NCBI GenBank assembly: GCA_002269645.1
Contig: NIVC01000521.1
Coordinates: forward strand, 124,001-188,000
DNA from: Macrostomum lignano
Lineage: Eukaryota
Length of the DNA stretch: 64,000 nt
Direction: 5' to 3'
Part shown: in pieces, positions 1 to 64,000 of the stretch
How positions within the stretch are numbered: the first letter of the stretch is position 1
Layout: each line of letters starts with the position of its first letter
Translations under genes and position numbers: made by a program
Notes under the pieces: generated by a model
Told to the model about the DNA's origin: nothing
Seen by the model: the letters and a program-made list of their open reading frames with translations, nothing else
Database searches by the model: none

Positions 1-1864
1 ATTCCTCATTGACTGTCAGGATGCAGGGAATGGAATATTCATGAATAGGGAATTCCTCATTACTATATAACGTTACTCTTCCAGAAACTGGGATTTTTAC
101 AGACTAAGCAGGCAGCTACACAGGTAGCTAAAGATGCTGAGGGGCATGCAGCCTCCTGCTTGTTCCACGCAGCAAGAAGAGCAACCCTCCTGAGACCCCT
201 TCTCTGGCTAGCCAGTTTTTTCTTTAATTTCCTTTTCTCTTGTTTTCTGCTATCGAAAAACGCCTCCCCCGCTCCCGGCGCACCCAGCCCTGGCCCAGGT
301 GGCCCTCGAGAGCAGGATTAATCTTCATCTTGGAGGCTGAGCTATTACAGATAGATGGATTGGGCGATGGGGAGAGTCGAAGAGATAGCGAGTTGGGAAG
401 CAAATTCCGCTCATTTTTCTTATCTCAGGCCAAGTCAAAGACAGGAGTCTGGTCTCCCTCATCGCACTGGACTCATTAACTCTTTCCTGCACTGTCAAAT
501 GCCTTCCAGCCCTGTCACCGGCATGATTTGTCGAGTCCGGCCGGAGCCTCCGGGAAGAGAAGGGGAGAAGTCGCATTGATCTTCTCTGTCATTTTCTTAC
601 GAGCTGTGCCCGAACCCCATCACCCAGGAGTCTTAGGCGGGCCATTTGGAAGCAGCTGCGATAGACAATTTCCTAATGCCCACCTCATCCGCAATGGGCT
701 ATGCCTGGGCATCCGGTGCGTCCGTCTCTTCTGTCTGAGTGTGGCCTCAACTACCTACAGCTCTCGTATCAGCGCCTCCTTGGCCCCCCGCCCCCCACTC
801 TCCGCTGCTCTTCATGCCACTGCCGCTGTCAACGACCCGAGCTCCACACTCTTGGCGAGCTTTCATTGGGGAGGGGGGCTCATTGGCATCGACGGAGGCC
901 ACTCAAGCAGCAGCTAGGGCTCACACTCACCCTGCTGCTCAATATGCGAGTACTATAGACGGAGGCCAGAGTGTTGTGCGTGCGAGAGTCAACTCAATTC
1001 GCTTCTCTTCAATCCTTCAGCTCGCGTCACTCAGCACTTCATGTTCGACTCTTGAGAGGATCAGATTCGCTCTTCTGTTCTCTTAGTTTCTCTCCCTCTC
1101 TCGCTCTCTTCTCGAGCATTTCATGCGCAGTCAGTCTCTCTTTTCAGTTCTTCGCTTCCAATCTCGGGCAAAAGTTTCCGAGCTCTAGCTGGCTTTGCTT
1201 TACTTCAGCTTCCATTAGTTGCTAACCCGTAGGCTTAGAGTTAGAGTCAGGGTTAGGAATAGTTTCAAGTCTCCCAAGGCGACACAGCCAGGTGATATTC
1301 TCCAGAGCATTCCAGACATCCCGGATGTTGCCAGTCTCTGCCAAGGTCTCATCTGGAACACGCCTTCTTTCGTTTATTCTGAACGCGCTGAAACCTTGAG
1401 AGACTTTTCTTACAGTTTCTTGCAGAGCGTCTCCCCGGGTGAGCTGTCAGTTTGCACGGATACGGCTGCACAGAAGTTTTACGCGGACGGGGTGGGGGGG
1501 GCAGCTCAACCTGCATCCTTCTTCACACTGAGTCAGCCGTGTCCCTCGGCTTCCTCCCCACTAACCAGTTTTACAATGGGCGATCCCATGTGGCTGGGGG
1601 ATCTGGCCGGTGAGGGTGGGCGGCTGACAGGGGCTGCATGTGGACGCCTTCAGCAGCGGAAGTTGGGAGCTGCGCCAGACAACACCGGAAGAAGATCGAT
1701 CCCTTCTAGCTTGGGCAGAGTGAGCAGGTCTGCTACCGCTGTAGCAGTGGCAGAAGAAGAAACAGAATTTCAGAAAAGAATTGGCGCATGCCATTGATAA
1801 CTTCTTTTGGCTGCAATTTATTAACCGTCTTTTTCAAAGAATAAAGATTACTGATTGTGGAATA

Positions 1865-2656
1865 CAGCTGGAGGTTTGGAGGTTTGCCAGCTGGAGATTC
1901 GGAGGTTTGCCAGCTGGAGGTTCGGAGGTTTGCCAGCTGGAGGTTTGGCAGTTTGCCAGCTGGAGGTTCGGAGGTTTGCCAGCTGGAGGTTCGGAGGTTT
2001 GCCAGCTGGAGGTTCGGAGGTTTGCCAGCTGGAGGTTCGGAGGTTTGCCAGCTGGAGGTTTGGAGGTTTGCCAGCTGGAGGTTCGAAGGATTGCCAGCTG
2101 GAGGTTCGGAGGTTTTCCAGCTGTAGGTTCGGAGGTTTGCCAGCTATAGGTTCGGAGGTTTGCCAGCTGGAGGTTCGGAGGTTTTCCAGCTGTAGGTTCG
2201 GAGGTTTGCCAGCTATAGGTTCGGAGATTTGCCAGCTGGAGGTTCGGAGGTTTGCCAGCTGGAGGTTCGGAGGTTTGCCAGCTGGAGGTTCGGAGGTTTG
2301 CCAGCTGGAGTTTTGTAGGTTTGCCAGCTGGAGTTTTGTACGTTTGCCAGCTGGATTTTTTGTAGGTTTGCGAGCTGGAGTTCTGTAGGTTTGCCAGCTG
2401 GAGGTTAGAAGAATTGCCAGCTGGAGGTTAGAAGGATTGCCAGCTGGAGGTTAGAAGGATTGCCAGCTGGAGGTTAGAAGGATTGCCAGCTGGAGGTTAG
2501 AAGGATTGCCAGCTGGAGGTTAGAATGATTGCCAGCTGAAGGTTAGAAGGATTGCCAGCTGGAGGTTAGAAGAATTGCCAGCTGGAGGTTAGAAAAATTG
2601 CCAACTAAAGGTTAGAAGAATTGCCAGCTGGAGGTTAGAAGGATTGCCAGCTGGAG
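1865..2656. repeat. 23-bp minisatellite (GGAGGTTTGCCAGCTGGAGGTTC grading into GGAGGTTAGAAGGATTGCCAGCT)
   Basis: Direct tandem copies; 23-aa periodicity in the overlapping ORFs; the variant changes gradually from left to right. Confidence 0.95.
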
Positions 2657-2903
2657 AAAACTGAACACAATGTGCATTTCCCAAATGAATAATTGGACTC
2701 AAAGAGCCTCCCTAATTAAGAGAAAGTTTCAGACTTCTGCTTAGCCAACTAGACAAGAAATATTTATTGATCTGCACTAATAGTTATTCGGCAAGCGGCG
2801 TTTTGTTAATTCAGAAACATTTCTGCCCCTGGCTTGGCTTTACTGACTCGGGAGCGGCCCCTGTTTCCCGTTTCAGTTTTTTCCATACGCGAGCCACGTC
2901 GGT

Positions 2904-4226
2904 ATGAACCACCCCTGCTGTGCCGACTCCGGCGCCAAAAGCGACTCCGGCGATAGCGGCCTGGGCACCGCAGCCTCGCCAGACGGAGGAGCCGCAGCGG
3001 CAGCGGTCGCGGCAGTCTGTCGCGACTTCCTCCGCCACGTGTGCAAGCGGGGCCGTCGGTGCCGCTACCGGCACCCTGAGCCCGAGGAGTGCGCGCGTCT
3101 GGCCCGCTCCGCCGAGCCCGTCTTCTGCCACGACTACCAGAACGGCGGCTGCCAGCGGCCGGCCTGCCGATTCGTCCACTGCAGCCGCGAGGAGGAGGCC
3201 GCCTACAGAAGCACGGGCGTTCTGCCCGCTTGCCTCTTGCAGGAGCAGCAGGAGCAGCAAGAACAGCAGCAACTACAGGCCGACTTGGCCGCGGCGAGCG
3301 CCGCATTTGCAGATGCAGCTTCCGATCAACCGCCCATCTGCAAGGACTTTCTGAAGGGCGCCTGCGTACGCGGGGCCAAGTGCCGATTCCGACACGTCGA
3401 GCAGCCGGCGTCAACGCCGCAGCCTCCGCAGCCTCCATCGCAGCCGTCGCAGCAGACACTGACTCAGGCACCACCAGCAGCTGCTCTGGACGACTTGACA
3501 ACGTTTCAACTGCCAAAACGGCGCCGACTGGAAATTCCAGAGCCTGCACCGACACTGCCGACACTGCCGATACTGCCGACGCTGCCGACACTGCCGACAC
3601 TGCCAACGCAGGCGCAGAACGCGACCATGTCATTCTCAGCATCGACAACGGCATCATCCTCAACAGTTTCCGTATCGACTTCGAATGCCGCAGCGGCCGC
3701 GGCAGCTGCAGCAGCCGCTGCTTTCGGCTTCCTGCCCTCCGGCGGCAGCTGTGGCGGCCTCGTTGGCAGCCTCGACTGGAGCGGCCGCTGCGAGCTGCGC
3801 GCTCTGGCCGAAGAGAACGCCGTCCTGCGGCGCCGGCTAGATGAACTGCGAAGGCAGTGCGGCGATCTACTGGCAGCCAATGAGCTGCTGCTCGATCAGA
3901 ACGCCCGCCTACGCGGCAGCTCCATCGGCAGCTGCTCAAAGTTTCCCCTAGCCGGGCAGCAGCAGCAGCAGCCGATGGACGCGCTGACCTTCGCCCAGGC
4001 CGCGATGAACGACTTTGCCGCTGCGGCCGCTGTCGCCGCTGCCGCCTCAGCCGCTGCGGCTTCGGCTGGTGCGCCACCGCCGCCGCAGCCAGCGCCAGCT
4101 TTGCCGCCGCAGCCGCAGCCGCAGCCGCCAACGTCAGCATCGGCGGCTGTTCAAGCGGCTGCCGCAGCGGCGGCGTTTCTGGCCTTCCAGCCGGGAGCGA
4201 AGCTGGGCGGCCAGCCGATGCACTGA
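2904..4226 (+). CDS. ZC3H10: Zinc finger CCCH domain-containing protein 10 homolog, single coding exon, 440 aa
   Basis: Three C3H1 fingers (VCRDFLRHVCKRGRRCRYRH, FCHDYQNGGCQRPACRFVH, ICKDFLKGACVRGAKCRFRH) and the ZC3H10-type coiled coil EENAVLRRRLDELRRQCGDLLAANELLLDQNARLR. Acceptor-like TTTCAG at 2871-2876 upstream of the ATG. Confidence 0.92.
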   Translation: MNHPCCADSGAKSDSGDSGLGTAASPDGGAAAAAVAAVCRDFLRHVCKRGRRCRYRHPEPEECARLARSAEPVFCHDYQNGGCQRPACRFVHCSREEEAAYRSTGVLPACLLQEQQEQQEQQQLQADLAAASAAFADAASDQPPICKDFLKGACVRGAKCRFRHVEQPASTPQPPQPPSQPSQQTLTQAPPAAALDDLTTFQLPKRRRLEIPEPAPTLPTLPILPTLPTLPTLPTQAQNATMSFSASTTASSSTVSVSTSNAAAAAAAAAAAAFGFLPSGGSCGGLVGSLDWSGRCELRALAEENAVLRRRLDELRRQCGDLLAANELLLDQNARLRGSSIGSCSKFPLAGQQQQQPMDALTFAQAAMNDFAAAAAVAAAASAAAASAGAPPPPQPAPALPPQPQPQPPTSASAAVQAAAAAAAFLAFQPGAKLGGQPMH

Positions 4227-7200
4227 GGCACCGAGGATTCGCTATGGATGCAGAGGTGGGAACACCTGCTAGATTTTCTTAGAAACGGAGTTTTTCCGGT
4301 GTTAATATCAGGCAGTCAAAATTCGAACGCCCGCATACATAGGAAAATTCCATAATTGTGTAAAAATTCACCAACCTTCTTTTAAAATGCCTACTGACAA
4401 GTAGACTGAGATGGCAATCTAGATCATATTTTTTAGATTGTTTGAAGCAAGCTAAATTGCGGAACTCAAGTCTCGATTTTCAAATATAATATTATTCACT
4501 GTCTCCAAATTTGTTTGATCTAATCAAATTTATGCATAACTTCTTAGTGATTATTTTTTGCTAAATCGTTGTCTACGAACTCTGTTATGTTTTGTTGGAT
4601 TTTTCCCGCTGCCCTCTGCAGCTCGTCTGAGCTAAGATACGATCATTCTCCGTCTCTATGCCCAACCGACTCAATTCTATTAACATGCGCAAGCTGCACT
4701 GTAGAAAATTGCCCATTTCGCTTCAGGTTTTTGTACACAACAAATGACTTGACAGAAGGCGCACTGTATTGGCTAAACATTAGCCTACCTAAAGATGGCC
4801 CAGCTGTTTCAGAACTTGTACAATAAATTGATTTTTGAAAGTTGAAAGTTGAAAGTTGATCTTCCTTTTGTTAGACCACAATCAGTGGTTGAGTATCTGT
4901 GAGTATCTAATCAGAATAGCTGAGTATCTGAATATCGAGTATCTGATGGTCTCCCCGCAGTATCGCAGTATCTGAATATTTGAGTATCTGAGAATCTACG
5001 TTCCGGAATCTAAATTAAGTTATGTGTGCGTTCTTGATCTACTACTTGAAGTAGTTGATACAGCCATCTGCTATCCATTTATGAAGAAAGACGCACAAGT
5101 GAGCTTGCAGTTTTGTGCGAATCTCATATCGAGAGTTAAAGAACGATTCCAATTAATTTGTAGGTCAGGGGCGACTCTGATCAAAATTTCAGGGCTAGTT
5201 GCATGGAGAGCGGGTCAAAATTATATATCAGGAAGAGCTAAGGACAATATATGAATATAATAACTTCGATTTTGTACGTCAGCATCAGAATCAAAAAGGG
5301 AGATTGGCGCGCGTTGATGTGGGATACTTTATTTTGTACCAATTAAATGACGACTTAAGTTGTTCTTATATTGTATTTGATCAATATAAGTGAAAACTAA
5401 CTTGATTTTTGATTTTTTAATACATGATCTTTTGATACTTATGTGGACCGATTGTAGGAAAAGTATCGAATGTACGTAATATACATTTACAATACCATTG
5501 GGGACTGTTTTGAAAGCCGGTTTTTGTCAACGATGACATATGCAAAGTAGTAGATGAAAAAAAATAATGGAAGCATTATCTGTTCACCATTTTTGTAGAA
5601 ACGAGCTTCTTTAGAGGATTATAAAAATTGGATACGTATCAGGGACATTCTTGCAACCAAAAAAGTTACGTATCGGAGACGTCCCACTTTCTATTGGATA
5701 TGTAATTTTGCCATGCGGGCAAAGAAAGCTGTTAAATGGTAAGATATTTTCATCTACTCTCTTCTGAAATAAAAAAATAAGTTAAACCAGTCGGGCGCCT
5801 CGAATGCGCTGCTGATCGTCGATTAACGGTAGATCCGCCGATCCGTGCACACTCCACATTAATGTAGGCCAGCCCACCCTCAAGGCAACAGTGTACATCT
5901 CTGGAACTCTGGTGATAAAGAAACCTTCTGCATATGTAATGAACACAAGGTACGGACAATCGATATTACTACGCTGTTCATAATTTTCTCGTGAATCATG
6001 GGGTACAGGTCTACCACCGTATTTGCGGCATCGCCTAAACCCCCTTTGTCAACTAAGTCGACAGTGTCAAAATATAACCATAGTCATAGGTGTTTGGCAA
6101 GAGTTCGGCTTACTATATTTTTTCGAATTAGCCTCTGGAGGGCAAACGTACTTCGATGCGAAGTCTTGCCGACGCAAAAAATTGAGTTTTTTAAAAACCA
6201 TTTCTGAGTTCTCCGAAAACGCAGCGCGCTAGCCTTTAGCGCTAATTTAAAAATATACGAATTTTATAATCTATTTCTAAGATAATGATGCGATCCGATC
6301 ATGCCGTACTCAGCAGTCACCAGCAGGCCAGCAGCCCTCTCAACATGTTATTAATCATTTATTTAAAATAAGCTTCGATATGGAATTCTTATTAGTTTTT
6401 TCCTTATCATTTCAAATCCAAGCTAGCAATATTTTATGTGATTCGGTCCAGATGTTTTCTAAATTTTCTAGAAAAAAGAATATTAGAAGATTAGAGGATA
6501 TTAGAAAAGTAGAATATTTTCTAAATTAGAAAATAAATCTGGAGGTCTATTTTCTAAAAGAATAATTTTTATGAAAACTTAGAAACAGTAAACCAATTAA
6601 GAGATTTAAAAATATTAAAATTTATGTTGACAAATAAAAATGCTTAAAAAGCCAAAAGGGCTTGCCCTAACATCATTAAAATTTATTTTTTTTTATATGC
6701 TGCATTTTGTATTAGGCTTGCCCTGCCCTAAGAAAACCAGCTTTAGTGCCCAAGTATGCTTTTTCTGTATGCCCCCCTTGCTGTGCCCCCCTTGCTATGT
6801 GTATATATTTTCTTGTGTTAATTAGATGGGTGCCTATTTATAGTTTGGATTATGTATTACTATTAGTGAACACCAGGTTTTATTCTAGAAAAATGATGAG
6901 ACCTTGTTTGTATTCCAAGTTTATGTGCCAATATAAAAATTGCCATTTGACACAATGTATCTGCTATGTCATGTACACTGAGATATATCCTAATAGATGC
7001 TAAGAAATGGTAAGACCCTTATTATATACTAGGAAATCCTGGCATATATGTTGCCTTCTAAACTATGGGTGCCTATCTCTTTATTAGCAAGAAAGTATTT
7101 TATTCTAGTTGCACTGCTAAGCAAGCAATGTTTTTGTGCAATTCTTTCTTTAGTAGCAATTGGTAGCAATCTACATAACTTTGATAATAAGTCTTTTATA

Positions 7201-8537
7201 TAGCTTAAATTAAATATAGCTTTCTTTAAATATTTTTACTTAGACAAAATGACAAAATGACAAGTCAAGTGCCTACTATCTTATCTGATTGTCAATTCAA
7301 TGGTCCTTTTCCACGTGTTATAATCAAAGTATATTATACTCTACTTATATATGACTAATCAGTTCATCCATTTAATGATTTTTATACTAAAGCCTTTATG
7401 ACCTTTAATAGAAAAAAACGCATTTGATGAAAATAAATTAGACAATTGTACATTTGTCTAATATGAACAAATTTCTTAGAAAGCACATTTAAAAAGCATA
7501 TGATAAAGATTAGATAAAACAAGTATAATTTAAAAAAGAAAGCCAATATGCATTGACTAATATGATTGTACTAAAATAATCAATAAGATTAGGGCCTATA
7601 TACTATTGTTATGTTTTCATTGTCCCCAAATTTGACTAGATTATTGCCAAATTTGTCAATGGTGAATTTTTTTGTTTAATTTATTTGTTGCCAAATTGTT
7701 TAGCACCTTTTTTAATAAAGTAGACACATAGAAGAGAAGGGTTGCAAAGAATAAAGAAAAGGAAAGACATTTAGCTTAACTAATCAGCTAGCAAAACTAA
7801 GCATAGGCCTACTATATAAGGGAGATACAAAGCCTTATTATAAGGCTTATTGTTGTTAGCCAAAACTAGCTAAAGCATACAAATCTAATATCAATATTCT
7901 TGTATATAGAAAGAAACTTAGGCTTAAACCTAGAATATTAACTTGTTAGTAAGCCAATAAAGGGTATAATTATAATTCCCTTTTTATTTATATAGTTGAA
8001 ATAAAAAATGTTCTGGACACTGCATATATGCGCCAATCTTTAGTGTTGGCCAAAGTTCTGGCACTTCTGGCACTTTTAGTACCAGAAGTTACTTTTTTAA
8101 AGCGGCAATTTTTTCTAGTTCTTTTTTTAGAATGCCAAGCTTGGGTAATAGAAGTTACTTTTTGATAAGTCCAGTCCTCCGGTACTTGATAACTAAATTA
8201 TAATAAATTATGATAAATTATGATTAACTTATTAAATAAATTGAGATATAGAATTTATTTTTAGATTTTGTTACTTTTGAAGATTTATGATAATTTCTTT
8301 AAAATTGTGTTCAAGCATTTTGTATAATGGTTTTAGCCACCAAAGTAACAATAAACAAAACACTATTGAAAGATGTTCAAAATTTCAAGATACATTGTTT
8401 GCCTATTAAAAACCTACATATATGTTGAATTATGATTAAGTAAAATTGGATAATTTTTCATACATGATTTATTTATATATGTTGCAGCCAATTAACACAT
8501 TGATTTGACTGTAAATCTAATTCAAGTACAGTCAGAC

Positions 8538-8701
8538 ATGTCAATCAACTTGCGCCAGCTGGTCTCAAGAAAAAAGAAGCGCTTTGAGGATGGCGAGTTT
8601 AATTTGGATTTATCATACATAACGCCTCAGATAATCGCTATGGGCTTCCCGGCTGAGACACTCGAACGAATTTATCGAAATGACATCAGCGAGGTGTCCA
8701 G
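8538..8701 (+). CDS. PTEN: PTEN homolog coding exon 1 (MSINLRQLVSRKKKRFEDGEFNLDLSYITPQIIAMGFPAETLERIYRNDISEVSR)
   Basis: Matches the PTEN N-terminus (LDLxYI, IIAMGFPAE, YRN). Donor AG|GTGAGT at 8702, phase 2. Confidence 0.95.
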
Positions 8702-8744
8702 GTGAGTAATGCAACAGGTGCTGAGGGGCAGGAGACCGAGGGAC

Positions 8745-9125
8745 TGTAAGAGAGCGGGAATGTTGATGAAGAGAGGGCGGGAATGTTGGTGAAGACAGGG
8801 CGGGAATGTTGGTGAAGGCAGGGCGGGAATGTTGATGAAGAGAGGGTGGGAATGTTGGTGAAGAGAGGGTGGGAATGTTGGTGAAGAGAGGGCGGGAATG
8901 TTGGTGAAGAGAGGGCGGGAATGTTGGTGAAGAGAGGGTGGGAATGTTGGTGAAGAGAGGGTGGGAATGCTGATGAAGAGAGGGTGGGAATGCTGATGAA
9001 GAGAGGGCGGGAATGTTGGTGAAGAGAGGGTGGGAATGTTGGTGAAGAGAGGGCGGGAATGTTGGTGAAGAGAGGGCGGGAATGTTGGTGAAGAGAGGGC
9101 GGTAATGTTCATGAAGAGAAGAAGG
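8745..9125. repeat. 23-bp minisatellite GAGAGGGCGGGAATGTTGGTGAA in PTEN intron 1
   Basis: Direct tandem copies. Confidence 0.95.
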
Positions 9126-9769
9126 GAATGTCAAAAGCAATCCTCTTCTTTTTAGGCTATCATTAGTTTCCCGAAAAAAACTTTGTGCTTTTTTAGGGCA
9201 CTGACAAGATTTCCTAATGTAGCTCTGTGCGTCCTCGTGTCTGTCTTGCTCTTTAATTTTCCCACAAGTTGGGGGGTAGTTAGTGCTGAGATATACAGTT
9301 TTTTAATTGAGCAGCTCAAGAGGAACCCTCCCCATTCTTGAGACAATTATCCTTGGCCTGAGTAGTAATGCTAGGTCTTCAGTTTATGGCTTGATCGAAG
9401 CGACAGTGGGGCGATATATATATACAGTACTGAAATGCCGCTTAACTAAGGGTTTAAAGTATGCACTCTCTCACCCTCTATTAGTTGGTGTAGATGGAAA
9501 TTACACTGGTTGGCAACTACCTGTCTCTCTAACCTGGCTTTGCTTAATTATTATTGAAAAGTGCAATGAGGTGTAGCTAGAGCTAGTATTAGTCCAGATT
9601 GTATGCACAATGAAGGCAGAGAATTTATTCATCATTTTTGCACTTTCCCAGTATTTTTTACATCGTGTAGTTAGTTTGTATGCTCAATTCTAGACTCTAG
9701 ATACTACCCTTGTATTCGAATGCGCTTGTCCTGTCTTCCAAAAAGCAAAGTTTTTGAAGTGAATGAAAA

Positions 9770-10148
9770 ACGACTGAAAATGGTATCCAAAAGTGACTGA
9801 AAATAGTCTCCAAAAGTGACTGAAAATAGTATCCAAAAGTGACTGAAAATGGTCTCCAAAAGTGACTGAAAATGGTCTCCAAAAGTGACTGAAAATAGTC
9901 TCCAAAAGTGACTGAAAATGGTCTCCAAAAGTGACTGAAAATAGTCTCCAAAAGTGACTGAAAATAGTCTCCAAAAGTGACTGAAAATAGTCTCCAAAAG
10001 TGACTGAAAATAGTCTCCAAAAGTGACTGAAAATAGTCTCTAAAAGTGACAGAAAATAGTCTCCAAAAGTGACAGACAATAGTCTCCAATAGTGACTGAA
10101 AATAGTCTCTAAAAGTGACTGAAAATAGTCTCCAAAAGTGACTGAAAA
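9770..10148. repeat. 23-bp minisatellite CCAAAAGTGACTGAAAATAGTCT, left half (interrupted by the Helitron)
   Basis: Tandem copies ending in ...GACTGAAAA exactly at the element start. Confidence 0.95.
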
Positions 10149-11309
10149 TCCAATATACTAAAAATGAGTTGTCTGTATGTATGTGGGTAGGTATGCGATA
10201 GATTTCAGAAAAAATGGCTCAACCGATTTTCTTCAAACTTGCACCATTCGATCAGAAATTTTCCTGGGACGGTACATGCATCTTGGCTAAGAAATTGCTC
10301 AATTTTAAAGGGATTAAATATTCGAAAAACATGCTTTTTGCAAAGGTCAAGCAGCTCTTTCGACCTGAAATGCATTGTAAGAATGCTAGAGAAAAAACTG
10401 ACTGACTGAATTCCACTTGTGATAAGGATTACATCACAACCAGTGCCGAAAAAATGCACACAAGACTTGATAGAAATTGCGTAACCATATTGCTAACTTA
10501 AATTGAGACTGATACTGGCTGACTGAGAAATTGATTATGTCATAACTTTTTACTCTAACCGATTTGCTATAAGAATTTAATTATAAGTGCCACATTTCAT
10601 GTTCTCCAATTGACAAGAGATAGCATAGATGCAAACAGACTGGAATGCTAACGTAGCGACCTGGGTTCGAATCTTAGTAGTGTAAAAAGAAAAAGAGTCT
10701 TTTTTTCTTTTTGTCTGTATTGTCTGTATGTGGGTAGGTAGGTAGGTATGCGATAGATTTCAGAAAAATTGGCTCAACCGATTTTCTTCAAACTTGCACC
10801 ATTCGATCAGAAATTTTCCTGGGACGGTACATGCATCTTGGCTAAGAAATTGCTAATTTTAAAGGGATTAAATATTCGAAAAACACGCTTTTTTTGCAAA
10901 GGTCAAGCAAAATTTTCGACTTGAAATGCATTGTAAGAATGCTAGAGAAAAAACTGACTGACTGAATTTCAATTCTGATAAAGATTGCATCACAAAAAGA
11001 TGAAAACAGTGTCGAAAAAATGCACACAAGGCTTGATTGTAATTGCGTAACCATATTGCTAACTTAAATTGAGACTGATACTGGCTGACTGAGAAATTGA
11101 TTATGTCATAACTTTTTACTCCAATTGACTTGCTGTAAGAATTGAATTATAAGGACCACAATTCATGTTCTCCAATTGAAAAGAGATAGCCAAGATGCGA
11201 ACAGACTGGAATGCTAACGTAGCGACCTGGGTTCGAATCTTAGTAGTGTAAAAAGAAAAAGATTTTTTTTATCAAAACACCTTAAAAAACACAAAACTGC
11301 TAAACATAA

Positions 11310-13330
11310 TAGAAGCGCAATGTCAAACATAGAAGAGCCACCATGTCAAACATAAAAGAGCCACCATGCCAAACATAAAATAAGCACTATGTCAAACATA
11401 TATGTGACTCCACGTCAAACATTTAAGAGCCACCATGTCAAAACATTTAAGAGCCACCATGTCAAACATTTAAGAGCCACCATGTCAAACATATATGTGA
11501 CTTTATGTCAAATTTTAAAGAGCCACCATTTCGAACATTAAATAGCCACTTTGTCAAACATTAGAGAGCCGCCGTGTCAAACATAAAAGAGCCACCAGGT
11601 TAAACATTAAAGAGCCACCATGTCAAACAATAAAGAGCCACCATGTCAAACATAAAAGAGCCACCATTTCGAACATTAAAGAGCCACCATTTCAAACAGT
11701 AAAGAGCCACCATGTCAAACAAAAAAGAGCCACCATGTCAAACATTAAAAAGCCACTTTGTCTAACATTAAAAGAGCCACCATGTCAAACATTTAAGAGC
11801 CACCATGTCAAACATAAAAAAGACACCATTTCGAACATTAAAGAGCCACCATTTCAAACAGTAAAGAGCCACCATGTCAAACATAAAAGAGCCACCATGT
11901 CAAACATTAAAAAGCCACTTTGTCTAACATTAAAGAGCCACCATGTCAAACATTTAAGAGCCACCATGTCAAACATAAAAGAGCCATCATGTCAAACATT
12001 AAAGAGCCACTTTGTTTAACATTAAAGAGCCACCATGTCAAACATTAAAGAGCCACCATTTCGAACATTAAAGAGCCACCATTTCGAACATAAAAGAGCC
12101 ACTTTGTTTAAAATTAAAGAGCCACCATGTCAAACATTAAAGAGCCACCATGTCAAACATAAAAGAGCCACCATGTCAAACCTAAAAGAGCCACCATGTC
12201 AAACATAAAAGAGCCACCATTTCGAACATTAAAGAGCCACCATTTCAAATAGTAAAGAGCCACCATGTCAAACATAAAAGAGCCACCATGTCAAACATTA
12301 AAAAGCCACTTTGTCTAACATTAAAGAGCCACCATGTCAAACATAAAAGAGCCACCATTTCGAACATTAAAGAGCCACCATTTCGAACATAAAAGAGCCA
12401 CCATGTCAAACATTTAAGAGCCACCATGTCAAACATTTAAGAGCCACCATGTCAAACATAAAAGAGCCATCATGTCAAACATTAAAGAGACACTTTGATT
12501 AACATTAAAGAGCCACCATGTCAAACATTAAAGAGCCACCATTTCGAACATTAAAGAGCCACCATTTCGAACATTAAAGAGCCACCATTTCGAACATAAA
12601 AGAGCCACCATGTCAAGTATAAAAGAGCCACCATGTCAAACAATAAAAAGCCACTTTGTCTAACATTAAAGAGCCACCATGTCAAACATTAAAGAGCCAC
12701 CATGTCAAACATAAAAGAGCCACCATGTCAAACCTAAAAGAGCCACCATGTCAAACATAAAAGAGCCACCATTTCGAACATTAAAGAGCCACCATTTCAA
12801 ACAGTAAAGAGCCACCATGTCAAACATAAAAGAGCCACCATGTCAAACATTAAAAAGCCACTTTGTCTAACATTAAAGAGCCACCATTTCAAACATTTAG
12901 GAGCCACCATGTCAAACATTTAAAAGCCACCATGTCAAACATTAAAGAGCCACTTTGTTTAACATTAAAGAGCCACCATGTCAAACATTAAAGAGCCACT
13001 TTGTTTAACATTAAAGAGCCACCATGTCAAACATAAAAGAGCCACCATTTCGAACATTAAAGAGCCACCATTTCGAACAGTAAAGAGCCACCATGTCAAA
13101 CAATAAAAAGCCACTTTGTCTAACATTAAAGAGCCACCATGTCAAACATAGAAGAGCCACCATGTCAGACATTGAAAAGCCACCGTATCAAACATAAAAA
13201 GAGCCACCATGTCAACATAAAAGAGCCACCATGTCAACATAAAAGAGCCACCATGTCAAACATTAAAGAGCCACCATGTCAAACATAAAAGATACACAAT
13301 TTCAAACGTAAAAGTAAGCGAATTTTAAAG
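11310..13330. repeat. 23-bp array AAAGAGCCACCATGTCAAACATT inside Helitron A
   Basis: Tandem copies; a homologous array lies in copy B at about 14590-15990. Confidence 0.9.
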
Positions 13331-13379
13331 GAGCCACTATAATGCTAAGGAAATTGTCGCACTAGCTACTTATTGTCTG

Positions 13380-13885
13380 GTGGATGCTTGCTATTTGGGG
13401 ATGCTATCTATCTGGGGATGCTTGCTCTCTGGAAGATGCTTGCTATCTGGGGGATGCTTGCTATCTTGGGGATGCTTGCTATCTGGGGGATCTTTGCTAT
13501 CTGGGGGGTGCTTGCTATCTGGGGGATCTTTGCTACCTTGGGGATGCTTGCTATCTGGGGGATGCTTGCTATTTGGGGGATGCTATCTACCTGGGGGATG
13601 CTTGCTATCTGGGGGATGCTTGCTATTTGGGGGATGCTATCTATCTGGGGGATGCTTACTATCTGGGGGTGCTATCTATTTGGGGGATGCTTGCTATCTG
13701 GGAGATGCTTGCTATCTGGGGGATGCTTGCTATCTGGGAGATGCTTGCTATCTGGGGGATGCTTGCTATCTGGGGGATGCTTGCTATCTGGGAGATGCTT
13801 GCTATCTGGGGGATGCTTGCTATCTGGGGGATGCTTGCTATCTGGGGGATGCTTGCAATCTGGGGGATGCTTGCTGTCTTGGGAT
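13380..13885. repeat. 18-bp array GGGGATGCTTGCTATCTG inside Helitron A
   Basis: Tandem copies; an expanded and diversified homolog lies in copy B at about 16030-17090. Confidence 0.9.
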
Positions 13886-14589
13886 GATTTCTTTTTGCAT
13901 TGCACTTCATTTAAGTATTTTGTCTGTTTTTTTTGTGAATGCTTTATTTGGCTATATTTTTGTTACTTGTAGAGCAGAGATTCTATACAGATGTCCCCCA
14001 ACGGGGGGCGAAGATTGCTAGTCCTATATACTAAAAATGAGTTGTCTGTGGGTAGGTATGCGATAGATTTCAGAAAAATTGGCTCAACCGATTTTCTTCA
14101 AACTTGCACCATTCGATCAGAAATTTTCCTGGGACGGTACATGCATCTTGGCTAAGAAATTGCTCAATGTTAAAGGGATTAAATATTCGAAAAACATGCT
14201 TTTTTGCAAAGGTCAAGCAAAATTTTCGACTTGAAATGCATTGTAAGAATGCTAGAGAAAAAACTGACTGGCTGAATTCCGATTGTGATAAAGATTGCAT
14301 CACAACAAGTTGAAAACAGTGTCAAAGAAATGCACACACGACTTGAATGAAATTGCATAACCATATTGCCAACTTAAATTGAGACTGATTCTGGCTGACT
14401 GAAAAATTGATTATGTCATAACTTTTTACTCCGATTGACTTGCTGTAAGAATTGAATTATAAGGGCCACAATTCATGTTCTCCAATTAAAAAGAGATAGC
14501 CTAGATGCGAACAGACTGGACTGCTAATGTAGCGACCTGGGTTCGAATCTTGGTAGCGCAAAATGATTTTTTTATTAAAACACCTTAAA

Positions 14590-15990
14590 AACAAAAAACT
14601 GCTAAACATAAAAGAACATTAAAGAGCCACCATGTCGAACATTAAAGAGCCACCTTATCAAACATTAAAGAGCCACCATGTCGAACATTAAAGAGCCACC
14701 ATGTCGAAACATTAAAGAGCCACCATGTCAAACATAAAACAGACACCATTAAGAACATTAAAGAGCCACCATGGCGAACATTAAAAAGCCACCATGTCAA
14801 ACATTAAAGAGCCACCATTTCAAACCTAAAAGAGCCACCATGTCGAACATTAAAGAGCCACCTTATCAAACATTAAAGAGCCACCATGTCGAACATAAAA
14901 GATCTACCATGTAGAACATAAAAGAGTCACCATGTCAAACATTAAAGAGCCACCATGTAAAACATTAAAGAGCCACCATGTAAAACATTAAAGAGCCACC
15001 ATTTCGAACATTATTGAGCCACCATGTCAGACATTAAAGAGCCACCATATCAAACATAAAAGAACTACCATGTCAAACATTAAAGAGCCACCATGTCGAA
15101 CATAAAAGGGCCACCATGTCAAATATTAAAAAGCCACCATGTCAAACATTAAAGAGCCACCATGCCAAACATTAAAGAGCCAGCATGTCAAACATTTAAG
15201 AGCCACCATGTCGAACATTATTGAGCCACCATGTCAGACATTAAAGAGCCACCATGCCAAACATAAAAGAGCCACCATATCAAACATAAAAGAACTAACA
15301 TGTCAAACATTAAAGAGCCACCATGTCGAACATTATTGAGCCACCATGTCGAACATAAAAGAGCCACCATGCCAAACATAAAAGAGCGGCCATGTCAAAC
15401 ATTAAAGATTCACCATGCCAAACATTAAAGAGCCACCATGTCAAACATAAAAGAGCCACCATGTCGAACATTATTGAGCCACCATGTCGAACATAAAAGA
15501 GCCACCATGCCAAACATAAAAGAGCCGCCATGTCAAACATAAAAAAGCCACCATGTCAACCATAAAAGAACCACCACGTCAAGCATATACATTACTCCAT
15601 GTCAAACATTAAAGAGCCACCATGTCAAACATAAAAGAGCCACCATATCAAACATTAAAGAGCCACAATGTCAAAAATTAAAGAGCCACCATGTCGAAGA
15701 TTAAAGAGCCACAATGTCAAACACAAAAGAGCCACCATGTCAAACATAGAAGAGACACCATGTCGAACAACTAAGCCACCATGTCAAACATAACAGAGAC
15801 ACCATGTCAAACATTAAAGAGCCACCATGTCAAATATTAAAGAACCACGATGTCAATCATTAAAGAGCCACTATGTCAAATATATACGTGACTCCATGTC
15901 AAACATTAAAGAGCTACCATGTCAAACATAGAAGAGCCACCATGTCAAACATAAAAAGAAGTGTCATGCCAAACAAAATGGAGCCACTAT
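14590..15990. repeat. 23-bp array inside Helitron B
   Basis: Same monomer as 11310-13330. Confidence 0.9.
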
Positions 15991-16029
15991 AAAGCTAAGG
16001 AAATTATTGCACTAGCTACTTGATGTCTG

Positions 16030-17090
16030 GTGGATGCTTGCTATTTAAGGATGGATACTTGCTATCAGGGGGATGCTTGCTATCTGAGTGATGCTTGCTA
16101 TTGGGGGGAGGGATGCTTGCATGCTGTCTGGGGATGCTTGCATGCTGTCTGGGGATGCTTGCTATCTGGGCGATTCTTGCTATCTGGGAGATGCTTGCTA
16201 ACTGGGGGATGCTTGCATGCTGTCTGGGGATGCTTGCTATCTGGGGGATTCTTGCTATCTGGGGGATGCTTGCGTGCTGTCTGGGGATGCTTGCTATATC
16301 TGGGGGATTCGTGCTATCTGGGAGATGCTTGCATGCTGTCTGGGGATGCTTGCTATCTGGGGGATTCTTGCTATTTGGGGGATGCTTGCTATCTGGGAGA
16401 TGCTTGCATGCTATCTGGGAGATGCTTGCCATCTGGGGATGCTTGCCATCTGGGGGATGCTTGCTATCTGGGGGATGCTTGCATGCTGTCTGGGGATGCT
16501 TGCTATCTGGGGGATTCTTGCTATCTGGGGATGCTTGCGTGCTGTCTGGGGATGCTTGCTATATCTGGGGGATTCGTGCTATCTGGGAGATGCTTGCATG
16601 CTATCTGGGGATGCTTGCTATATCTGGGGGATTCGTGCTATCTGGGAGATGCTTGCATGCTGTCTGGGGATGCTTGCTATCTGGGGGATGCTTGCGTGCT
16701 GTCTGGGGATGCTTGCTATCTGGGGGATTCGTGCTATCTGGGAGATGCTTGCATGCTGTCTGGGGATTCTTGCTATCTGGGGGATGCTTGCGTGCTGTCT
16801 GGGGATGCTTGCTATATCTGGGGGATTCGTGCTATCTGGGAGATGCTTGCATGCTGTCTGGGGATGCTTGCTATCTGGGGGATTCGTGCTATCTGGAAGA
16901 TGCTTGCATGCTGTCTGGGGATGCTTGCTATCTGGGGGATTCGTGCTATTTGGGAGATGCTTGCATGCTATCTGGGAGATGCTTGCATGCTATCTGGGAG
17001 ATGCTTGCATGCTATCTGGGAGATGCTTGCATGCTGTCTGGGAGATGCTTGCATGCTATCTGGGAGATGCTTGCATGCTGTCTGGGGATG
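16030..17090. repeat. GGGGATGCTTGC(ATGCTGTCT/TATCT) composite array inside Helitron B
   Basis: Tandem copies of 18-bp and roughly 27-bp related units. Confidence 0.9.
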
Positions 17091-17211
17091 TTTTCTTTAC
17101 AGATGGAATGTCTGTTGTCTTTGTGAAAGCTTTATTTCGCTGTCTTTTTGTTACTTTTAGAGAACAGATATTCTATTTAGATGTCCCCCATCGGGGGGCG
17201 AAGATTGCTAG

Positions 17212-17480
17212 TAGTCTCTAAAAGTGACTGAAAATAGTATCCAAAAGTGACTGAAAATGGTCTCCAAAAGTGACTGAAAATAGTCTCCAAAAGTGACTGA
17301 AAATAGTCTCCAAAAGTGACTGAAAATGGTCTCCAAAAGTGACTGAAAATAGTCTCTAAAAGTGACAGAAAATAGTATCCAAAAGTGACTGAAAATGGTC
17401 TCCAAAAGTGACTGAAAATAGTCTTCAAAAGTGACTGAGAAGTGACTGGAAATGGTCTCCTAAAGTGACTGGAAAATGAC
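17212..17480. repeat. 23-bp minisatellite CCAAAAGTGACTGAAAATAGTCT, right half
   Basis: Resumes with TAGTCT, in register with the left half. Confidence 0.95.
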
Positions 17481-18229
17481 TGAAAAGTTGCTAATCAATC
17501 TTGACTGCTGGTGTTTTTGGAATAATCCAGTGCTGGTATTAAAAGTTCAAAAACAGTAGTTTAATATTGTTTCATATGCTATATCAGTAAGTAATGTTTA
17601 ATCTTTGAATGTGTTTCTGTACAGCACTGTATTTTATCAATATAGTAAGTACTTCTACACTGCTACAGGTCACCCCTACAGTATTGTGGAGCATAACTTC
17701 TAGTGGCCCAAGTACCCAAAGTCGTTGCTTTTATAAGAGTTCTCACGCTTGGCGTATCTTTCAACAGTTTTAGCCATTAATACAGCTGTGTAATTAACTG
17801 TGCGTTTTACTTCTTCGCACTTAATAAATTGGCTATGTCAACTGAGCTTGATCGAATCAGATCTGGCAATTTGGCTAGCCTTTAATAAACCAGAATGCGC
17901 AGAACCAGAAGCCAATGCACTACTTATTTTAAATTTATTTTATGCGACCGTGTGCGGACCTCTGCTGTGGTTGCAAGGAAAACTAGCCCTTGCACCCAGT
18001 ACACTGTGGCTGAGGGTTTGTGTGCTCTGCCCCTCTGCTTCTGGTCTCTCTGTTCAGCTGCTATCTTCTTTCACTTATCACAAATCTAGTCTTATTGTTC
18101 TTCTACTCTCATGTTCCTCCTCTCATTTCTCTCTCCCTTCCCTCTCCCGTCTTCTCATTTCCTTCTCCCCTCTTCTCCCATTTCCCTCTCCCTTTTCTTA
18201 ATTCCCCCCCCTCTCATTTCCCTCTCCCC

Positions 18230-19150
18230 TCTCGTTTCCCCCTCCTCTCTTGTTTCCCTCTCCCCTCTCGTTTCCCTCTCCTCTCTTGTTTCCCTCTCCT
18301 CTCTTGTTTCCCTCTCCCCTCTCGTTTCCCTCTCCCCTCTCGTTTCCCCCTCCTCTCTTGTTTCCCTCTCCCCTCTCGTTTCCCTCTCCTCTCTTGTTTC
18401 CCTCTCCCCTCTCGTTTACCTCTCCTCTCTTGTTTCCCTCTCCTCTCTTGTTTCCCTCTCCCCTCTCGTTTCCCTCTCCTCTCTCGTTTCCCTCTCCTCT
18501 CTTGTTTCCCTCTCCCCTCTCGTTTCCCTCTCCTCTCTTGTTTCCCTCTCCCCTCTCGTTTCCCTCTCCCCTCTCGTTTCCCTCTCCTCTCTCGTTTCCC
18601 TCTCCTCTCTTGTTTCCCTCTCCCCTCTCGTTTCCCTCTCCTCTCTTGTTTCCCTCTCCCCTCTCGTTTCCCTCTCCCCTCTCGTTTCCCTCTCCTCTCT
18701 CGTTTCCCTCTCCTCTCTTGTTTCCCTCTCCCCTCTCGTTTTCCTCTCCCCTCTCGTTTCCCTCTCCCCTCTCGTTTCCCTCTCCTCTCTTGTTTCCCTC
18801 TCCCCTCTCGTTTCCCTCTCCTCTCTTGTTTCCCTCTCCTCTCTTGTTTCCCTCTCCCCTCTCGTTTCCCTCTCCTCTCTCGTTTCCCTCTCCTCTCTTG
18901 TTTCCCTCTCCCCTCTCGTTTCCCTCTCCTCTCTTGTTTCCCTCTCCCCTCTCGTTTCCCTCTCCCCTTTCGTTTCCCTCTCCTCTCTCGTTTCCCTCTC
19001 CTCTCTTGTTTCCCTCTCCCCTCTCGTTTTCCTCTCCCCTCTCGTTTCCCTCTCCCCTCTCGTTTCCCTCTCCTCTCTTGTTTCCCTCTCCCCTCTCGTT
19101 TCCCTCTCCTCTCTCGTTTCCCTCTCCTCTCTCGTTTCCCTCTCCTCTCT
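18230..19150. repeat. 18-bp pyrimidine minisatellite TTTCCCTCTCCCCTCTCG
   Basis: Tandem copies in PTEN intron 1. Confidence 0.95.
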
Positions 19151-19635
19151 TGTTTCGATCTCATCTCTACCTCTCTCCTCGTTTTCCCTCTCCTATCTTT
19201 CCTTTCCGATGTTTTCGTGTTATCGACCGTCTGTCTCTTATTGTTTCTCACATCCATTCCCATCTCTACCCCGAATTTCATCCCCTATTTCCCATCTTCT
19301 CCCCTCTGTGTTGACGGGAAACTGCAGTCTGCAGCAAAAGCGGGATTAACAGTATAAGCCAAACCAACTAAGCCGCTTTGATACCTATTCAACTCTTTAT
19401 CTATAGATTTCGCAGTGCTGATGAATTGCTAATTCTATAATCCGATAGCTCATTCCCGATTTGAAATTGGCAGCGCATCACTACAAAGCATATTCTCCTC
19501 TGTAGCCCCTTTTGATGCTTTGTTTTTTTGCTCATTAATACTGTAAACATATCATCAGCTATATTATTATATCAAGTCCTTTTATTCTGTTATTCTGCTT
19601 TTCTTATATTTCATAAAATGAATAACAAATTACAG

Positions 19636-19680
19636 ATTCCTGGAAACGTATCACGCGGATCGCTATCGGGTCTATAACCT
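19636..19680 (+). CDS. PTEN: PTEN coding exon 2 (FLETYHADRYRVYNL), 45 nt
   Basis: TACAG acceptor and GTGAGT donor; corresponds to human PTEN exon 3 (FLDSKHKNHYKIYNL); phases compatible with neighbouring exons. Confidence 0.93.
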
Positions 19681-19924
19681 GTGAGTGTATGGATTAATAG
19701 GACATCGTGCGCTTTTGTTTCTTCTGCCGGCTCTGCCTTTGATGCGCCGCTTCGTAGATTTTTTTGCTGAATAATTATTAAAAAGGCTCTTCGTCTGCTT
19801 CAACACCTGCGTTTGTCTCTCAGCTCTTTTTGCTCATTCATTCTTCATTTTTAGGGTGCTTTCCTTTGTCTCACAAGACCGCCTCTGCCTCTATCTCAGC
19901 CTACTCCCAACTCAGCTATTTCGG

Positions 19925-20540
<616 letters not shown>

Positions 20541-20619
20541 ATCAAGTTCTTTTATCTCATAGTATTAAGGCAATCATATCATTTTAGCGGATACACTGTT
20601 TTCCTTTAAAAACTTTCAG

Positions 20620-20794
20620 TTGCGCAGAGAGATCTTACAACCACGCCAAATTCAAGGATCGCGTTGAGCAGTTCGCCATGCAGGACCACAACCCGCCTCT
20701 GATACACACGATCCCGTACTTCTGCACATCCGTGTACAAATGGCTGCAGACTGGGACAGACTATGTGGCTGCAATACACTGCAAGGCCGGAAAG
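20620..20794 (+). CDS. PTEN: PTEN coding exon 3 (CAERSYNHAKF...DHNPP...AAIHCKAGK)
   Basis: TTTCAG acceptor and AAG|GT donor; contains the DHNPP acid loop and the first part of the CX5R P-loop. Confidence 0.95.
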
Positions 20795-20976
20795 GTTTTG
20801 ACCGCTTACTGTACTTACTAAACTCTTTACTGTATATATAGAGCAAAGCTGAGTAGTTACCGAGGGTCTCGTGCACGAGAGCTAACCTCCATTTGCGACG
20901 AGCAATTCAAAGCCAGTTGTACAACATGAACAATCTAGTAATTGCATATTAACTATCATTTACCAATTGTTGCCAG

Positions 20977-21111
20977 GGCCGCACGGGAGTCATGATCGCC
21001 TGCTACCTGCTGTACGAGAGCTTCAAAGGCATTCACGACAATCCGCCCACCTACCTCAGTGCCGATGCTGTCTTAGATTTGTACGACAGGCAGAGAACGC
21101 ATAATGGAAAG
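20977..21111 (+). CDS. PTEN: PTEN coding exon 4 (GRTGVMIACYLL...LYDRQRTHNGK)
   Basis: GCCAG acceptor and AAG|GTGC donor; completes HCKAGK|GRTG. Confidence 0.95.
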
Positions 21112-21264
21112 GTGCTTAAGTATTTCATTAATTCGTTTGATTACTTTTAATTTACTTATTTGTGGCACTTTCTATCTCTATATGCTGCTTTGTAGGAAGG
21201 TAGCTTTTATTTCCTGTTTCCACTTCATACAGCTCATCAAGTTTTAATTTCAAAGTGTTTCGAG

Positions 21265-21925
21265 CTCGTGGAGTCTAAGATCATGGAGAGTGTCAAGCTC
21301 ATGAATTGTCGAGCTCGTGGAGTGTCGAGCTCGTGGAGTGTCGAGCTCGTGGAGTGTCGAGCTCGTGGAGTGTCGCGCTCGTGGAGTGTCGAGCTCGTGG
21401 AGTGTCGAGCTCGTGGAGTGTCGCGCTCGTGGAGTGTCGAGCTCGTGGAGTGTCGAGCTCGTGGAGTGTCGAGCTCATGGAGTTTAAGCTCATGGAGTGT
21501 CGAGCTCGTGGAGTGTCGCGCTCGTGGAGTGTCGAGCTCATGGAGTGTCGAGCTCATGGAGTGTCGCGCTCGTGGAGTGTCGAGCTCATGGAGTTTAAGC
21601 TCATGGAGTGTCGAGCTCGTGGAGTGTCGCGCTCGTGGAGTGTCGAGCTCTTGGAGTGTCGCGCTCGTGGAGTGTCGAGCTCGTGGAGTGTCGCGCTCGT
21701 GGAGTGTCTAGCTCGTGGAGTGTCGCGCTCGTGGAGTGTCGCGCTCGTGGAGTGTCGCGCTCGTGGAGTGTCTAGCTCGTGGAGTGTCGCGCTCGTGGAG
21801 TGTCGCGCTCGTGGAGTGTCGCGCTCGTGGAGTGTCGCGCTCGTGGAGTGTCGAGCTCGTGGAGTGTCGAGCTCGTGGAGTGTCGAGCTCGTGGAGTGTC
21901 GAGCTCGTGGAGTGTCGCGCTCATG
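21265..21925. repeat. 16-bp minisatellite GTGGAGTGTCGAGCTC in PTEN intron 4
   Basis: Tandem copies. Confidence 0.95.
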
Positions 21926-22834
21926 AAGCTTCAAGCAGAAAATCAGAAACTCGAGCTCATCTACTAGCGTACTATCGATCGTTTGAAGTTTTTAGTGCAT
22001 ATTTAGCATATACGAAGTTTAAGATCATTTTCCACCCGGAAACTTTACCGGTAGGGTCCCTGATGACTCGGTGGGCCAGTCTGAACAGGCGGGAATATCG
22101 GCACTGACAAATTGAATGCAAAGAGAAAAAGTTCAACTTCTTTTTCCTTAATAATTTCCCCCATCATCTTCAGCTAGGCTACTTGCCTATTAGTATTAGC
22201 ATTGGGCTTGCGTGTGCCGCAATACGCAGAGAGAGGCAGGCAGCTGACCCTGGCCTGGATCCCGCCATCTGCTAGCTCAGACCATCCAGCCGCGTTCAGA
22301 GAGGGTCGCGCAGTTGCCAAATTCTATTATGTTATAAAGTGCTGGCCTGGCGAACAGGAGGAAGGAGGCGCTTCTATTTGATTTATGCTCTGGCCTGTCT
22401 GTTCTGTGCGTGCACTTTGATTATATAGTAGTTTGTTCGAATGCACTTTCTGGTTTGCGAACTGTCTGTAACTGTTAGTGCCTGTCTGCTTTGCGTCAAT
22501 CAGTGTTAAAAATGTTGCTATTTTTGGAAAGTATTTTAACTAGATTGCCTTGGCTAGTGGCCTAAAAATTTGATATCCTGGAATATTCACCTATCTCAAA
22601 AATTCCGATTGCCTCAGTCAGTCTCGGAATATCATCAATGACTTGATTTTCCATATCAAAGCCTTTTCGGACTTTTCATTTCTTATTTCACAAAATCTTA
22701 AAATTTCTTTTATTTTGCGATTTCCCGATCTCAGGATTTCTCCAGTCACATGATTTTGTCGATCTTCGAGATTTCCCTGATCTCGGGATTCACTTACTCG
22801 GGAATGATCTGATCTCTAGATTATTCCCCAATTC

Positions 22835-23285
22835 AGGGATTCCCTGATCTCGGAATTCCCCAATTCAGGCATTCCCCGATCTCGGAATTCCCCAATTCAG
22901 GGATTCCTTCATCTCGGAATTCCCCAATTCAGGGATTCCCTGATCTCGGAGTTCCCCAATTCAGGGATTCCTTCATCTCGGAATTCCCCAATTCAGGGAT
23001 TCCCTGATCTCGGAGTTCCCCAATTTAGGGATTCACTGATCTCGGAATTTCCCAATTCAGGGATTCCTTCATCTCGGAATTCCCCAATTCAGGGATTCCC
23101 TGATCTCGGAGTTCCCCAATTCAGGGATTCCTTGATCTCGGAATTCCCCAATTCAGGGATTCCTTGATCTCAGAATTCCCCAATTCAGGGATTCCCTGAT
23201 CTCGGAGTTCCCCAATTCAGGGATTCCTTGATCTCGGAATTCCCCAATTCAGGGATTTACTGATCTCGGGATTCCCCAATGCAGG
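22835..23285. repeat. 32-bp minisatellite GGAATTCCCCAATTCAGGGATTCCCTGATCTC in PTEN intron 4
   Basis: Tandem copies with internal palindromes (GGAATTCC; CAGGG-ATT-CCCTG). Confidence 0.93.
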
Positions 23286-23488
23286 ATCCTTTATTTTATG
23301 ATTCCCCGATATAGGGATTTCCCCGAGCTGGGGCAGATTAAATTTTAGTATTTCCCCTCATAATTTTCAAAAAATGTAATTCTACTACTACATACCAGTA
23401 CTACATTCTACTACATGTGCTATTTTGCCTTCCCTTTTTTCCCTGTCCCTGCTCTTCAGTGATTCACTGCACTCCCACCCGTTGCCAG

Positions 23489-24064
23489 GGCGTGACAATC
23501 CCATCGCAGCGCCGGTACGTGTACTATTATGCCCACACTCTGCGCAAAAGCCTATCTGTAGAGAGCTGCCCGCTAGTGCTGAAATCCGTCACACTCGAAG
23601 GCGGCCAGCCAGTATTTCCACCTAGCAACGGTTGTTCGTTATACTTCCGCTGCAAGAAGCTGGTGCGCGACTGTCATCAGGATAACCGGAGTACGCATCG
23701 GCCCATTGGCGACTCCGAGGTCTGCGAAGTCCGCGGTGGCCAGCAGACCGCCATCCTTGTGCAGCCAGCCAGCCCGATCCCAGTCAATGGCGACGTGAAG
23801 ATTGTGTTCTATCACCGGAGCTCGAACCGGCTGGCTAGATACGATAAAATCTTCCATTTCTGGTTGAACACCTTCTTTGTGGTGAATCAACCTGGCGACA
23901 CGCCCGGAGCTCGATGGCGACAGGAGCGCGGCCTAGACGACGGCGGGCCGGCCTCTGCCGCCAGCGGAGACGGCGGGCTTCGGGGTCGCGATATTTTTCT
24001 AACTTTGACAAAGGCCGAACTGGACAAGGCCTGCAAAGATCGACTGCTGCCGGACACTTTCTCT
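23489..24064 (+). CDS. PTEN: PTEN coding exon 5 (GVTIPSQRRYVYYY, then the C2 domain ...KIFHFWLNTFF...LTKAELDKACKD...PDTFS)
   Basis: TI-loop motif GVTIPSQRRYVYYY and C2-domain motifs; GCCAG acceptor; GTGCGT donor at 24065. Confidence 0.92.
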
Positions 24065-24199
24065 GTGCGTTTAGATTGCATTTTCTGAGCTTTTCACTTT
24101 ATTTCCTAGTGTTTCTGCTGTTTGACATATCTTTGAAAGATGGTCTATCTTTTGATATTATTTAAGTTCCTTGACTGCAATTTTCATGACATTTTCCAG

Positions 24200-24950
24200 G
24201 CATTTAGGTTTCTCGGGGTTTCCTTTGACATTGGCTTGGTCGAGGTTTCACTTGACCTTATGTTGCTCAGAATTTCCCTTGACATTTGGCTGCTCAGGAT
24301 TTTCTTTGACCTTGGCTTGGTCGGGGTTTCCCTTGACATTTGGCTGCTCGGGATTTCCCTTGACATTTGGCTGCTCGGGATTTCCCTTGACATTTGGGCT
24401 CGGGATTTCCTTTGACCTTGGCTTGGTTCGGGTTTCCCTTGACTTTATGTTGCTCGGAATTTCCCTTGACATTTGGCTGCTCGGGATTACCTTTGATCTT
24501 GTGTTGCTTGGGATTTCCCTTGATCTTGGGTTGCTTGAGATTTCCCTTGATCTTGGGTTGCTCGGGATTTCTCTTGACCTTGATCTTGGGTTGCTCGGGA
24601 TTTCTCTTGACCTTGATCTTGGATTGCTCGGGATTTCTCTTGACCTTGATCTTGGGTTGCTCGGGATTTCTCTTGACCTTGATCTTGGATTGCTCGGGAT
24701 TTCCCTTGACCTTGATCGTAGATTGATCTGGATTTCCCTTGACCTTGATCTTGGGTTGCTCGGGATTTCCCTTGACCTTGATCTTGGATTGCTCGGGATT
24801 TCCCTTGACCTTGATCTTGGATTGCTCGGGATTTCCCTTGACCTTGATCTTGGGTTTCTCGGGATTTCCCTTGACCTTGATCTTGGGTTTCTCGGGATTT
24901 CCCTTGACCTTGATCTTAGATCGATCTGGATTTCCCTTGATATTGAGCTC
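24200..24950. repeat. 27/33-bp minisatellite (CTCGGGATTTCCCTTGACCTTGATCTTGGGTTG) in PTEN intron 5
   Basis: Tandem copies; explains the ISLDLDLGLLG pseudo-ORF. Confidence 0.93.
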
Positions 24951-25023
24951 CTCGGGAAAAATCCAAGCACAGAAGAAGCCAGCATCCTAAGCATCCGCGC
25001 ATGCCTCCTGACTCAAAACTCAG

Positions 25024-25290
25024 GCAACACTGCGATTCTCAGTGCCGGAGTACCACTCGGACGATGACGACGCGTCGGGGCCCTACCGGTCCTTCGCTTA
25101 CACTCCGCAGCAGGCCGCTACCGCGCCTCCAGCCGGCCTCTCCGACGATGCGGGGTCCAATCAACAGCATCATCAGTCCTCTTCATCTTCATGCTCGTCG
25201 CAGACTGACGATGATGAAGATCCGGAGAAGGCATTTGGACAACAGCAGCAGCAACAGCAAGAGCAGGGTAGCGACCAGGGTGGTCAATGA
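25024..25290 (+). CDS. PTEN: PTEN terminal coding exon (ATLRFSVPEYHSDDDD...SSQTDDDEDPE...GGQ*)
   Basis: CTGAC branch-like motif plus CTCAG acceptor, phase 0; ATLRF aligns with human VKLYF; acidic Ser/Thr tail. The joined CDS is 1362 nt (453 aa plus stop). Confidence 0.8.
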   Translation, partial: ATLRFSVPEYHSDDDDASGPYRSFAYTPQQAATAPPAGLSDDAGSNQQHHQSSSSSCSSQTDDDEDPEKAFGQQQQQQQEQGSDQGGQ

Positions 25291-25419
25291 CCATTATGAC
25301 ATGTCATACATTTTTGTAGCTCAATAATAACCGGATCTATTGCCGATTGTTAAGTGATCGCTTGTAGGCTGCGAACCAAATTCTGTGTAAACTTAAACTT
25401 GATAAACTGCTTTTAGTAA

Positions 25420-25910
25420 TTACTTTGCTGCATCCCTGGAATCGCCACTAGGCCACCTCGGGAATCGCCACTAGGCCACCTCGGGAATCGCCTCCCAGTT
25501 CTCCTGGAAAATAGCCTCCAATTCTCCCAAAAACGCCCCCAATTCTCCCAGAAAATCGCCTCAAGTTTTCCTGGAAAATTTTCTCCCATGCCCAGGAAAT
25601 CGCCCCCAATTCTCCCAGGAAATCGCCCCCAATTGTCCCAGGAAATCGCCCCCAATTCTCCCAGGAAATCGCCCCTAATTCTCCGAGGAAACGCCCCCAA
25701 TTCTCCCAGGAAATCGCCCCTAATTCTCCGAGGAAATCGCCCCCAATTCTCCTAAGAAATCGCCCCCAATTCTCCTAAGAAATCGCCCCCAATTCTCCTA
25801 AGAAATTGCCCCCCCCAATTCTCCTAAGAAATCGCCCCCAATTCTCCCAGGTATCGTCTCCAATTCTCCCAGGAAATCGCCCCCAATTCTTCCAGGAAAT
25901 CGCCTCCACA
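25420..25910. repeat. 23-bp minisatellite CCCCCAATTCTCCCAGGAAATCG
   Basis: Tandem copies downstream of the PTEN stop. Confidence 0.88.
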
Positions 25911-26379
25911 CTGCACTGACCCGAAAATCGCATATCGCCTATTATATATTGAATCTGTTCCCAGAGCAGAGTCTACATGTGGACAAAGCTATAAGATGCC
26001 AGTTTTTAACCTTCCCTGTATCGCCCAGCTCTACCTGCTTTCCGTGGCTCAAAAAACTCAGACTATAATATATGATCTCGTTTATATTGTAATGTTGCAT
26101 TTTTTGCGTGCGCTTAATCTGTCTCTGGTATGATGTCAAATCTGCGTTGACCCATCGGCCATTATCTATATATATGCGTATTTTTATTAGCTTTCATTGA
26201 ATTCGCCTTCTTGATTGCCTGCCTATTTTATAGCAATTTATTCATTTGATTCGCATTCACTTTAACTGTGCTTGTTGTGCTAATTTGAAAACTTTTAGTC
26301 ATGTTGCTTGCTACTTTCAACCATCCTTATCCCGCTTTCTTGGACTCGATACTCACCTTAAATATCCTTAGTTGCTGGG

Positions 26380-27140
26380 CCAGCCTCCCAGTTGCTAAGA
26401 CAACCCTCCCAGATCCTCAGTTGCTGGACCAGCCTCCCAGATCCTCAGTTGCTGGACCAGCCTCCCAGATCCTCAGTTGCTGGACCAGCCTCCCAGATCC
26501 TCAGTTGCTGGGCCAGCCTCCCAGATCCTTAGTTGCTGGGCCAGCATCCCAGATCCTCAGTTGCTGGGCCAGCCTCCCAGATCCTCAGTTGCTGGGCCAG
26601 CCTCCCAGATCCTCAGTTGCTGGGCCAGCCTCCCAGATCCTCAGTTGCTGGGCCAGCCTCCCAGATCCTCAGTTGCTGGGCCAGCATCCCAGATCCTCAC
26701 TTGCTGGGCCAGCCTCCCAGATCCTCAGTTTCTGGGCCAGCCTCCCAGATCCTCAGTTTCTGGGCCAGCCTCCCAGATCCTCAGCTGCTGGGCCAGCCTC
26801 CCAGATCCTCAGTTGCTAAGCCAGCCTCCCAGATCCTCAGTTGCTGGGCCAGCCTCCCAGATCCTCAGTTGCTGGGCCAGCCTCCCAGATCCTCAGTTGC
26901 TGGGCCAGCCTCCCAGATCCTCAGTTGCTGGGCCAGCCTCCCAGATCCTCAGTTGCTGGGCCAGCCTCCCAGATCCTCAGTTGCTGGGCCAGCCTCCCAG
27001 CTCCTCAGTTGCTGGGCCAGCCTCCCAGATCCTCAGTTGCTGGGCCAGCCTCCCAGATCCTCAGTTGCTGGGCCAGCCTCCCAGATCCTCAGTTGCTGTG
27101 CCAGCCTCCCAGATCCTCAGTTGCTGGGCCAGCATCCCAA
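26380..27140. repeat. 28-bp minisatellite GCTGGGCCAGCCTCCCAGATCCTCAGTT
   Basis: Tandem copies. Confidence 0.95.
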
Positions 27141-27834
27141 ATGCTCAGTTCAGACTGCTCTTCCACAAACAATCATATCTAAAAAACCTGCATGTATTTC
27201 CTCCATACAATTTTCAGGAAGATTCGGTCAGCCGTATCCCATATTTTTTTTCTGTTTTTAATACCATCCGAGCATCGAAGTTTAGCCCTCAAAGCTGCCT
27301 CTCCGCTTATTTTTTGTATCCCTCACCTCCCAAGTTAATCGAGCTTAGGCAGCGGCTTGTCTCTCAGAGTTTCTTATTATTCCTAATTTTTAGTCGCCAT
27401 TTCCGCTACAGCCTACTTAGTGCCAGTAGCTTGCATGCATATTGCAAATTTGTTCTATTTTCACGTCGATATACTGTAGGGAGCCGATTATATATTTGCT
27501 TTGCACATATGCGAATGTGTTAGCGATTTTGTTGGTTTTTCAATCTTAGTGTTGTTTAGTGTAAATTTCTCAAGCGCGACTTTTACTGTTTTTGAGCTTC
27601 TTATATTGTCCTGCCCCGTTTAAATTCAGTGTGCTCTACTTTTGTTGAATCCTTGATTACCTTATCTGACCAAGTGTTCAGGATTTGTACGGAAATATAT
27701 AAATCTGTATCCATATTGTTGCTTGTATTTCTTATTTACTGACACGTTTATTGATCCAAAACCTCATTGTCTCCCTTACAATTTAATTATTTGCATCCTT
27801 CTGCCTTCCATGGTGTCCTGTTTGTTTAACATCT

Positions 27835-28450
27835 GTGGGATCTATCTACTTTCTGTGAGATCTATCTACTTTCTGTGAGATCTATCTACCTCCTGTGAGA
27901 TCTATCTACCTCCTGTGAGATCTATCTACCTCCTGTGAGATCTATCTACCTCCTGTGAGATCTATCTACCTTCTGTGAGATCTATCTACCTTCTGTGAGA
28001 TCTATCTACCTTCTGTGGTATCTATCTACCTCCTGTGAGATCTATCTACCTTCTGTGAGATCTATCTACCTCCTGTGAGATCTATCTACCTCCTGTGAGA
28101 TCTATCTACATCCTGTGAGATCTATCTACATCCTGTGAGATCTATCTACATTCTGTAAGATCTATCTACATCCCGTGAGATCTCTCTACCTTCTGTGAAT
28201 CTATCTACCTCCTGTGAGATCTATCTACCTCCTGTGAGATCTATCTACCTTCTGTGGTATCTATCTACCTCCTGTGGGATCTATCTACCTTCTGTGAGAT
28301 CTATCTACCTCCTGTGAGATCTATCTACCTCCTGTGAGATCTATCTACATTCTGTAAGATCTATCTACATCCCGTGAGATCTCTCTACCTTCTGTGAATC
28401 TATCTACCTTCTGTGAGGTTTATCTACCTTCTGTAAGATCTATCTACCTT
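27835..28450. repeat. 20-bp minisatellite TGTGAGATCTATCTACCTCC
   Basis: Tandem copies. Confidence 0.95.
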
Positions 28451-28868
28451 TTCTATCTGCCATCCTTCTGCTTTAATTTTTGTCATTTGACCCCAGGCGT
28501 AGTTTCCCACTTGGTTGGTTAGTAACAGTTATTAGAACTAAGTCAAAGTGCTTGAATGAGCTCAACTTCTATAAGTATGCGCAATCAAATCGTTCTGAAT
28601 TGGTCTATACATCTATACTCTTAAGCACGTACTCTGGCCTGTTAACACTTTCTGGCTCTTACGCCTCGTATATACATGTAGTGGATCCTGACTTTACAAG
28701 TGCAATGCACAAAATTTGTGGTAAACTTACGTATACGTTACCCCGTCTAATTGTATGTATTTTAAACGGAACTAAAAAGTCATTAAGTAATTTTTCACTG
28801 CTTGCACAGCTGCACAATTTTTAACACAAAATGCGTTTAAAATAAGCGTTTAGAGCCTTCAACTAGTA

Positions 28869-28950
28869 GACGAGGTGGCCGAGTGGTTATGGCGATGGAC
28901 TGCTAATCCATTGGGGTTTCCCCGCGTGGGTTCGAATCCCATCCTCGTCG
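28869..28950 (+). tRNA. tRNA-Ser(GCT), cytosolic type, 82 nt
   Basis: GACGAGG/CCTCGTC acceptor stem, A box TGGCCGAGTGG, anticodon arm ATGGA-CTGCTAA-TCCAT, variable arm GGGG-TTT-CCCC, B box GGTTCGAATCC, downstream T-run terminator. Confidence 0.97.
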
Positions 28951-29699
28951 AGATTTATTTTTTCAAAAATGTTTAAATCCTAATAAAACGCTGCGCATTG
29001 CACGGGGAACAATTTTTTTTCTCTTCACAGTAGCTGCAGCAGGCTTTTATTTCGCTAAAATACAATACTTGCTGCATAATTTTATTATGCCGATATGTTG
29101 TGTAATACATGTAACTGTTATAGTTTTTTCTTCAATTTGCGCCAAACTTTAAGTTTACATATAATAACATCAAATATAAAATATCAAGCCATAAAAAGCA
29201 ATGACAGAATAACATAAGCAAATTTACATGTCCTTTTAATGCAAGTATTTTGTTCATTGAGTTAAACGCGCTTTGCATTCTTCGATTAGTAGTATGATAA
29301 ACATTTTTTATCAAGCTAAATTTTACGAAATAAAAAAACTAGCACTGAATATTCTAAGCGAAAAACTAGTTTTTTGAATTTTTGGTAGAACTCAAAATGC
29401 ACTGACCGAAGGCTGGTTTCATGTTTGTTGCACTGTGTAAGTATAAACTTATATTTGTTTTGATGATTATTCACTAAGCGAATCGGCAATGAAACGACAG
29501 TTAAAAATATATATTTGCGCAAGAATATGCTCCCAGTGTGACTATTGAATCGAATTCCACGCAACCCACGCAGGGAACACATAATATGACGGAAATTGTT
29601 AGCCCGAGAAAGCAAAAACAACCATACAACGCAAGAATCAATGTTCAATTTCTGTACAGGTATTTTAGTACTTTAAACTTTCCTTAATATTTTTGTTAC

Positions 29700-30010
29700 T
29701 ATGGCCTCTAGTTGCTATGCGGATTCTAGGGCTCTAGCTGCTATGCGGATTCTAAGGCTCCAGTTGCTATGCAGATTCTAGGGCTCTAGTTGCTTGCGTA
29801 TTGCTCTAGTTGCTTTGCGGATTCTAGGGCTCTAGTTGCTATGCGTATTGCTCAGTTGCTATGCGAATTGCTCAGTTGCTATGCGAATTTCTCAGTTGCT
29901 ATGCGGATTCTAGGGCTACAGTTGCTATGCGGATTCTAGGGCTCTAGTTACTATGCGGATTCTAGGGCTCTAGTTGCTATGCGGATTGCTTTAGTTGCTA
30001 TGCGGATTCT
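29700..30010. repeat. 26-bp minisatellite TAGTTGCTATGCGGATTCTAGGGCTC just downstream of the NUP54 stop
   Basis: Tandem copies with deletion variants. Confidence 0.88.
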
Positions 30011-30045
30011 ACGGTAAGTGAGAGATTGGTGAAGAGATGCTTCAG

Positions 30046-30708
30046 TCAACCAAGTCCGGCCTGCACAGTGTCCAGATCGCGAGCCAGAACGTTGGTCAGG
30101 CGGACCAGCTCGCCAACGGAGCGATGCTGCCCAGCCAGGTGAGTCATCACGGCATCGAGACTGGGGGCATCCAATAGCAGGCCGCCTGACGACGAGGCGG
30201 AGACGGCAACAGGCGCCGAGCCGCCGCCGGCGGAGTCCCGATCGGCCGGGCGGACGCCGAGTTTCACCTGGCTGGCGAGCTCGCGCAGCCGGCCAGTGGG
30301 CAGCTGGGTGAGCAGTTGCTCAACAGCGGACCGGAGCTGCTCCTCCCTGGGCAGCAGAGTCTGGCCCGGCCGCCTGGCCGACTCCTGGCGGCACAGCAGG
30401 CGGACGGCCCGGCGGCCGAGCTCCAGCTGGCGGCGCTTGGCCGCGTCCAGGCGAGCGGACGAGGCCGCCTGTTCAACCCGCAGCCGTTCGCAACGGGCTG
30501 CCAGCGTCCCTAGCAACCGTTGCTGGGCCTGGCACTGGGCTCGCTGTGCGGACATTCGGGCCTGCGCCTGCTCCAGGCCGACCAGAGGCACCGGCAGGAG
30601 CGACTCCGGGTCGGGGTTCTCGCGCCTGGCCTGCTGCCACACCATCAGCGGTACGCCGGCCGCTGGACGGTCCAGGTACTGCGTCAGCTGGTCCCGGCTG
30701 GGCCGCGT
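30046..30708 (-). CDS. NUP54: Nucleoporin Nup54 coding exon 3 (TRPSRDQLTQYLDRPAAGVPLMVWQQARRENPDPESLLPVPLVG... coiled coils)
   Basis: Aligns with the Nup54 motif P-aG-v-p-iW-QA--dNPD-e-liPVp-vGf. CTGCAG acceptor, phase 0; TGA at 30046. Confidence 0.9.
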   Translation of the reverse strand, partial: TRPSRDQLTQYLDRPAAGVPLMVWQQARRENPDPESLLPVPLVGLEQAQARMSAQRAQCQAQQRLLGTLAARCERLRVEQAASSARLDAAKRRQLELGRRAVRLLCRQESARRPGQTLLPREEQLRSAVEQLLTQLPTGRLRELASQVKLGVRPADRDSAGGGSAPVAVSASSSGGLLLDAPSLDAVMTHLAGQHRSVGELVRLTNVLARDLDTVQAGLG

Positions 30709-30789
30709 CTGCAGCGATGGGGGCGGGTTAGGCTTAGGCTTAGGTTAGGGACAGGCGCTGTCAAAGGCGGGCATGAAGCGACTCTTGGA

Positions 30790-31370
30790 GGTTTGAATGC
30801 GATTGTCAGGGGTTTGAATGCGATTGTCAGGGGTTTGAATGCGATTGTCAGGGGTTTGAATGCGATTGTCAGGGGTTTGAATGTGATTTTCAGGGGTTTG
30901 AATGTGATTTTCAGGGGTTTGAATGCGATTGTCAGGGGTTTGAAGCGATTGTCAGGGGTTTGAAGCGATTGTCAGGGGTTTGAAGCGATTGTCAGGGGTT
31001 TGAAGCGATTGTCAGGGGTTTGAAGCGATTGTCAGGGGTTTGAAGCGATTGTCAGGGGTTTGAATGCGATTGTCAGGGGCGTGTTTAAAGCGATTGTCAT
31101 GGGCGGGTTTGAAGCAATTGTCAGGGGTTTGAATGCGATTGTCAGGGGTTTGAATGCGATTGTCAGGGGTTTGAAGCGATTGTCAGGGGTTTGAAGCGAT
31201 TGTCAGGGGTTTGAAGCGATTGTCAGGAGTTTAAAGCGATTGTCAGGGGGTTGAATGCGATTGTCAGGGGTTTGAAGCGATTGTCAGGGGTTTGAAGCGA
31301 TTGTCAGGGGTTTGAAGCGATTGTCAGGGGTTTGAATGCGATTGTCAGGGGTTTGAAGCGATTGTCAGAG
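30790..31370. repeat. 20/21-bp minisatellite GCGATTGTCAGGGGTTTGAA(T) in NUP54 intron 2
   Basis: Tandem copies. Confidence 0.95.
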
Positions 31371-31468
31371 GCGGGTTGGGAAAAGTTTTGGGCGATTTGA
31401 AGCAGATTATTGGCCGATCCTTAAGCTGTAAACATTGTTATTATTAGAAAAGCATCAGAGTCGCTTAC

Positions 31469-31879
31469 CAGAGCCTGCACAGCGGTGACCTGCAGTTGAG
31501 TAGACAGCTGCTGTTTGTTCATTGGCTGGGACAGATAGGCAGCCAGCTCGGTGCTGAGAATCCGCCTGGCGCCGCCAGTCGGCAGCTGCTCGCGAATGTA
31601 CACCACCAACTGGCAGAGCTTCTCGCCCAGCGCTCGAATCTCTTCAATATGCGGCGTCAAATTGGGCTTGTTGCCTAGCAACCGAAATAGCGCGTCCTTG
31701 ACGCCGGTCTCGGCAATCTCGGTGGCCGCTTTGGTCACCGTCAGGCCGACCAGGCCGTCCTCATCTTTGGCGGCTGGCAGGGCGTTGTAGCAGACGGATT
31801 TCAGCCGGCAGAACGGGTTTCCCGGCTGGTACTCCACGGGGCCCTGCGAGCAAAAACCTTTGCCGGCGCCCCACTGCGC
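31469..31879 (-). CDS. NUP54: Nup54 coding exon 2 (AQWGAGKGF...NPFCRLKSVCYN...KDEDGLV...)
   Basis: Continues WNQLQ|AxWGxGKG; CCGCAG acceptor; CTG|GTAAGC donor. Confidence 0.9.
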
Positions 31880-31959
31880 CTGCGGAGGGTGCGAGTATGG
31901 GGACAACTTCCTGTAGTGGGGATTTTACACATTTTGGTTGTTAATTTTATGCGAATGGC

Positions 31960-33100
31960 TTGCCAATCTAGCTTCCGGTCATTGGGATGTTTGGCAACAT
32001 AGCTTCCGGTCATTGGGATGTTTGGCAACATAGCTTCCGGTCATTGGAATGCTTGTCAATCTAGCTTTCGGTCATTGGGATGCTTGCCAATCTAGCTTCC
32101 GGTCATTGGGATCCTTGTAAATCTAGCTTCCGGTCATTGGGATGTCTGTCAATCTAGCTTCCGGCTATTGGGATTCTTTTAAATGTAGCTTCCAGTCATT
32201 GGGATCCTTGTAAATCTAGCTTCCGGTCATTGGGATGTCTGTCAATCTAGCTTCCGGCTATTGGGATTCTTTTAAATGTAGCTTCCAGTCATTGGGATCC
32301 TTGTAAATCTAGCTTCCGGTCATTGGGATGTCTGTCAATCTAGCTTCCGGTTATTGGGATGCTTTTAAATGTAGCTTCCGGTCATTGGGATCCTTGTAAA
32401 TCTAGCTTCCGGTTATTGGAATGTCTGTCAATCTAGCTTCCGGTCATTGGGATGTCTGTCAATCTAGCTTCCGGATTCTTTTAAATGTAGCTTCCGGTCA
32501 TTGGGATCCTTGTAAATCTAGCTTCCGGTTATTGGGATATCTGTCAATCTAGCTTCCGGTCATTGGGATGCTTGTCAATCTAGCTTCCGGTCATTGGGAT
32601 GTCTGTCAATCTAGCTTCCGGTTATTGGGATGCTTTTAAATGTAGCTTCCGGTCATTGGGATCCTTGTAAATCTAGCTTCCGGTTATTGGAATGTCTGTC
32701 AATCTAGCTTCCGGTCATTGGGATGTCTGTCAATCTAGCTTCCGGATTCTTTTAAATGTAGCTTCCGGTCATTGGGATCCTTGTAAATCTAGCTTCCGGT
32801 TATTGGGATATCTGTCAATCTAGCTTCCAATCATTGGGATGTATGTCAATCTAGCTTCTGGTCATTGGGATCTCTGTCAATCTAGCTTCCGGTCATTGGG
32901 ATGTATGTCAATCTAGCTTCTGGTCATTGGGATGTCTGTCAATCTAGCTTCTGGTCATTGGGATCCTTGTAAATCTAGCTTCCGGTTATAGGAATGTCTG
33001 TCAATCTAGCTTCTGGTCATTGGGATGTCTGTCAATCTAGCTTCCGGTTATTGGGAAGCTTGTTAATACAGCTTCAGGTTATTAAGATGAGCTGGAAATT
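31960..33100. repeat. 31-bp minisatellite CTAGCTTCCGGTCATTGGGATGTCTGTCAAT in NUP54 intron 1
   Basis: Tandem copies. Confidence 0.95.
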
Positions 33101-33177
33101 AGCTTCCGGTCAAAAGGTTCGTCAAGACAGTTGGTCAGAATTGTACATCAACTTCCGGTAGCGCAGATAAATCACAC

Positions 33178-33876
33178 CTGCAGTTGATTCCACCGGGCCA
33201 GCACGGAGTCCCGCTCGTCAGGAAACAGCGCCGGCTGAGTCAGACTAGCAAAGAAAGCCACGCTGCTCGCGGCGGAGGCCGCAGCCGACGTAGCAACTCC
33301 GGCAGGCGCCGCCGCAGTCTGGCCAAAGGCGCCAAGCGTGAACTTACCGGCCGCGCCAAATCCGGCGCCAAATGAGGCGGCGGAAGAGACGGCGGCGCCG
33401 GCCGGTTTGCCAAATCCAAACGGTGCCGAAGTTGCGGCGCCGCCCGCCGGAGCGGGGAACGCGAAACCGGAAGTGGCAGCAGAGGCGGCCGGTGCGGCAA
33501 ATCCGAAACCGGAAGTGGCCGTAGAGGCGGACGGTGCGGCAAATCCGAAACCAGAAGTGGCCGTAGAGGCGGACGGTGCGGCAAATCCGAAACCGGAAGT
33601 GGCCGTAGAGGCGGCCGGTGCGGCAAATCCGAAACCGGAAGTGGCCGTAGAGGCGGCCGGTGCGGCAAATCCGAAACCGGAAGTGGCAGTCGTGGCGGCA
33701 GGTGCGGAAAATCCAAAACCAGATGTGGCCGTAGAAGCAGCCGGTGCGGCAAACCCGAAACCGGATGTGGCGGTGGTGGCAGCGGTTGGGAAGCTGAACG
33801 CAGATGTTGTAGCAGCGGCAGGCGCCGCGCTGGCGCCGAAGTTGAAAGTGGAGCCGCTAGAAGTGCCGCCGAACAT
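33178..33876 (-). CDS. NUP54: Nup54 coding exon 1 (FG-repeat region through DERDSVLARWNQLQ)
   Basis: FG/GFGF repeats and the Nup54 signature DERDxxLAxWNQLQ; donor CAG|GTGTGA. The joined CDS is 1773 nt (590 aa). Confidence 0.92.
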
Positions 33877-34644
33877 GGCCGATAAAAGTTAAATGCGGGT
33901 GTCTGAATCGAATCTTTGTCCTTGATTAACTACTTGGATTAGTTCAAACTGAGGCTGAAATGAAAGGCAATGTTGGCATAGTAAAATTAATTTTTTAGCC
34001 TATTAGCAAACCTATCAGACTTTTTACTTTGGCAGAAATGGCTGCATCGATAGAAAAATGAGATAAAAATAAACGCAAAGTAATGTATAGAAAACAGCGC
34101 AGGGTGGTTAAAAATGCCACTTAGTTATTGCAGATTGCAAATATTTCATTACAAATATTGCAATGAAAATAATGAATTAATTCTTTTTATGACAAGGCCA
34201 CTCGTAATTTCCTACTTGATACGCAATTTAAGTAGTTAGTAGGACGAGAAATGTCGGAAATAAAATATGAGATCATGAAAATTGCTAATAATAAACTAGA
34301 GATGTCGGCTAAACCGACATGTATAGAAACAATATCAAACAGCGAATAGGCAAATTCTTTTACTGTAACAAAGAATATTACAAACTAACAAACAAATCGG
34401 CAACTTTATTAACTACTTAAAGTAGGAAAATGACTCAAATATATTGAGATAATTGTAAAAATTGCACCAATGTTTTGAATGACAAAAAGCAAATTTAATG
34501 TAAACAATAGACTACAGTAGGCGACAAAGAATATACATAAAAATGCTAAGTTACTTTTTTGAAGCTTTCGCAGGCTAATAAAGATTTTGAAGTAGAAATG
34601 CACACAAAAAGCAAAGTATAATGCTATAAATTTGGCAAATTAAG

Positions 34645-34820
34645 CGTAATGCTGGAGGATCATCATCCAGAGATGAAGCTGGAGAATCATCATTCAGAGA
34701 TGAAGCTGGAGAATCATCATCTAGAGATGAAGCTGGAGGACCATCATTCAGAGATAAAGCTGGAGAACCATCATCCAAAGATGAAGCTGGAGAACCATCA
34801 TCCAGAGATGAAGCTGGAGG
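34645..34820. repeat. 27-bp minisatellite GAGATGAAGCTGGAGAATCATCATCCA
   Basis: About 6-7 tandem copies between the Rieske gene and NUP54. Confidence 0.85.
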
Positions 34821-34919
34821 TGTCATCTAACGGTGACGCAGAAGCAAGAGTCCTGGGGAATGCTATAAAAGTTCCCATTTGACAAAGGACACAAACAAAG
34901 CGCCAAGGAGGCCGCAGTT

Positions 34920-35462
34920 TTAAAACAATTCTTCAGCCGGAGTATTAGAAAACCAAAGCTTGCTAAGCTGATCGTAGCCGATGTACAGGCGGCCCAGCTG
35001 GTCCCGTTCCACCGGGTACATTCGCAGACGCAAGTCGGTACGAGAACTGGGCGAATGAATCTCGCCATTGGCAAACAGATTAAACGTATAGCCGTGCCAC
35101 GGACAGCGCAGCAGACAGTCGCCATTGTAGTCGTTAACCAGCTGGCCAAAGTTCATCGGCCCGCCGGCGTGGGGACAGCGAAGGTCGCAGGCGAAGGCCG
35201 CATCCCCAATGCGCAGCAAAGCCAGCTCCATGCCGTTCTGGCGCACCGTGTCGCATAGCGGCGGCCTGGCCGACCTATGCCGGGCCAGCGTTGCCATGGT
35301 AACCGGTTTCGGTGCGCTTGACGAGGAAGCTGAGAGACTGGGCGGCAGCGGAGCCCGACCGTCAGGGCTGTCAACAGTGATTACAGTGGGCAGCAGGTCT
35401 TTCAGGTCGTCGAACAGCAAGTCCGGCAGCAGCATGAAGATTCGCTGATTCAGTAGGACCGC
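34920..35462 (-). CDS. Rieske [2Fe-2S] domain protein (RFESD-like), terminal exon
   Basis: CPHAGG and CPWHGYTFNL provide the CxH...CxxH Rieske ligands. CCACTGCAG acceptor at 35463, in frame with the ORF at 35435. Confidence 0.88.
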   Translation of the reverse strand, partial: AVLLNQRIFMLLPDLLFDDLKDLLPTVITVDSPDGRAPLPPSLSASSSSAPKPVTMATLARHRSARPPLCDTVRQNGMELALLRIGDAAFACDLRCPHAGGPMNFGQLVNDYNGDCLLRCPWHGYTFNLFANGEIHSPSSRTDLRLRMYPVERDQLGRLYIGYDQLSKLWFSNTPAEELF

Positions 35463-35474
35463 CTGCAGTGGGAG

Positions 35475-35770
35475 AATTGGGGATCAGTTGCAGAATGGGG
35501 ACGGGGATCAGTTGCAGGATGGGGATTGGGGATCAGTTGCAGGATAAGGATTGGGGATCAGTTGCTGGATAAGGATTGGGGATCAGTTGCAGGATGGGGA
35601 CGGGGATCAGTTGCAGAATGGGGACGGGGATCAGTTGCAGGATGGGGATTGGGGATCAGTTGCAGGATGGGGATTGGGGATCAGTTGCAGGATAAGGATT
35701 GGGGATCAGTTGCAGGATGGGGATTGAGAATCAGTTGCAGGATAAGGATTGGGGATCATTTTGCAGGATG
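35475..35770. repeat. 24/25-bp minisatellite GGGGATCAGTTGCAGGAT... filling intron 2 of the Rieske gene
   Basis: Tandem copies. Confidence 0.9.
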
Positions 35771-35781
35771 GTAAATGGTAC

Positions 35782-36307
35782 CTCGTCAACGCGACAATCG
35801 CTCAGCGGCCGCTCTACAATGCTCAGCCGTCGCCTCCGCCGCTGCCACCGAGGCGTCCGCATCTGCTGACGCACCAGAAAAGGCGAATAGGCGATGCCAG
35901 GCAAGATTTTCTCGCCGCCAGCGTACGGCGTCAGCTGCGTCAACGGCTGGTAGCGCTCCGGCTCCGGGTGCGCGCGCGGCGCCTCATCGTCATCATAATC
36001 GTCATCGTCATTGTCGTTTGCATTGGCGTCGGCCACGGACTCGGCCAGTTGAACTTCGCGCAGAGTCCAGCCGGCGTAGGGCACGAGTTCGCGCGGCCGG
36101 CCACTGGCGGCCGACAGTCCGGCGGCCAAGTCGGCGGCCGAGGCGTCCGCGGCGGCTACGGCGACAGCGGCCGAGCGCTCGGCCATTAGGTGACGCCGGC
36201 GAGCCTCGTCAGGCGCCGGCAGGCGCACCGGCAGGAGGCGGACGCCGGCGACATCGGCAGCGTAGCCGATGGGCTGCGGATAGGCCGCCATGGCGATGCC
36301 CGGCGGG
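35782..36307 (-). CDS. Rieske-domain protein, predicted middle exon (PPGIAMAAYPQP...ELVPYAG...LTPYAG...RVDE)
   Basis: TCTTGCTCTCCCAG acceptor (phase 2) and GAG|GTACCA donor (phase 0) join in frame to both neighbouring exons; GC-rich coding-like composition. Confidence 0.7.
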
Positions 36308-36459
36308 CTGGGAGAGCAAGACGGGGAGAATTGGCTGGTTCGAATATTCCAGCATCTATGCTGAACTGACACAGTGCGCATGAGGGCGAATGCGCGTAGG
36401 CAGTAGCTTGCAATTTAAAAAAGCGTGCAGTTAAACAAGATGGTAGCTATTTGTAAAGG

Positions 36460-36870
36460 CGCGCAGACAGTAAGCGCGCATAGGTAGAAGCGCGCAGACA
36501 GTAAGCGCGCGCATAGGTAGAAGCGCGCAGACAGTAAGCGCGCAGACAGTAAGCGCGCAGACAGTAAGCGCGCGCATAGGTAGAAGCGCGCAGACAGTAA
36601 GCGCGCGCATAGGTAGAAGCGCGCAGACAGTAAGCGCGCGCATAGGTAGAAGCGCGCAGACAGTAAGCGCGCAGACAGTAAGCGCGCAGACAGTAAGCGC
36701 GCAGACAGTAAGCGCGCAGACAGTAAGCGCGCGCATAGGTAGAAGCGCGCAGACAGTAAGCGCGCGCATAGGTAGAAGCGCGCAGACAGTAAGCGCGCGC
36801 ATAGGTATAAGCGCGCAGACAGTAAGCGCGCATAGGTAGATGCGCGCAGACAGTAAGCGCGCATAAGGTT
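36460..36870. repeat. 15/18-bp composite minisatellite (AGCGCGCAGACAGTA / AGCGCGCGCATAGGTAGA) in intron 1 of the Rieske gene
   Basis: Tandem copies. Confidence 0.92.
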
Positions 36871-36977
36871 ACAAGTAGAAGCGCAGCAATGAAGCGCGCA
36901 GGCATAAGGTGCAAAGCATAGCCGAAAGCAACGGTACAAAAAGTGAGTAGCACGTCTCCCGAAATATATTAGCTCAC

Positions 36978-37798
36978 CATTCACGATCGATATCTGGCTT
37001 TCTAGACTGAGATTTCCTCTTATTGTTAGTTTTATTGTCAGGGGACTTGACCAGTCTAGCCCTAGTCGAATAAGCGGCAGTCAGCATCGCCTCGTCGTCT
37101 TCATCATCCTCGACTTCAGCTTCCTCTTCTTCTTCTACGCCTTCCAGATGCATCGGCATCGACATGAGGTTGGACGAGCCGACGCCAGACAGTGGCAGCT
37201 GAGAGGTCAATGGCTGAGCAGCGGCGGCGGGAACAGAAGGAATAGTTTTAGCCGCTCCAGCGTAGGGCGCCAGCTCGTCAGCGGCCAGCCCGCTAGCCCT
37301 GGCCCTGACCAGCTGTTCGATCCGTTCGTCAAGCGCAGCCGTGACCGAGTCCGATTTGATTTCTTCATCATCAGCGGACAGCAGGGAGCTGGCGGAGACG
37401 GACTGTCGGCAGCCGGGCAGCGGTTCGAGTTTCCACCACCAGTCTGAGCAGCTGGACGAGTTCAAAGCCGCGTCATCCTGAGATGGAGACGGCTGAGACA
37501 GATGCTCCCAGCAGCCGGAATCGACAGTCCTGAGCCGGACAGCGCAGGGTATGGATGTGACGCAGCCCGAATAAGTTGGCACTCCGGCAAGCGGCTGGTA
37601 GGCAACGGCGGCCACAACTGGCGGCGGCTCCGAGTGCCACTGCTTCTTGGCGCCGTCTATCGCGCTTAAATCGCTTAGCAGGCGATAGCCGCCAGATCCG
37701 GAATGATGATGAGGCGGCTTGACCGGATGCTGATGAGTCAAACCAGACAGATGCGATGCAGCTTCGCTTGGATTCTTTGCTAAACTGATTGACAGCAT
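36978..37798 (-). CDS. Rieske-domain protein, predicted first coding exon (MLSISLAKNP...ELAPYAG...DIDRE), low complexity
   Basis: Long open frame; strong donor ATG|GTGAGC at 36977 (phase 2); acceptor-like CCCTGTCAG at 37852 upstream. The joined CDS is 1890 nt (629 aa). Confidence 0.65.
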
Positions 37799-38144
37799 TC
37801 TGTTTCTGCAAAGATGCCAAGGGTCAGTTGGAAACTGTTGGTAGTCCAAAGCTGACAGGGGATGCCGCTATCTTAGGCTGTGTTTTTTGCTTTTAAACAT
37901 CATTTTCAGTAGGACACTAACAACAGTGACTGCACAAGGCCAAAATTTTTGTTGCCTAAATAGATAGCTACCAAGTTACTAAATAAATAGAAACTAACAA
38001 AATAACAAAAATCATAATACGAAGCCACATAATACAGATATATCATTATAGTTCAGAGTAATAGTTTGATTATCAACAGACAAAGACATTTACAGCTTTA
38101 GATGTTTCATTATAGAAGTTGAAAAAACCACAGCAGCGCATGTA

Positions 38145-38600
38145 TTAAGCCGAAGGAGCTTTTTTATTAACACTGTGCGTCTGCTGATTCTGTTGCTGAG
38201 ACTGTTGCTGCTTCTGCTGTTGCGGTTGCTGCTGCGGTTGGAAATGCGGCGAAGGAAACAAAGCCGACCATTCCTTGAGCAGGGCGTCAACTCGTTGCCG
38301 TTGAAACACGCTGCTCTCCTTCTTGATACCGCCGCCAGTTCCGGTCGCTTTGCCAGCAGCAGCGGTGGCGGCGGCTGTTGAGGCGCCAGAAGCGGCACCA
38401 GAAGAGTCGCCCTGACCGCTGCCAGGCGTGGCCCAGCTGTAGCCTGTGTCCGGATGGTGCCTAACAATGCTATTTAAGGAGTTGAACGCGCACTGCAAGT
38501 GATATGTAGTTGTTAACAGGCGCGAGTTGAACAGGGAACCAAGGTCCGGTGCAGCGTGCACTACACCGTTGATGATGTAGTACAGAGACTGCGGTATCAC
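38145..38600 (-). CDS. MED6: Mediator subunit 6 coding exon 2 (VIPQSLYYIINGVVHAAPDLGSLFNSRL...RHHPDTGYSW...FQRQRVDALL)
   Basis: MED6 motifs YYII-G---APDL and FQRQRVDALL; CCCGCAG acceptor. Confidence 0.93.
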   Translation of the reverse strand: MIPQSLYYIINGVVHAAPDLGSLFNSRLLTTTYHLQCAFNSLNSIVRHHPDTGYSWATPGSGQGDSSGAASGASTAAATAAAGKATGTGGGIKKESSVFQRQRVDALLKEWSALFPSPHFQPQQQPQQQKQQQSQQQNQQTHSVNKKAPSA

Positions 38601-38689
38601 CTGCGGGTTTTGTTTGCACCATTTAACCTTCATTTCTTAATCGGCATTACTCACTTACCTTCCCTGTAAGGTGAGGGTACGGAGACTTA

Positions 38690-39300
38690 CCTGTACCCTC
38701 ACCTTCCCAATACCCTCACCTTCCCAATACCCTCACCTTCCCTGTACCCTCACCTTCCCTGTACCCTCACCTTCCCTGTACCCTCATTTTTCCTACACCC
38801 TCACCTTCCCTGTACCCTCATTTTTCCTACACCCTCACCTTCCCTGTACCCTCATTTTTCCTACACCCTCACCTTCCCTGTACCCTCATTTTCCCTACAC
38901 CCTCACCTTCCCAATACCCTCACCTTCTCCGTACCTCAGTACCCTCATTTTTCCTACACCCTCACCTTCCCTGTACCCTCATTTTTCCTACACCCTCACC
39001 TTCCCTGTACCCTCATTTTCCCTACACCCTCACCTTCCCTGTACCCTCATTTTTCCTACACCCTCACCTTCCCTGTACCCTCATTTTCCCTACACCCTCA
39101 CCTTCCCAATACCCTCACCTTCTCCGTACCCTCACTTTCCCAATACCCTCATTTCCCTAAACCCTCACCTTCCCTACACCCTCACCTTCCCTATACCCTC
39201 ACCCATATTCCCTTCTCCTTCCCTATACCCTCACCTTCCCTATACCCTCACCCATATTCCCTATACCTATTCCCTATACCCATACCTTCATTACACCCTT
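38690..39300. repeat. 17-bp-based minisatellite CCCTCACCTTCCCTGTA / CCCTCATTTTTCCTACA in the MED6 intron
   Basis: Tandem copies of two alternating related units. Confidence 0.9.
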
Positions 39301-39422
39301 AATTTACACTTTCACATTCCTTATACCCTCATTTTCACTACACTCATCTTAGAATCTCGGTTTTTCCTCCTGCAGTAGCTGCTATGATTCATTACATAAT
39401 TTTACAATCCACTAGCTTTTAC

Positions 39423-39710
39423 CTCAGTAGGTGATTTCCGAAACTGCTTGCGTATAACAAAGAGTATTGGCTCCTGAAAGCGGAGCAGCACATACTCAAC
39501 ACCTTGCATGCCGAGCAGATGCTCCGGATTAAGCCTCTGCATTCGAATCTGCTCATTATTGCAGTGATGATCGTAAAATGGATTTGTACGTTCGCAAAAA
39601 TAGTCCAATATATTAGCTGGCGTTGGCTGCTGCATGTTCCACCGATTCGCATCTGACCAGGTGAGCGACAGCAGCTTGGACCAGGTCGACGCATCCTGCG
39701 AGTGCGCCAT
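39423..39710 (-). CDS. MED6: Mediator subunit 6 coding exon 1 (…ILDYFCERTNPFYDHHCNNEQIRMQRL...GVEYVL...EPILFVIRKQ)
   Basis: MED6 N-terminal motifs; donor GAG|GTAAAA. The joined CDS is 744 nt (247 aa). Confidence 0.94.
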
Positions 39711-39764
39711 CGGGCTCGGGGTTGAAGGATGCTGCAGCGGGGCAGAGAGTGTGCGGGGTGGCTG

Positions 39765-40335
39765 TGCCTGTGCTAATGACTGAGCTATCCTGCCTCAGTG
39801 CCTGTGCTAATGACTGAGCTGTCCTGCCTCAGTGCCTGTGCTAATGACCGAGCTATCCTGCCTCAGTGCCTGTGCTAATGACTTAGCTATCCTGCCTCAG
39901 TGCCTGTGCTAATGACTTAGCTATCCTGCCTCAGTGCCTGTGCTAATGACTGAGCTATCCTGCCTCAGTGCCTGTGCTAATGACTGAGCTGTCCTGCCTT
40001 AATGCCTGTGCTAATGACTGAGCTATTCTGCCTCAATGCCTGTGCTAATGACTGAGCTATCCTGCCTCAGTGCCTGTGCTAATGACTGAGCTATCCTGCC
40101 TCAGTGCCTGTGCTAATGACTGAGCTATCCTGCCTCAGTGCCTGTGCTAATGACTGAGCTATCCTGCCTCAGTGCCTGTGCTAATGACTGAGCTGTCCTG
40201 CCTTAATGCCTGTGCTAATGACTGAGCTATTCTGCCTCAATGCCTGTGCTAATGACTGAGCTATCCTGCCTCAGTGCCTGTGCTAATGACTGAGCTATCC
40301 TGCCTCAGTGCCTGTGCTAATGACTGAGCTATCTG
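39765..40335. repeat. 34-bp minisatellite GTGCCTGTGCTAATGACTGAGCTATCCTGCCTCA
   Basis: Tandem copies between the SerRS gene and MED6. Confidence 0.95.
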
Positions 40336-40349
40336 CCTTATTAAATCAA

Positions 40350-40650
40350 TAATAAGAAAATTACTGATTACACCTGCCCGAATTAGGCCAGATGTGCAAC
40401 CGACAGCTCAGCCGCAGCGATTGCACGGCGCATCTGAAGGCTGCGTACGGCTGTTCAGTCCAAGGACTGGGGGGAGGGGGGTCACAACACACACCCTCAA
40501 TTATCCCAGCTAATGCTGGCACCCATTTTACAGCTGGGTGAACTGAAGCAATGCAGAGTTAAGTGTCTTGCTCAAGGACACAATTTGTTCCGAGTTGGTT
40601 AGGAATCGAACTCCCGACTTTCGGCTACAGCCCTTCACTAAGCTACAATC
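40350..40650 (-). mobile_element. tRNA-derived SINE
   Basis: On the minus strand: A-box-like GTAGCTTAGTG, B box GAGTTCGATTCC, then the core TGTGTCCTTGAGCAAGACACTTAAC typical of metazoan core-domain SINEs. The 3' part is shared with the copy at 50470-50590. Confidence 0.7.
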
Positions 40651-40848
40651 CTATTCGCCTCAACAAATCAATAAACTAAGTTAAATGAGTTAGCAAAATT
40701 AAAAAGCAAGTTGAATAAACTTGAAGACTCATACAAACACAATATAATATAATTTTATCATCTAACGCATCAAGCATAGCAGCACATGGCAAATAAATAA
40801 AAACTATAAACTGACACAGTTTCAAGTTCAAAATGCCAAACAAACAAT

Positions 40849-41337
40849 TCACAGCATAGGCTGCCGTTTCAGTCTAGCAAAATACATCGACTTCATTGGT
40901 GGCCGTTTCAGCATGGTCAACTCGTTAGTAAATGGAGCCATATAGGGCGCCAGTGCCGGCGGTAGGGCTACACTGCCGCCATCTGAGCATTGATGCGTCT
41001 CTACCAGAGCTTTAATAGTTCGAGTAATTGCACAAGCCGTGCCATTGAGAGTGTGCGGAAATCCGCCTAGATTAGTACCAGCTAATCCAATGCCCAGCCT
41101 GCGGCTCTGATAATCCGTACAGTTGGAAGCGCTGCAGACTTCGCCAAACCTGGCCTCGGATGGTAGCCAGGCTTCCCAATCGAATTTGCGATAAGCCGGA
41201 TTGCCCAACTCTTCGGTGGCCATGTCTAATAGGCGGCAGTGCAGGCCCAGCTGGTTCAGTATGGCCTCCTGCACTGACAGCAGGCGCTGGTGCTCGGACT
41301 CGCTGTCCGCCGGCGAGGTCAGGCTGAACAGCTCCAC
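40849..41337 (-). CDS. SARS2: Mitochondrial seryl-tRNA synthetase, terminal exon (VELF...AYRKFDWEAWLP...EVCSASNCTDYQSRRL...HTLNGTACAITR)
   Basis: Class IIa SerRS motif 3 region; CCGCCCAG acceptor. Confidence 0.93.
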   Translation of the reverse strand: MELFSLTSPADSESEHQRLLSVQEAILNQLGLHCRLLDMATEELGNPAYRKFDWEAWLPSEARFGEVCSASNCTDYQSRRLGIGLAGTNLGGFPHTLNGTACAITRTIKALVETHQCSDGGSVALPPALAPYMAPFTNELTMLKRPPMKSMYFARLKRQPML

Positions 41338-41419
41338 CTGGGCGGAAAGGGGGGTGAAGCCGTTTTTTGGAGGTGTAAACTAGTCACGCTGAGCTTCATT
41401 TACTCGGTAGATAGTTGTA

Positions 41420-41790
41420 GCTTGTAGTAGTAGTAGTAGTAGTAGTAAAAGTAGTAGTAGTAGTAGTAGTAGTAGTAAAAGTAGTAGTAGTAGTTAGTAG
41501 TAGTAGTAGTTGAAGATGTAGTAGTAGTAGTAGTAGTTAGTAGTAGTAGTAGCAGTAGTAGTAGTAGTAGTAGTTGAAGATGTAGTAGTAGTAGTAGTAG
41601 TTAGTAGTAGTAGTAGCAGTAGTAGTAGTAGTAGTAGTAGTAGTAGTTGAAGATGTAGTAGTAGTAGTAGTAGTAGTTAGTAGTAGTAGATGTAGTAGTA
41701 GTAGTAGTAGTAGTTGTAGTAAGAGTAGTAGTAGCAGTATTCGTAGTAGTAGTAATAGTAGTAGTAGTAGTAGCAGTAGTAGTAGACTGC
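41420..41790. repeat. (TAG)n microsatellite in SerRS intron 2
   Basis: About 370 bp of TAG repeats with interruptions. Confidence 0.97.
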
Positions 41791-41819
41791 GCAAAATGAT
41801 TAATCCGCTAATCTCATAC

Positions 41820-42077
41820 CTTAGTAAACTGCGGCACGCGGTACATGGCGTCCTCAACTTTAGAGATCTCCCGTCTGTAGCAGCGTGACACGGCGCAGAG
41901 GCGCACAGGCAGCTGGTCAATACGGTAGACGCGGCCAGCCAGGTAACCGGCCAGAGCTATCTCTGCCGTGCCAATCAGTGCCATGGAGCCAGTTAAAAAT
42001 ACCTGCGACCTGGTGCCTTGAGTCACAAAGCCGCACGCGTCAACCAGCTCCGGCGGGACCAGTTCGGGCACGCCAAT
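41820..42077 (-). CDS. SARS2: Mitochondrial SerRS exon 2 (IGVPELVPPELVDACGF...LIGTAEIALAG...LPVRLCAVSRCYRRE...YRVPQFTK)
   Basis: GTAE serine-binding motif and motif 2; TTTTACCAG acceptor; AAG|GTATGA donor. Confidence 0.92.
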
Positions 42078-42244
42078 CTGGTAAAAGCGATGTAAATATT
42101 GTATCCCGTAGAAATATACTAGCGATACTACTTTCAAAAATACAAGTAGCAAGTAGCGAAATGCTTACTTAAATAAGCATTTTTAAGAAAGCAATTTTAG
42201 ACTAATTTCGTTGAAATCTTTTCTTGGCGATTCTATTTAGCATG

Positions 42245-43665
42245 GATTCTAGAAGCTTGGGATTATTGGGGGATTCTAGAAACTTGGGATTATCGGGGGA
42301 TTCTAGAAGCTTGGGATTATTGGGGGATTCTAGAAGCTTGGGATTATCGGGGGATTCTAGAAACTTGGGATTATTGGGGGATTCTAGAAGCTTGGGATTA
42401 TCGGGGGATTCTAGAAACTTGGGATTATCGGGGGATTCTAGAAGCTTGGGATTATCGGGGGATTCTAGAAACTTGGGATTATTGGGGGATTCTAGAAACT
42501 TGGGATTATTGGGGGATTCTAGAAACTTGGGATTATCGGGGGATTCTAGAAACTTGGGATTATCGGGGGATTCTAGAAGCTTGGGATTATCGGGGGATTC
42601 AAGAAACTTGGGATTATTGGGGGATTTTAGAAACTTGGGATTATCGGGGGATTCTAGAAACTTGGGATTATTGGGGGATTCTAGAAACTTGGGATTATCG
42701 GGGGATTCTAGAAACTTGGGATTATCGGGGGATTCTAGAAGCTTGGGATTATCGGGGGATTCAAGAAACTTGGGATTATCGGGGGATTCTAGAAACTTGG
42801 GATTATTGGGGGATTCAAGAAACTTGGGATTATCGGGGGATTCTAGAAACTTGGGATTATTGGGGGATTCTAGAAGCTTGGGATTATCGGGGGATTCAAG
42901 AAACTTGGGATTATCGGGGGATTCTAGAAACTTGGGATTATTGGGGGATTCAAGAAACTTGGGATTATCGGGGGATTCTAGAAACTTGGGATTATTGGGG
43001 GATTCTAGAAGCTTGGGATTATCGGGGGATTCAAGAAACTTGGGATTATCGGGGGATTCTAGAAACTTGGGATTATTGGGGGATTCTAGAAGCTTGGGAT
43101 TATCGGGGGATTCAAGAAACTTGGGATTATCGGGGGATTCTAGAAGCTTGGGATTATTGGGGGATTCTAGAAGCTTGGGATTATCGGGGGATTCTAGAAA
43201 CTTGGGATTATTGGGGGATTCTAGAAGCTTGGGATTATCGGGGGATTCTAGAAACTTGGGATTATTGGGGATTCTAGAAGCTTGGGATTATCGGGGGATT
43301 CTAGAAACTTGGGATTATTGGGGGATTCTAGAAACTTGGGATTATTGGGGGATTCTAGAAGCTTGGGATTATCGGGGGATTCTAGAAGCTTGGGATTATC
43401 GGGGGATTCTAGAAGCTTGGGATTATCGGGGGATTCTAGAAACTTGGGATTATCGGGGGATTCTAGAAGCTTGGGATTATCGGGGGGATTCTAGAAGCTT
43501 GGGATTATCGGGGGATTCTAGAAGCTTGGGATTATCGGGGGATTCTAGAAACTTGGGATTATCGGGGGATTCTAGAAGCTTGGGATTATCGGGGGGATTC
43601 TAGAAGCTTGGGATTATCGGGGGGATTCTAGAAGCTTGGGATTAGCGGGGGATTCTAGAAGCTCG
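42245..43665. repeat. 27-bp minisatellite GATTCTAGAAGCTTGGGATTATCGGGG in SerRS intron 1
   Basis: About 50 tandem copies; explains the GDSRSLGLS pseudo-ORF. Confidence 0.97.
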
Positions 43666-43749
43666 TGATTGAGAAATTCTAGAATGCGATTATAAAATTT
43701 AAAAAGAAATCAAACGCATAAATAAAAACAAATAATTAAAAATGACTAC

Positions 43750-44316
43750 CTGCTGAAAGCCGAACTCCCGAGCAACATCCAGCGCTAGTCCAATCAACGC
43801 AGTTTCTAACTGTGCTAACTGGCCTCTAAAATAGTGAGTCCGTTGGCCAGTCAGCAAGGACAGATTTCTGGACGCCAACAATCTCAGATTCTGCAACAGA
43901 GTGCGCGCGTCAAAGCCGCGCCGCTCCTCAGTCGATGGCGCTGTGCCAATCAGGCGAACCAGCCGGCTGTTGGCCTCGCCGCCAACGGGCGAGTCCGGGT
44001 GAGTCCAGTTCGGCAAGCGGGCCGCTGCCGCCACCGCCGCGGCGCCGTCCGACGACTCGGCGCGTAAACGCAGCGCCGCGTCAACTAAATCGGGATCGGC
44101 GCCGCGTTGGCGCGCATTTTGGCGCGCGGCCGCCGCACGGACGGGATCTGACAGGCTTTCCCAATCGATCTGCGGTTCGAAGAACGGCGCGGATTTGGGA
44201 GCGTCAGGATTCTTGGCTGGCCGGTGCTCAACGCTGCTAGGGGTGCAGCAGCCACTGAGCCAACGGCTGCCGCGGGTCAGCACGGCCTGGCACAGGCGCC
44301 GGTGTAGGTGCGGCAC
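43750..44316 (-). CDS. SARS2: Mitochondrial SerRS exon 1 (Arg-rich leader, IDW...NARQRG...LPNWTHPDSPVG...motif 1); 5' boundary uncertain (GTG at 44316 or acceptor at 44287|44286)
   Basis: LPNxTHPxxPVG motif; GQRTHYFRGQLAQLETALI (motif 1 region); donor CAG|GTAGTC. No in-frame ATG. Confidence 0.85.
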
Positions 44317-44361
44317 TGACGCCAGCGGTTGAGGCAGCGGAGAGCAAATGAGGGCTTCTAG

Positions 44362-47300
44362 CCGTCTAATGCTGTTTGTTTACTGTCTAATGCTGTTTGT
44401 TTACTGTCTAATGCTGCTTATTTACTGTCTAATGCTGTTTGTTTACTGTCTAATGCTGTTTGTTTACAGCCTAATGCTGTTTCTTTACTGTCTAATGCTG
44501 TTTCTTTACAGCCTAATGCTGTTTCTTTACTGTCTAATGCTGTTTGTTTAAAGCCTAATGCTGTTTCTTTACTGTCTAATGCTGTTTGTTTACAGCCTAA
44601 TGTTGTTTCTTTACTGTCTAATGCTGTTTGTTTACTGTCTAATGCTGTTTGTTTACTGTCTAATGCTGTTTCTTTACTGTCTAATGCTGTTTCTTTACAG
44701 CCTAATGCTGTTTATTTACTGTCTAATCCTGCTTCTTTACAGCCTAATGCTGTTTCTTTACTGTCTAATGCTGTTTGTTTACAGCCTAATGCTGTTTGTT
44801 TACTGTCTAATGCTGTTTGTTTACTGTCTAATGCTGTTTGTTTACTGTCTAATGCTGTTTGTTTACTGTCTAATCCTGCTTCTTTACAGCCTAATGCTGT
44901 TTCTTTACTGTCTAATGCTGTTTCTTTACAGCCTAATGCTGTTTCTTTACTGTCTAATGCTGTTTGTTTACAGCCTAATGCTGTTTGTTTACAGCCTAAT
45001 GCTGTTTGTTTACAGCCTAATGCTGTTTCTTTACTGTCTAATGCTGTTTGTTTACAGCCTAATGTTGTTTCTTTACTGTCTAATGCTGTTTGTTTACTGT
45101 CTAATGCTGTTTGTTTACTGTCTAATGCTGTTTGTTTACTGTCTAATGCTGTCTGTTTACTGTCTAATGCTGCTTCTTTACTGTCTAATGCTGTTTCTTT
45201 ACAGCCTAATGCTGTTTGTTTACTGTCTAATGCTGTTTGTTTACTGTCTAATGCTGCTTCTTTACTGTCTAATGCTGTTTGTTTACAGCCTAATGCTGTT
45301 TCTTTACAGCCTAATGCTGTTTGTTTACAGCCTAATGCTGTTTCTTTACTGTCTAATGCTGTTTATTTACTGTCTAATGCTGTTTCTTTACAGCCTAATG
45401 CTGTTTGTTTACTGTCTAATGCTGTTTGTTTACTGTCTAATGCTGCTTCTTTACTGTCTAATGCTGTTTGTTTACAGCCTAATGCTGTTTCTTTACTGTC
45501 TAATGCTGTTTCTTTACAGCCTAATGCTGTTTCTTTACTGTCTAATGCTGTTTGTTTACAGCCTAATGCTGTTTGTTTACTGTCTAATGCTGTTTGTTTA
45601 CAGCCTAATGCTGTTTGTTTACTGTCTAATGCTGTTTGTTTACTGTCTAATGCTGTTTGTTTACTGTCTAATGCTGTTTGTTTACTGTCTAATCCTGCTT
45701 CTTTACAGCCTAATGCTGTTTCTTTACTGTCTAATGCTGTTTCTTTACAGCCTAATGCTGTTTCTTTACTGTCTAATGCTGTTTCTTTACTGTCTAATGC
45801 TGTTTATTTACTGTCTAATGCTGTTTCTTTACAGCCTAATGCTGTTTCTTTACTGTCTAATGCTGTTTGTTTACTGTCTAATGCTGTTTGTTTACTGTCT
45901 AATGCTGTTTGTTTACAGCCTAATGCTGTTTCTTTACAGCCTAATGCTGTTTGTTTACAGCCTAATGCTGTTTCTTTACAGCCTAATGCTGTTTATTTAC
46001 TGTCTAATGCTGTTTATTTACAGTTAACGCTGCTTCTTTACAGCCTAATGCTGTTTCTTTACTGTCTAATGCTGCTTCTTTACAGTCTAATGCTGCTTCT
46101 TTACTGTCTAATGCTGTTTGTTTACAGCCTAATGCTGTTTCTTTACTGTCTAATGCTGTTTGTTTACAGCCTAATGTTGTTTCTTTACTGTCTAATGCTG
46201 TTTGTTTACTGTCTAATGCTGTTTGTTTACTGTCTAATGCTGTTTCTTTACTGTCTAATGCTGTTTCTTTACAGCCTAATGCTGTTTATTTACTGTCTAA
46301 TGCTGTTTCTTTACAGCCTAATGCTGTTTCTTTACTGTCTAATGCTGTTTGTTTACAGCCTAATGCTGTTTGTTTACTGTCTAATGCTGTTTGTTTACTG
46401 TCTAATGCTGTTTGTTTACTGTCTAATCCTGCTTCTTTACAGCCTAATGCTGTTTCTTTACTGTCTAATGCTGTTTCTTTACAGCCTAATGCTGTTTCTT
46501 TACTGTCTAATGCTGTTTCTTTACTGTCTAATGCTGTTTGTTTACAGCCTAATGCTGTTTGTTTACAGCCTAATGCTGTTTCTTTACTGTCTAATGCTGT
46601 TTGTTTACTGTCTAATGCTGTTTGTTTACTGTCTAATGCTGTTTGTTTACTGTCTAATGCTGTCTGTTTACTGTCTAATGCTGCTTCTTTACTGTCTAAT
46701 GCTGTTTCTTTACAGCCGAATGCTGTTTGTTTACTGTCTAATGCTGTTTGTTTACTGTCTAATGCTGCTTCTTTACTGTCTAATGCTGTTTGTTTACAGC
46801 CTAATGCTGTTTCTTTACAGCCTAATGCTGTTTGTTTACAGCCTAATGCTGTTTCTTTACTGTCTAATGCTGTTTATTTACTGTCTAATGCTGTTTCTTT
46901 ACAGCCTAATGCTGTTTGTTTACTGTCTAATGCTGTTTGTTTACTGTCTAATGCTGTTTGTTTACAGCCTAATGCTGTTTCTTTACTGTCTAATGCTGTT
47001 TCTTTACAGCCTAATGCTGTTTCTTTACTGTCTAATGCTGTTTGTTTACAGCCTAATGCTGTTTGTTTACTGTCTAATGCTGTTTGTTTACTGTCTAATG
47101 CTGTTTGTTTACTGTCTAATGCTGTTTGTTTACTGTCTAATCCTGCTTCTTTACAGCCTAATGCTGTTTCTTTACTGTCTAATGCTGTTTCTTTACAGCC
47201 TAATGCTGTTTCTTTACTGTCTAATGCTGTTTCTTTACTGTCTAATGCTGTTTGTTTACAGCCTAATGCTGTTTGTTTACAGCCTAATGCTGTTTCTTTA

Positions 47301-49340
47301 CTGTCTAATGCTGTTTGTTTACAGCCTAATGTTGTTTCTTTACTGTCTAATGCTGTTTGTTTACTGTCTAATGCTGTTTGTTTACTGTCTAATGCTGTTT
47401 GTTTACTGTCTAATGCTGTCTGTTTACTGTCTAATGCTGTCTGTTTACTGTCTAATGCTGCTTCTTTACTGTCTAATGCTGTTTCTTTACAGCCTAATGC
47501 TGTTTGTTTACTGTCTAATGCTGTTTGTTTACTGTCTAATGCTGCTTCTTTACTGTCTAATGCTGTTTGTTTACAGCCTAATGCTGTTTCTTTACAGCCT
47601 AATGCTGTTTGTTTACAGCCTAATGCTGTTTCTTTACTGTCTAATGCTGTTTATTTACTGTCTAATGCTGTTTATTTACAGTTAACGCTGCTTCTTTACA
47701 GCCTAATGCTGTTTCTTTACTGTCTAATGCTGCTTCTTTACAGTCTAATGCTGCTTCTTTACTGTCTAATGCTGCTTCTTTACTGTCTAATGCTGCTTCT
47801 TTACTGTCTAATGCTGCTTCTTTACTGTCTAATGCTGCTTCTTTACTGTCTAATGCTGCTTCTTTACAGTCTAATGCTGCTTCTGTACAGCCTAATGCTG
47901 CTTCTTTACTGTCTAATGCTGCTTCTTTACAGCCTAATGCTGTTTCTTTACAGCCAAATGCTGCTTCTTTACAGCCTAATGCTGTTTCTTTACAGCCTAA
48001 TGCTGCTTCTTTACAGCCTAATGCTGTTTCTTTACTGTCTAATGCTGCTTCTTTACTGTCTAATGCTGCTTCTTTACAGTCTAATGCTGCTTCTTTACTG
48101 TCTAATGCTGCTTCTTTACTGTCTAATGCTGCTTCTTTACAGTCTAATGCTGCTTCTGTACAGCCTAATGCTGTTTCTTTACTGTCTAATGCTGCTTCTT
48201 TACTGTCTAATGCTGCTTCTTTACTGTCTAATGCTGTTTCTTTACTGTCTAATGCTGTTTCTTTACAGCCTAATGCTGTTTCTTTACAGTCTAATGCTGC
48301 TTCTTTACTGTCTAATGCTGTTTATTTACTGTCTAATGCTGTTTATTTACAGTTAACGCTGCTTCTTTACAGTCTAATGCTGCTTCTTTACTGTCTAATG
48401 CTGCTTCTTTACTGTCTAATGCTGCTTCTTTACTGTCTAATGCTGCTTCTTTACTGTCTAATGCTGCTTCTTTACTGTCTAATGCTGCTTCTTTACAGTC
48501 TAATGCTGCTTCTGTACAGCCTAATGCTGCTTCTTTACTGTCTAATGCTGCTTCTTTACAGCCTAATGCTGTTTCTTTACAGCCAAATGCTGCTTCTTTA
48601 CAGCCTAATGCTGTTTCTTTACAGCCTAATGCTGCTTCTTTACAGCCTAATGCTGTTTCTTTACTGTCTAATGCTGCTTCTTTACTGTCTAATGCTGCTT
48701 CTTTACAGTCTAATGCTGCTTCTTTACTGTCTAATGCTGCTTCTTTACTGTCTAATGCTGCTTCTTTACAGTCTAATGCTGCTTCTGTACAGCCTAATGC
48801 TGTTTCTTTACTGTCTAATGCTGCTTCTTTACTGTCTAATGCTGCTTCTTTACTGTCTAATGCTGTTTCTTTACTGTCTAATGCTGTTTCTTTACAGCCT
48901 AATGCTGTTTCTTTACAGTCTAATGCTGCTTCTTTACTGTCTAATGCTGTTTATTTACTGTCTAATGCTGTTTATTTACAGTTAACGCTGCTTCTTTACA
49001 GCCTAATGCTGTTTCTTTACTGTCTAATGCTGCTTCTTTACTGTCTAATGCTGTTTCTTTACTGTCTAATGCTGCTTCTTTACTGTCTAATGCTGCTTCC
49101 TTACTGTCTAATGCTGTTTCTTTACAGCCTAATGCTGTTTCTTTACAGTCTAATGCTGCTTCTTTACAGTCTAATGCTGCTTCTTTACTGTCTAATGCTG
49201 CTTCTTTACAGTCTAATGCTGCTTCTTTACTGTCTAATGCTGTTTCTTTACTGTCTAATGCTGCTTCTTTACAGTCTAATGCTGCTTCTTTACAGCCTAA
49301 TGCTGCTTCTTTACAGCCTAATGCTGTTTCTTTACTGTTT
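44362..49340. repeat. About 5-kb satellite of a 21-bp monomer CTGTCTAATGCTGTTT(G/C)TTTA with higher-order structure
   Basis: Roughly 235 monomers; explains the LMLFVYC pseudo-ORFs. Confidence 0.98.
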
Positions 49341-49711
49341 AATACTGCTCTTCACTTTTTTTTGCTGCATCTTGCTTTTTGATGCCGTTTCGAATGATTT
49401 TTCCACCACGTACAACTGGGATCGGATTAGTAAGTCAGGAGGACTTGCCCAGGTAGCAGGGCACCCAACAACTAAGAATCTGGGAGACTACAAAACTTAG
49501 ACCTGCTTATCTAGAAATTTGAAAAGCAACTATTCAGATTCTAAATTAAATAAATAATGAATAAACTTAATACTAAAACAGCAACAATCCGCCTTCCAAA
49601 GATAAAATACAATAGACCGAGCTTTATTGGTACATCAATAAAACATTAATATAAAATATACAATTCAGCAAAGCGAACAATAGTCAAAACTAGTGTAGGG
49701 ACGTCACTATA

Positions 49712-49905
49712 CAAGGGCTGTCAGAAAATTTCTGCTTATTGGTCTGTAAAGTACAAAGTAGTTATGTTAAAACGATACCCTCCAGAATCTATCACTAACT
49801 TTTCTCCATTAAAACAGCCGCAAGGACTAAGATCTGGCGAGTCCTTTTGAGATCTAAACAGACGGCGATACACACCAATAAGCAGAACTTTTCTGACAGC
49901 CCTCG
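49712..49905. mobile_element. Roughly 194-bp MITE with 28-bp imperfect TIRs (CAAGGGCTGTCAGAAAATTTCTGCTTAT), Tc1/mariner-like
   Basis: Inverted termini at 49712-49739 and 49878-49905; left flank TA, right flank TG (degenerate target-site duplication). Lies just downstream of the TSR2 stop. Confidence 0.65.
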
Positions 49906-49932
49906 TGACTAACTCTGCCCAGCTAACCCCAA

Positions 49933-50424
49933 TCAAGCGTGCACCCCGCCATAGTCTTGCTCATCTCCGCTGTCATCGCCACCGCCGTCCCCGTCGTCGG
50001 CATCATCGTCATCCTGGTGACTACTGGGCGCACTGACGCAGGCCTGCAGGCTGACGCCTCTGGCCAGGCGAGTCAGGGCGGCTTCAACGAATGCAGTCTC
50101 GCCTCGTCTCAGCCTCTCTAACAGGTCGCATAGTAGGCGGGCAACCTCGTAGCAACTGCCATCGTCAAATACACTGCTAAACAGCTCGTCAATGTACTGT
50201 TCAAGCACTTCGGCTAGTTCGTCTGGTGCCAGGGCGCTGTTCTCCAGCATCCAATGGCACACCGCCTGCTGCATCCAGTCCACCTTAGCCTGTGTGTCTG
50301 GCCCGCCAGCCTGGTGTTCCACTAAGAGTCTGACAGCTGTCCAAGGAGCAAATACGCGATGGACAACTGGCAGAAATTCTGCCTGGCTAACTGCCTGTTT
50401 GGAGGCTGATGAAGATGAGGCCAT
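49933..50424 (-). CDS. TSR2: Pre-rRNA-processing protein TSR2 homolog, single exon, 163 aa
   Basis: WGG-domain pattern F---V--VF--WTAVRLLVEHQAGG----K--W...DEL...DDGS--EVA--L and an acidic C-terminus. Confidence 0.9.
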   Translation of the reverse strand: MASSSSASKQAVSQAEFLPVVHRVFAPWTAVRLLVEHQAGGPDTQAKVDWMQQAVCHWMLENSALAPDELAEVLEQYIDELFSSVFDDGSCYEVARLLCDLLERLRRGETAFVEAALTRLARGVSLQACVSAPSSHQDDDDADDGDGGGDDSGDEQDYGGVHA

Positions 50425-50469
50425 GAAGAAGAAATAATAGTGAGCGTTTAGCTTGATTTACTGTACCTG

Positions 50470-50590
50470 ATAATAATAATAATAATTGATTACACCTGCT
50501 CTAATGGGCAGATGTGCAACCAAGAGCTTAGCTGCAGCTATTGAGTGGCATATCTGAAGGCTGCATTTGGCTGTATAGTATAGAGACTAA
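50470..50590 (-). mobile_element. 5'-truncated, decayed copy of the SINE at 40350-40650, with (TTA)n tail
   Basis: Aligns over about 100 bp with 40365-40470 (TGATTACACCTGC...CAGATGTGCAACC...ATCTGAAGGCTGC). Confidence 0.7.
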
Positions 50591-51704
50591 ATGTATTATG
50601 TATATATAGTTAAACCTATTTAAACTTTCTTATTCAAACCTTGACTAAAAATAATTGTCATAAAATCAAATTGGTATCTATATATAGACCTTTTAGTAGG
50701 CTATTAGTCACTTTAACGAAAGGATATGTTGCAACAAGACATTCTAACAACAATTTTAGCATTTTAAGTCATTTTGGCAAATTGCCTTCAAATAAATGCT
50801 TTTAATAGAGAAATTAGCACTAGATTGTCTACTATTATGCCTTGGTGCAAATTCCATAGAGCATATTCAAATATAGCAGGTCAAATGACAAATTATGCAA
50901 ATGAAATATTTTTTTACCAGCTCACAGTACATATGAGATAACTTATAGAGCAATTTTAAGTAATAGAATCATGTATATATAAATTAACATTGAATTAACA
51001 TCAAATCAAATTAAATAAGTTTAAAGAATCATTACATTAGCCAGAGTCTTAGGCAACAAGACATTTTGGCAATGGACACTTTGTGGCAACAATTTTGGGA
51101 CAAATTAATTTTTTGGCAACAGTAATTGTCATATCAATGACAAAAGAAGGAGACATTTTGGCAAAAGGCCTGCAATATAAATTTATGAATGTCTTGATTT
51201 GGCAAGCAATCTATATTTGTAATTCATTTATTTTGAAGGCTAAAATGAACTTTAAATAAGGTCGCAAGGATAATATTTTTACCATAATAGTAAAATGAAA
51301 ATAAGTCAGTCATGTACTTCATTAAAAAACTTTGTTGCAACAGTTAGAAACTTATTGATTTAATTTACTAATTTAATTTACTACTTAATTACTAATTGCA
51401 ACATACAAAGTTAGCAAGTAGCAGCTGCATCTTTATTTTGCTAAATAGGTATATTTGGAAAATTTGCCAAAATGGCCTAACATTGTTGCCAAAGTGACTG
51501 TTGCCAAAATGTCTTGTTGCCAGTAGCCTTGAAAGACTAGGCCTACACAGTCTGCTATCCAGCTATAATGAGTATATGATGTGATAAGTATATCCTTTAA
51601 CTATATTATTAGAGTTCTGCTATAACCAATTTTTTCTAGTATCTATAGCTGTAGTTATATTTAGAAAATTTCCCATAGCCTATCTATATTCTATATCTAT
51701 AGCT

Positions 51705-52490
51705 GGCTCATTCCATATAAGATGGACATATTTGGAAAATAGAAAAAAGTCAATATTTTTGCTTGCCATTGCCTAATTAGCCTATTTTTTTACCAAATGT
51801 TTATATTGTGCAATATATACAATCTAAGAATAAAGGAATGGTAAACTGTTGGATTAGTATGTTATCAATTGGCAAAAAGTCATTTTTGTAAAAATTTGGA
51901 CATTTTTCGAAGCAAAAGACATCATTAAGATTTTGTACCTTTTAAAAACAAATAGAAAGCTTTTGAAGGTTGAAACAAACTATAGATAAAAGTATAGTAC
52001 TTGCATCATCAGATAAAAGCATTGGTGACCAAATAATCTATTATATTTTTAATGTATTAGTACCTCAAAGTTACTGAATTGACAGAAAAAAATATGTTAC
52101 GACCATAATGTTACGACCATAAGGCTGCCTTTTCTTTTGTATCTTTGTTGCCTTTTGAGTTTATATATTCTAATAAAAGAGTATGATTTCTAAAGATGTT
52201 CTTAGTCAAATTTTAAAAATGTATTGCAAAATATCAAAAATGAAAAATGTTATAAGACTTTTACCTTTTAGTTTCTATATGTCAAAAATCCTGTCGTTAC
52301 GACCATAAGTGTCATTTAAGGTTTAATAGCATCTATACTAATGATGATATCTATATGAAACTCTATAAATATATTCTAGACAAAATATTCTTTCATTTAA
52401 AATATTGGTTTAGTATATTCTATTATTAGATTTCATTTTATAAGTAAAAATAACCTGTCATGTTACGACTATGCTTATATGGAATGAGCC
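51705..52490. mobile_element. 786-bp non-autonomous TIR element
   Basis: Perfect 17-bp TIR GGCTCATTCCATATAAG / CTTATATGGAATGAGCC flanked by AGCT on both sides (4-bp TSD, or a longer TIR with a TA TSD); internal repeated GTTACGACCATAA motif. Confidence 0.75.
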
Positions 52491-54324
52491 AGCTAGTAAA
52501 CTTTCTATAACTATTGTATAATAGAGACCTGGACCCTGATAGATACCTTGGAGAGATAGCTAGATGCTACATATATGGCTATGCTGCATGCAACATTTGG
52601 AATATTTATCAGTCTAGATAGCAAGACCAATACTATACTCTATACAAGGGTGTGCCTGATACAGCCTTCTGACTTGCTATGTGGGCAATGACTTTGATTG
52701 GCTGGCCACATCATCTAGTTATATGCCCACTACCCTGAGCTGCTATACAAAGTGCTGCTACTCAAGTTACAAAGACTATGCAATTGAGGCCAAGGGCAAA
52801 AATTCTCTTCTTTCCTCTCTTTTTTCTACATCCTTTTTTCCTTTCTCCTTTCCTACCCTCTCTTCTCTTCCTACTCTTTTCTTATCTTTTCTTTTCCTTT
52901 TCTTACTACTTTCTTTCTTTTCCTCTTTCCCTTTTCTCTTTTTTTCTGATATTGTTTAACTAATTTAGTAATTAAGTAATTAGAGGACTTAATAGCTGCC
53001 TTTGTATTGAAAGTGAAAACATATCTTAACTTTAACCCCTTCCTTATTCTAACCTCAATATGCATAGTGTCAAACATTTTTGTCTATTGCTTAGTCTCCA
53101 ATTCTAAGAACTTAAAAGCTCCCTTGGCCCTTATATTGAAAGTGAAAATATTCATCCTTAATTTAGCCTCCAATACTCTAACCCCATCTAATCCCCTATC
53201 CTAGGGACTTAAGAGCTCCCCTTTGAAAGTAAAAACAATTTTAACTTTAGTCCTTACTTTTAGTCCCCAGAAATAGCATTGGCAATCTAGATATTAATGT
53301 TTGAATCCTAAATTCTAGGAACTTAAAATTTTTCTTACTTTAAAATTGGCAACATTCATTTACTTTTACTACTGTAACTCTATCAAAGCAATATTTCTAA
53401 TTGTTTTGTCCAATTCTCATTTAGATAGTATTACTAGACATGAGAACTAGATATATAAAGTACAAATTTTTATAACCATATCTATATCTATATGCTTACC
53501 AAAAAGCCTCCATATCCATAATTTCCTATAGCTATATCTATAGCTATGGTAGAACTTTAGGATGCAGCCCATTTTGGCAGAAGAATTTCTGGCAAAGGAA
53601 GCTTTGGTGAATATGAATTTTTAATTTATATAGTTATATATTTTGGCAAAATAAAAGATAGAAAAGATATAAGCTACATAGCTACAACTTATAATTGCAA
53701 ATATACCACTTTTGTAATTGTGGCTTTAAAAAAATTACTCATTTACTACCTTACACACATATTTTAGTTATAAATTTAAAAACTTACGATTTAGCTAGTA
53801 GCTATGTTACATGTATGCAAAGTACAATTAATAGATTAGGGATGATAGTATGATTTTTGTTTTCTCAGTTCCTAAATTGTTTTTGAAATTCTACAATAAT
53901 AGAATGACATCTAATGAAAAAACATTTTACTAATCAATAAAAATAAACTTGCCATAGAACAAAAACATATAAAACAGTAATATAGTCTTTTTAAATTTTG
54001 TATTTTTTCATTTAAACTTTTTTTCTGAAACAACAAAGACTCTGCTCTTTGTTAAAGCTTGGATCAATCTCAGCAAATCATTTGCCAAAATGCCAGCTTT
54101 AGATTGTCACGGTGAGTATGAAAGTATTTTTGCCATTATTAACTTTTGCCAAAAATTCCTTTGCTAATAGGTTGAAATGGAACTCTATATATTATCAAAG
54201 GTATATCCAGCCTATTCCAGTTTTTAAACAAGGCTAGAGAGAGTTCTAGCTTGCAATAATTAAATAATGAATAGGTACCCATATTGACTGGGCCTACTAA
54301 GCCTATAATAAGCCATACCATGAT

Positions 54325-54745
54325 GGCAGTGCTTATCCCCACGGTACCGTAGGAATAAGTCTTATTCCAATGGTACCATGCGAATAATTTTCTGCTTATC
54401 CGCACGGCACACTGAGGAGATAGCTGCCCTCTTCTACATATGCCGTGCGAATAATTTTCTGCTTATCCGCACGGCACGCAATTTAAATCATTTGTTACTA
54501 TACAAAAAAATTCTTTCTCATAGAAAAGTCGTTAAATCTTTATTTCTTTAGAACAAATGTTCAAGCCAAGTTATGTTGTTATACTGCACTCAAATTGTAT
54601 ATACTAAACTTCCCACACGGCATATGTAGAAGATAGGGCAGCCATCTTGTCAGTGTGCCATGCGGATAAGCAGAAAATTATTCGCACGGTACCGTTGGAA
54701 TAAGACAGAAATTATTCCTATGGTACCGTGGGGATAAGCACTGCC
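54325..54745. mobile_element. Mutator-like (MULE) foldback MITE, 421 bp
   Basis: About 140-bp imperfect TIRs starting GGCAGTGCTTATCCCC; perfect 9-bp TSD TACCATGAT (54316-54324 and 54746-54754). Confidence 0.85.
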
Positions 54746-55101
54746 TACCATGATACCATAGACTAAAGACAGTTAAGATTATAGGTAATAGGCCTAGCTT
54801 GTTAGAACAAGAATCCTATCTTATCTTAGCAAAATAGGCCTATATACCAATTAGACCTATATCATTATCAAAAATGAAACATTGAAATATATATATACCA
54901 AAAATTTCTAGTAAAAGGTCATTCAGTTTTTACAATTTGAACTTCCTAAGAAAGGTTTGAGTCTATAGGACTATAGCCTAGCTAGTTAATAACCAAACTG
55001 AAATTGTTGCCAAAATATGAATGTGCATATAATTCTTGTTTGCCAGGGGGGCCTAGGGCATAAAATAAATAAGACCTATCTTTGCCCATGATAGAAGTCT
55101 A

Positions 55102-55473
55102 CTAGGTTTTTTTCGCCCGAGACAAGGTGTGAAATCGCACCTTGTGCCAAATTTCAAGGTGCGATTTTAAGGCCCAGAGTGCAATTTCTCTTGAGTCTTG
55201 TTTCAGACGAGACAACTAGGAATGTATATCTTACATAATGCTATAGCCATAGGCATAGGCTATATTGCCTATATGACTTAATAGGATTTAAAGAGTTATT
55301 TTGTTTCATATTTTAAGGCAGTGCATGAAAAATAGCTTAAGCATAGTTAAGCCTTTAAAGAAAAATGGTTGGGCCTATAAGACCGCACCTAAACCGCACC
55401 TACTTTTTTAATTTCAGGGTGCGATTTTAAAATTTAGGGTGCATATGCACAATTTGTGCACAAAAAAACCCTG
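55102..55473. mobile_element. Possible hAT-like MITE remnant
   Basis: Degenerate termini (CTAGGTTTTTTTC / AAAAAAACCCTG), internal GGTGCGATTTT motifs in both orientations, ATAGAAG near both ends; boundaries imprecise. Confidence 0.35.
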
Positions 55474-56616
55474 ATAGAAGACAAGCCCAAAATCAAACAA
55501 ACTAAAAAATACACAACTGGCTAGTTGCCTAGAAATATATAATTGGTCTTTTTGCTTGTCTCATCTCGTTTAAAATTAATTCATTGCAATTCTATAACAA
55601 TGTCAATAGGCCTCTGTACTCCAACAAGGTGAATGTAGGCCCTACTTATCAAGTTAAAATTACATTAAAATGGCAGTTGTTATTTGTTCAATAAACACTC
55701 AACAGACAAACACAACAGCCAATATTAAAAATACTTAATAAACAGCAATTAAACAGCCCCACTATTCTGACTTGAGTCGAGGCACAGTTAAACATTTAAC
55801 AAAAATTCTGTCATAGGAGCAAAATGAGATCTGTCATAAGATCGCTAGGATAAATATCAGAATTCAGCATCTCAGACGGCCACATGCCGATGATTAAAAA
55901 ACTGATTGCACGTGCACTGCACATGCGGATCGCGACGCGAGCGCTACTGCCAGTCCAGCGTGCGCGGCCGCGGCGTGCGCTAAACGTTGCAAGGACCTTA
56001 AAAAACACCTTATTCAAATATTTATTTGATAATAACTAACCTGCTTTATTAAATTGTCATACTAGCCTGAAATAAACTTTTTGTTTACAAGTCCTTTCCA
56101 AAGAAATTAAAAAAATAAAGATCAAGAAAGAGTAATTTCAATTGCCAAAACGTTAAATACAATTTAAATAGTAGAAAAAAGTAAAAAAGATGTCGTGGCG
56201 CGGGCGGCGGGCTCAGTGACCGTTAGTCAAACACGCAGGCAGGCAAAAAACGATCTTAGCAATTCTAGCACTAAAATTGCACTTTAGAACCTTTCATATT
56301 TCTTGTTCCGTTTTACAAAACTTTTCCATAATGATGTTCTAGATTAGTAGCTGAAAAAGATGTGCAAAAGTATACAGATAAAAACTCTAGATTGTATGTT
56401 TACTTAGCCTAACATTCAATCCTCTAAATTACATTCAGCTTCTGATAAAGTAATAAAGTCTTTTTCTTTCTATCTTATCTATATTTTTTAATGAGAATCA
56501 TATGACAAAGAGGAATAACAATAGAGGCAATTTGTGTAGCATTAGAACTCAGGCTTAAACACAATTAATAACTTGATGTTGATACAGTATTATGATGGCC
56601 AATGGCAATTATTTAT

Positions 56617-57617
56617 TAAAGTGCTTATCCCCATGGTCCTGTACTGTAATACCAATAATTTCAATTTTATCCACACAGATCCATGTTGATAATTTCCAGC
56701 TTATCCCCATGGCAGCTTACTGAAATAGCTGCCACCATTCAAGTCTATAGGCCATGTCAATAATTCCAATACTATCTATATGGATGGATCTGTGTCGATA
56801 ATTTTCAGCTTATCCCCATGGCTAAGATTGTGTAGTTGTTTGTATTTTTTATATACTGACATTAAATCAATATTGTCATTATTATTAGTATTATTAATCA
56901 TTATCATTACATATTAAATTTTGAATTTTTCAAGTCTCATTTGCCTCAATCTTAGGGTCATTTGGTCATTCTAAGCAAAGCTAGCAGCTAAGTGAATATT
57001 TAAAATTAACCCTTTTAACAATGAAAAGGTTTTAACAAAATACTCAATACTATTCAATATTTAGTAGTTTATTTGAATTGGAATATTTGTAAAACAATGA
57101 AAACAAATAGACAGTTTTTTAATAGATTCATTTTAAGATTCTCTATTCCAATCTACCATGGGAACATACATGCGCAACTGCTGGCCGACCTGGCCGATCT
57201 GGCCACCATAAATTGTGGTGGACCAGGGATAAGTTGCAAAAATGCCCAACCTAAAGAATACAGACAGAGTACTAATTAGATGACGAGGCATTTAGCCCTA
57301 ATAAGACAGTCATAGTTACTCTGCCGTTTACCCAAAATTGCGTTAAGGTTTTTTTACAGGTAAGTCGCATTTTTGGTCGAAAAGTAAGTTGCATGGCCAG
57401 TATAAATCAGGGGGTTGCGCATATATGCATGGGAATAAGCTGAAAATTATTGACACAGATCTATATGAATAAAATTGGAATTATCAACATGGCCTAGACT
57501 TGAATGGTAGCAGATATTTCAATAAGCTGCTGTGGGGATAAGCTGGAAATTATCAATATAGATCTATGTGGATAAAATTGGAATTATTAGTATAAGACTA
57601 TAGGGATAAGCACTTCC
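56617..57617. mobile_element. MULE-like foldback element of about 1 kb, related to 54325-54745
   Basis: About 200-bp inverted arms (56620-56822 and 57428-57617) starting AAGTGCTTATCCC; near-perfect 9-bp TSD ATTATTTAT / ATTATCTAT. Confidence 0.7.
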
Positions 57618-59131
57618 ATTATCTATTATGGTTAAATAGGCTTGCTTGCTATAGATTCCAGTCAGCAATATGAGTGGGATTGGGCCTAATTAGGAGCTGA
57701 ATCCAACCAACTTGAAAATAGAAATTATTGATTGCATTATATATAGGCTTTAAAAAAGTTGCGCAATGTTTTTATTTAATATTCCTTGGGCATTACTATA
57801 AGCAGATGTTAGAATATAAGACTATCTTAATGGCAAAAAATGATATCAATTAACAATATTATAGAATGGTACTGCTTTTGCTAAAGTGGCCCTTGTTAGT
57901 AATAGTCTACTTTATCTTGATTAAGCACATTTTGATTTATTTTGGCATTTAAACTATCTTGTTTCTAGTCTGTCAATAGCTATTTTTATCCTGTTTAAGT
58001 GTTTAGGCATTGACCTTGATTTATATGAATTGAAAAGTCTAGGTCCTATTGAAAGTATAAAAGTTAAGCCTATATCAAAATTAATCTTTACTTTTAAAGA
58101 TTCTTAACCAAAAAAGAGATTTTTATCCCCTATTAGAATACTATAACAAATTGTAGACATTACTATAATGGCTTATAGTATAGTTGGGTAGTGTGAGAAA
58201 GTTTGAAAAAAATGGGATAAAATGTTTTTGTTGCAATGTGTCATTGATTACTTGCTTGTTCATTCCTTCCTTTTCCTTTTGCCCCTTTTGCTTTGCATAT
58301 ATCTATAGGAGACCCTTAAGGTCTTTGTTGCTTATGTATAGTGCTTGCTAAATATATTGAAGCAATTGGCTCTTTTGGGGCCTCAAGCTTTCTTTTGTTA
58401 TAGACATGTGACTTACATATAAAAAACCCTAAGGCAAAAATTAATATAATTTTTAGTAAATGGTAGAATATTTATGACTGTCTTATTAAGGCTAAATGCC
58501 TCATCATCTAATTAGTACTATATCTCTATTCTTTTAGATAGGCATTTTTGCTATTTACCCTTGGTCCACTACAATTTTTGGTGACCAGATTGGCCAGTTT
58601 AGCTAGCAATTGTGCAAGTATGATGTTAGCTCAATGCACCTTGATATTGTTTAATTTTTAATCAAACTTTAAGTCAAAATATAATAATTAAGAGACTAAG
58701 CCTTAGTAAAATATTATTAGTTTGCAAATATGTTATCTATTATCTTATAAAGACATAAAACTATACTCTTTCTAGCCAATATGATAAATACATTAATAGC
58801 TATATTTATTATTGTCAAACAATGCTTAATCTAGTTAGGTTTTCTTTTTTTATATGTCTTATTTGGCTTAATTGTAAATAAATTTATAGCTAATCTATTT
58901 CTAGAGACTTAGAATAAAATTAAGACCAAATCCTATTTTGGATTACCTATTTCATTTGGTTATTATGTTTTATTTGAACTAAAATAAACTAGAAACTAAG
59001 TCTTGGTCTTATTTATTCCATATTCATTTTAAAATAGAATTATAAAAAAAGTAGCAAATTTGTCAAATTAGTCATTTTCATTGTTTTTCATTAATTTACT
59101 TTAAACAAACAAAACAAACAATAGGCCCTAA

Positions 59132-61471
59132 TCTCTAACTATAAAAATCAAAACTCTGTGTGTCTGTGTGTGTGTGTGTCTGTGTGTGGACAATTTTGAT
59201 CGCTATGGACTCCCAAACCGCTCAACCAAATGACACCAAATTTTACACCCACCCTAAACTCACTACGGAGAATGTCTTAGGCTACCTTTAAATTTCCTAA
59301 ATTTGAGTCTTCCTACCTAAAAGTGCAAAAAACTGCTCAAAATGCGCAATTTTTTTACTAAAGCCTCCTTAGCGCCGCTCCACTTCTACCGATCCTCTTC
59401 AAATTTGACACAATCAATTTTCAACTATTTTGACACAATCGTGTAAAATTTCGAGTCTCAAAGTTAATCCTGAGCGGTGCTGTGCACTTTTAAAGTTAGG
59501 CTGTTTTTTTCAGCGTAGCAACCACCCCAACCTCCGCCCGCCTGCCTCTCTTTCCCGATCCTGATCTGGGCCCAGATGTGTAAAAGGGGTTTCAAAATTG
59601 ACTAACTTTTGGCTGCCATAAGTTTGCTCCACGTGAAGCGATTAACTTCAAATTTGACACAATTATTTATTGACTCATTCTTTTTCTAATTGTAAAGTCT
59701 CAACTCTGTATCTCAATCAGAACAGAAACTGTAGGCATGTGAAGTCTGTCTGCTTTTTCTGTTGTTTGCCGCTCATCCAACTCATTCCCCCAGACGAAGG
59801 ATCAGGCGATAGGGCTCAATGTACATAGCGAATGTACAGTGTTTTGGAATAACTTTTTAATAGCCTTCTCTGTACCCACGCGAGTGGAGAGGCGTGTGGA
59901 GAGGAGAGAGTTTAGCGAGAGATTCAAACCACTGTCCTCTGTATAGACAAGTCGCAGCAGTTAAACAAGGATGGCAAATCAAGGCGATGTGGGATGGTTT
60001 GTAAAAATAGCGAAAAATTAATGAATAACTGATTGCAATGCATGCAATCCTATTATCCTACTAAATTAGTTACACCATGGAAATTTTAACATTAAGATTT
60101 GCATAAGGTACTTTAAAATTTAAATGGCTTCCTAAGAAATGCGTATTTCCTTGGTTGCTAGACTGCTGCAGACTGTGGTGGTGGAGCTGGAGAATGGAGA
60201 TACACAAATTCCTCTCAGGGCTGCTAATTGGCCAGAAAGATTACGTGATTAAAGCATGAGAAATGATAACAACCATGATAGTACTACGTCCCATGATAGT
60301 ACTTTCGAAGCAGTGATTGGCAGATTTTTATCTCAAAGGCCAGATAAAGAATCCAGCTCAGGGCTGCGGGCTAGACTATTAGAGAGGGAGGAGGGGCGAG
60401 AGGGGGATAAGAGAAATGATAGAAGATAACAGGAGAGACGAGGGGGTTGAGGAGAGAGCAGAGAATATGGGACGAAGAATCGAGAGGAGGGAAGAGAGAA
60501 GGGAGAGGAAATAGTAGAGGTGAGAAGATGGAGAGAGAAGAGGGGAGAGATGAGACAGGATCGATCAGAGAGGAGAGTAGAGAAGAGTGAGAAGAGATGA
60601 GAGAACAGAGAGGTAGATGAGAGAGGATCGAGAGGAGAGATTCGAAAGGATAGAGAAGAGAGGAGATAAGAGGGGGAGAGAGGGGGAGAGAGAGGAGTGA
60701 GAAGAGGAGATAAGAGATAAGAGATAAGAGAGAGAGAGAGAGAGTTGAGAAAGAAGAGAGGAGAAAGGAGAGATGATAGAGTAAAGGGAAGAGGAGGAGA
60801 GAGGAAAGAGATGAGATTGTAGAGATGAGACAGATGAAAGGAGAGATGAGAGAGTAAAGATGAGAGATTAAAAAGGTGAGAGGAGAGTGCAGAGAGACGA
60901 GAGAAGATAATAGAGGAGAGAGAGTATAGAAGAGGGAAGAGAAAAGAAGAGAGGAGCAAGGAAAGAGAGGAATCAGAAGAGGGGAAAGAAAAGAGTTCAC
61001 CGGAAAGAGGAGAGTAAAGATGACAGAAAAGCGAGGGGGATGAGAGAGCAAAGATGAGAGTGAACAGACGAACGAGAGATGAGAAGTGAGATAAGAGAAA
61101 TAAAGGAGGAGAGAGTGGAGAGAGAAGAGAGAAGACAAGAGAGGGAGAGAGTATAGAAGAGAAGAGAAGAGAAGAGGAGAAAGGAGAAAAGAAAGAGAGG
61201 ATTTAGAAGAGGTGAAAGAGAGAGTACAGAGGAGATAAGTGAGAGAACGTATAAGAGAGTAAATATGACAGATGAGAGAGCAGAGATCAGGGTGAACAGA
61301 CGAGAGATGGGAGAGTAGAGAGAACAGAGGAGAGATAAGAGAGAAGAGATTACAGAGACTAGAGGAGAGAGGAGAGACAGGGAGAGAGAAGTGAGTGAAG
61401 AGAGAGAAGAGGAAAGAGGAGAATGAAGAGAGGAGAGAGTAGAGAGGAGAAGAGAGATGGGAGAGGAGAGA

Positions 61472-61518
<47 letters not shown>

Positions 61519-62513
61519 AGTGAGAAAGGAGAACAGAAAAAAGATAAAAGAAGAGAAAGGAATGATGAGAGAGCAAAGACGAGAGAAAAAAGAGGTGAGG
61601 GAAGAGACGAGAGAAGAGGGGAGAGATGAGAGAGTAGAGGAGAGAGGAGAGAGTAGAGGAGAGGGGAGAGGAGAGAGAAAACGAAAAAGTAGAGAGGAGA
61701 AAGGAGAGGAGAGAGAAACGAAGAGACAAGAGATGAGATAAGAGAGATGAAAGAGAAGAGAGATGAGAGAGTAGGGGAGAGAGTTAAGAGAAGAGAGAAA
61801 AGAATAGAAAGGAGAAGGAAGATAAGAGAGAAGAGGGGGTAAGAGGAGAGAGGAGAGGGTGAGAGAGGAGAGAGGAGAGGAGAGAGAGAAGAAGAGACAA
61901 GAGATGAGATAAGAGAGATGAAAGAGAAGAGAGATGAGGGAAGATACGAGAGAAGAGGGGAGAGATGAGAGAGTAGGGGAGAGAGTTAAGAGAAGAGAGT
62001 TAAGAGAAGAGAGAAAAGAATAGAAAGGAGAAGGAAGATAAGAGAGAAGAGGGGGTGAGAGGAGAGAGGAAAGGAGAGAGAAAAGAAGAGACAAGAGATG
62101 AGATAAGAGAGATGAAAGAGAAGAGAGATGACGGAAGATACGAGAGAAGAGGGGAGAGAGGAGAGAGGAGAGACGAGGGATGAAAGAGATGAGAGGAAAC
62201 AAAGAGAAGATAGAAATTTTAAAGGATCCAAGGGACGTAGGGAGAGTCAAGGGAGAGACCAGAGTTTAGCAATATATGTTTTAGAGTCAGACAGACATTG
62301 CCTGACATTCTGCGCGGTACCCCAGCCAACAATATCAATGTTTGCCTCAAATTCTAATTTTACACGAATGTGCTCCATTTTATGTCTACCTCTATCCTAC
62401 TAACTATTAACAAGTTTTTGTTTGTGTATGGCCTTAGATTTCAGAATACATGCAAAAGTAGTTCTGGGGATTGGAATTCCCCGGGTTCAAAATCCGCGGG
62501 TTTCAACAGCTTG
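59132..62513 (+). mobile_element. Candidate second non-autonomous Helitron-like element carrying an AG-rich array
   Basis: A|TC start followed by (TGTG/TCTG)n and a CTCAACC motif, like the family at 10149. Candidate 3' end: imperfect hairpin CCCGGG...CCGCGGG followed by CTTG|T. The 3' end is uncertain. Confidence 0.4.
60370..62200. repeat. Purine-rich (AG/GAGAG) low-complexity array with internal block duplications
   Basis: About 1.8 kb almost devoid of C on the plus strand; explains the Leu/Ser-rich pseudo-ORFs. Confidence 0.92.
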
Positions 62514-62770
62514 TATTTTAGTAAAGAGGACTATCTTTTTAAGAGATTGCTTTGCTAAACATCAGCCAAGAATATGTTACTTTTAACTAATAGCTGAACT
62601 AGCCATTCTATTATCTAGAAAATTATTGATGGCAACTTGCTACCTATACAATAGTGCAATTAAACAATTTCAAGCTTTAGCATAGATGTAATTTGCCACA
62701 CATGCATGCTATATACATTGGCAATGAGTATATAAAATATTAAGTATAATATTTTTACAAAAGTTGTGCA

Positions 62771-62803
<33 letters not shown>

Positions 62804-63395
62804 ATTATTATTATTATTTGCAATTATTATTGCAAAGTGAGTCAATTATAGGTAATAAACATAGGCGAGTGGCACCAAAGAAACTATAACAAATAACTAA
62901 TAGTAATTATATTTGAATATTGTAAGTCTATTAGATAAAATAAATACCTTATAATGTTATAAATAGTTTATTTGATTATTATATGAAGTATAATATTTTA
63001 GTTTTTAGTATAAAGTTTAAATATGAGTACTAATAAAATATTCTATTTGTGTTATACTTAGTAAATATAACTAATTTTAATAGAAAAGATAAACTAAATG
63101 TTAAATATTAGCTATACTTAAAGGTTGAAATAAGAAATGTATATAAGTAGGCATATAGGATTTAATTAAATAGCTAAAGTTACTGCTTGGTATGAAAGAT
63201 ATCTAGTCACCAAATTGAACTTTAATAATAATTATTAAATGTGTTTAATTCAAGTTATATATAATAATATTAAACTTCAAATTTCCATTCTGATTTAATA
63301 TTTTATTTTTACAGCATTAATCAATTGAAATCTCATTGGCTTCAACAGCTTGTTTATTCAATATTAAAAATAGCCTTTAAAAATTAAGTTTCATC

Positions 63396-63505
63396 ATGGC
63401 ATGTGATGTTGCAACTGCCCCAGGCAATCCAGTGTTCTCTCCATTAACTTTGTTTGAGTGCACTGTGACTAATGCTCAGATGCTTGTTGAATCTATGGCT
63501 GACAG
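63396..63505 (+). CDS. Candidate first coding exon of an unidentified gene extending beyond the window (MACDVATAPGNPVFSPLTLFECTVTNAQMLVESMADR)
   Basis: TTTTTACAG acceptor at 63314, ATGG start at 63396, open frame to a strong CAG|GTGAGT donor; locally higher GC. No recognisable domain. Confidence 0.4.
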
Positions 63506-64000
63506 GTGAGTAGTGTCTTTATTTGTTCAATCTGTGGAAGTGTATTGGCATTATTGACATGCTGGGTTTTTTCATCAGAATTGTGGTAGAATTTGGCATT
63601 CTAAAGCAGCAATGCCTAAAATCTTGATACAGAATTGAAACTTGGACCGATTAGGATTACAATATTAATAACAAGATTCTGCAATAGGAATCATGGTTAA
63701 GCTTTTTGTTTAACAATACAGCCGCCAATGGAACTTATTGCATCCAAGATGTTACAGATACAAGACTTAGTATTTTAGTAATAGTAATCTAGATGAAGCG
63801 CGCCATGTTTGACCTTATAAAGAACTAGGAAAAACTAACGCTAAATTAACATTACAGGTAGACAGCCACATGAACAGTAGATAAGCAATGACAAAAACAG
63901 CACAATAACCATCTAAGCTACTTTGCTAGCTAGTCTTGTAATACACTAAGACTACAAACTGACGAACACTAAGGCTGGTGGACAGACAGACAGACAGACA

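What the first reader, a model, noticed from the sequence alone, without database searches (positions are those of the whole stretch)
30046..50424. Five co-directional housekeeping genes with acceptor sites just before the ATG: candidate SL-resolved operon
Seen: TSR2, SerRS, MED6, the Rieske gene and NUP54 are all on the minus strand with no opposite-strand gene between them. Acceptor-like AGs lie 21 nt (MED6, 39732), 53 nt (Rieske, 37852), about 27 nt (NUP54, 33903) and about 35-45 nt (TSR2) upstream of the ATG. Only about 290 bp, containing U-rich stretches, separate the MED6 stop (38145) from the Rieske acceptor. The SerRS-MED6 gap (about 1.1 kb) is mostly tandem array and SINE, and the Rieske-NUP54 gap is about 1 kb. 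ZC3H10 (2876) and PTEN (8487) show the same acceptor pattern. Established: polycistronic units resolved by SL trans-splicing occur in nematodes, flatworms and tunicates and are enriched in mitochondrial and RNA-processing genes. Inference: at least MED6-Rieske, and possibly the whole block, is polycistronic.
Basis: partly seen in the sequence, partly recalled or inferred. Interest (0 to 1): 0.72.

Follow-up and report, generated by a model that had tools for sequence, protein, structure and literature searches.

The report
Flatworm spliced-leader operon block, already annotated
Five same-strand housekeeping genes in the flatworm Macrostomum lignano fit that species' published pattern of spliced-leader trans-splicing and operons, so this is an ordinary, largely annotated example and not a discovery.

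Summary
The window is Macrostomum lignano, assembly Mlig_3_7, contig NIVC01000521.1. It is 100% identical to that contig over every unique segment compared.

The five genes are real and all on the minus strand: TSR2, mitochondrial-type SerRS, MED6, a 629-aa protein with a C-terminal Rieske domain, and NUP54. No opposite-strand gene lies between them.

M. lignano is already known to trans-splice about 30% of its genes to one 35-nt leader ending in ATG. About 15% of its genes are placed in operons, whose spacers are often inflated by repeats.

After subtracting repeats, the four gaps here are 633, about 251, 339 and 796 nt. All are under the published 1-kb operon threshold.

GenBank locus tags carry transcriptional-unit prefixes. 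Across the three paralogous loci these prefixes link TSR2–SerRS, SerRS–MED6 and Rieske–NUP54.

The better Rieske and NUP54 acceptors are at 37806 and 33955. The TSR2 and SerRS 5' ends remain unresolved.

No reads were available, so co-transcription is inferred from the published annotation and not shown here.

The parts
49933..50424 (-). TSR2 coding exon: single exon, 163 aa, first gene of the block.
   Evidence: Pfam WGG/TSR2, E 5e-21. The GenBank CDS on the same contig is identical apart from the first 3 residues (P0124).
50467..50468 (-). Candidate TSR2 acceptor AG (tattatcag|G), 42 nt before the ATG. Unconfirmed, and it does not match YTNCAG.
   Evidence: Sequence. Conserved in L001 and L002. 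The SL ATG would open only a 3-codon ORF. The annotated 5'-partial CDS begins 9 nt after the ATG, which does not fit this site.
50487..50574 (-). 5'-truncated copy of the SINE 3' tail, about 60-150 nt upstream of the TSR2 ATG.
   Evidence: Alignment with the SINE upstream of MED6.
44364..49347 (.). 21-nt minisatellite, about 237 copies, filling most of the TSR2-SerRS spacer.
   Evidence: TRF. The TSR2-SerRS CDS gap, mostly this array, is about 1.5 kb in L001 and about 2.2 kb in L002.
40849..44315 (-). Mitochondrial-type SerRS. Exons 44315-43750, 42077-41820 and 41337-40849. The only CAG acceptor is gtcag| (AG at 44317-44316). Exon 1 has no in-frame ATG.
   Evidence: Pfam. Best PDB hits are mitochondrial SerRS, 1wle, E 4e-73. 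Gene model. GenBank CDS PAA81622.1 (Mlig004933g4) is 5'-partial.
40360..40650 (-). tRNA-derived SINE in the SerRS-MED6 spacer, in sense orientation.
   Evidence: A/B-box-like head and a tail shared with the TSR2-upstream copy.
39764..40338 (.). 34-nt tandem array (17 copies) abutting the SINE, ending 32 nt before the MED6 acceptor.
   Evidence: TRF.
38145..39733 (-). MED6. Acceptor ctgcag| (AG at 39733-39732). Exon 1 is 39731-39423 with the ATG at 39710. Exon 2 is 38600-38145.
   Evidence: Pfam Med6 in both exons. Model. The site matches YTNCAG. The GenBank CDS 'PSPMAHS...' is open upstream of the ATG. The SL ATG would be in frame.
37806..38144 (-). MED6-Rieske spacer: 339 nt, repeat-free, with no GTRAG donor. 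The last ~200 nt are well conserved in paralog L002.
34920..37807 (-). Rieske-domain gene. Acceptor ttgcag| (AG at 37807-37806), 7 nt before the ATG at 37798. Exons 37805-36978, 36307-35782 and 35462-34920, giving 629 aa. A short 380-aa form starting at ATG 36381 is the one annotated at this locus.
   Evidence: In-frame splicing. GenBank models P0121 and P0135 (long) and P0136 (short). Acceptor conservation.
30046..33956 (-). NUP54. Best acceptor is tttcatttcag| (AG at 33956-33955), 78 nt before the ATG at 33876. Exons 33954-33178, 31879-31469 and 30708-30046, giving 590 aa.
   Evidence: Model equals GenBank PAA81619.1, Mlig022887g2. Motif and conservation.

Best explanation
The block lies on Macrostomum lignano contig NIVC01000521.1.

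Proposed mechanism: the five genes are transcribed in one or two long precursor RNAs starting upstream of TSR2. Each mRNA is then released by 3'-end cleavage and polyadenylation of the upstream gene. The species' single 35-nt spliced leader (ending in AUG) is trans-spliced onto a CAG acceptor a few to ~80 nt before the next coding region.

Best-supported units: TSR2-SerRS-MED6 and Rieske-NUP54. Whether MED6 and Rieske are also joined, making one five-gene operon, is open.

The minisatellites and the SINE sit inside the intercistronic or outron RNA and are simply discarded.

Shown here: gene identities, gene order, gap lengths, acceptor motifs and their conservation, and the public annotation's unit names.

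Inferred: actual SL addition at each site, and co-transcription.
For: 1. Species identity: all unique segments are 100% identical to L003, and the proteins equal the GenBank entries on that contig.
2. Published biology of this species: one SL (CGGTCTCTTACTGCGAAGACTCAATTTATTGCATG); 30% of genes SL-spliced; 15% in operons of up to nine genes; repeat-adjusted spacers peaking near 100 bp with a 1-kb cut-off; trans-acceptor motif YTNCAG; enrichment in conserved genes (PMC8629364).
3. Repeat-adjusted distances from stop codon to acceptor are 633, ~251, 339 and 796 nt.
4. Locus-tag prefixes name clusters of RNA-seq-assembled transcriptional units, which the TBONE pipeline cut at SL-read and poly(A) peaks (PMC5730564). 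Non-homologous neighbours share prefixes: TSR2+SerRS (Mlig004933 g2/g1), SerRS+MED6 (Mlig012582 g2/g5), and Rieske+NUP54 (Mlig014252 g1/g2, and Mlig022887 g1/g2 at this very locus).
5. YTNCAG sites lie at -21 (MED6), -7 (Rieske) and -78 (NUP54), each the last such site before its ATG. Five of the seven genes in the window have one within 80 nt, against ~0.1 expected per gene.
6. The -7 Rieske site is conserved while flanking sequence diverges. The L002 CDS begins at the first codon after it.
7. No GTRAG donor lies on the sense strand of any gap, so the acceptors have no cis partner.
8. No gene lies on the other strand.
Against: - No SL-containing read, cap data or poly(A) data could be inspected.
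- The locus-tag argument is indirect. Stranded RNA-seq assemblers that allow multi-mapping reads can bridge neighbouring genes through repeats. All three 'joined' gaps contain arrays or a SINE, while the one repeat-free gap (MED6-Rieske) is never joined. That pattern is also what an assembly artefact would give.
- TSR2 and SerRS have no YTNCAG site.
- The annotated 5'-partial CDS starts are offset from the predicted acceptors by -4 to +16 nt, and for TSR2 they fit no AG.
- Donor depletion is weak evidence: the antisense strand of the gaps has only one GTRAG as well.
- The last ~200 nt of the MED6-Rieske spacer are conserved between paralogs, which could mark an internal promoter.
Confidence: 0.72

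Rival explanations
1. Each gene, or most genes, has its own promoter. The pre-mRNAs are monocistronic with short outrons and are SL trans-spliced individually, as for about 60% of SL-spliced M. lignano genes. The shared transcriptional-unit names come from read-through or from repeat-derived multi-mapping reads bridging neighbours during assembly.
For: - Only 40% of SL-spliced genes are assigned to operons in this species.
- Joined units all cross arrays or a SINE, while the repeat-free MED6-Rieske gap is never joined.
- A conserved ~200-nt block lies upstream of the Rieske acceptor.
- Spacers of 340-800 nt are well above the ~100-nt mode for operons.
Against: - Three independent junctions are joined across two or three paralogous loci.
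- All gaps pass the published operon rule.
- The arrays begin only 32-48 nt upstream of the SerRS and MED6 acceptors, leaving little unique DNA for a promoter there.
- The authors report that units tend to split, not merge, in repeat-rich spacers.
Confidence: 0.2
2. The acceptors before the ATGs are ordinary cis-splice acceptors of 5'-UTR introns whose non-coding first exons lie upstream. No trans-splicing or operon is involved.
For: - Flatworm acceptors are often shared between cis- and trans-splicing (PMC12582326).
- Within the Rieske gene the exon-2 region is used in cis in the long form, yet is the 5' end of the short annotated form.
Against: - No consensus GTRAG donor on the sense strand of any gap.
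- The GenBank models have no upstream exons, and the CDSs run open to the transcript 5' ends.
- The species-specific trans-acceptor motif is present.
Confidence: 0.05

Closest known systems
Macrostomum lignano SL operons and transcriptional units (Wudarski et al. 2017, PMC5730564; Ustyantsev & Berezikov 2021, PMC8629364)
   Same: Same species and assembly. Same-strand conserved genes. Repeat-adjusted spacers under 1 kb. YTNCAG acceptors. Repeats inflate the spacers. Public locus tags already group neighbours into common transcriptional units.
   Different: This particular block is not singled out in the papers read. Its spacers (250-800 nt after adjustment) are longer than the ~100-nt mode. 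The MED6-Rieske link is not in the annotation.
Caenorhabditis elegans SL2-type operons
   Same: Polycistronic precursor. Upstream gene polyadenylated and downstream gene trans-spliced. Mostly 2-8 genes. Enriched in housekeeping, mitochondrial and RNA-processing genes.
   Different: C. elegans uses a specialised SL2 for downstream genes and has ~100-nt spacers. M. lignano has a single SL, so no SL type marks operon membership.
Operons of parasitic flatworms such as Schistosoma and Echinococcus (Calvelo et al. 2025, PMC12582326)
   Same: The SL ends in AUG. There is no SL specialisation. Acceptors are shared between cis and trans use. Chimeric gene models are taken as traces of polycistronic RNA; UniProt has such Rieske+NUP54 chimeras for this locus.
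   Different: The operon rule used there is a 300-bp spacer or less. Only by the looser M. lignano rule does this block qualify.

Membership tests
SL-resolved operon (operational definition for M. lignano, PMC8629364) | Adjacent genes on the same strand with no opposite-strand gene between them. | tested here: met
   Pfam and gene models. Annotation of three loci. No Pfam hit on plus-strand ORFs.
SL-resolved operon (operational definition for M. lignano, PMC8629364) | Repeat-adjusted intergenic distance below 1 kb. | tested here: met
   633, ~251, 339 and 796 nt from stop codon to predicted acceptor, after subtracting TRF arrays and the SINE. These are upper bounds, because 3' UTRs are included.
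SL-resolved operon (operational definition for M. lignano, PMC8629364) | The downstream gene carries the SL, shown by SL-containing reads ending at its acceptor. | not testable with these tools
   No reads were available. Indirect evidence only: YTNCAG sites for MED6, Rieske and NUP54; 5'-partial GenBank CDSs for SerRS, MED6 and Rieske; the L002 Rieske CDS starts exactly after ttgcag|.
SL-resolved operon (operational definition for M. lignano, PMC8629364) | One precursor RNA spans the neighbouring genes. | tested here: inconclusive
   Shared transcriptional-unit prefixes for TSR2+SerRS, SerRS+MED6 and Rieske+NUP54, but never for MED6+Rieske (naming rule). This is indirect, and bridging through repeats is not excluded.
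SL-resolved operon (operational definition for M. lignano, PMC8629364) | A single promoter upstream of the first gene and none inside the block. | not testable with these tools
   No CAGE, RAMPAGE or chromatin data. The 13 kb upstream of TSR2 is AT-rich, and its longest ORFs have no Pfam match.
SL trans-splicing acceptor (outron rule of Conrad et al. 1993, as cited in PMC8629364) | [quoted passage not shown] | tested here: met
   No GTRAG on the sense strand in 3,054 nt of gap sequence. The statistical weight is low, because the antisense strand is also nearly devoid of it.

The most novel reading that the evidence does not exclude
The mitochondrial SerRS gene has no AUG of its own in its first coding exon in any of the three assembled paralogs. 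It may depend entirely on the spliced leader's terminal AUG, or on a non-AUG codon, to start translation.

In this assembly no AG acceptor puts the SL AUG in frame. UniProt models from the older ML2 assembly read CAG where Mlig_3_7 reads CTG. That single difference would create an in-frame acceptor, ccgcag|CCT, giving M-PQPLASVPHLHRR..., a plausible mitochondrial presequence.

If real, an essential enzyme would be obligatorily SL-dependent for initiation, and some paralogs would be silenced by one acceptor mutation.
Probability: 0.3. Interest if true: 0.4.

Novelty: already known. Interest (0 to 1): 0.15.

Why it matters
It matters little as a discovery. SL trans-splicing and operons are published for this species, and this locus is already cut into trans-spliced genes in the public annotation.

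It does serve as a worked example in three ways:
- Intercistronic RNA in M. lignano tolerates kilobases of minisatellite and a SINE, with spacer length varying several-fold between paralogs.
- Acceptor guesses made from sequence alone can be corrected by comparing paralogs.
- The leader's AUG interacts differently with each gene. It is in frame for MED6 and ZC3H10. It gives short upstream ORFs for TSR2, PTEN and NUP54, and a long out-of-frame ORF for Rieske. It leaves no usable start for SerRS.

Tried and rejected
- Exact look-up of the 163-aa TSR2 found nothing. The GenBank CDS lacks the first three codons, so this did not mean the species was absent.
- A search with SerRS exon 3 returned only hits of 55% identity or less and missed the identical M. 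lignano entries. The organism was identified only with the Rieske-gene protein.
- Rfam found only tRNA-Ser. The SL sequence is not in the window, so there is no SL RNA gene here.
- I considered the repeated element upstream of TSR2 and MED6 as a possible SL RNA gene or shared promoter. It is a SINE tail.
- I considered ORF 37798-36974 as a separate gene, with a new gene starting at the ATG near 36291. This was rejected because GenBank models P0121 and P0135 splice exon 1 to ctcccag|CC.
- I tested whether the SL ATG is in frame for SerRS at each of the three upstream AGs. None is.
- Searches of two papers' supplements for the Mlig identifiers found nothing: no supplement was held for one paper and there were no matches in the other.
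- I tried to read transcript 5' ends from where the 5'-partial CDSs begin. The offsets from the acceptors are inconsistent, so only the L002 Rieske case was used.
- Canonical poly(A) hexamers are absent from the SerRS-MED6 and MED6-Rieske gaps, so 3' ends could not be placed.


Full report
WHAT THE SEQUENCE IS

- TSR2/WGG.
- Class II tRNA-synthetase core in two SerRS exons.
- Med6 in two exons.
- A Rieske [2Fe-2S] domain.
- Nup54.

The SerRS is the mitochondrial type. Its best solved relatives are bovine and human mitochondrial SerRS (1wle, E 4e-73).

A three-exon model of the 'Rieske' gene hit a GenBank protein of Macrostomum lignano at 94% identity over its full length. Fetching the contigs that encode the GenBank relatives gave three collinear loci from assembly GCA_002269645.1 (Mlig_3_7): L001, L002 and L003. 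The window is 100% identical to L003 (contig NIVC01000521.1) over every unique segment compared. It is 88-100% identical to the other two, which are paralogous or duplicated-chromosome copies. All loci keep the order TSR2, SerRS, MED6, Rieske, NUP54, followed by a convergent PTEN. None has an opposite-strand gene inside the block. Plus-strand ORFs in the block have no Pfam match.

GENE MODELS (window coordinates, minus strand)

- TSR2: 50424-49933, single exon.
- SerRS: 44315-43750, 42077-41820 and 41337-40849. This equals GenBank PAA81622.1 apart from the first two residues.
- MED6: ATG at 39710. Exons end at 39423 and run 38600-38145.
- Rieske-domain gene: ATG at 37798. Exons to 36978, 36307-35782 and 35462-34920, giving 629 aa. 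GenBank models on the paralogs use exactly this splicing ('...DIDRECPPGIAMAAYPQP'). At this locus only a 380-aa form starting at ATG 36381 is annotated.
- NUP54: 33876-33178, 31879-31469 and 30708-30046, giving 590 aa. This is identical to PAA81619.1.

WHAT IS KNOWN FOR THIS SPECIES

Wudarski et al. 2017 (PMC5730564):
- They assembled RNA-seq into 'transcriptional units'.
- About 7% of these were precursors with several trans-splice sites and two or more proteins.
- They cut the units into genes at SL-read peaks and poly(A) sites with their TBONE pipeline.
- Units clustering at 95% identity received the same name prefix.

Ustyantsev and Berezikov 2021 (PMC8629364):
- There is one 35-nt leader, CGGTCTCTTACTGCGAAGACTCAATTTATTGCATG.
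- 30% of genes are trans-spliced and 15% are in operons of up to nine genes.
- The trans-acceptor motif is [T/C]TNCAG, and the cis donor motif is GT[G/A]AG.
- Operon spacers are inflated by repeats. After subtracting repeats they peak near 100 bp, and 1 kb is the working threshold.
- Trans-spliced genes are enriched in conserved genes.

DOES THIS BLOCK FIT?

Spacers. Measured from each stop codon to the best downstream acceptor, the raw gaps are 5,617, 1,117, 339 and 965 nt. The repeats to subtract are:
- the 21-nt array at 44364-49347;
- the 34-nt array at 39764-40338;
- the SINE at about 40360-40650;
- the 27-nt array at 34651-34819.

This leaves 633, about 251, 339 and 796 nt, all under 1 kb. 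The TSR2-SerRS CDS gap, mostly the 21-nt array, is about 1.5 kb in L001 and about 2.2 kb in L002, against 5.6 kb here. Spacer length is evidently free to vary.

Acceptors. The published motif occurs at about 1.2-1.3 sites per kb per strand in unique intergenic DNA of the window. The chance of one falling within 80 nt of a given ATG is about 0.1. It is found at:
- -7 for Rieske (ttgcag|, AG at 37807-37806);
- -78 for NUP54 (tttcatttcag|, AG at 33956-33955);
- -27 for ZC3H10 (AG at 2875-2876);
- -51 for PTEN (AG at 8486-8487).

That is five of seven genes, with a binomial P of about 3e-4 (my calculation).

The 40 nt ending in ttgcag|AAACAGAATG are identical. The L002 GenBank CDS begins 'NRM...', the first full codon after that acceptor. 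In L002 an in-frame TGA lies 39 nt upstream of the ATG, so a transcript starting further upstream would have been called complete.
Only 33955 has a pyrimidine tract and matches the motif.

TSR2 and SerRS have no motif match. Their best candidates are tattatcag| (50468-50467) and gtcag| (44317-44316).

No consensus donor (GTRAG) lies on the sense strand of any spacer. This is the condition for an acceptor to be used in trans. The antisense strand is almost as poor in GTRAG, so the point is weak.

Public annotation. GenBank locus tags:
- This contig: SerRS Mlig004933g4, MED6 Mlig012582g5, Rieske Mlig022887g1, NUP54 Mlig022887g2.
- L002's contig: TSR2 Mlig004933g2, SerRS Mlig004933g1, MED6 Mlig012582g1, Rieske Mlig014252g1, NUP54 Mlig014252g2.
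- L001's contig: TSR2 Mlig026491g1, SerRS Mlig012582g2, MED6 Mlig012582g5, Rieske Mlig014252g3.

A prefix names a cluster of near-identical transcriptional units. Two unrelated genes can therefore share a prefix only if some assembled unit spans both. This last step is my inference from the naming rule. It links TSR2-SerRS, SerRS-MED6 and Rieske-NUP54. MED6 and Rieske never share a prefix.

UniProt also holds chimeric Rieske+NUP54 models from the older assembly (P0122, P0139). Calvelo et al. treat chimeric gene models as traces of polycistronic RNA. Here the chimeras run into implausible frames, so they count for little.

CAVEATS

- I could not look at reads.
- The three junctions that are joined all contain arrays or a SINE, and the assembly allowed multi-mapping reads. 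The one repeat-free junction is the one not joined. This pattern would also arise if repeats artificially bridged independent transcripts.
- The last ~200 nt of the MED6-Rieske spacer are much better conserved between paralogs than its middle. That could mark a promoter or outron signals.
- Annotated 5'-partial CDS starts lie -4 to +16 nt from the predicted acceptors. For TSR2, which begins 9 nt after its ATG in all three loci, they match no AG. I could not explain this and did not lean on it, apart from the clean L002 Rieske case.

MECHANISM AND ODDS

- Most likely (about 0.7): at least part of the block is polycistronic and resolved by SL trans-splicing. The supported units are TSR2-SerRS-MED6 and Rieske-NUP54.
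- A single five-gene operon is possible, perhaps even odds given the above. Under the published distance rule the block would be classed that way.
- Independent promoters with individually trans-spliced transcripts remain a real alternative (about 0.2).
- Cis-spliced 5'-UTR introns are unlikely (about 0.05).

THE LEADER'S AUG

All reported flatworm leaders end in AUG, which can serve as a start codon (Cheng et al. 2006, as cited in PMC12582326). With the predicted acceptors:
- It is in frame and open for MED6 (adding MHPSTPSP) and for ZC3H10.
- It gives short upstream ORFs for TSR2 (3 codons), PTEN (7) and NUP54 (22).
- It gives a 111-codon out-of-frame ORF for Rieske.
- It gives a 13-codon out-of-frame ORF for SerRS.

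SerRS exon 1, about 190 codons, has no in-frame ATG in any of the three paralogs. Its GenBank CDSs are all 5'-partial. None of the three upstream AGs puts the SL AUG in frame. UniProt models from the older ML2 assembly read ...SPQPQP... where this assembly reads ...SPLPQP..., that is CAG versus CTG. CAG would create the acceptor ccgcag|CCT, exactly in frame. This is unresolved and is the most interesting loose end.

VERDICT

Noticed in passing
window 44315-43750 (SerRS exon 1); L001 3440-4005; L002 ~4630-5195: The mitochondrial SerRS has no in-frame ATG anywhere in its first coding exon in all three paralogs, and no upstream AG puts the spliced leader's ATG in frame. UniProt models from the older assembly read CAG (Q) where this assembly reads CTG (L) at about window 44341-44339, which would create an in-frame acceptor.
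   Followed up: partly
L002 1911-1913 (paralog of window 50424-50422): The TSR2 start codon is AAG instead of ATG in paralog L002, although the gene is annotated there. GenBank TSR2 CDSs in all three loci are 5'-partial and begin 9 nt after the ATG position.
   Followed up: partly
window 36406-36307 and ATG 36381: The Rieske-domain gene has two annotated forms. One is a long three-exon form (paralogs). The other is a 380-aa form starting inside the region of exon 2 (this locus). This suggests an acceptor region used both in cis and as a transcript 5' end.
   Followed up: partly
window 28869-28950 (+): A tRNA-Ser(GCT) gene sits in the spacer between the convergent NUP54 and PTEN genes.
   Followed up: no
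window 40360-40650 and 50487-50574 (-): A tRNA-derived SINE lies upstream of MED6. A 5'-truncated copy of its ~90-110-nt tail lies about 60 nt upstream of the TSR2 ATG. Both are in the sense orientation of the genes.
   Followed up: partly
whole window, e.g. 44364-49347, 42244-43660, 39764-40338, 38686-39252, 36459-36863, 31960-33112, 30790-31368: Nearly every intron and spacer holds a different minisatellite with a 15-46-nt unit. The paralogous loci differ several-fold in length across these arrays while exons stay 97.6-100% identical.
   Followed up: partly
window 2877, 8488, 50466, 39731, 33954 (predicted first exon bases): The distance from predicted acceptor to ATG is a multiple of three in five of six genes (27, 51, 42, 21 and 78 nt; Rieske is 7). 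This puts the leader's ATG in the same frame as the gene's ATG, although three of the five have an intervening stop. This is a post hoc observation and may be coincidence.
   Followed up: no
UniProt A0A1I8FQA2 (P0122) and A0A1I8I6U8 (P0139): Older-assembly gene models fuse the Rieske gene with NUP54 and then run into implausible frames. They are mis-annotations that may stem from polycistronic RNA evidence.
   Followed up: partly

What the first reader, a model, noticed from the sequence alone, without database searches (positions are those of the whole stretch)
44270..44370. Mitochondrial SerRS has no start codon; a spliced-leader AUG could supply it
Seen: the SerRS reading frame is closed upstream by an in-frame TAA in the 21-bp satellite. 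No in-frame ATG occurs in exon 1; the first Met is deep in exon 2, past motif 1. The AG sites at 44358, 44355 and 44316 are phase 1 and the one at 44366 is phase 2, but TGTGCCAG|GCC at 44287|44286 is phase 0. Established: flatworm spliced leaders end in AUG, which can act as the initiator Met. Inference: trans-splicing at 44286 gives MAVLTRGSRWLSGCCTPSS..., an Arg-containing N-terminus with no acidic residue before Glu21, resembling a mitochondrial targeting peptide (428 aa total).
Basis: partly seen in the sequence, partly recalled or inferred. Interest (0 to 1): 0.78.

Follow-up and report, generated by a model that had tools for sequence, protein, structure and literature searches.

The report
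ATG-less mitochondrial SerRS gene, flatworm
The Macrostomum lignano gene for mitochondrial seryl-tRNA synthetase really has no start codon of its own; the likeliest fix is a known one in flatworms, the trans-spliced leader RNA donating its terminal AUG, but no RNA data could be reached to prove it or to fix the exact splice site.

Summary
The window is Macrostomum lignano (identical to NIVC01000521.1). The minus-strand gene is a three-exon mitochondrial SerRS. Its frame is closed upstream by TAA 44382-44380 in a 5-kb 21-bp satellite. It has no in-frame ATG until 41984 in exon 2 (residue 212, past motif 1). Of the AG sites in the 77 unique bases upstream, only 44288-44287 is in frame, and ATG joined at 44286 gives 428 aa.

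An assembly error is unlikely. Three paralogous loci are identical here, and all five public models are 5'-partial. The proposed upstream ATG exon (49370) is rejected, because it is frameshifted in one copy and stopped in another.

The species' 35-nt spliced leader ends in ATG, 30-39% of its genes are trans-spliced, and the gene sits in an operon-like same-strand cluster behind TSR2. The mechanism is established in other flatworms.

It remains unproven. No RNA evidence was reachable. Public models start 18-33 nt upstream of the proposed acceptor. The 77 nt are exon-like in GC content and conservation. An out-of-frame CAG lies nearer the pyrimidine tract. Older ML2 models imply a CAG allele that would make another in-frame acceptor at 44334.

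If true, this is a new member of a known kind. Interest is modest.

The parts
44364..49347 (-). 21-bp satellite (about 237 units) between TSR2 and SerRS. It has no sense-strand ATG. Read as outron or intercistronic spacer.
   Evidence: TRF; ATG scan. Array length differs among paralogous loci, with 221, 66 and 39 core motifs.
44380..44382 (-). In-frame TAA that closes the SerRS frame upstream.
44287..44363 (-). 77 unique bases between the satellite and the proposed acceptor. They contain a pyrimidine tract (ccctcatttgctctccgctgcctc) and in-frame CTG 44337, CTG 44325, GTG 44316 and CTG 44295. Read as either outron or leader/coding sequence.
   Evidence: 100% identical in three loci. GC 0.66, against 0.24-0.30 for the unique parts of intron 1 and 0.52 for the 3' end of intron 2.
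44287..44288 (-). Candidate trans-splice acceptor AG (tgtgcCAG|GCC). It is the only in-frame AG in the unique upstream segment of this haplotype.
44316..44317 (-). Competing out-of-frame CAG (gcgtCAG|TGCC). It is the first AG after the pyrimidine tract. An SL-ATG joined here gives a 13-codon ORF.
44335..44337 (-). CTG (Leu) in all Mlig_3_7 loci. ML2-derived UniProt models read Gln, implying CAG. That would create a phase-0 acceptor with the exon starting at 44334.
43750..44286 (-). SerRS exon 1 (179 codons, no ATG in frame), with donor CAG|gtagtc.
42078..43749 (-). Intron 1, mostly a 27-bp satellite (42244-43660).
41820..42077 (-). SerRS exon 2 (86 codons). It holds the first in-frame ATG at 41984-41982.
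41338..41819 (-). Intron 2, with a GTA microsatellite (41407-41785).
40849..41337 (-). SerRS exon 3 (162 codons plus TGA).
49935..50424 (-). Upstream same-strand gene TSR2 (Pfam WGG). Its AATAAA is at 49628-49623.
49356..49370 (-). The only sense-strand ATG between TSR2 and SerRS (ATGCAGCAAAAAAAA|GTGAAG, phase 0). Rejected as a 5' exon.
   Evidence: Not conserved: 2-nt deletion in L001 and a TAA at codon 4 in L003.

Best explanation
This is the nuclear gene for mitochondrial seryl-tRNA synthetase of Macrostomum lignano. Its genomic first coding exon carries no initiator codon.

The most likely mechanism has these steps:
1. The pre-mRNA is either a read-through from the upstream TSR2 gene across the satellite or starts somewhere upstream.
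2. It is trans-spliced to the 35-nt spliced leader CGGTCTCTTACTGCGAAGACTCAATTTATTGCATG.
3. The leader's last three bases become the initiator AUG.

In the haplotype of this window, the only AG that puts that AUG in frame while keeping an N-terminal presequence is 44288-44287. That gives MAVLTRGSRWLSG... (428 aa), which would be imported into mitochondria.

Shown: the gene structure, the absence of ATG, the frame relations, the identity of the paralogues, and the absence of a conserved upstream ATG exon. From the literature: the SL sequence, the frequency of trans-splicing, and SL-AUG initiation in other flatworms. Inferred: that this gene is trans-spliced at all, which acceptor is used, and that translation starts at the SL AUG.
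For: - Species and gene identity: 100% match to M. lignano BOX15_Mlig004933g4, best other hits are metazoan mitochondrial SerRS, and Pfam PF00587 is found.
- No in-frame ATG for 211 codons, in three loci and five public models, all 5'-partial.
- Only the exon start at 44286 is in frame.
- The SL ends in ATG in M. lignano and in two congeners.
- 30-39% of genes are trans-spliced, and operon spacers are inflated by repeats.
- Same-strand order TSR2>SerRS>Med6>Rieske>Nup54 in all loci. The repeat-adjusted spacer is about 330 nt.
- SL-AUG use is documented. In S. mansoni it is in frame in 28% of trans-spliced transcripts and more than 40 cDNAs need it. In E. granulosus 143 of 187 SL clusters are predicted full length when the SL ATG is taken as the start codon, and some of them, mitochondrial proteins included, have no nearby ATG of their own.
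- The N-terminal length before the conserved PQIDW core (38 aa) matches insect orthologues.
- The sequence has no acidic residue before E21 and is mildly amphipathic.
Against: - No RNA-level evidence was reachable.
- GenBank models from a pipeline that cuts genes at SL peaks start at -33, -21 and -18 relative to 44286, so assembled RNA reads through the proposed acceptor.
- The acceptor does not match [T/C]TNCAG and has only 12 of 20 pyrimidines upstream. The out-of-frame CAG at 44316 is the first AG after the pyrimidine tract.
- The 77 nt upstream have exon-like GC (0.66) and a coding-like codon-position GC pattern in frame 0. They show zero differences among copies whose introns differ by 1-3% and whose spacers differ by 4-8%.
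- An in-frame AG is expected by chance.
Confidence: 0.45

Rival explanations
1. The SL AUG is the initiator, but at a different in-frame acceptor 48 nt upstream (ctcatttgctctccgCAG|CCTCAACC, exon start 44334). This site exists only if base 44336 is A, as the ML2-derived models imply. The product would be MPQPLASVPHLHRRLCQAVLTRG... (444 aa), with a longer and more basic presequence.
For: - ML2-based UniProt models P0123 and P0124 read Q where Mlig_3_7 reads L. P0124 is otherwise identical to P0001 over 427 aa.
- The site lies directly behind the best pyrimidine tract (14 of 20) and is phase 0.
- It would explain the exon-like GC content and conservation of -48..-1.
- It would explain why all three public 5' ends (-33, -21, -18) fall between -48 and 0. 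SL-junction reads cannot map with STAR EndToEnd, so such models come out 5'-truncated.
- The extension adds 2 Arg and 2 His and no acidic residue.
Against: All three loci of the polished Mlig_3_7 assembly, this window included, have CTG there, so no acceptor exists in the sequence in hand. The ML2 base is known only from a protein translation. The distance from the CUCAU branch-like site to this AG would be only 14 nt.
Confidence: 0.15
2. Non-AUG initiation. A non-trans-spliced mRNA, or one trans-spliced out of frame, starts within or just upstream of the 77 unique bases. Translation begins at an in-frame near-cognate codon (CUG 44337, CUG 44325, GUG 44316 or CUG 44295), giving a 2-16 residue longer presequence.
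For: - Four in-frame near-cognates exist.
- Public models include this region as coding, and one begins upstream of GTG 44316.
- The region is exon-like in GC content, codon-position pattern and conservation.
- The extension is presequence-like.
- Non-AUG starts for mitochondrial forms of aminoacyl-tRNA synthetases are known in yeast (ALA1, GRS1). This last point is from my own knowledge and was not tested here.
Against: - None of the four codons combines a purine at -3 with a G at +4.
- A gene relying solely on non-AUG initiation is rare in animals, whereas SL-AUG use is common in flatworms.
- The leader would be very short.
- The first AUG of such an mRNA is an out-of-frame 10-residue ORF (MRANAAPIPI) near 44117.
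Confidence: 0.2
3. A cis-spliced upstream exon carrying a genomic ATG is missing from all annotations. The satellite would then be an intron.
For: In this copy ATG 49370 is followed after 5 codons by a phase-0 GTGAAG, which could join 44286 (MQQKK-AVLTRG...). Satellite-filled introns exist in this same gene.
Against: - That ATG is the only sense-strand ATG in 5.3 kb.
- It is not conserved as an exon. L001 has a 2-nt deletion that changes the phase, and L003 has a TAA at codon 4 and no compatible donor.
- The only ATG/donor pair shared by all copies lies inside the TSR2 3'UTR, upstream of its poly(A) signal.
- No public model contains such a junction.
- GTGAAG lacks the G at +5 of the GT[G/A]AG consensus.
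Confidence: 0.07
4. Artefact or decay: an assembly error removed the ATG, or the locus is a pseudogene.
For: The region is repeat-rich and abuts a 5-kb satellite. The genome is polyploid, with many near-identical copies.
Against: - Three separate scaffolds have identical sequence here, and two models from an independent assembly are also ATG-less.
- The 427-codon ORF is intact in all copies, every residue invariant among the aligned orthologues is kept, and about half the changes in exon 1 are synonymous.
- No other mitochondrial SerRS of this species appeared in the search.
Confidence: 0.03

Closest known systems
[quoted passage not shown]
   Same: The organism has an SL ending in AUG. The candidate acceptor puts that AUG in frame with a conserved ORF that has no genomic ATG near its conserved N-terminus. 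In E. granulosus, SL-AUG-dependent transcripts include mitochondrial proteins.
   Different: Trans-splicing of this gene is not demonstrated, and public models read through the acceptor. The documented cases are in Neodermata (Schistosoma, Echinococcus). In the papers I could read, SL-AUG use has not been analysed for the free-living Macrostomum.
SL-resolved operons of M. lignano (Ustyantsev and Berezikov 2021; Wudarski et al. 2017)
   Same: Same-strand neighbours. The spacer between the TSR2 poly(A) signal and SerRS is about 330 nt once the satellite is subtracted, below the 1-kb criterion. The paper notes that repeats inflate operon spacers.
   Different: The criterion also requires the downstream gene to be SL trans-spliced, which I could not verify. 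The raw spacer is 5.3 kb here and 1.5-2.2 kb in the paralogues.
Metazoan mitochondrial seryl-tRNA synthetase (SARS2 type)
   Same: 36-43% identity over 85-97% of the length to mollusc, brachiopod, nemertean, echinoderm and insect mitochondrial SerRS. It has the class II core domain, all invariant motif residues, and a divergent N-terminal arm without a Pfam Seryl_tRNA_N hit, as in most of those orthologues.
   Different: Orthologues, including the cestode Mesocestoides corti, have genomic ATG starts. Here none exists.
Non-AUG initiated mitochondrial aaRS isoforms (yeast ALA1 ACG, GRS1 UUG; from my own knowledge)
   Same: In-frame near-cognate codons lie upstream of the conserved core, and the extension looks like a presequence.
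   Different: Those genes also make an AUG-initiated cytosolic form. Here no AUG form exists, the codon contexts are poor, and the organism has a ready alternative in the SL AUG.

Membership tests
SL-AUG-initiated ORF of flatworms | The species has an SL RNA whose leader ends in AUG. | tested here: met
   Literature gives the M. lignano SL as ...TTATTGCATG. M. cliftonense and M. hystrix have the same ending. No SL gene lies in the window.
SL-AUG-initiated ORF of flatworms | The mature mRNA carries the SL joined at a defined AG acceptor. | not testable with these tools
   No reads, ESTs or transcript contigs were reachable. Public gene models start 18-33 nt upstream of the candidate AG and not at it.
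SL-AUG-initiated ORF of flatworms | The SL AUG is in frame with the main ORF, with no intervening stop. | tested here: met
   ATG plus exon from 44286 gives 428 aa. All other AGs in the unique upstream segment give ORFs of 43 codons or fewer.
SL-AUG-initiated ORF of flatworms | No genomic in-frame AUG can give the conserved N-terminus. | tested here: met
   The first in-frame ATG is codon 212, past motif 1. No conserved upstream ATG exon exists.
SL-AUG-initiated ORF of flatworms | Translation actually starts at the SL AUG. | not testable with these tools
   This needs ribosome profiling, N-terminal proteomics or reporter assays.
M. lignano trans-splice acceptor | [T/C]TNCAG motif at the junction, found at 44% of annotated sites. 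| tested here: not met
   The site reads tgtgcCAG|G, with G at -5 rather than T. The motif is absent from 56% of real sites, so this is weak negative evidence.
SL-resolved operon (downstream gene) | Same-strand neighbour with a repeat-adjusted spacer under 1 kb. | tested here: met
   TSR2 AATAAA is at 49628-49623. The 21-bp array spans 44364-49347. About 330 nt of unique spacer remain.
SL-resolved operon (downstream gene) | The downstream gene is SL trans-spliced. | not testable with these tools
   Same reason as for the SL junction: no RNA data were reachable.
Mitochondrial seryl-tRNA synthetase | Class II core domain with intact motifs, and closest relatives that are mitochondrial SerRS. | tested here: met
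   PF00587, E=1.9e-22. Top hits are annotated mitochondrial SerRS. 60 columns are invariant across all 13 aligned sequences, this one included.
Mitochondrial seryl-tRNA synthetase | N-terminal mitochondrial targeting peptide. | tested here: inconclusive
   Only crude measures were available. MAVLTRGSRWLSG... has 2 Arg and no acidic residue before E21. Its hydrophobic moment is 0.59, reached by 9% of shuffles. Longer alternatives score the same or better. No dedicated predictor was available.
Non-AUG initiated ORF | In-frame near-cognate codon in a favourable context (purine at -3, G at +4). | tested here: not met
   The contexts are tctccgCTGc, caaccgCTGg, gcgtcaGTGc and cggcgcCTGt. None has a purine at -3.

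The most novel reading that the evidence does not exclude
The sole mitochondrial SerRS of M. lignano may not use a fixed start at all.

One reading is that it is translated only from a non-AUG codon (CUG or GUG) on a very short leader.

The other is that a single T/A polymorphism at 44336 switches the trans-splice acceptor between 44334 and 44286. That would change the length of the mitochondrial presequence by 16 residues between haplotypes or paralogues. Mitochondrial translation would then depend on a polymorphic SL acceptor.
Probability: 0.2. Interest if true: 0.55.

Novelty: new member of a known kind. Interest (0 to 1): 0.3.

Why it matters
If confirmed, an essential housekeeping enzyme, the only mitochondrial SerRS of this model flatworm, could be made only after trans-splicing. 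That would extend SL-AUG-dependent initiation from parasitic Neodermata to the early-branching free-living Macrostomorpha.

It would also explain why all public models of this gene are flagged 'partial'. The practical value lies in annotation. Genes like this are systematically left 5'-incomplete by pipelines that trim the SL together with its ATG. The same logic could rescue other 'partial' M. lignano models.

It does not change what is known about the mechanism.

Tried and rejected
RNA-level evidence, none obtained:
- A protein search with the N-terminal 138 aa found only an unrelated low-complexity hit, and not even the known model. This index is therefore not exhaustive for short queries.
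- Look-ups of the ML2 model and of the exon-1 genomic ORF found nothing on record.
- Supplement searches for Mlig004933, Mlig012582 and SARS2 in Wudarski 2017, Grudniewska 2018 and Wiberg 2023 found nothing.
- Wasik 2015 and Cheng 2006 are not held.

Other checks:
- SL sequence in the window or loci: absent, so there is no genomic SL-like exon.
- Upstream cis exon: every ATG/donor/acceptor combination was enumerated in three copies. Many chance combinations exist, and none is conserved except one inside the TSR2 3'UTR.
- Paralogue comparison to detect coding constraint upstream of 44286: the 77 nt are identical in all copies, so no substitutions can be classified. Conservation relative to introns is only weakly significant.
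- Targeting-peptide heuristics do not discriminate between the alternative N-termini.
- Pyrimidine-tract counts do not discriminate either. The candidate has 12 of 20, against 13 and 17 of 20 for the gene's two cis acceptors.
Full report
**What is there.** The window is Macrostomum lignano. The assembled product is 100% identical to GenBank PAA81622.1 (BOX15_Mlig004933g4), and the window is base-for-base the same as scaffold NIVC01000521.1 over the region compared.

The gene is on the minus strand and has three coding exons: 44286 or further upstream to 43750, 42077-41820, and 41337-40849. Intron 1 is mostly a 27-bp satellite, and intron 2 holds a GTA microsatellite.

The product has the class II core domain (PF00587). 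Its best relatives outside the species are metazoan mitochondrial seryl-tRNA synthetases at 36-43% identity. All residues invariant among 12 orthologues are present. It is an intact mitochondrial SerRS gene.

**Checking the observation.** In the exon-1 frame there is no Met. The frame runs open for 31 codons upstream of 44286 and is closed by TAA 44382-44380 inside the 21-bp satellite at 44364-49347. The first in-frame ATG is 41984-41982 in exon 2, codon 212, after motif 1.

I joined ATG to the sequence after every AG between the satellite and the conserved core. Exon starts at 44365, 44357, 44354 and 44315 give ORFs of 13-43 codons. Only 44286 gives the full 428-aa ORF, MAVLTRGSRWLSGCCTPSSVE.... 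Two further phase-0 AGs (exon starts 44226 and 44211) would remove the presequence.

However, an in-frame AG is expected about once per 48 nt. The acceptor itself carries little statistical weight. The weight lies in the missing ATG.

**Is the missing ATG real?** Three separate loci of the Mlig_3_7 assembly (window/L002, L001, L003) carry the gene. All show the same order, TSR2>SerRS>Med6>Rieske>Nup54, on one strand. Their sequence is identical from the satellite edge to beyond the acceptor.

All three GenBank proteins are flagged 'partial', and so are both UniProt models from the older ML2 assembly. None starts with Met. The ORF is intact in all copies, which differ by 2-7 amino acids. An assembly error or a pseudogene is therefore very unlikely.

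**Is there an upstream ATG exon?** Between the TSR2 poly(A) signal (AATAAA 49628-49623) and 44287 there is a single ATG on the sense strand, at 49370. It is followed by ATGCAGCAAAAAAAA|GTGAAG, in phase with 44286.

It is not conserved. L001 has a 2-nt deletion that changes the phase, and L003 has TAA as its fourth codon. I enumerated all ATG/donor/acceptor combinations in the three copies. Only chance combinations appear, and the one shared by all lies inside the TSR2 3'UTR. I reject this rival for the interval examined.

**What supports donation of the AUG by the spliced leader.**
- M. lignano has one 35-nt SL, CGGTCTCTTACTGCGAAGACTCAATTTATTGCATG, and 30-39% of its genes are trans-spliced. 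The SL of two congeners also ends in ATG.
- Published work on the species shows that operon spacers are inflated by repeats. It uses a repeat-adjusted spacer below 1 kb as the operon criterion. Here the spacer is 5.3 kb raw, but about 330 nt once the satellite is removed. A downstream operon gene needs the SL for its cap.
- Initiation at the SL AUG is established in flatworms. [quoted passage not shown] In E. granulosus 143 of 187 SL clusters are predicted full length using the SL ATG as the start codon, though nearby ATGs often exist, and the in-frame cases listed include mitochondrial proteins.
- The resulting N-terminus leaves 38 residues before the conserved PQIDW core, as in insect orthologues. 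It has two Arg and no acidic residue before E21.

**What speaks against the exact model.**
- No RNA evidence was reachable with these tools.
- The three GenBank models start 33, 21 and 18 nt upstream of 44286, at positions not preceded by AG. They come from a pipeline that cuts genes exactly at SL peaks where such peaks were seen. Assembled RNA therefore reads through the proposed acceptor. These are assembled models, not mapped cap sites, so the point weakens the claim without refuting it.
- The acceptor (tgtgcCAG|G) lacks the [T/C]TNCAG motif and has 12 of 20 pyrimidines. The out-of-frame CAG at 44316 is the first AG after the only good pyrimidine tract.
- The 77 nt between the satellite and 44286 look like exon. 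GC is 0.66, against 0.64 for exon 1 and 0.24-0.30 for intron 1. The codon-position GC pattern in frame 0 is coding-like. There are no differences among copies whose introns differ by 1-3% and whose spacers differ by 4-8%.

**An unexplained lead.** The two ML2-derived models read ...CSPQPQP... where all Mlig_3_7 loci encode ...CSPLPQP.... One of them is otherwise identical to its Mlig_3_7 counterpart over 427 residues.

Gln implies CAG at 44337-44335. That would create a phase-0 acceptor, ctcatttgctctccgCAG|CCT, directly behind the pyrimidine tract. The SL AUG would then give MPQPLASVPHLHRRLCQAVLTRG..., with four basic residues and two His before the first acidic one.

This variant would also explain two other things: the exon-like character of -48..-1, and the fact that all three public 5' ends fall between -48 and 0. 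With end-to-end read mapping, SL-junction reads are lost and models come out 5'-truncated. I cannot check the base. In the sequence in hand it is T.

**Verdict.** The gene has no start codon of its own. The best-supported explanation is that the SL supplies it.
- About 0.15 more for the upstream in-frame site in a CAG haplotype.
- About 0.2 for non-AUG initiation in the 77-nt leader. Near-cognates are present, but none has a purine at -3.
- About 0.07 for a missed cis exon.
- About 0.03 for an artefact.

The mechanism is already known, so this would be a new member of a known kind. It is useful mainly for fixing 'partial' gene models and for extending SL-AUG dependence to a free-living, early-branching flatworm. 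A simple search of public reads for the three possible SL junctions would settle it.

Noticed in passing
window 1-64000, e.g. 1865-2656, 11320-13314, 18217-19156, 26405-27150, 39764-40338, 42244-43660, 44364-49347: More than 25 distinct minisatellite arrays (periods 14-36 bp) lie in 64 kb. Almost every intron and spacer of the same-strand gene cluster has its own private satellite family.
   Followed up: partly
window 44364-49347; L001 about 8350-9950; L003 about 9100-9940: The 21-bp array between TSR2 and SerRS varies from 39 to 221 core motifs among three paralogous loci whose flanks are 95-100% identical. It has no ATG on the sense strand.
   Followed up: yes
window 44335-44337: Mlig_3_7 has CTG (Leu) in three loci, but ML2-derived UniProt models (A0A1I8FZJ3, A0A1I8IAV9) read Gln. 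A CAG here would be an in-frame splice acceptor.
   Followed up: partly
window 39710-39763: Med6, the next gene downstream, starts 54 nt after its own 34-bp satellite. It has gctgCAG| 21 nt before its ATG, and an SL AUG joined there would also be in frame (MHPSTSP-MAHS...), with no stop. The architecture matches SerRS, but with a genomic ATG.
   Followed up: no
window 33172-33876 (minus): A 234-aa ORF made of FG-type repeats (SGFGFAAPAASTAT...) is the N-terminus of the Nup54-like gene called in the paralogous loci. It overlaps a 42-bp tandem repeat, so the FG repeats are a coding minisatellite.
   Followed up: no
window 60452-62215: A 1.7-kb purine-only (GA-rich) low-complexity tract has extreme strand skew: GC skew 0.75 and AT skew 0.59.
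   Followed up: no
L001, L002, L003: gene after Med6: The Rieske-domain gene is annotated with very different lengths in the three paralogous loci (631, 380 and 622 aa). That suggests further model problems in this cluster.
   Followed up: no
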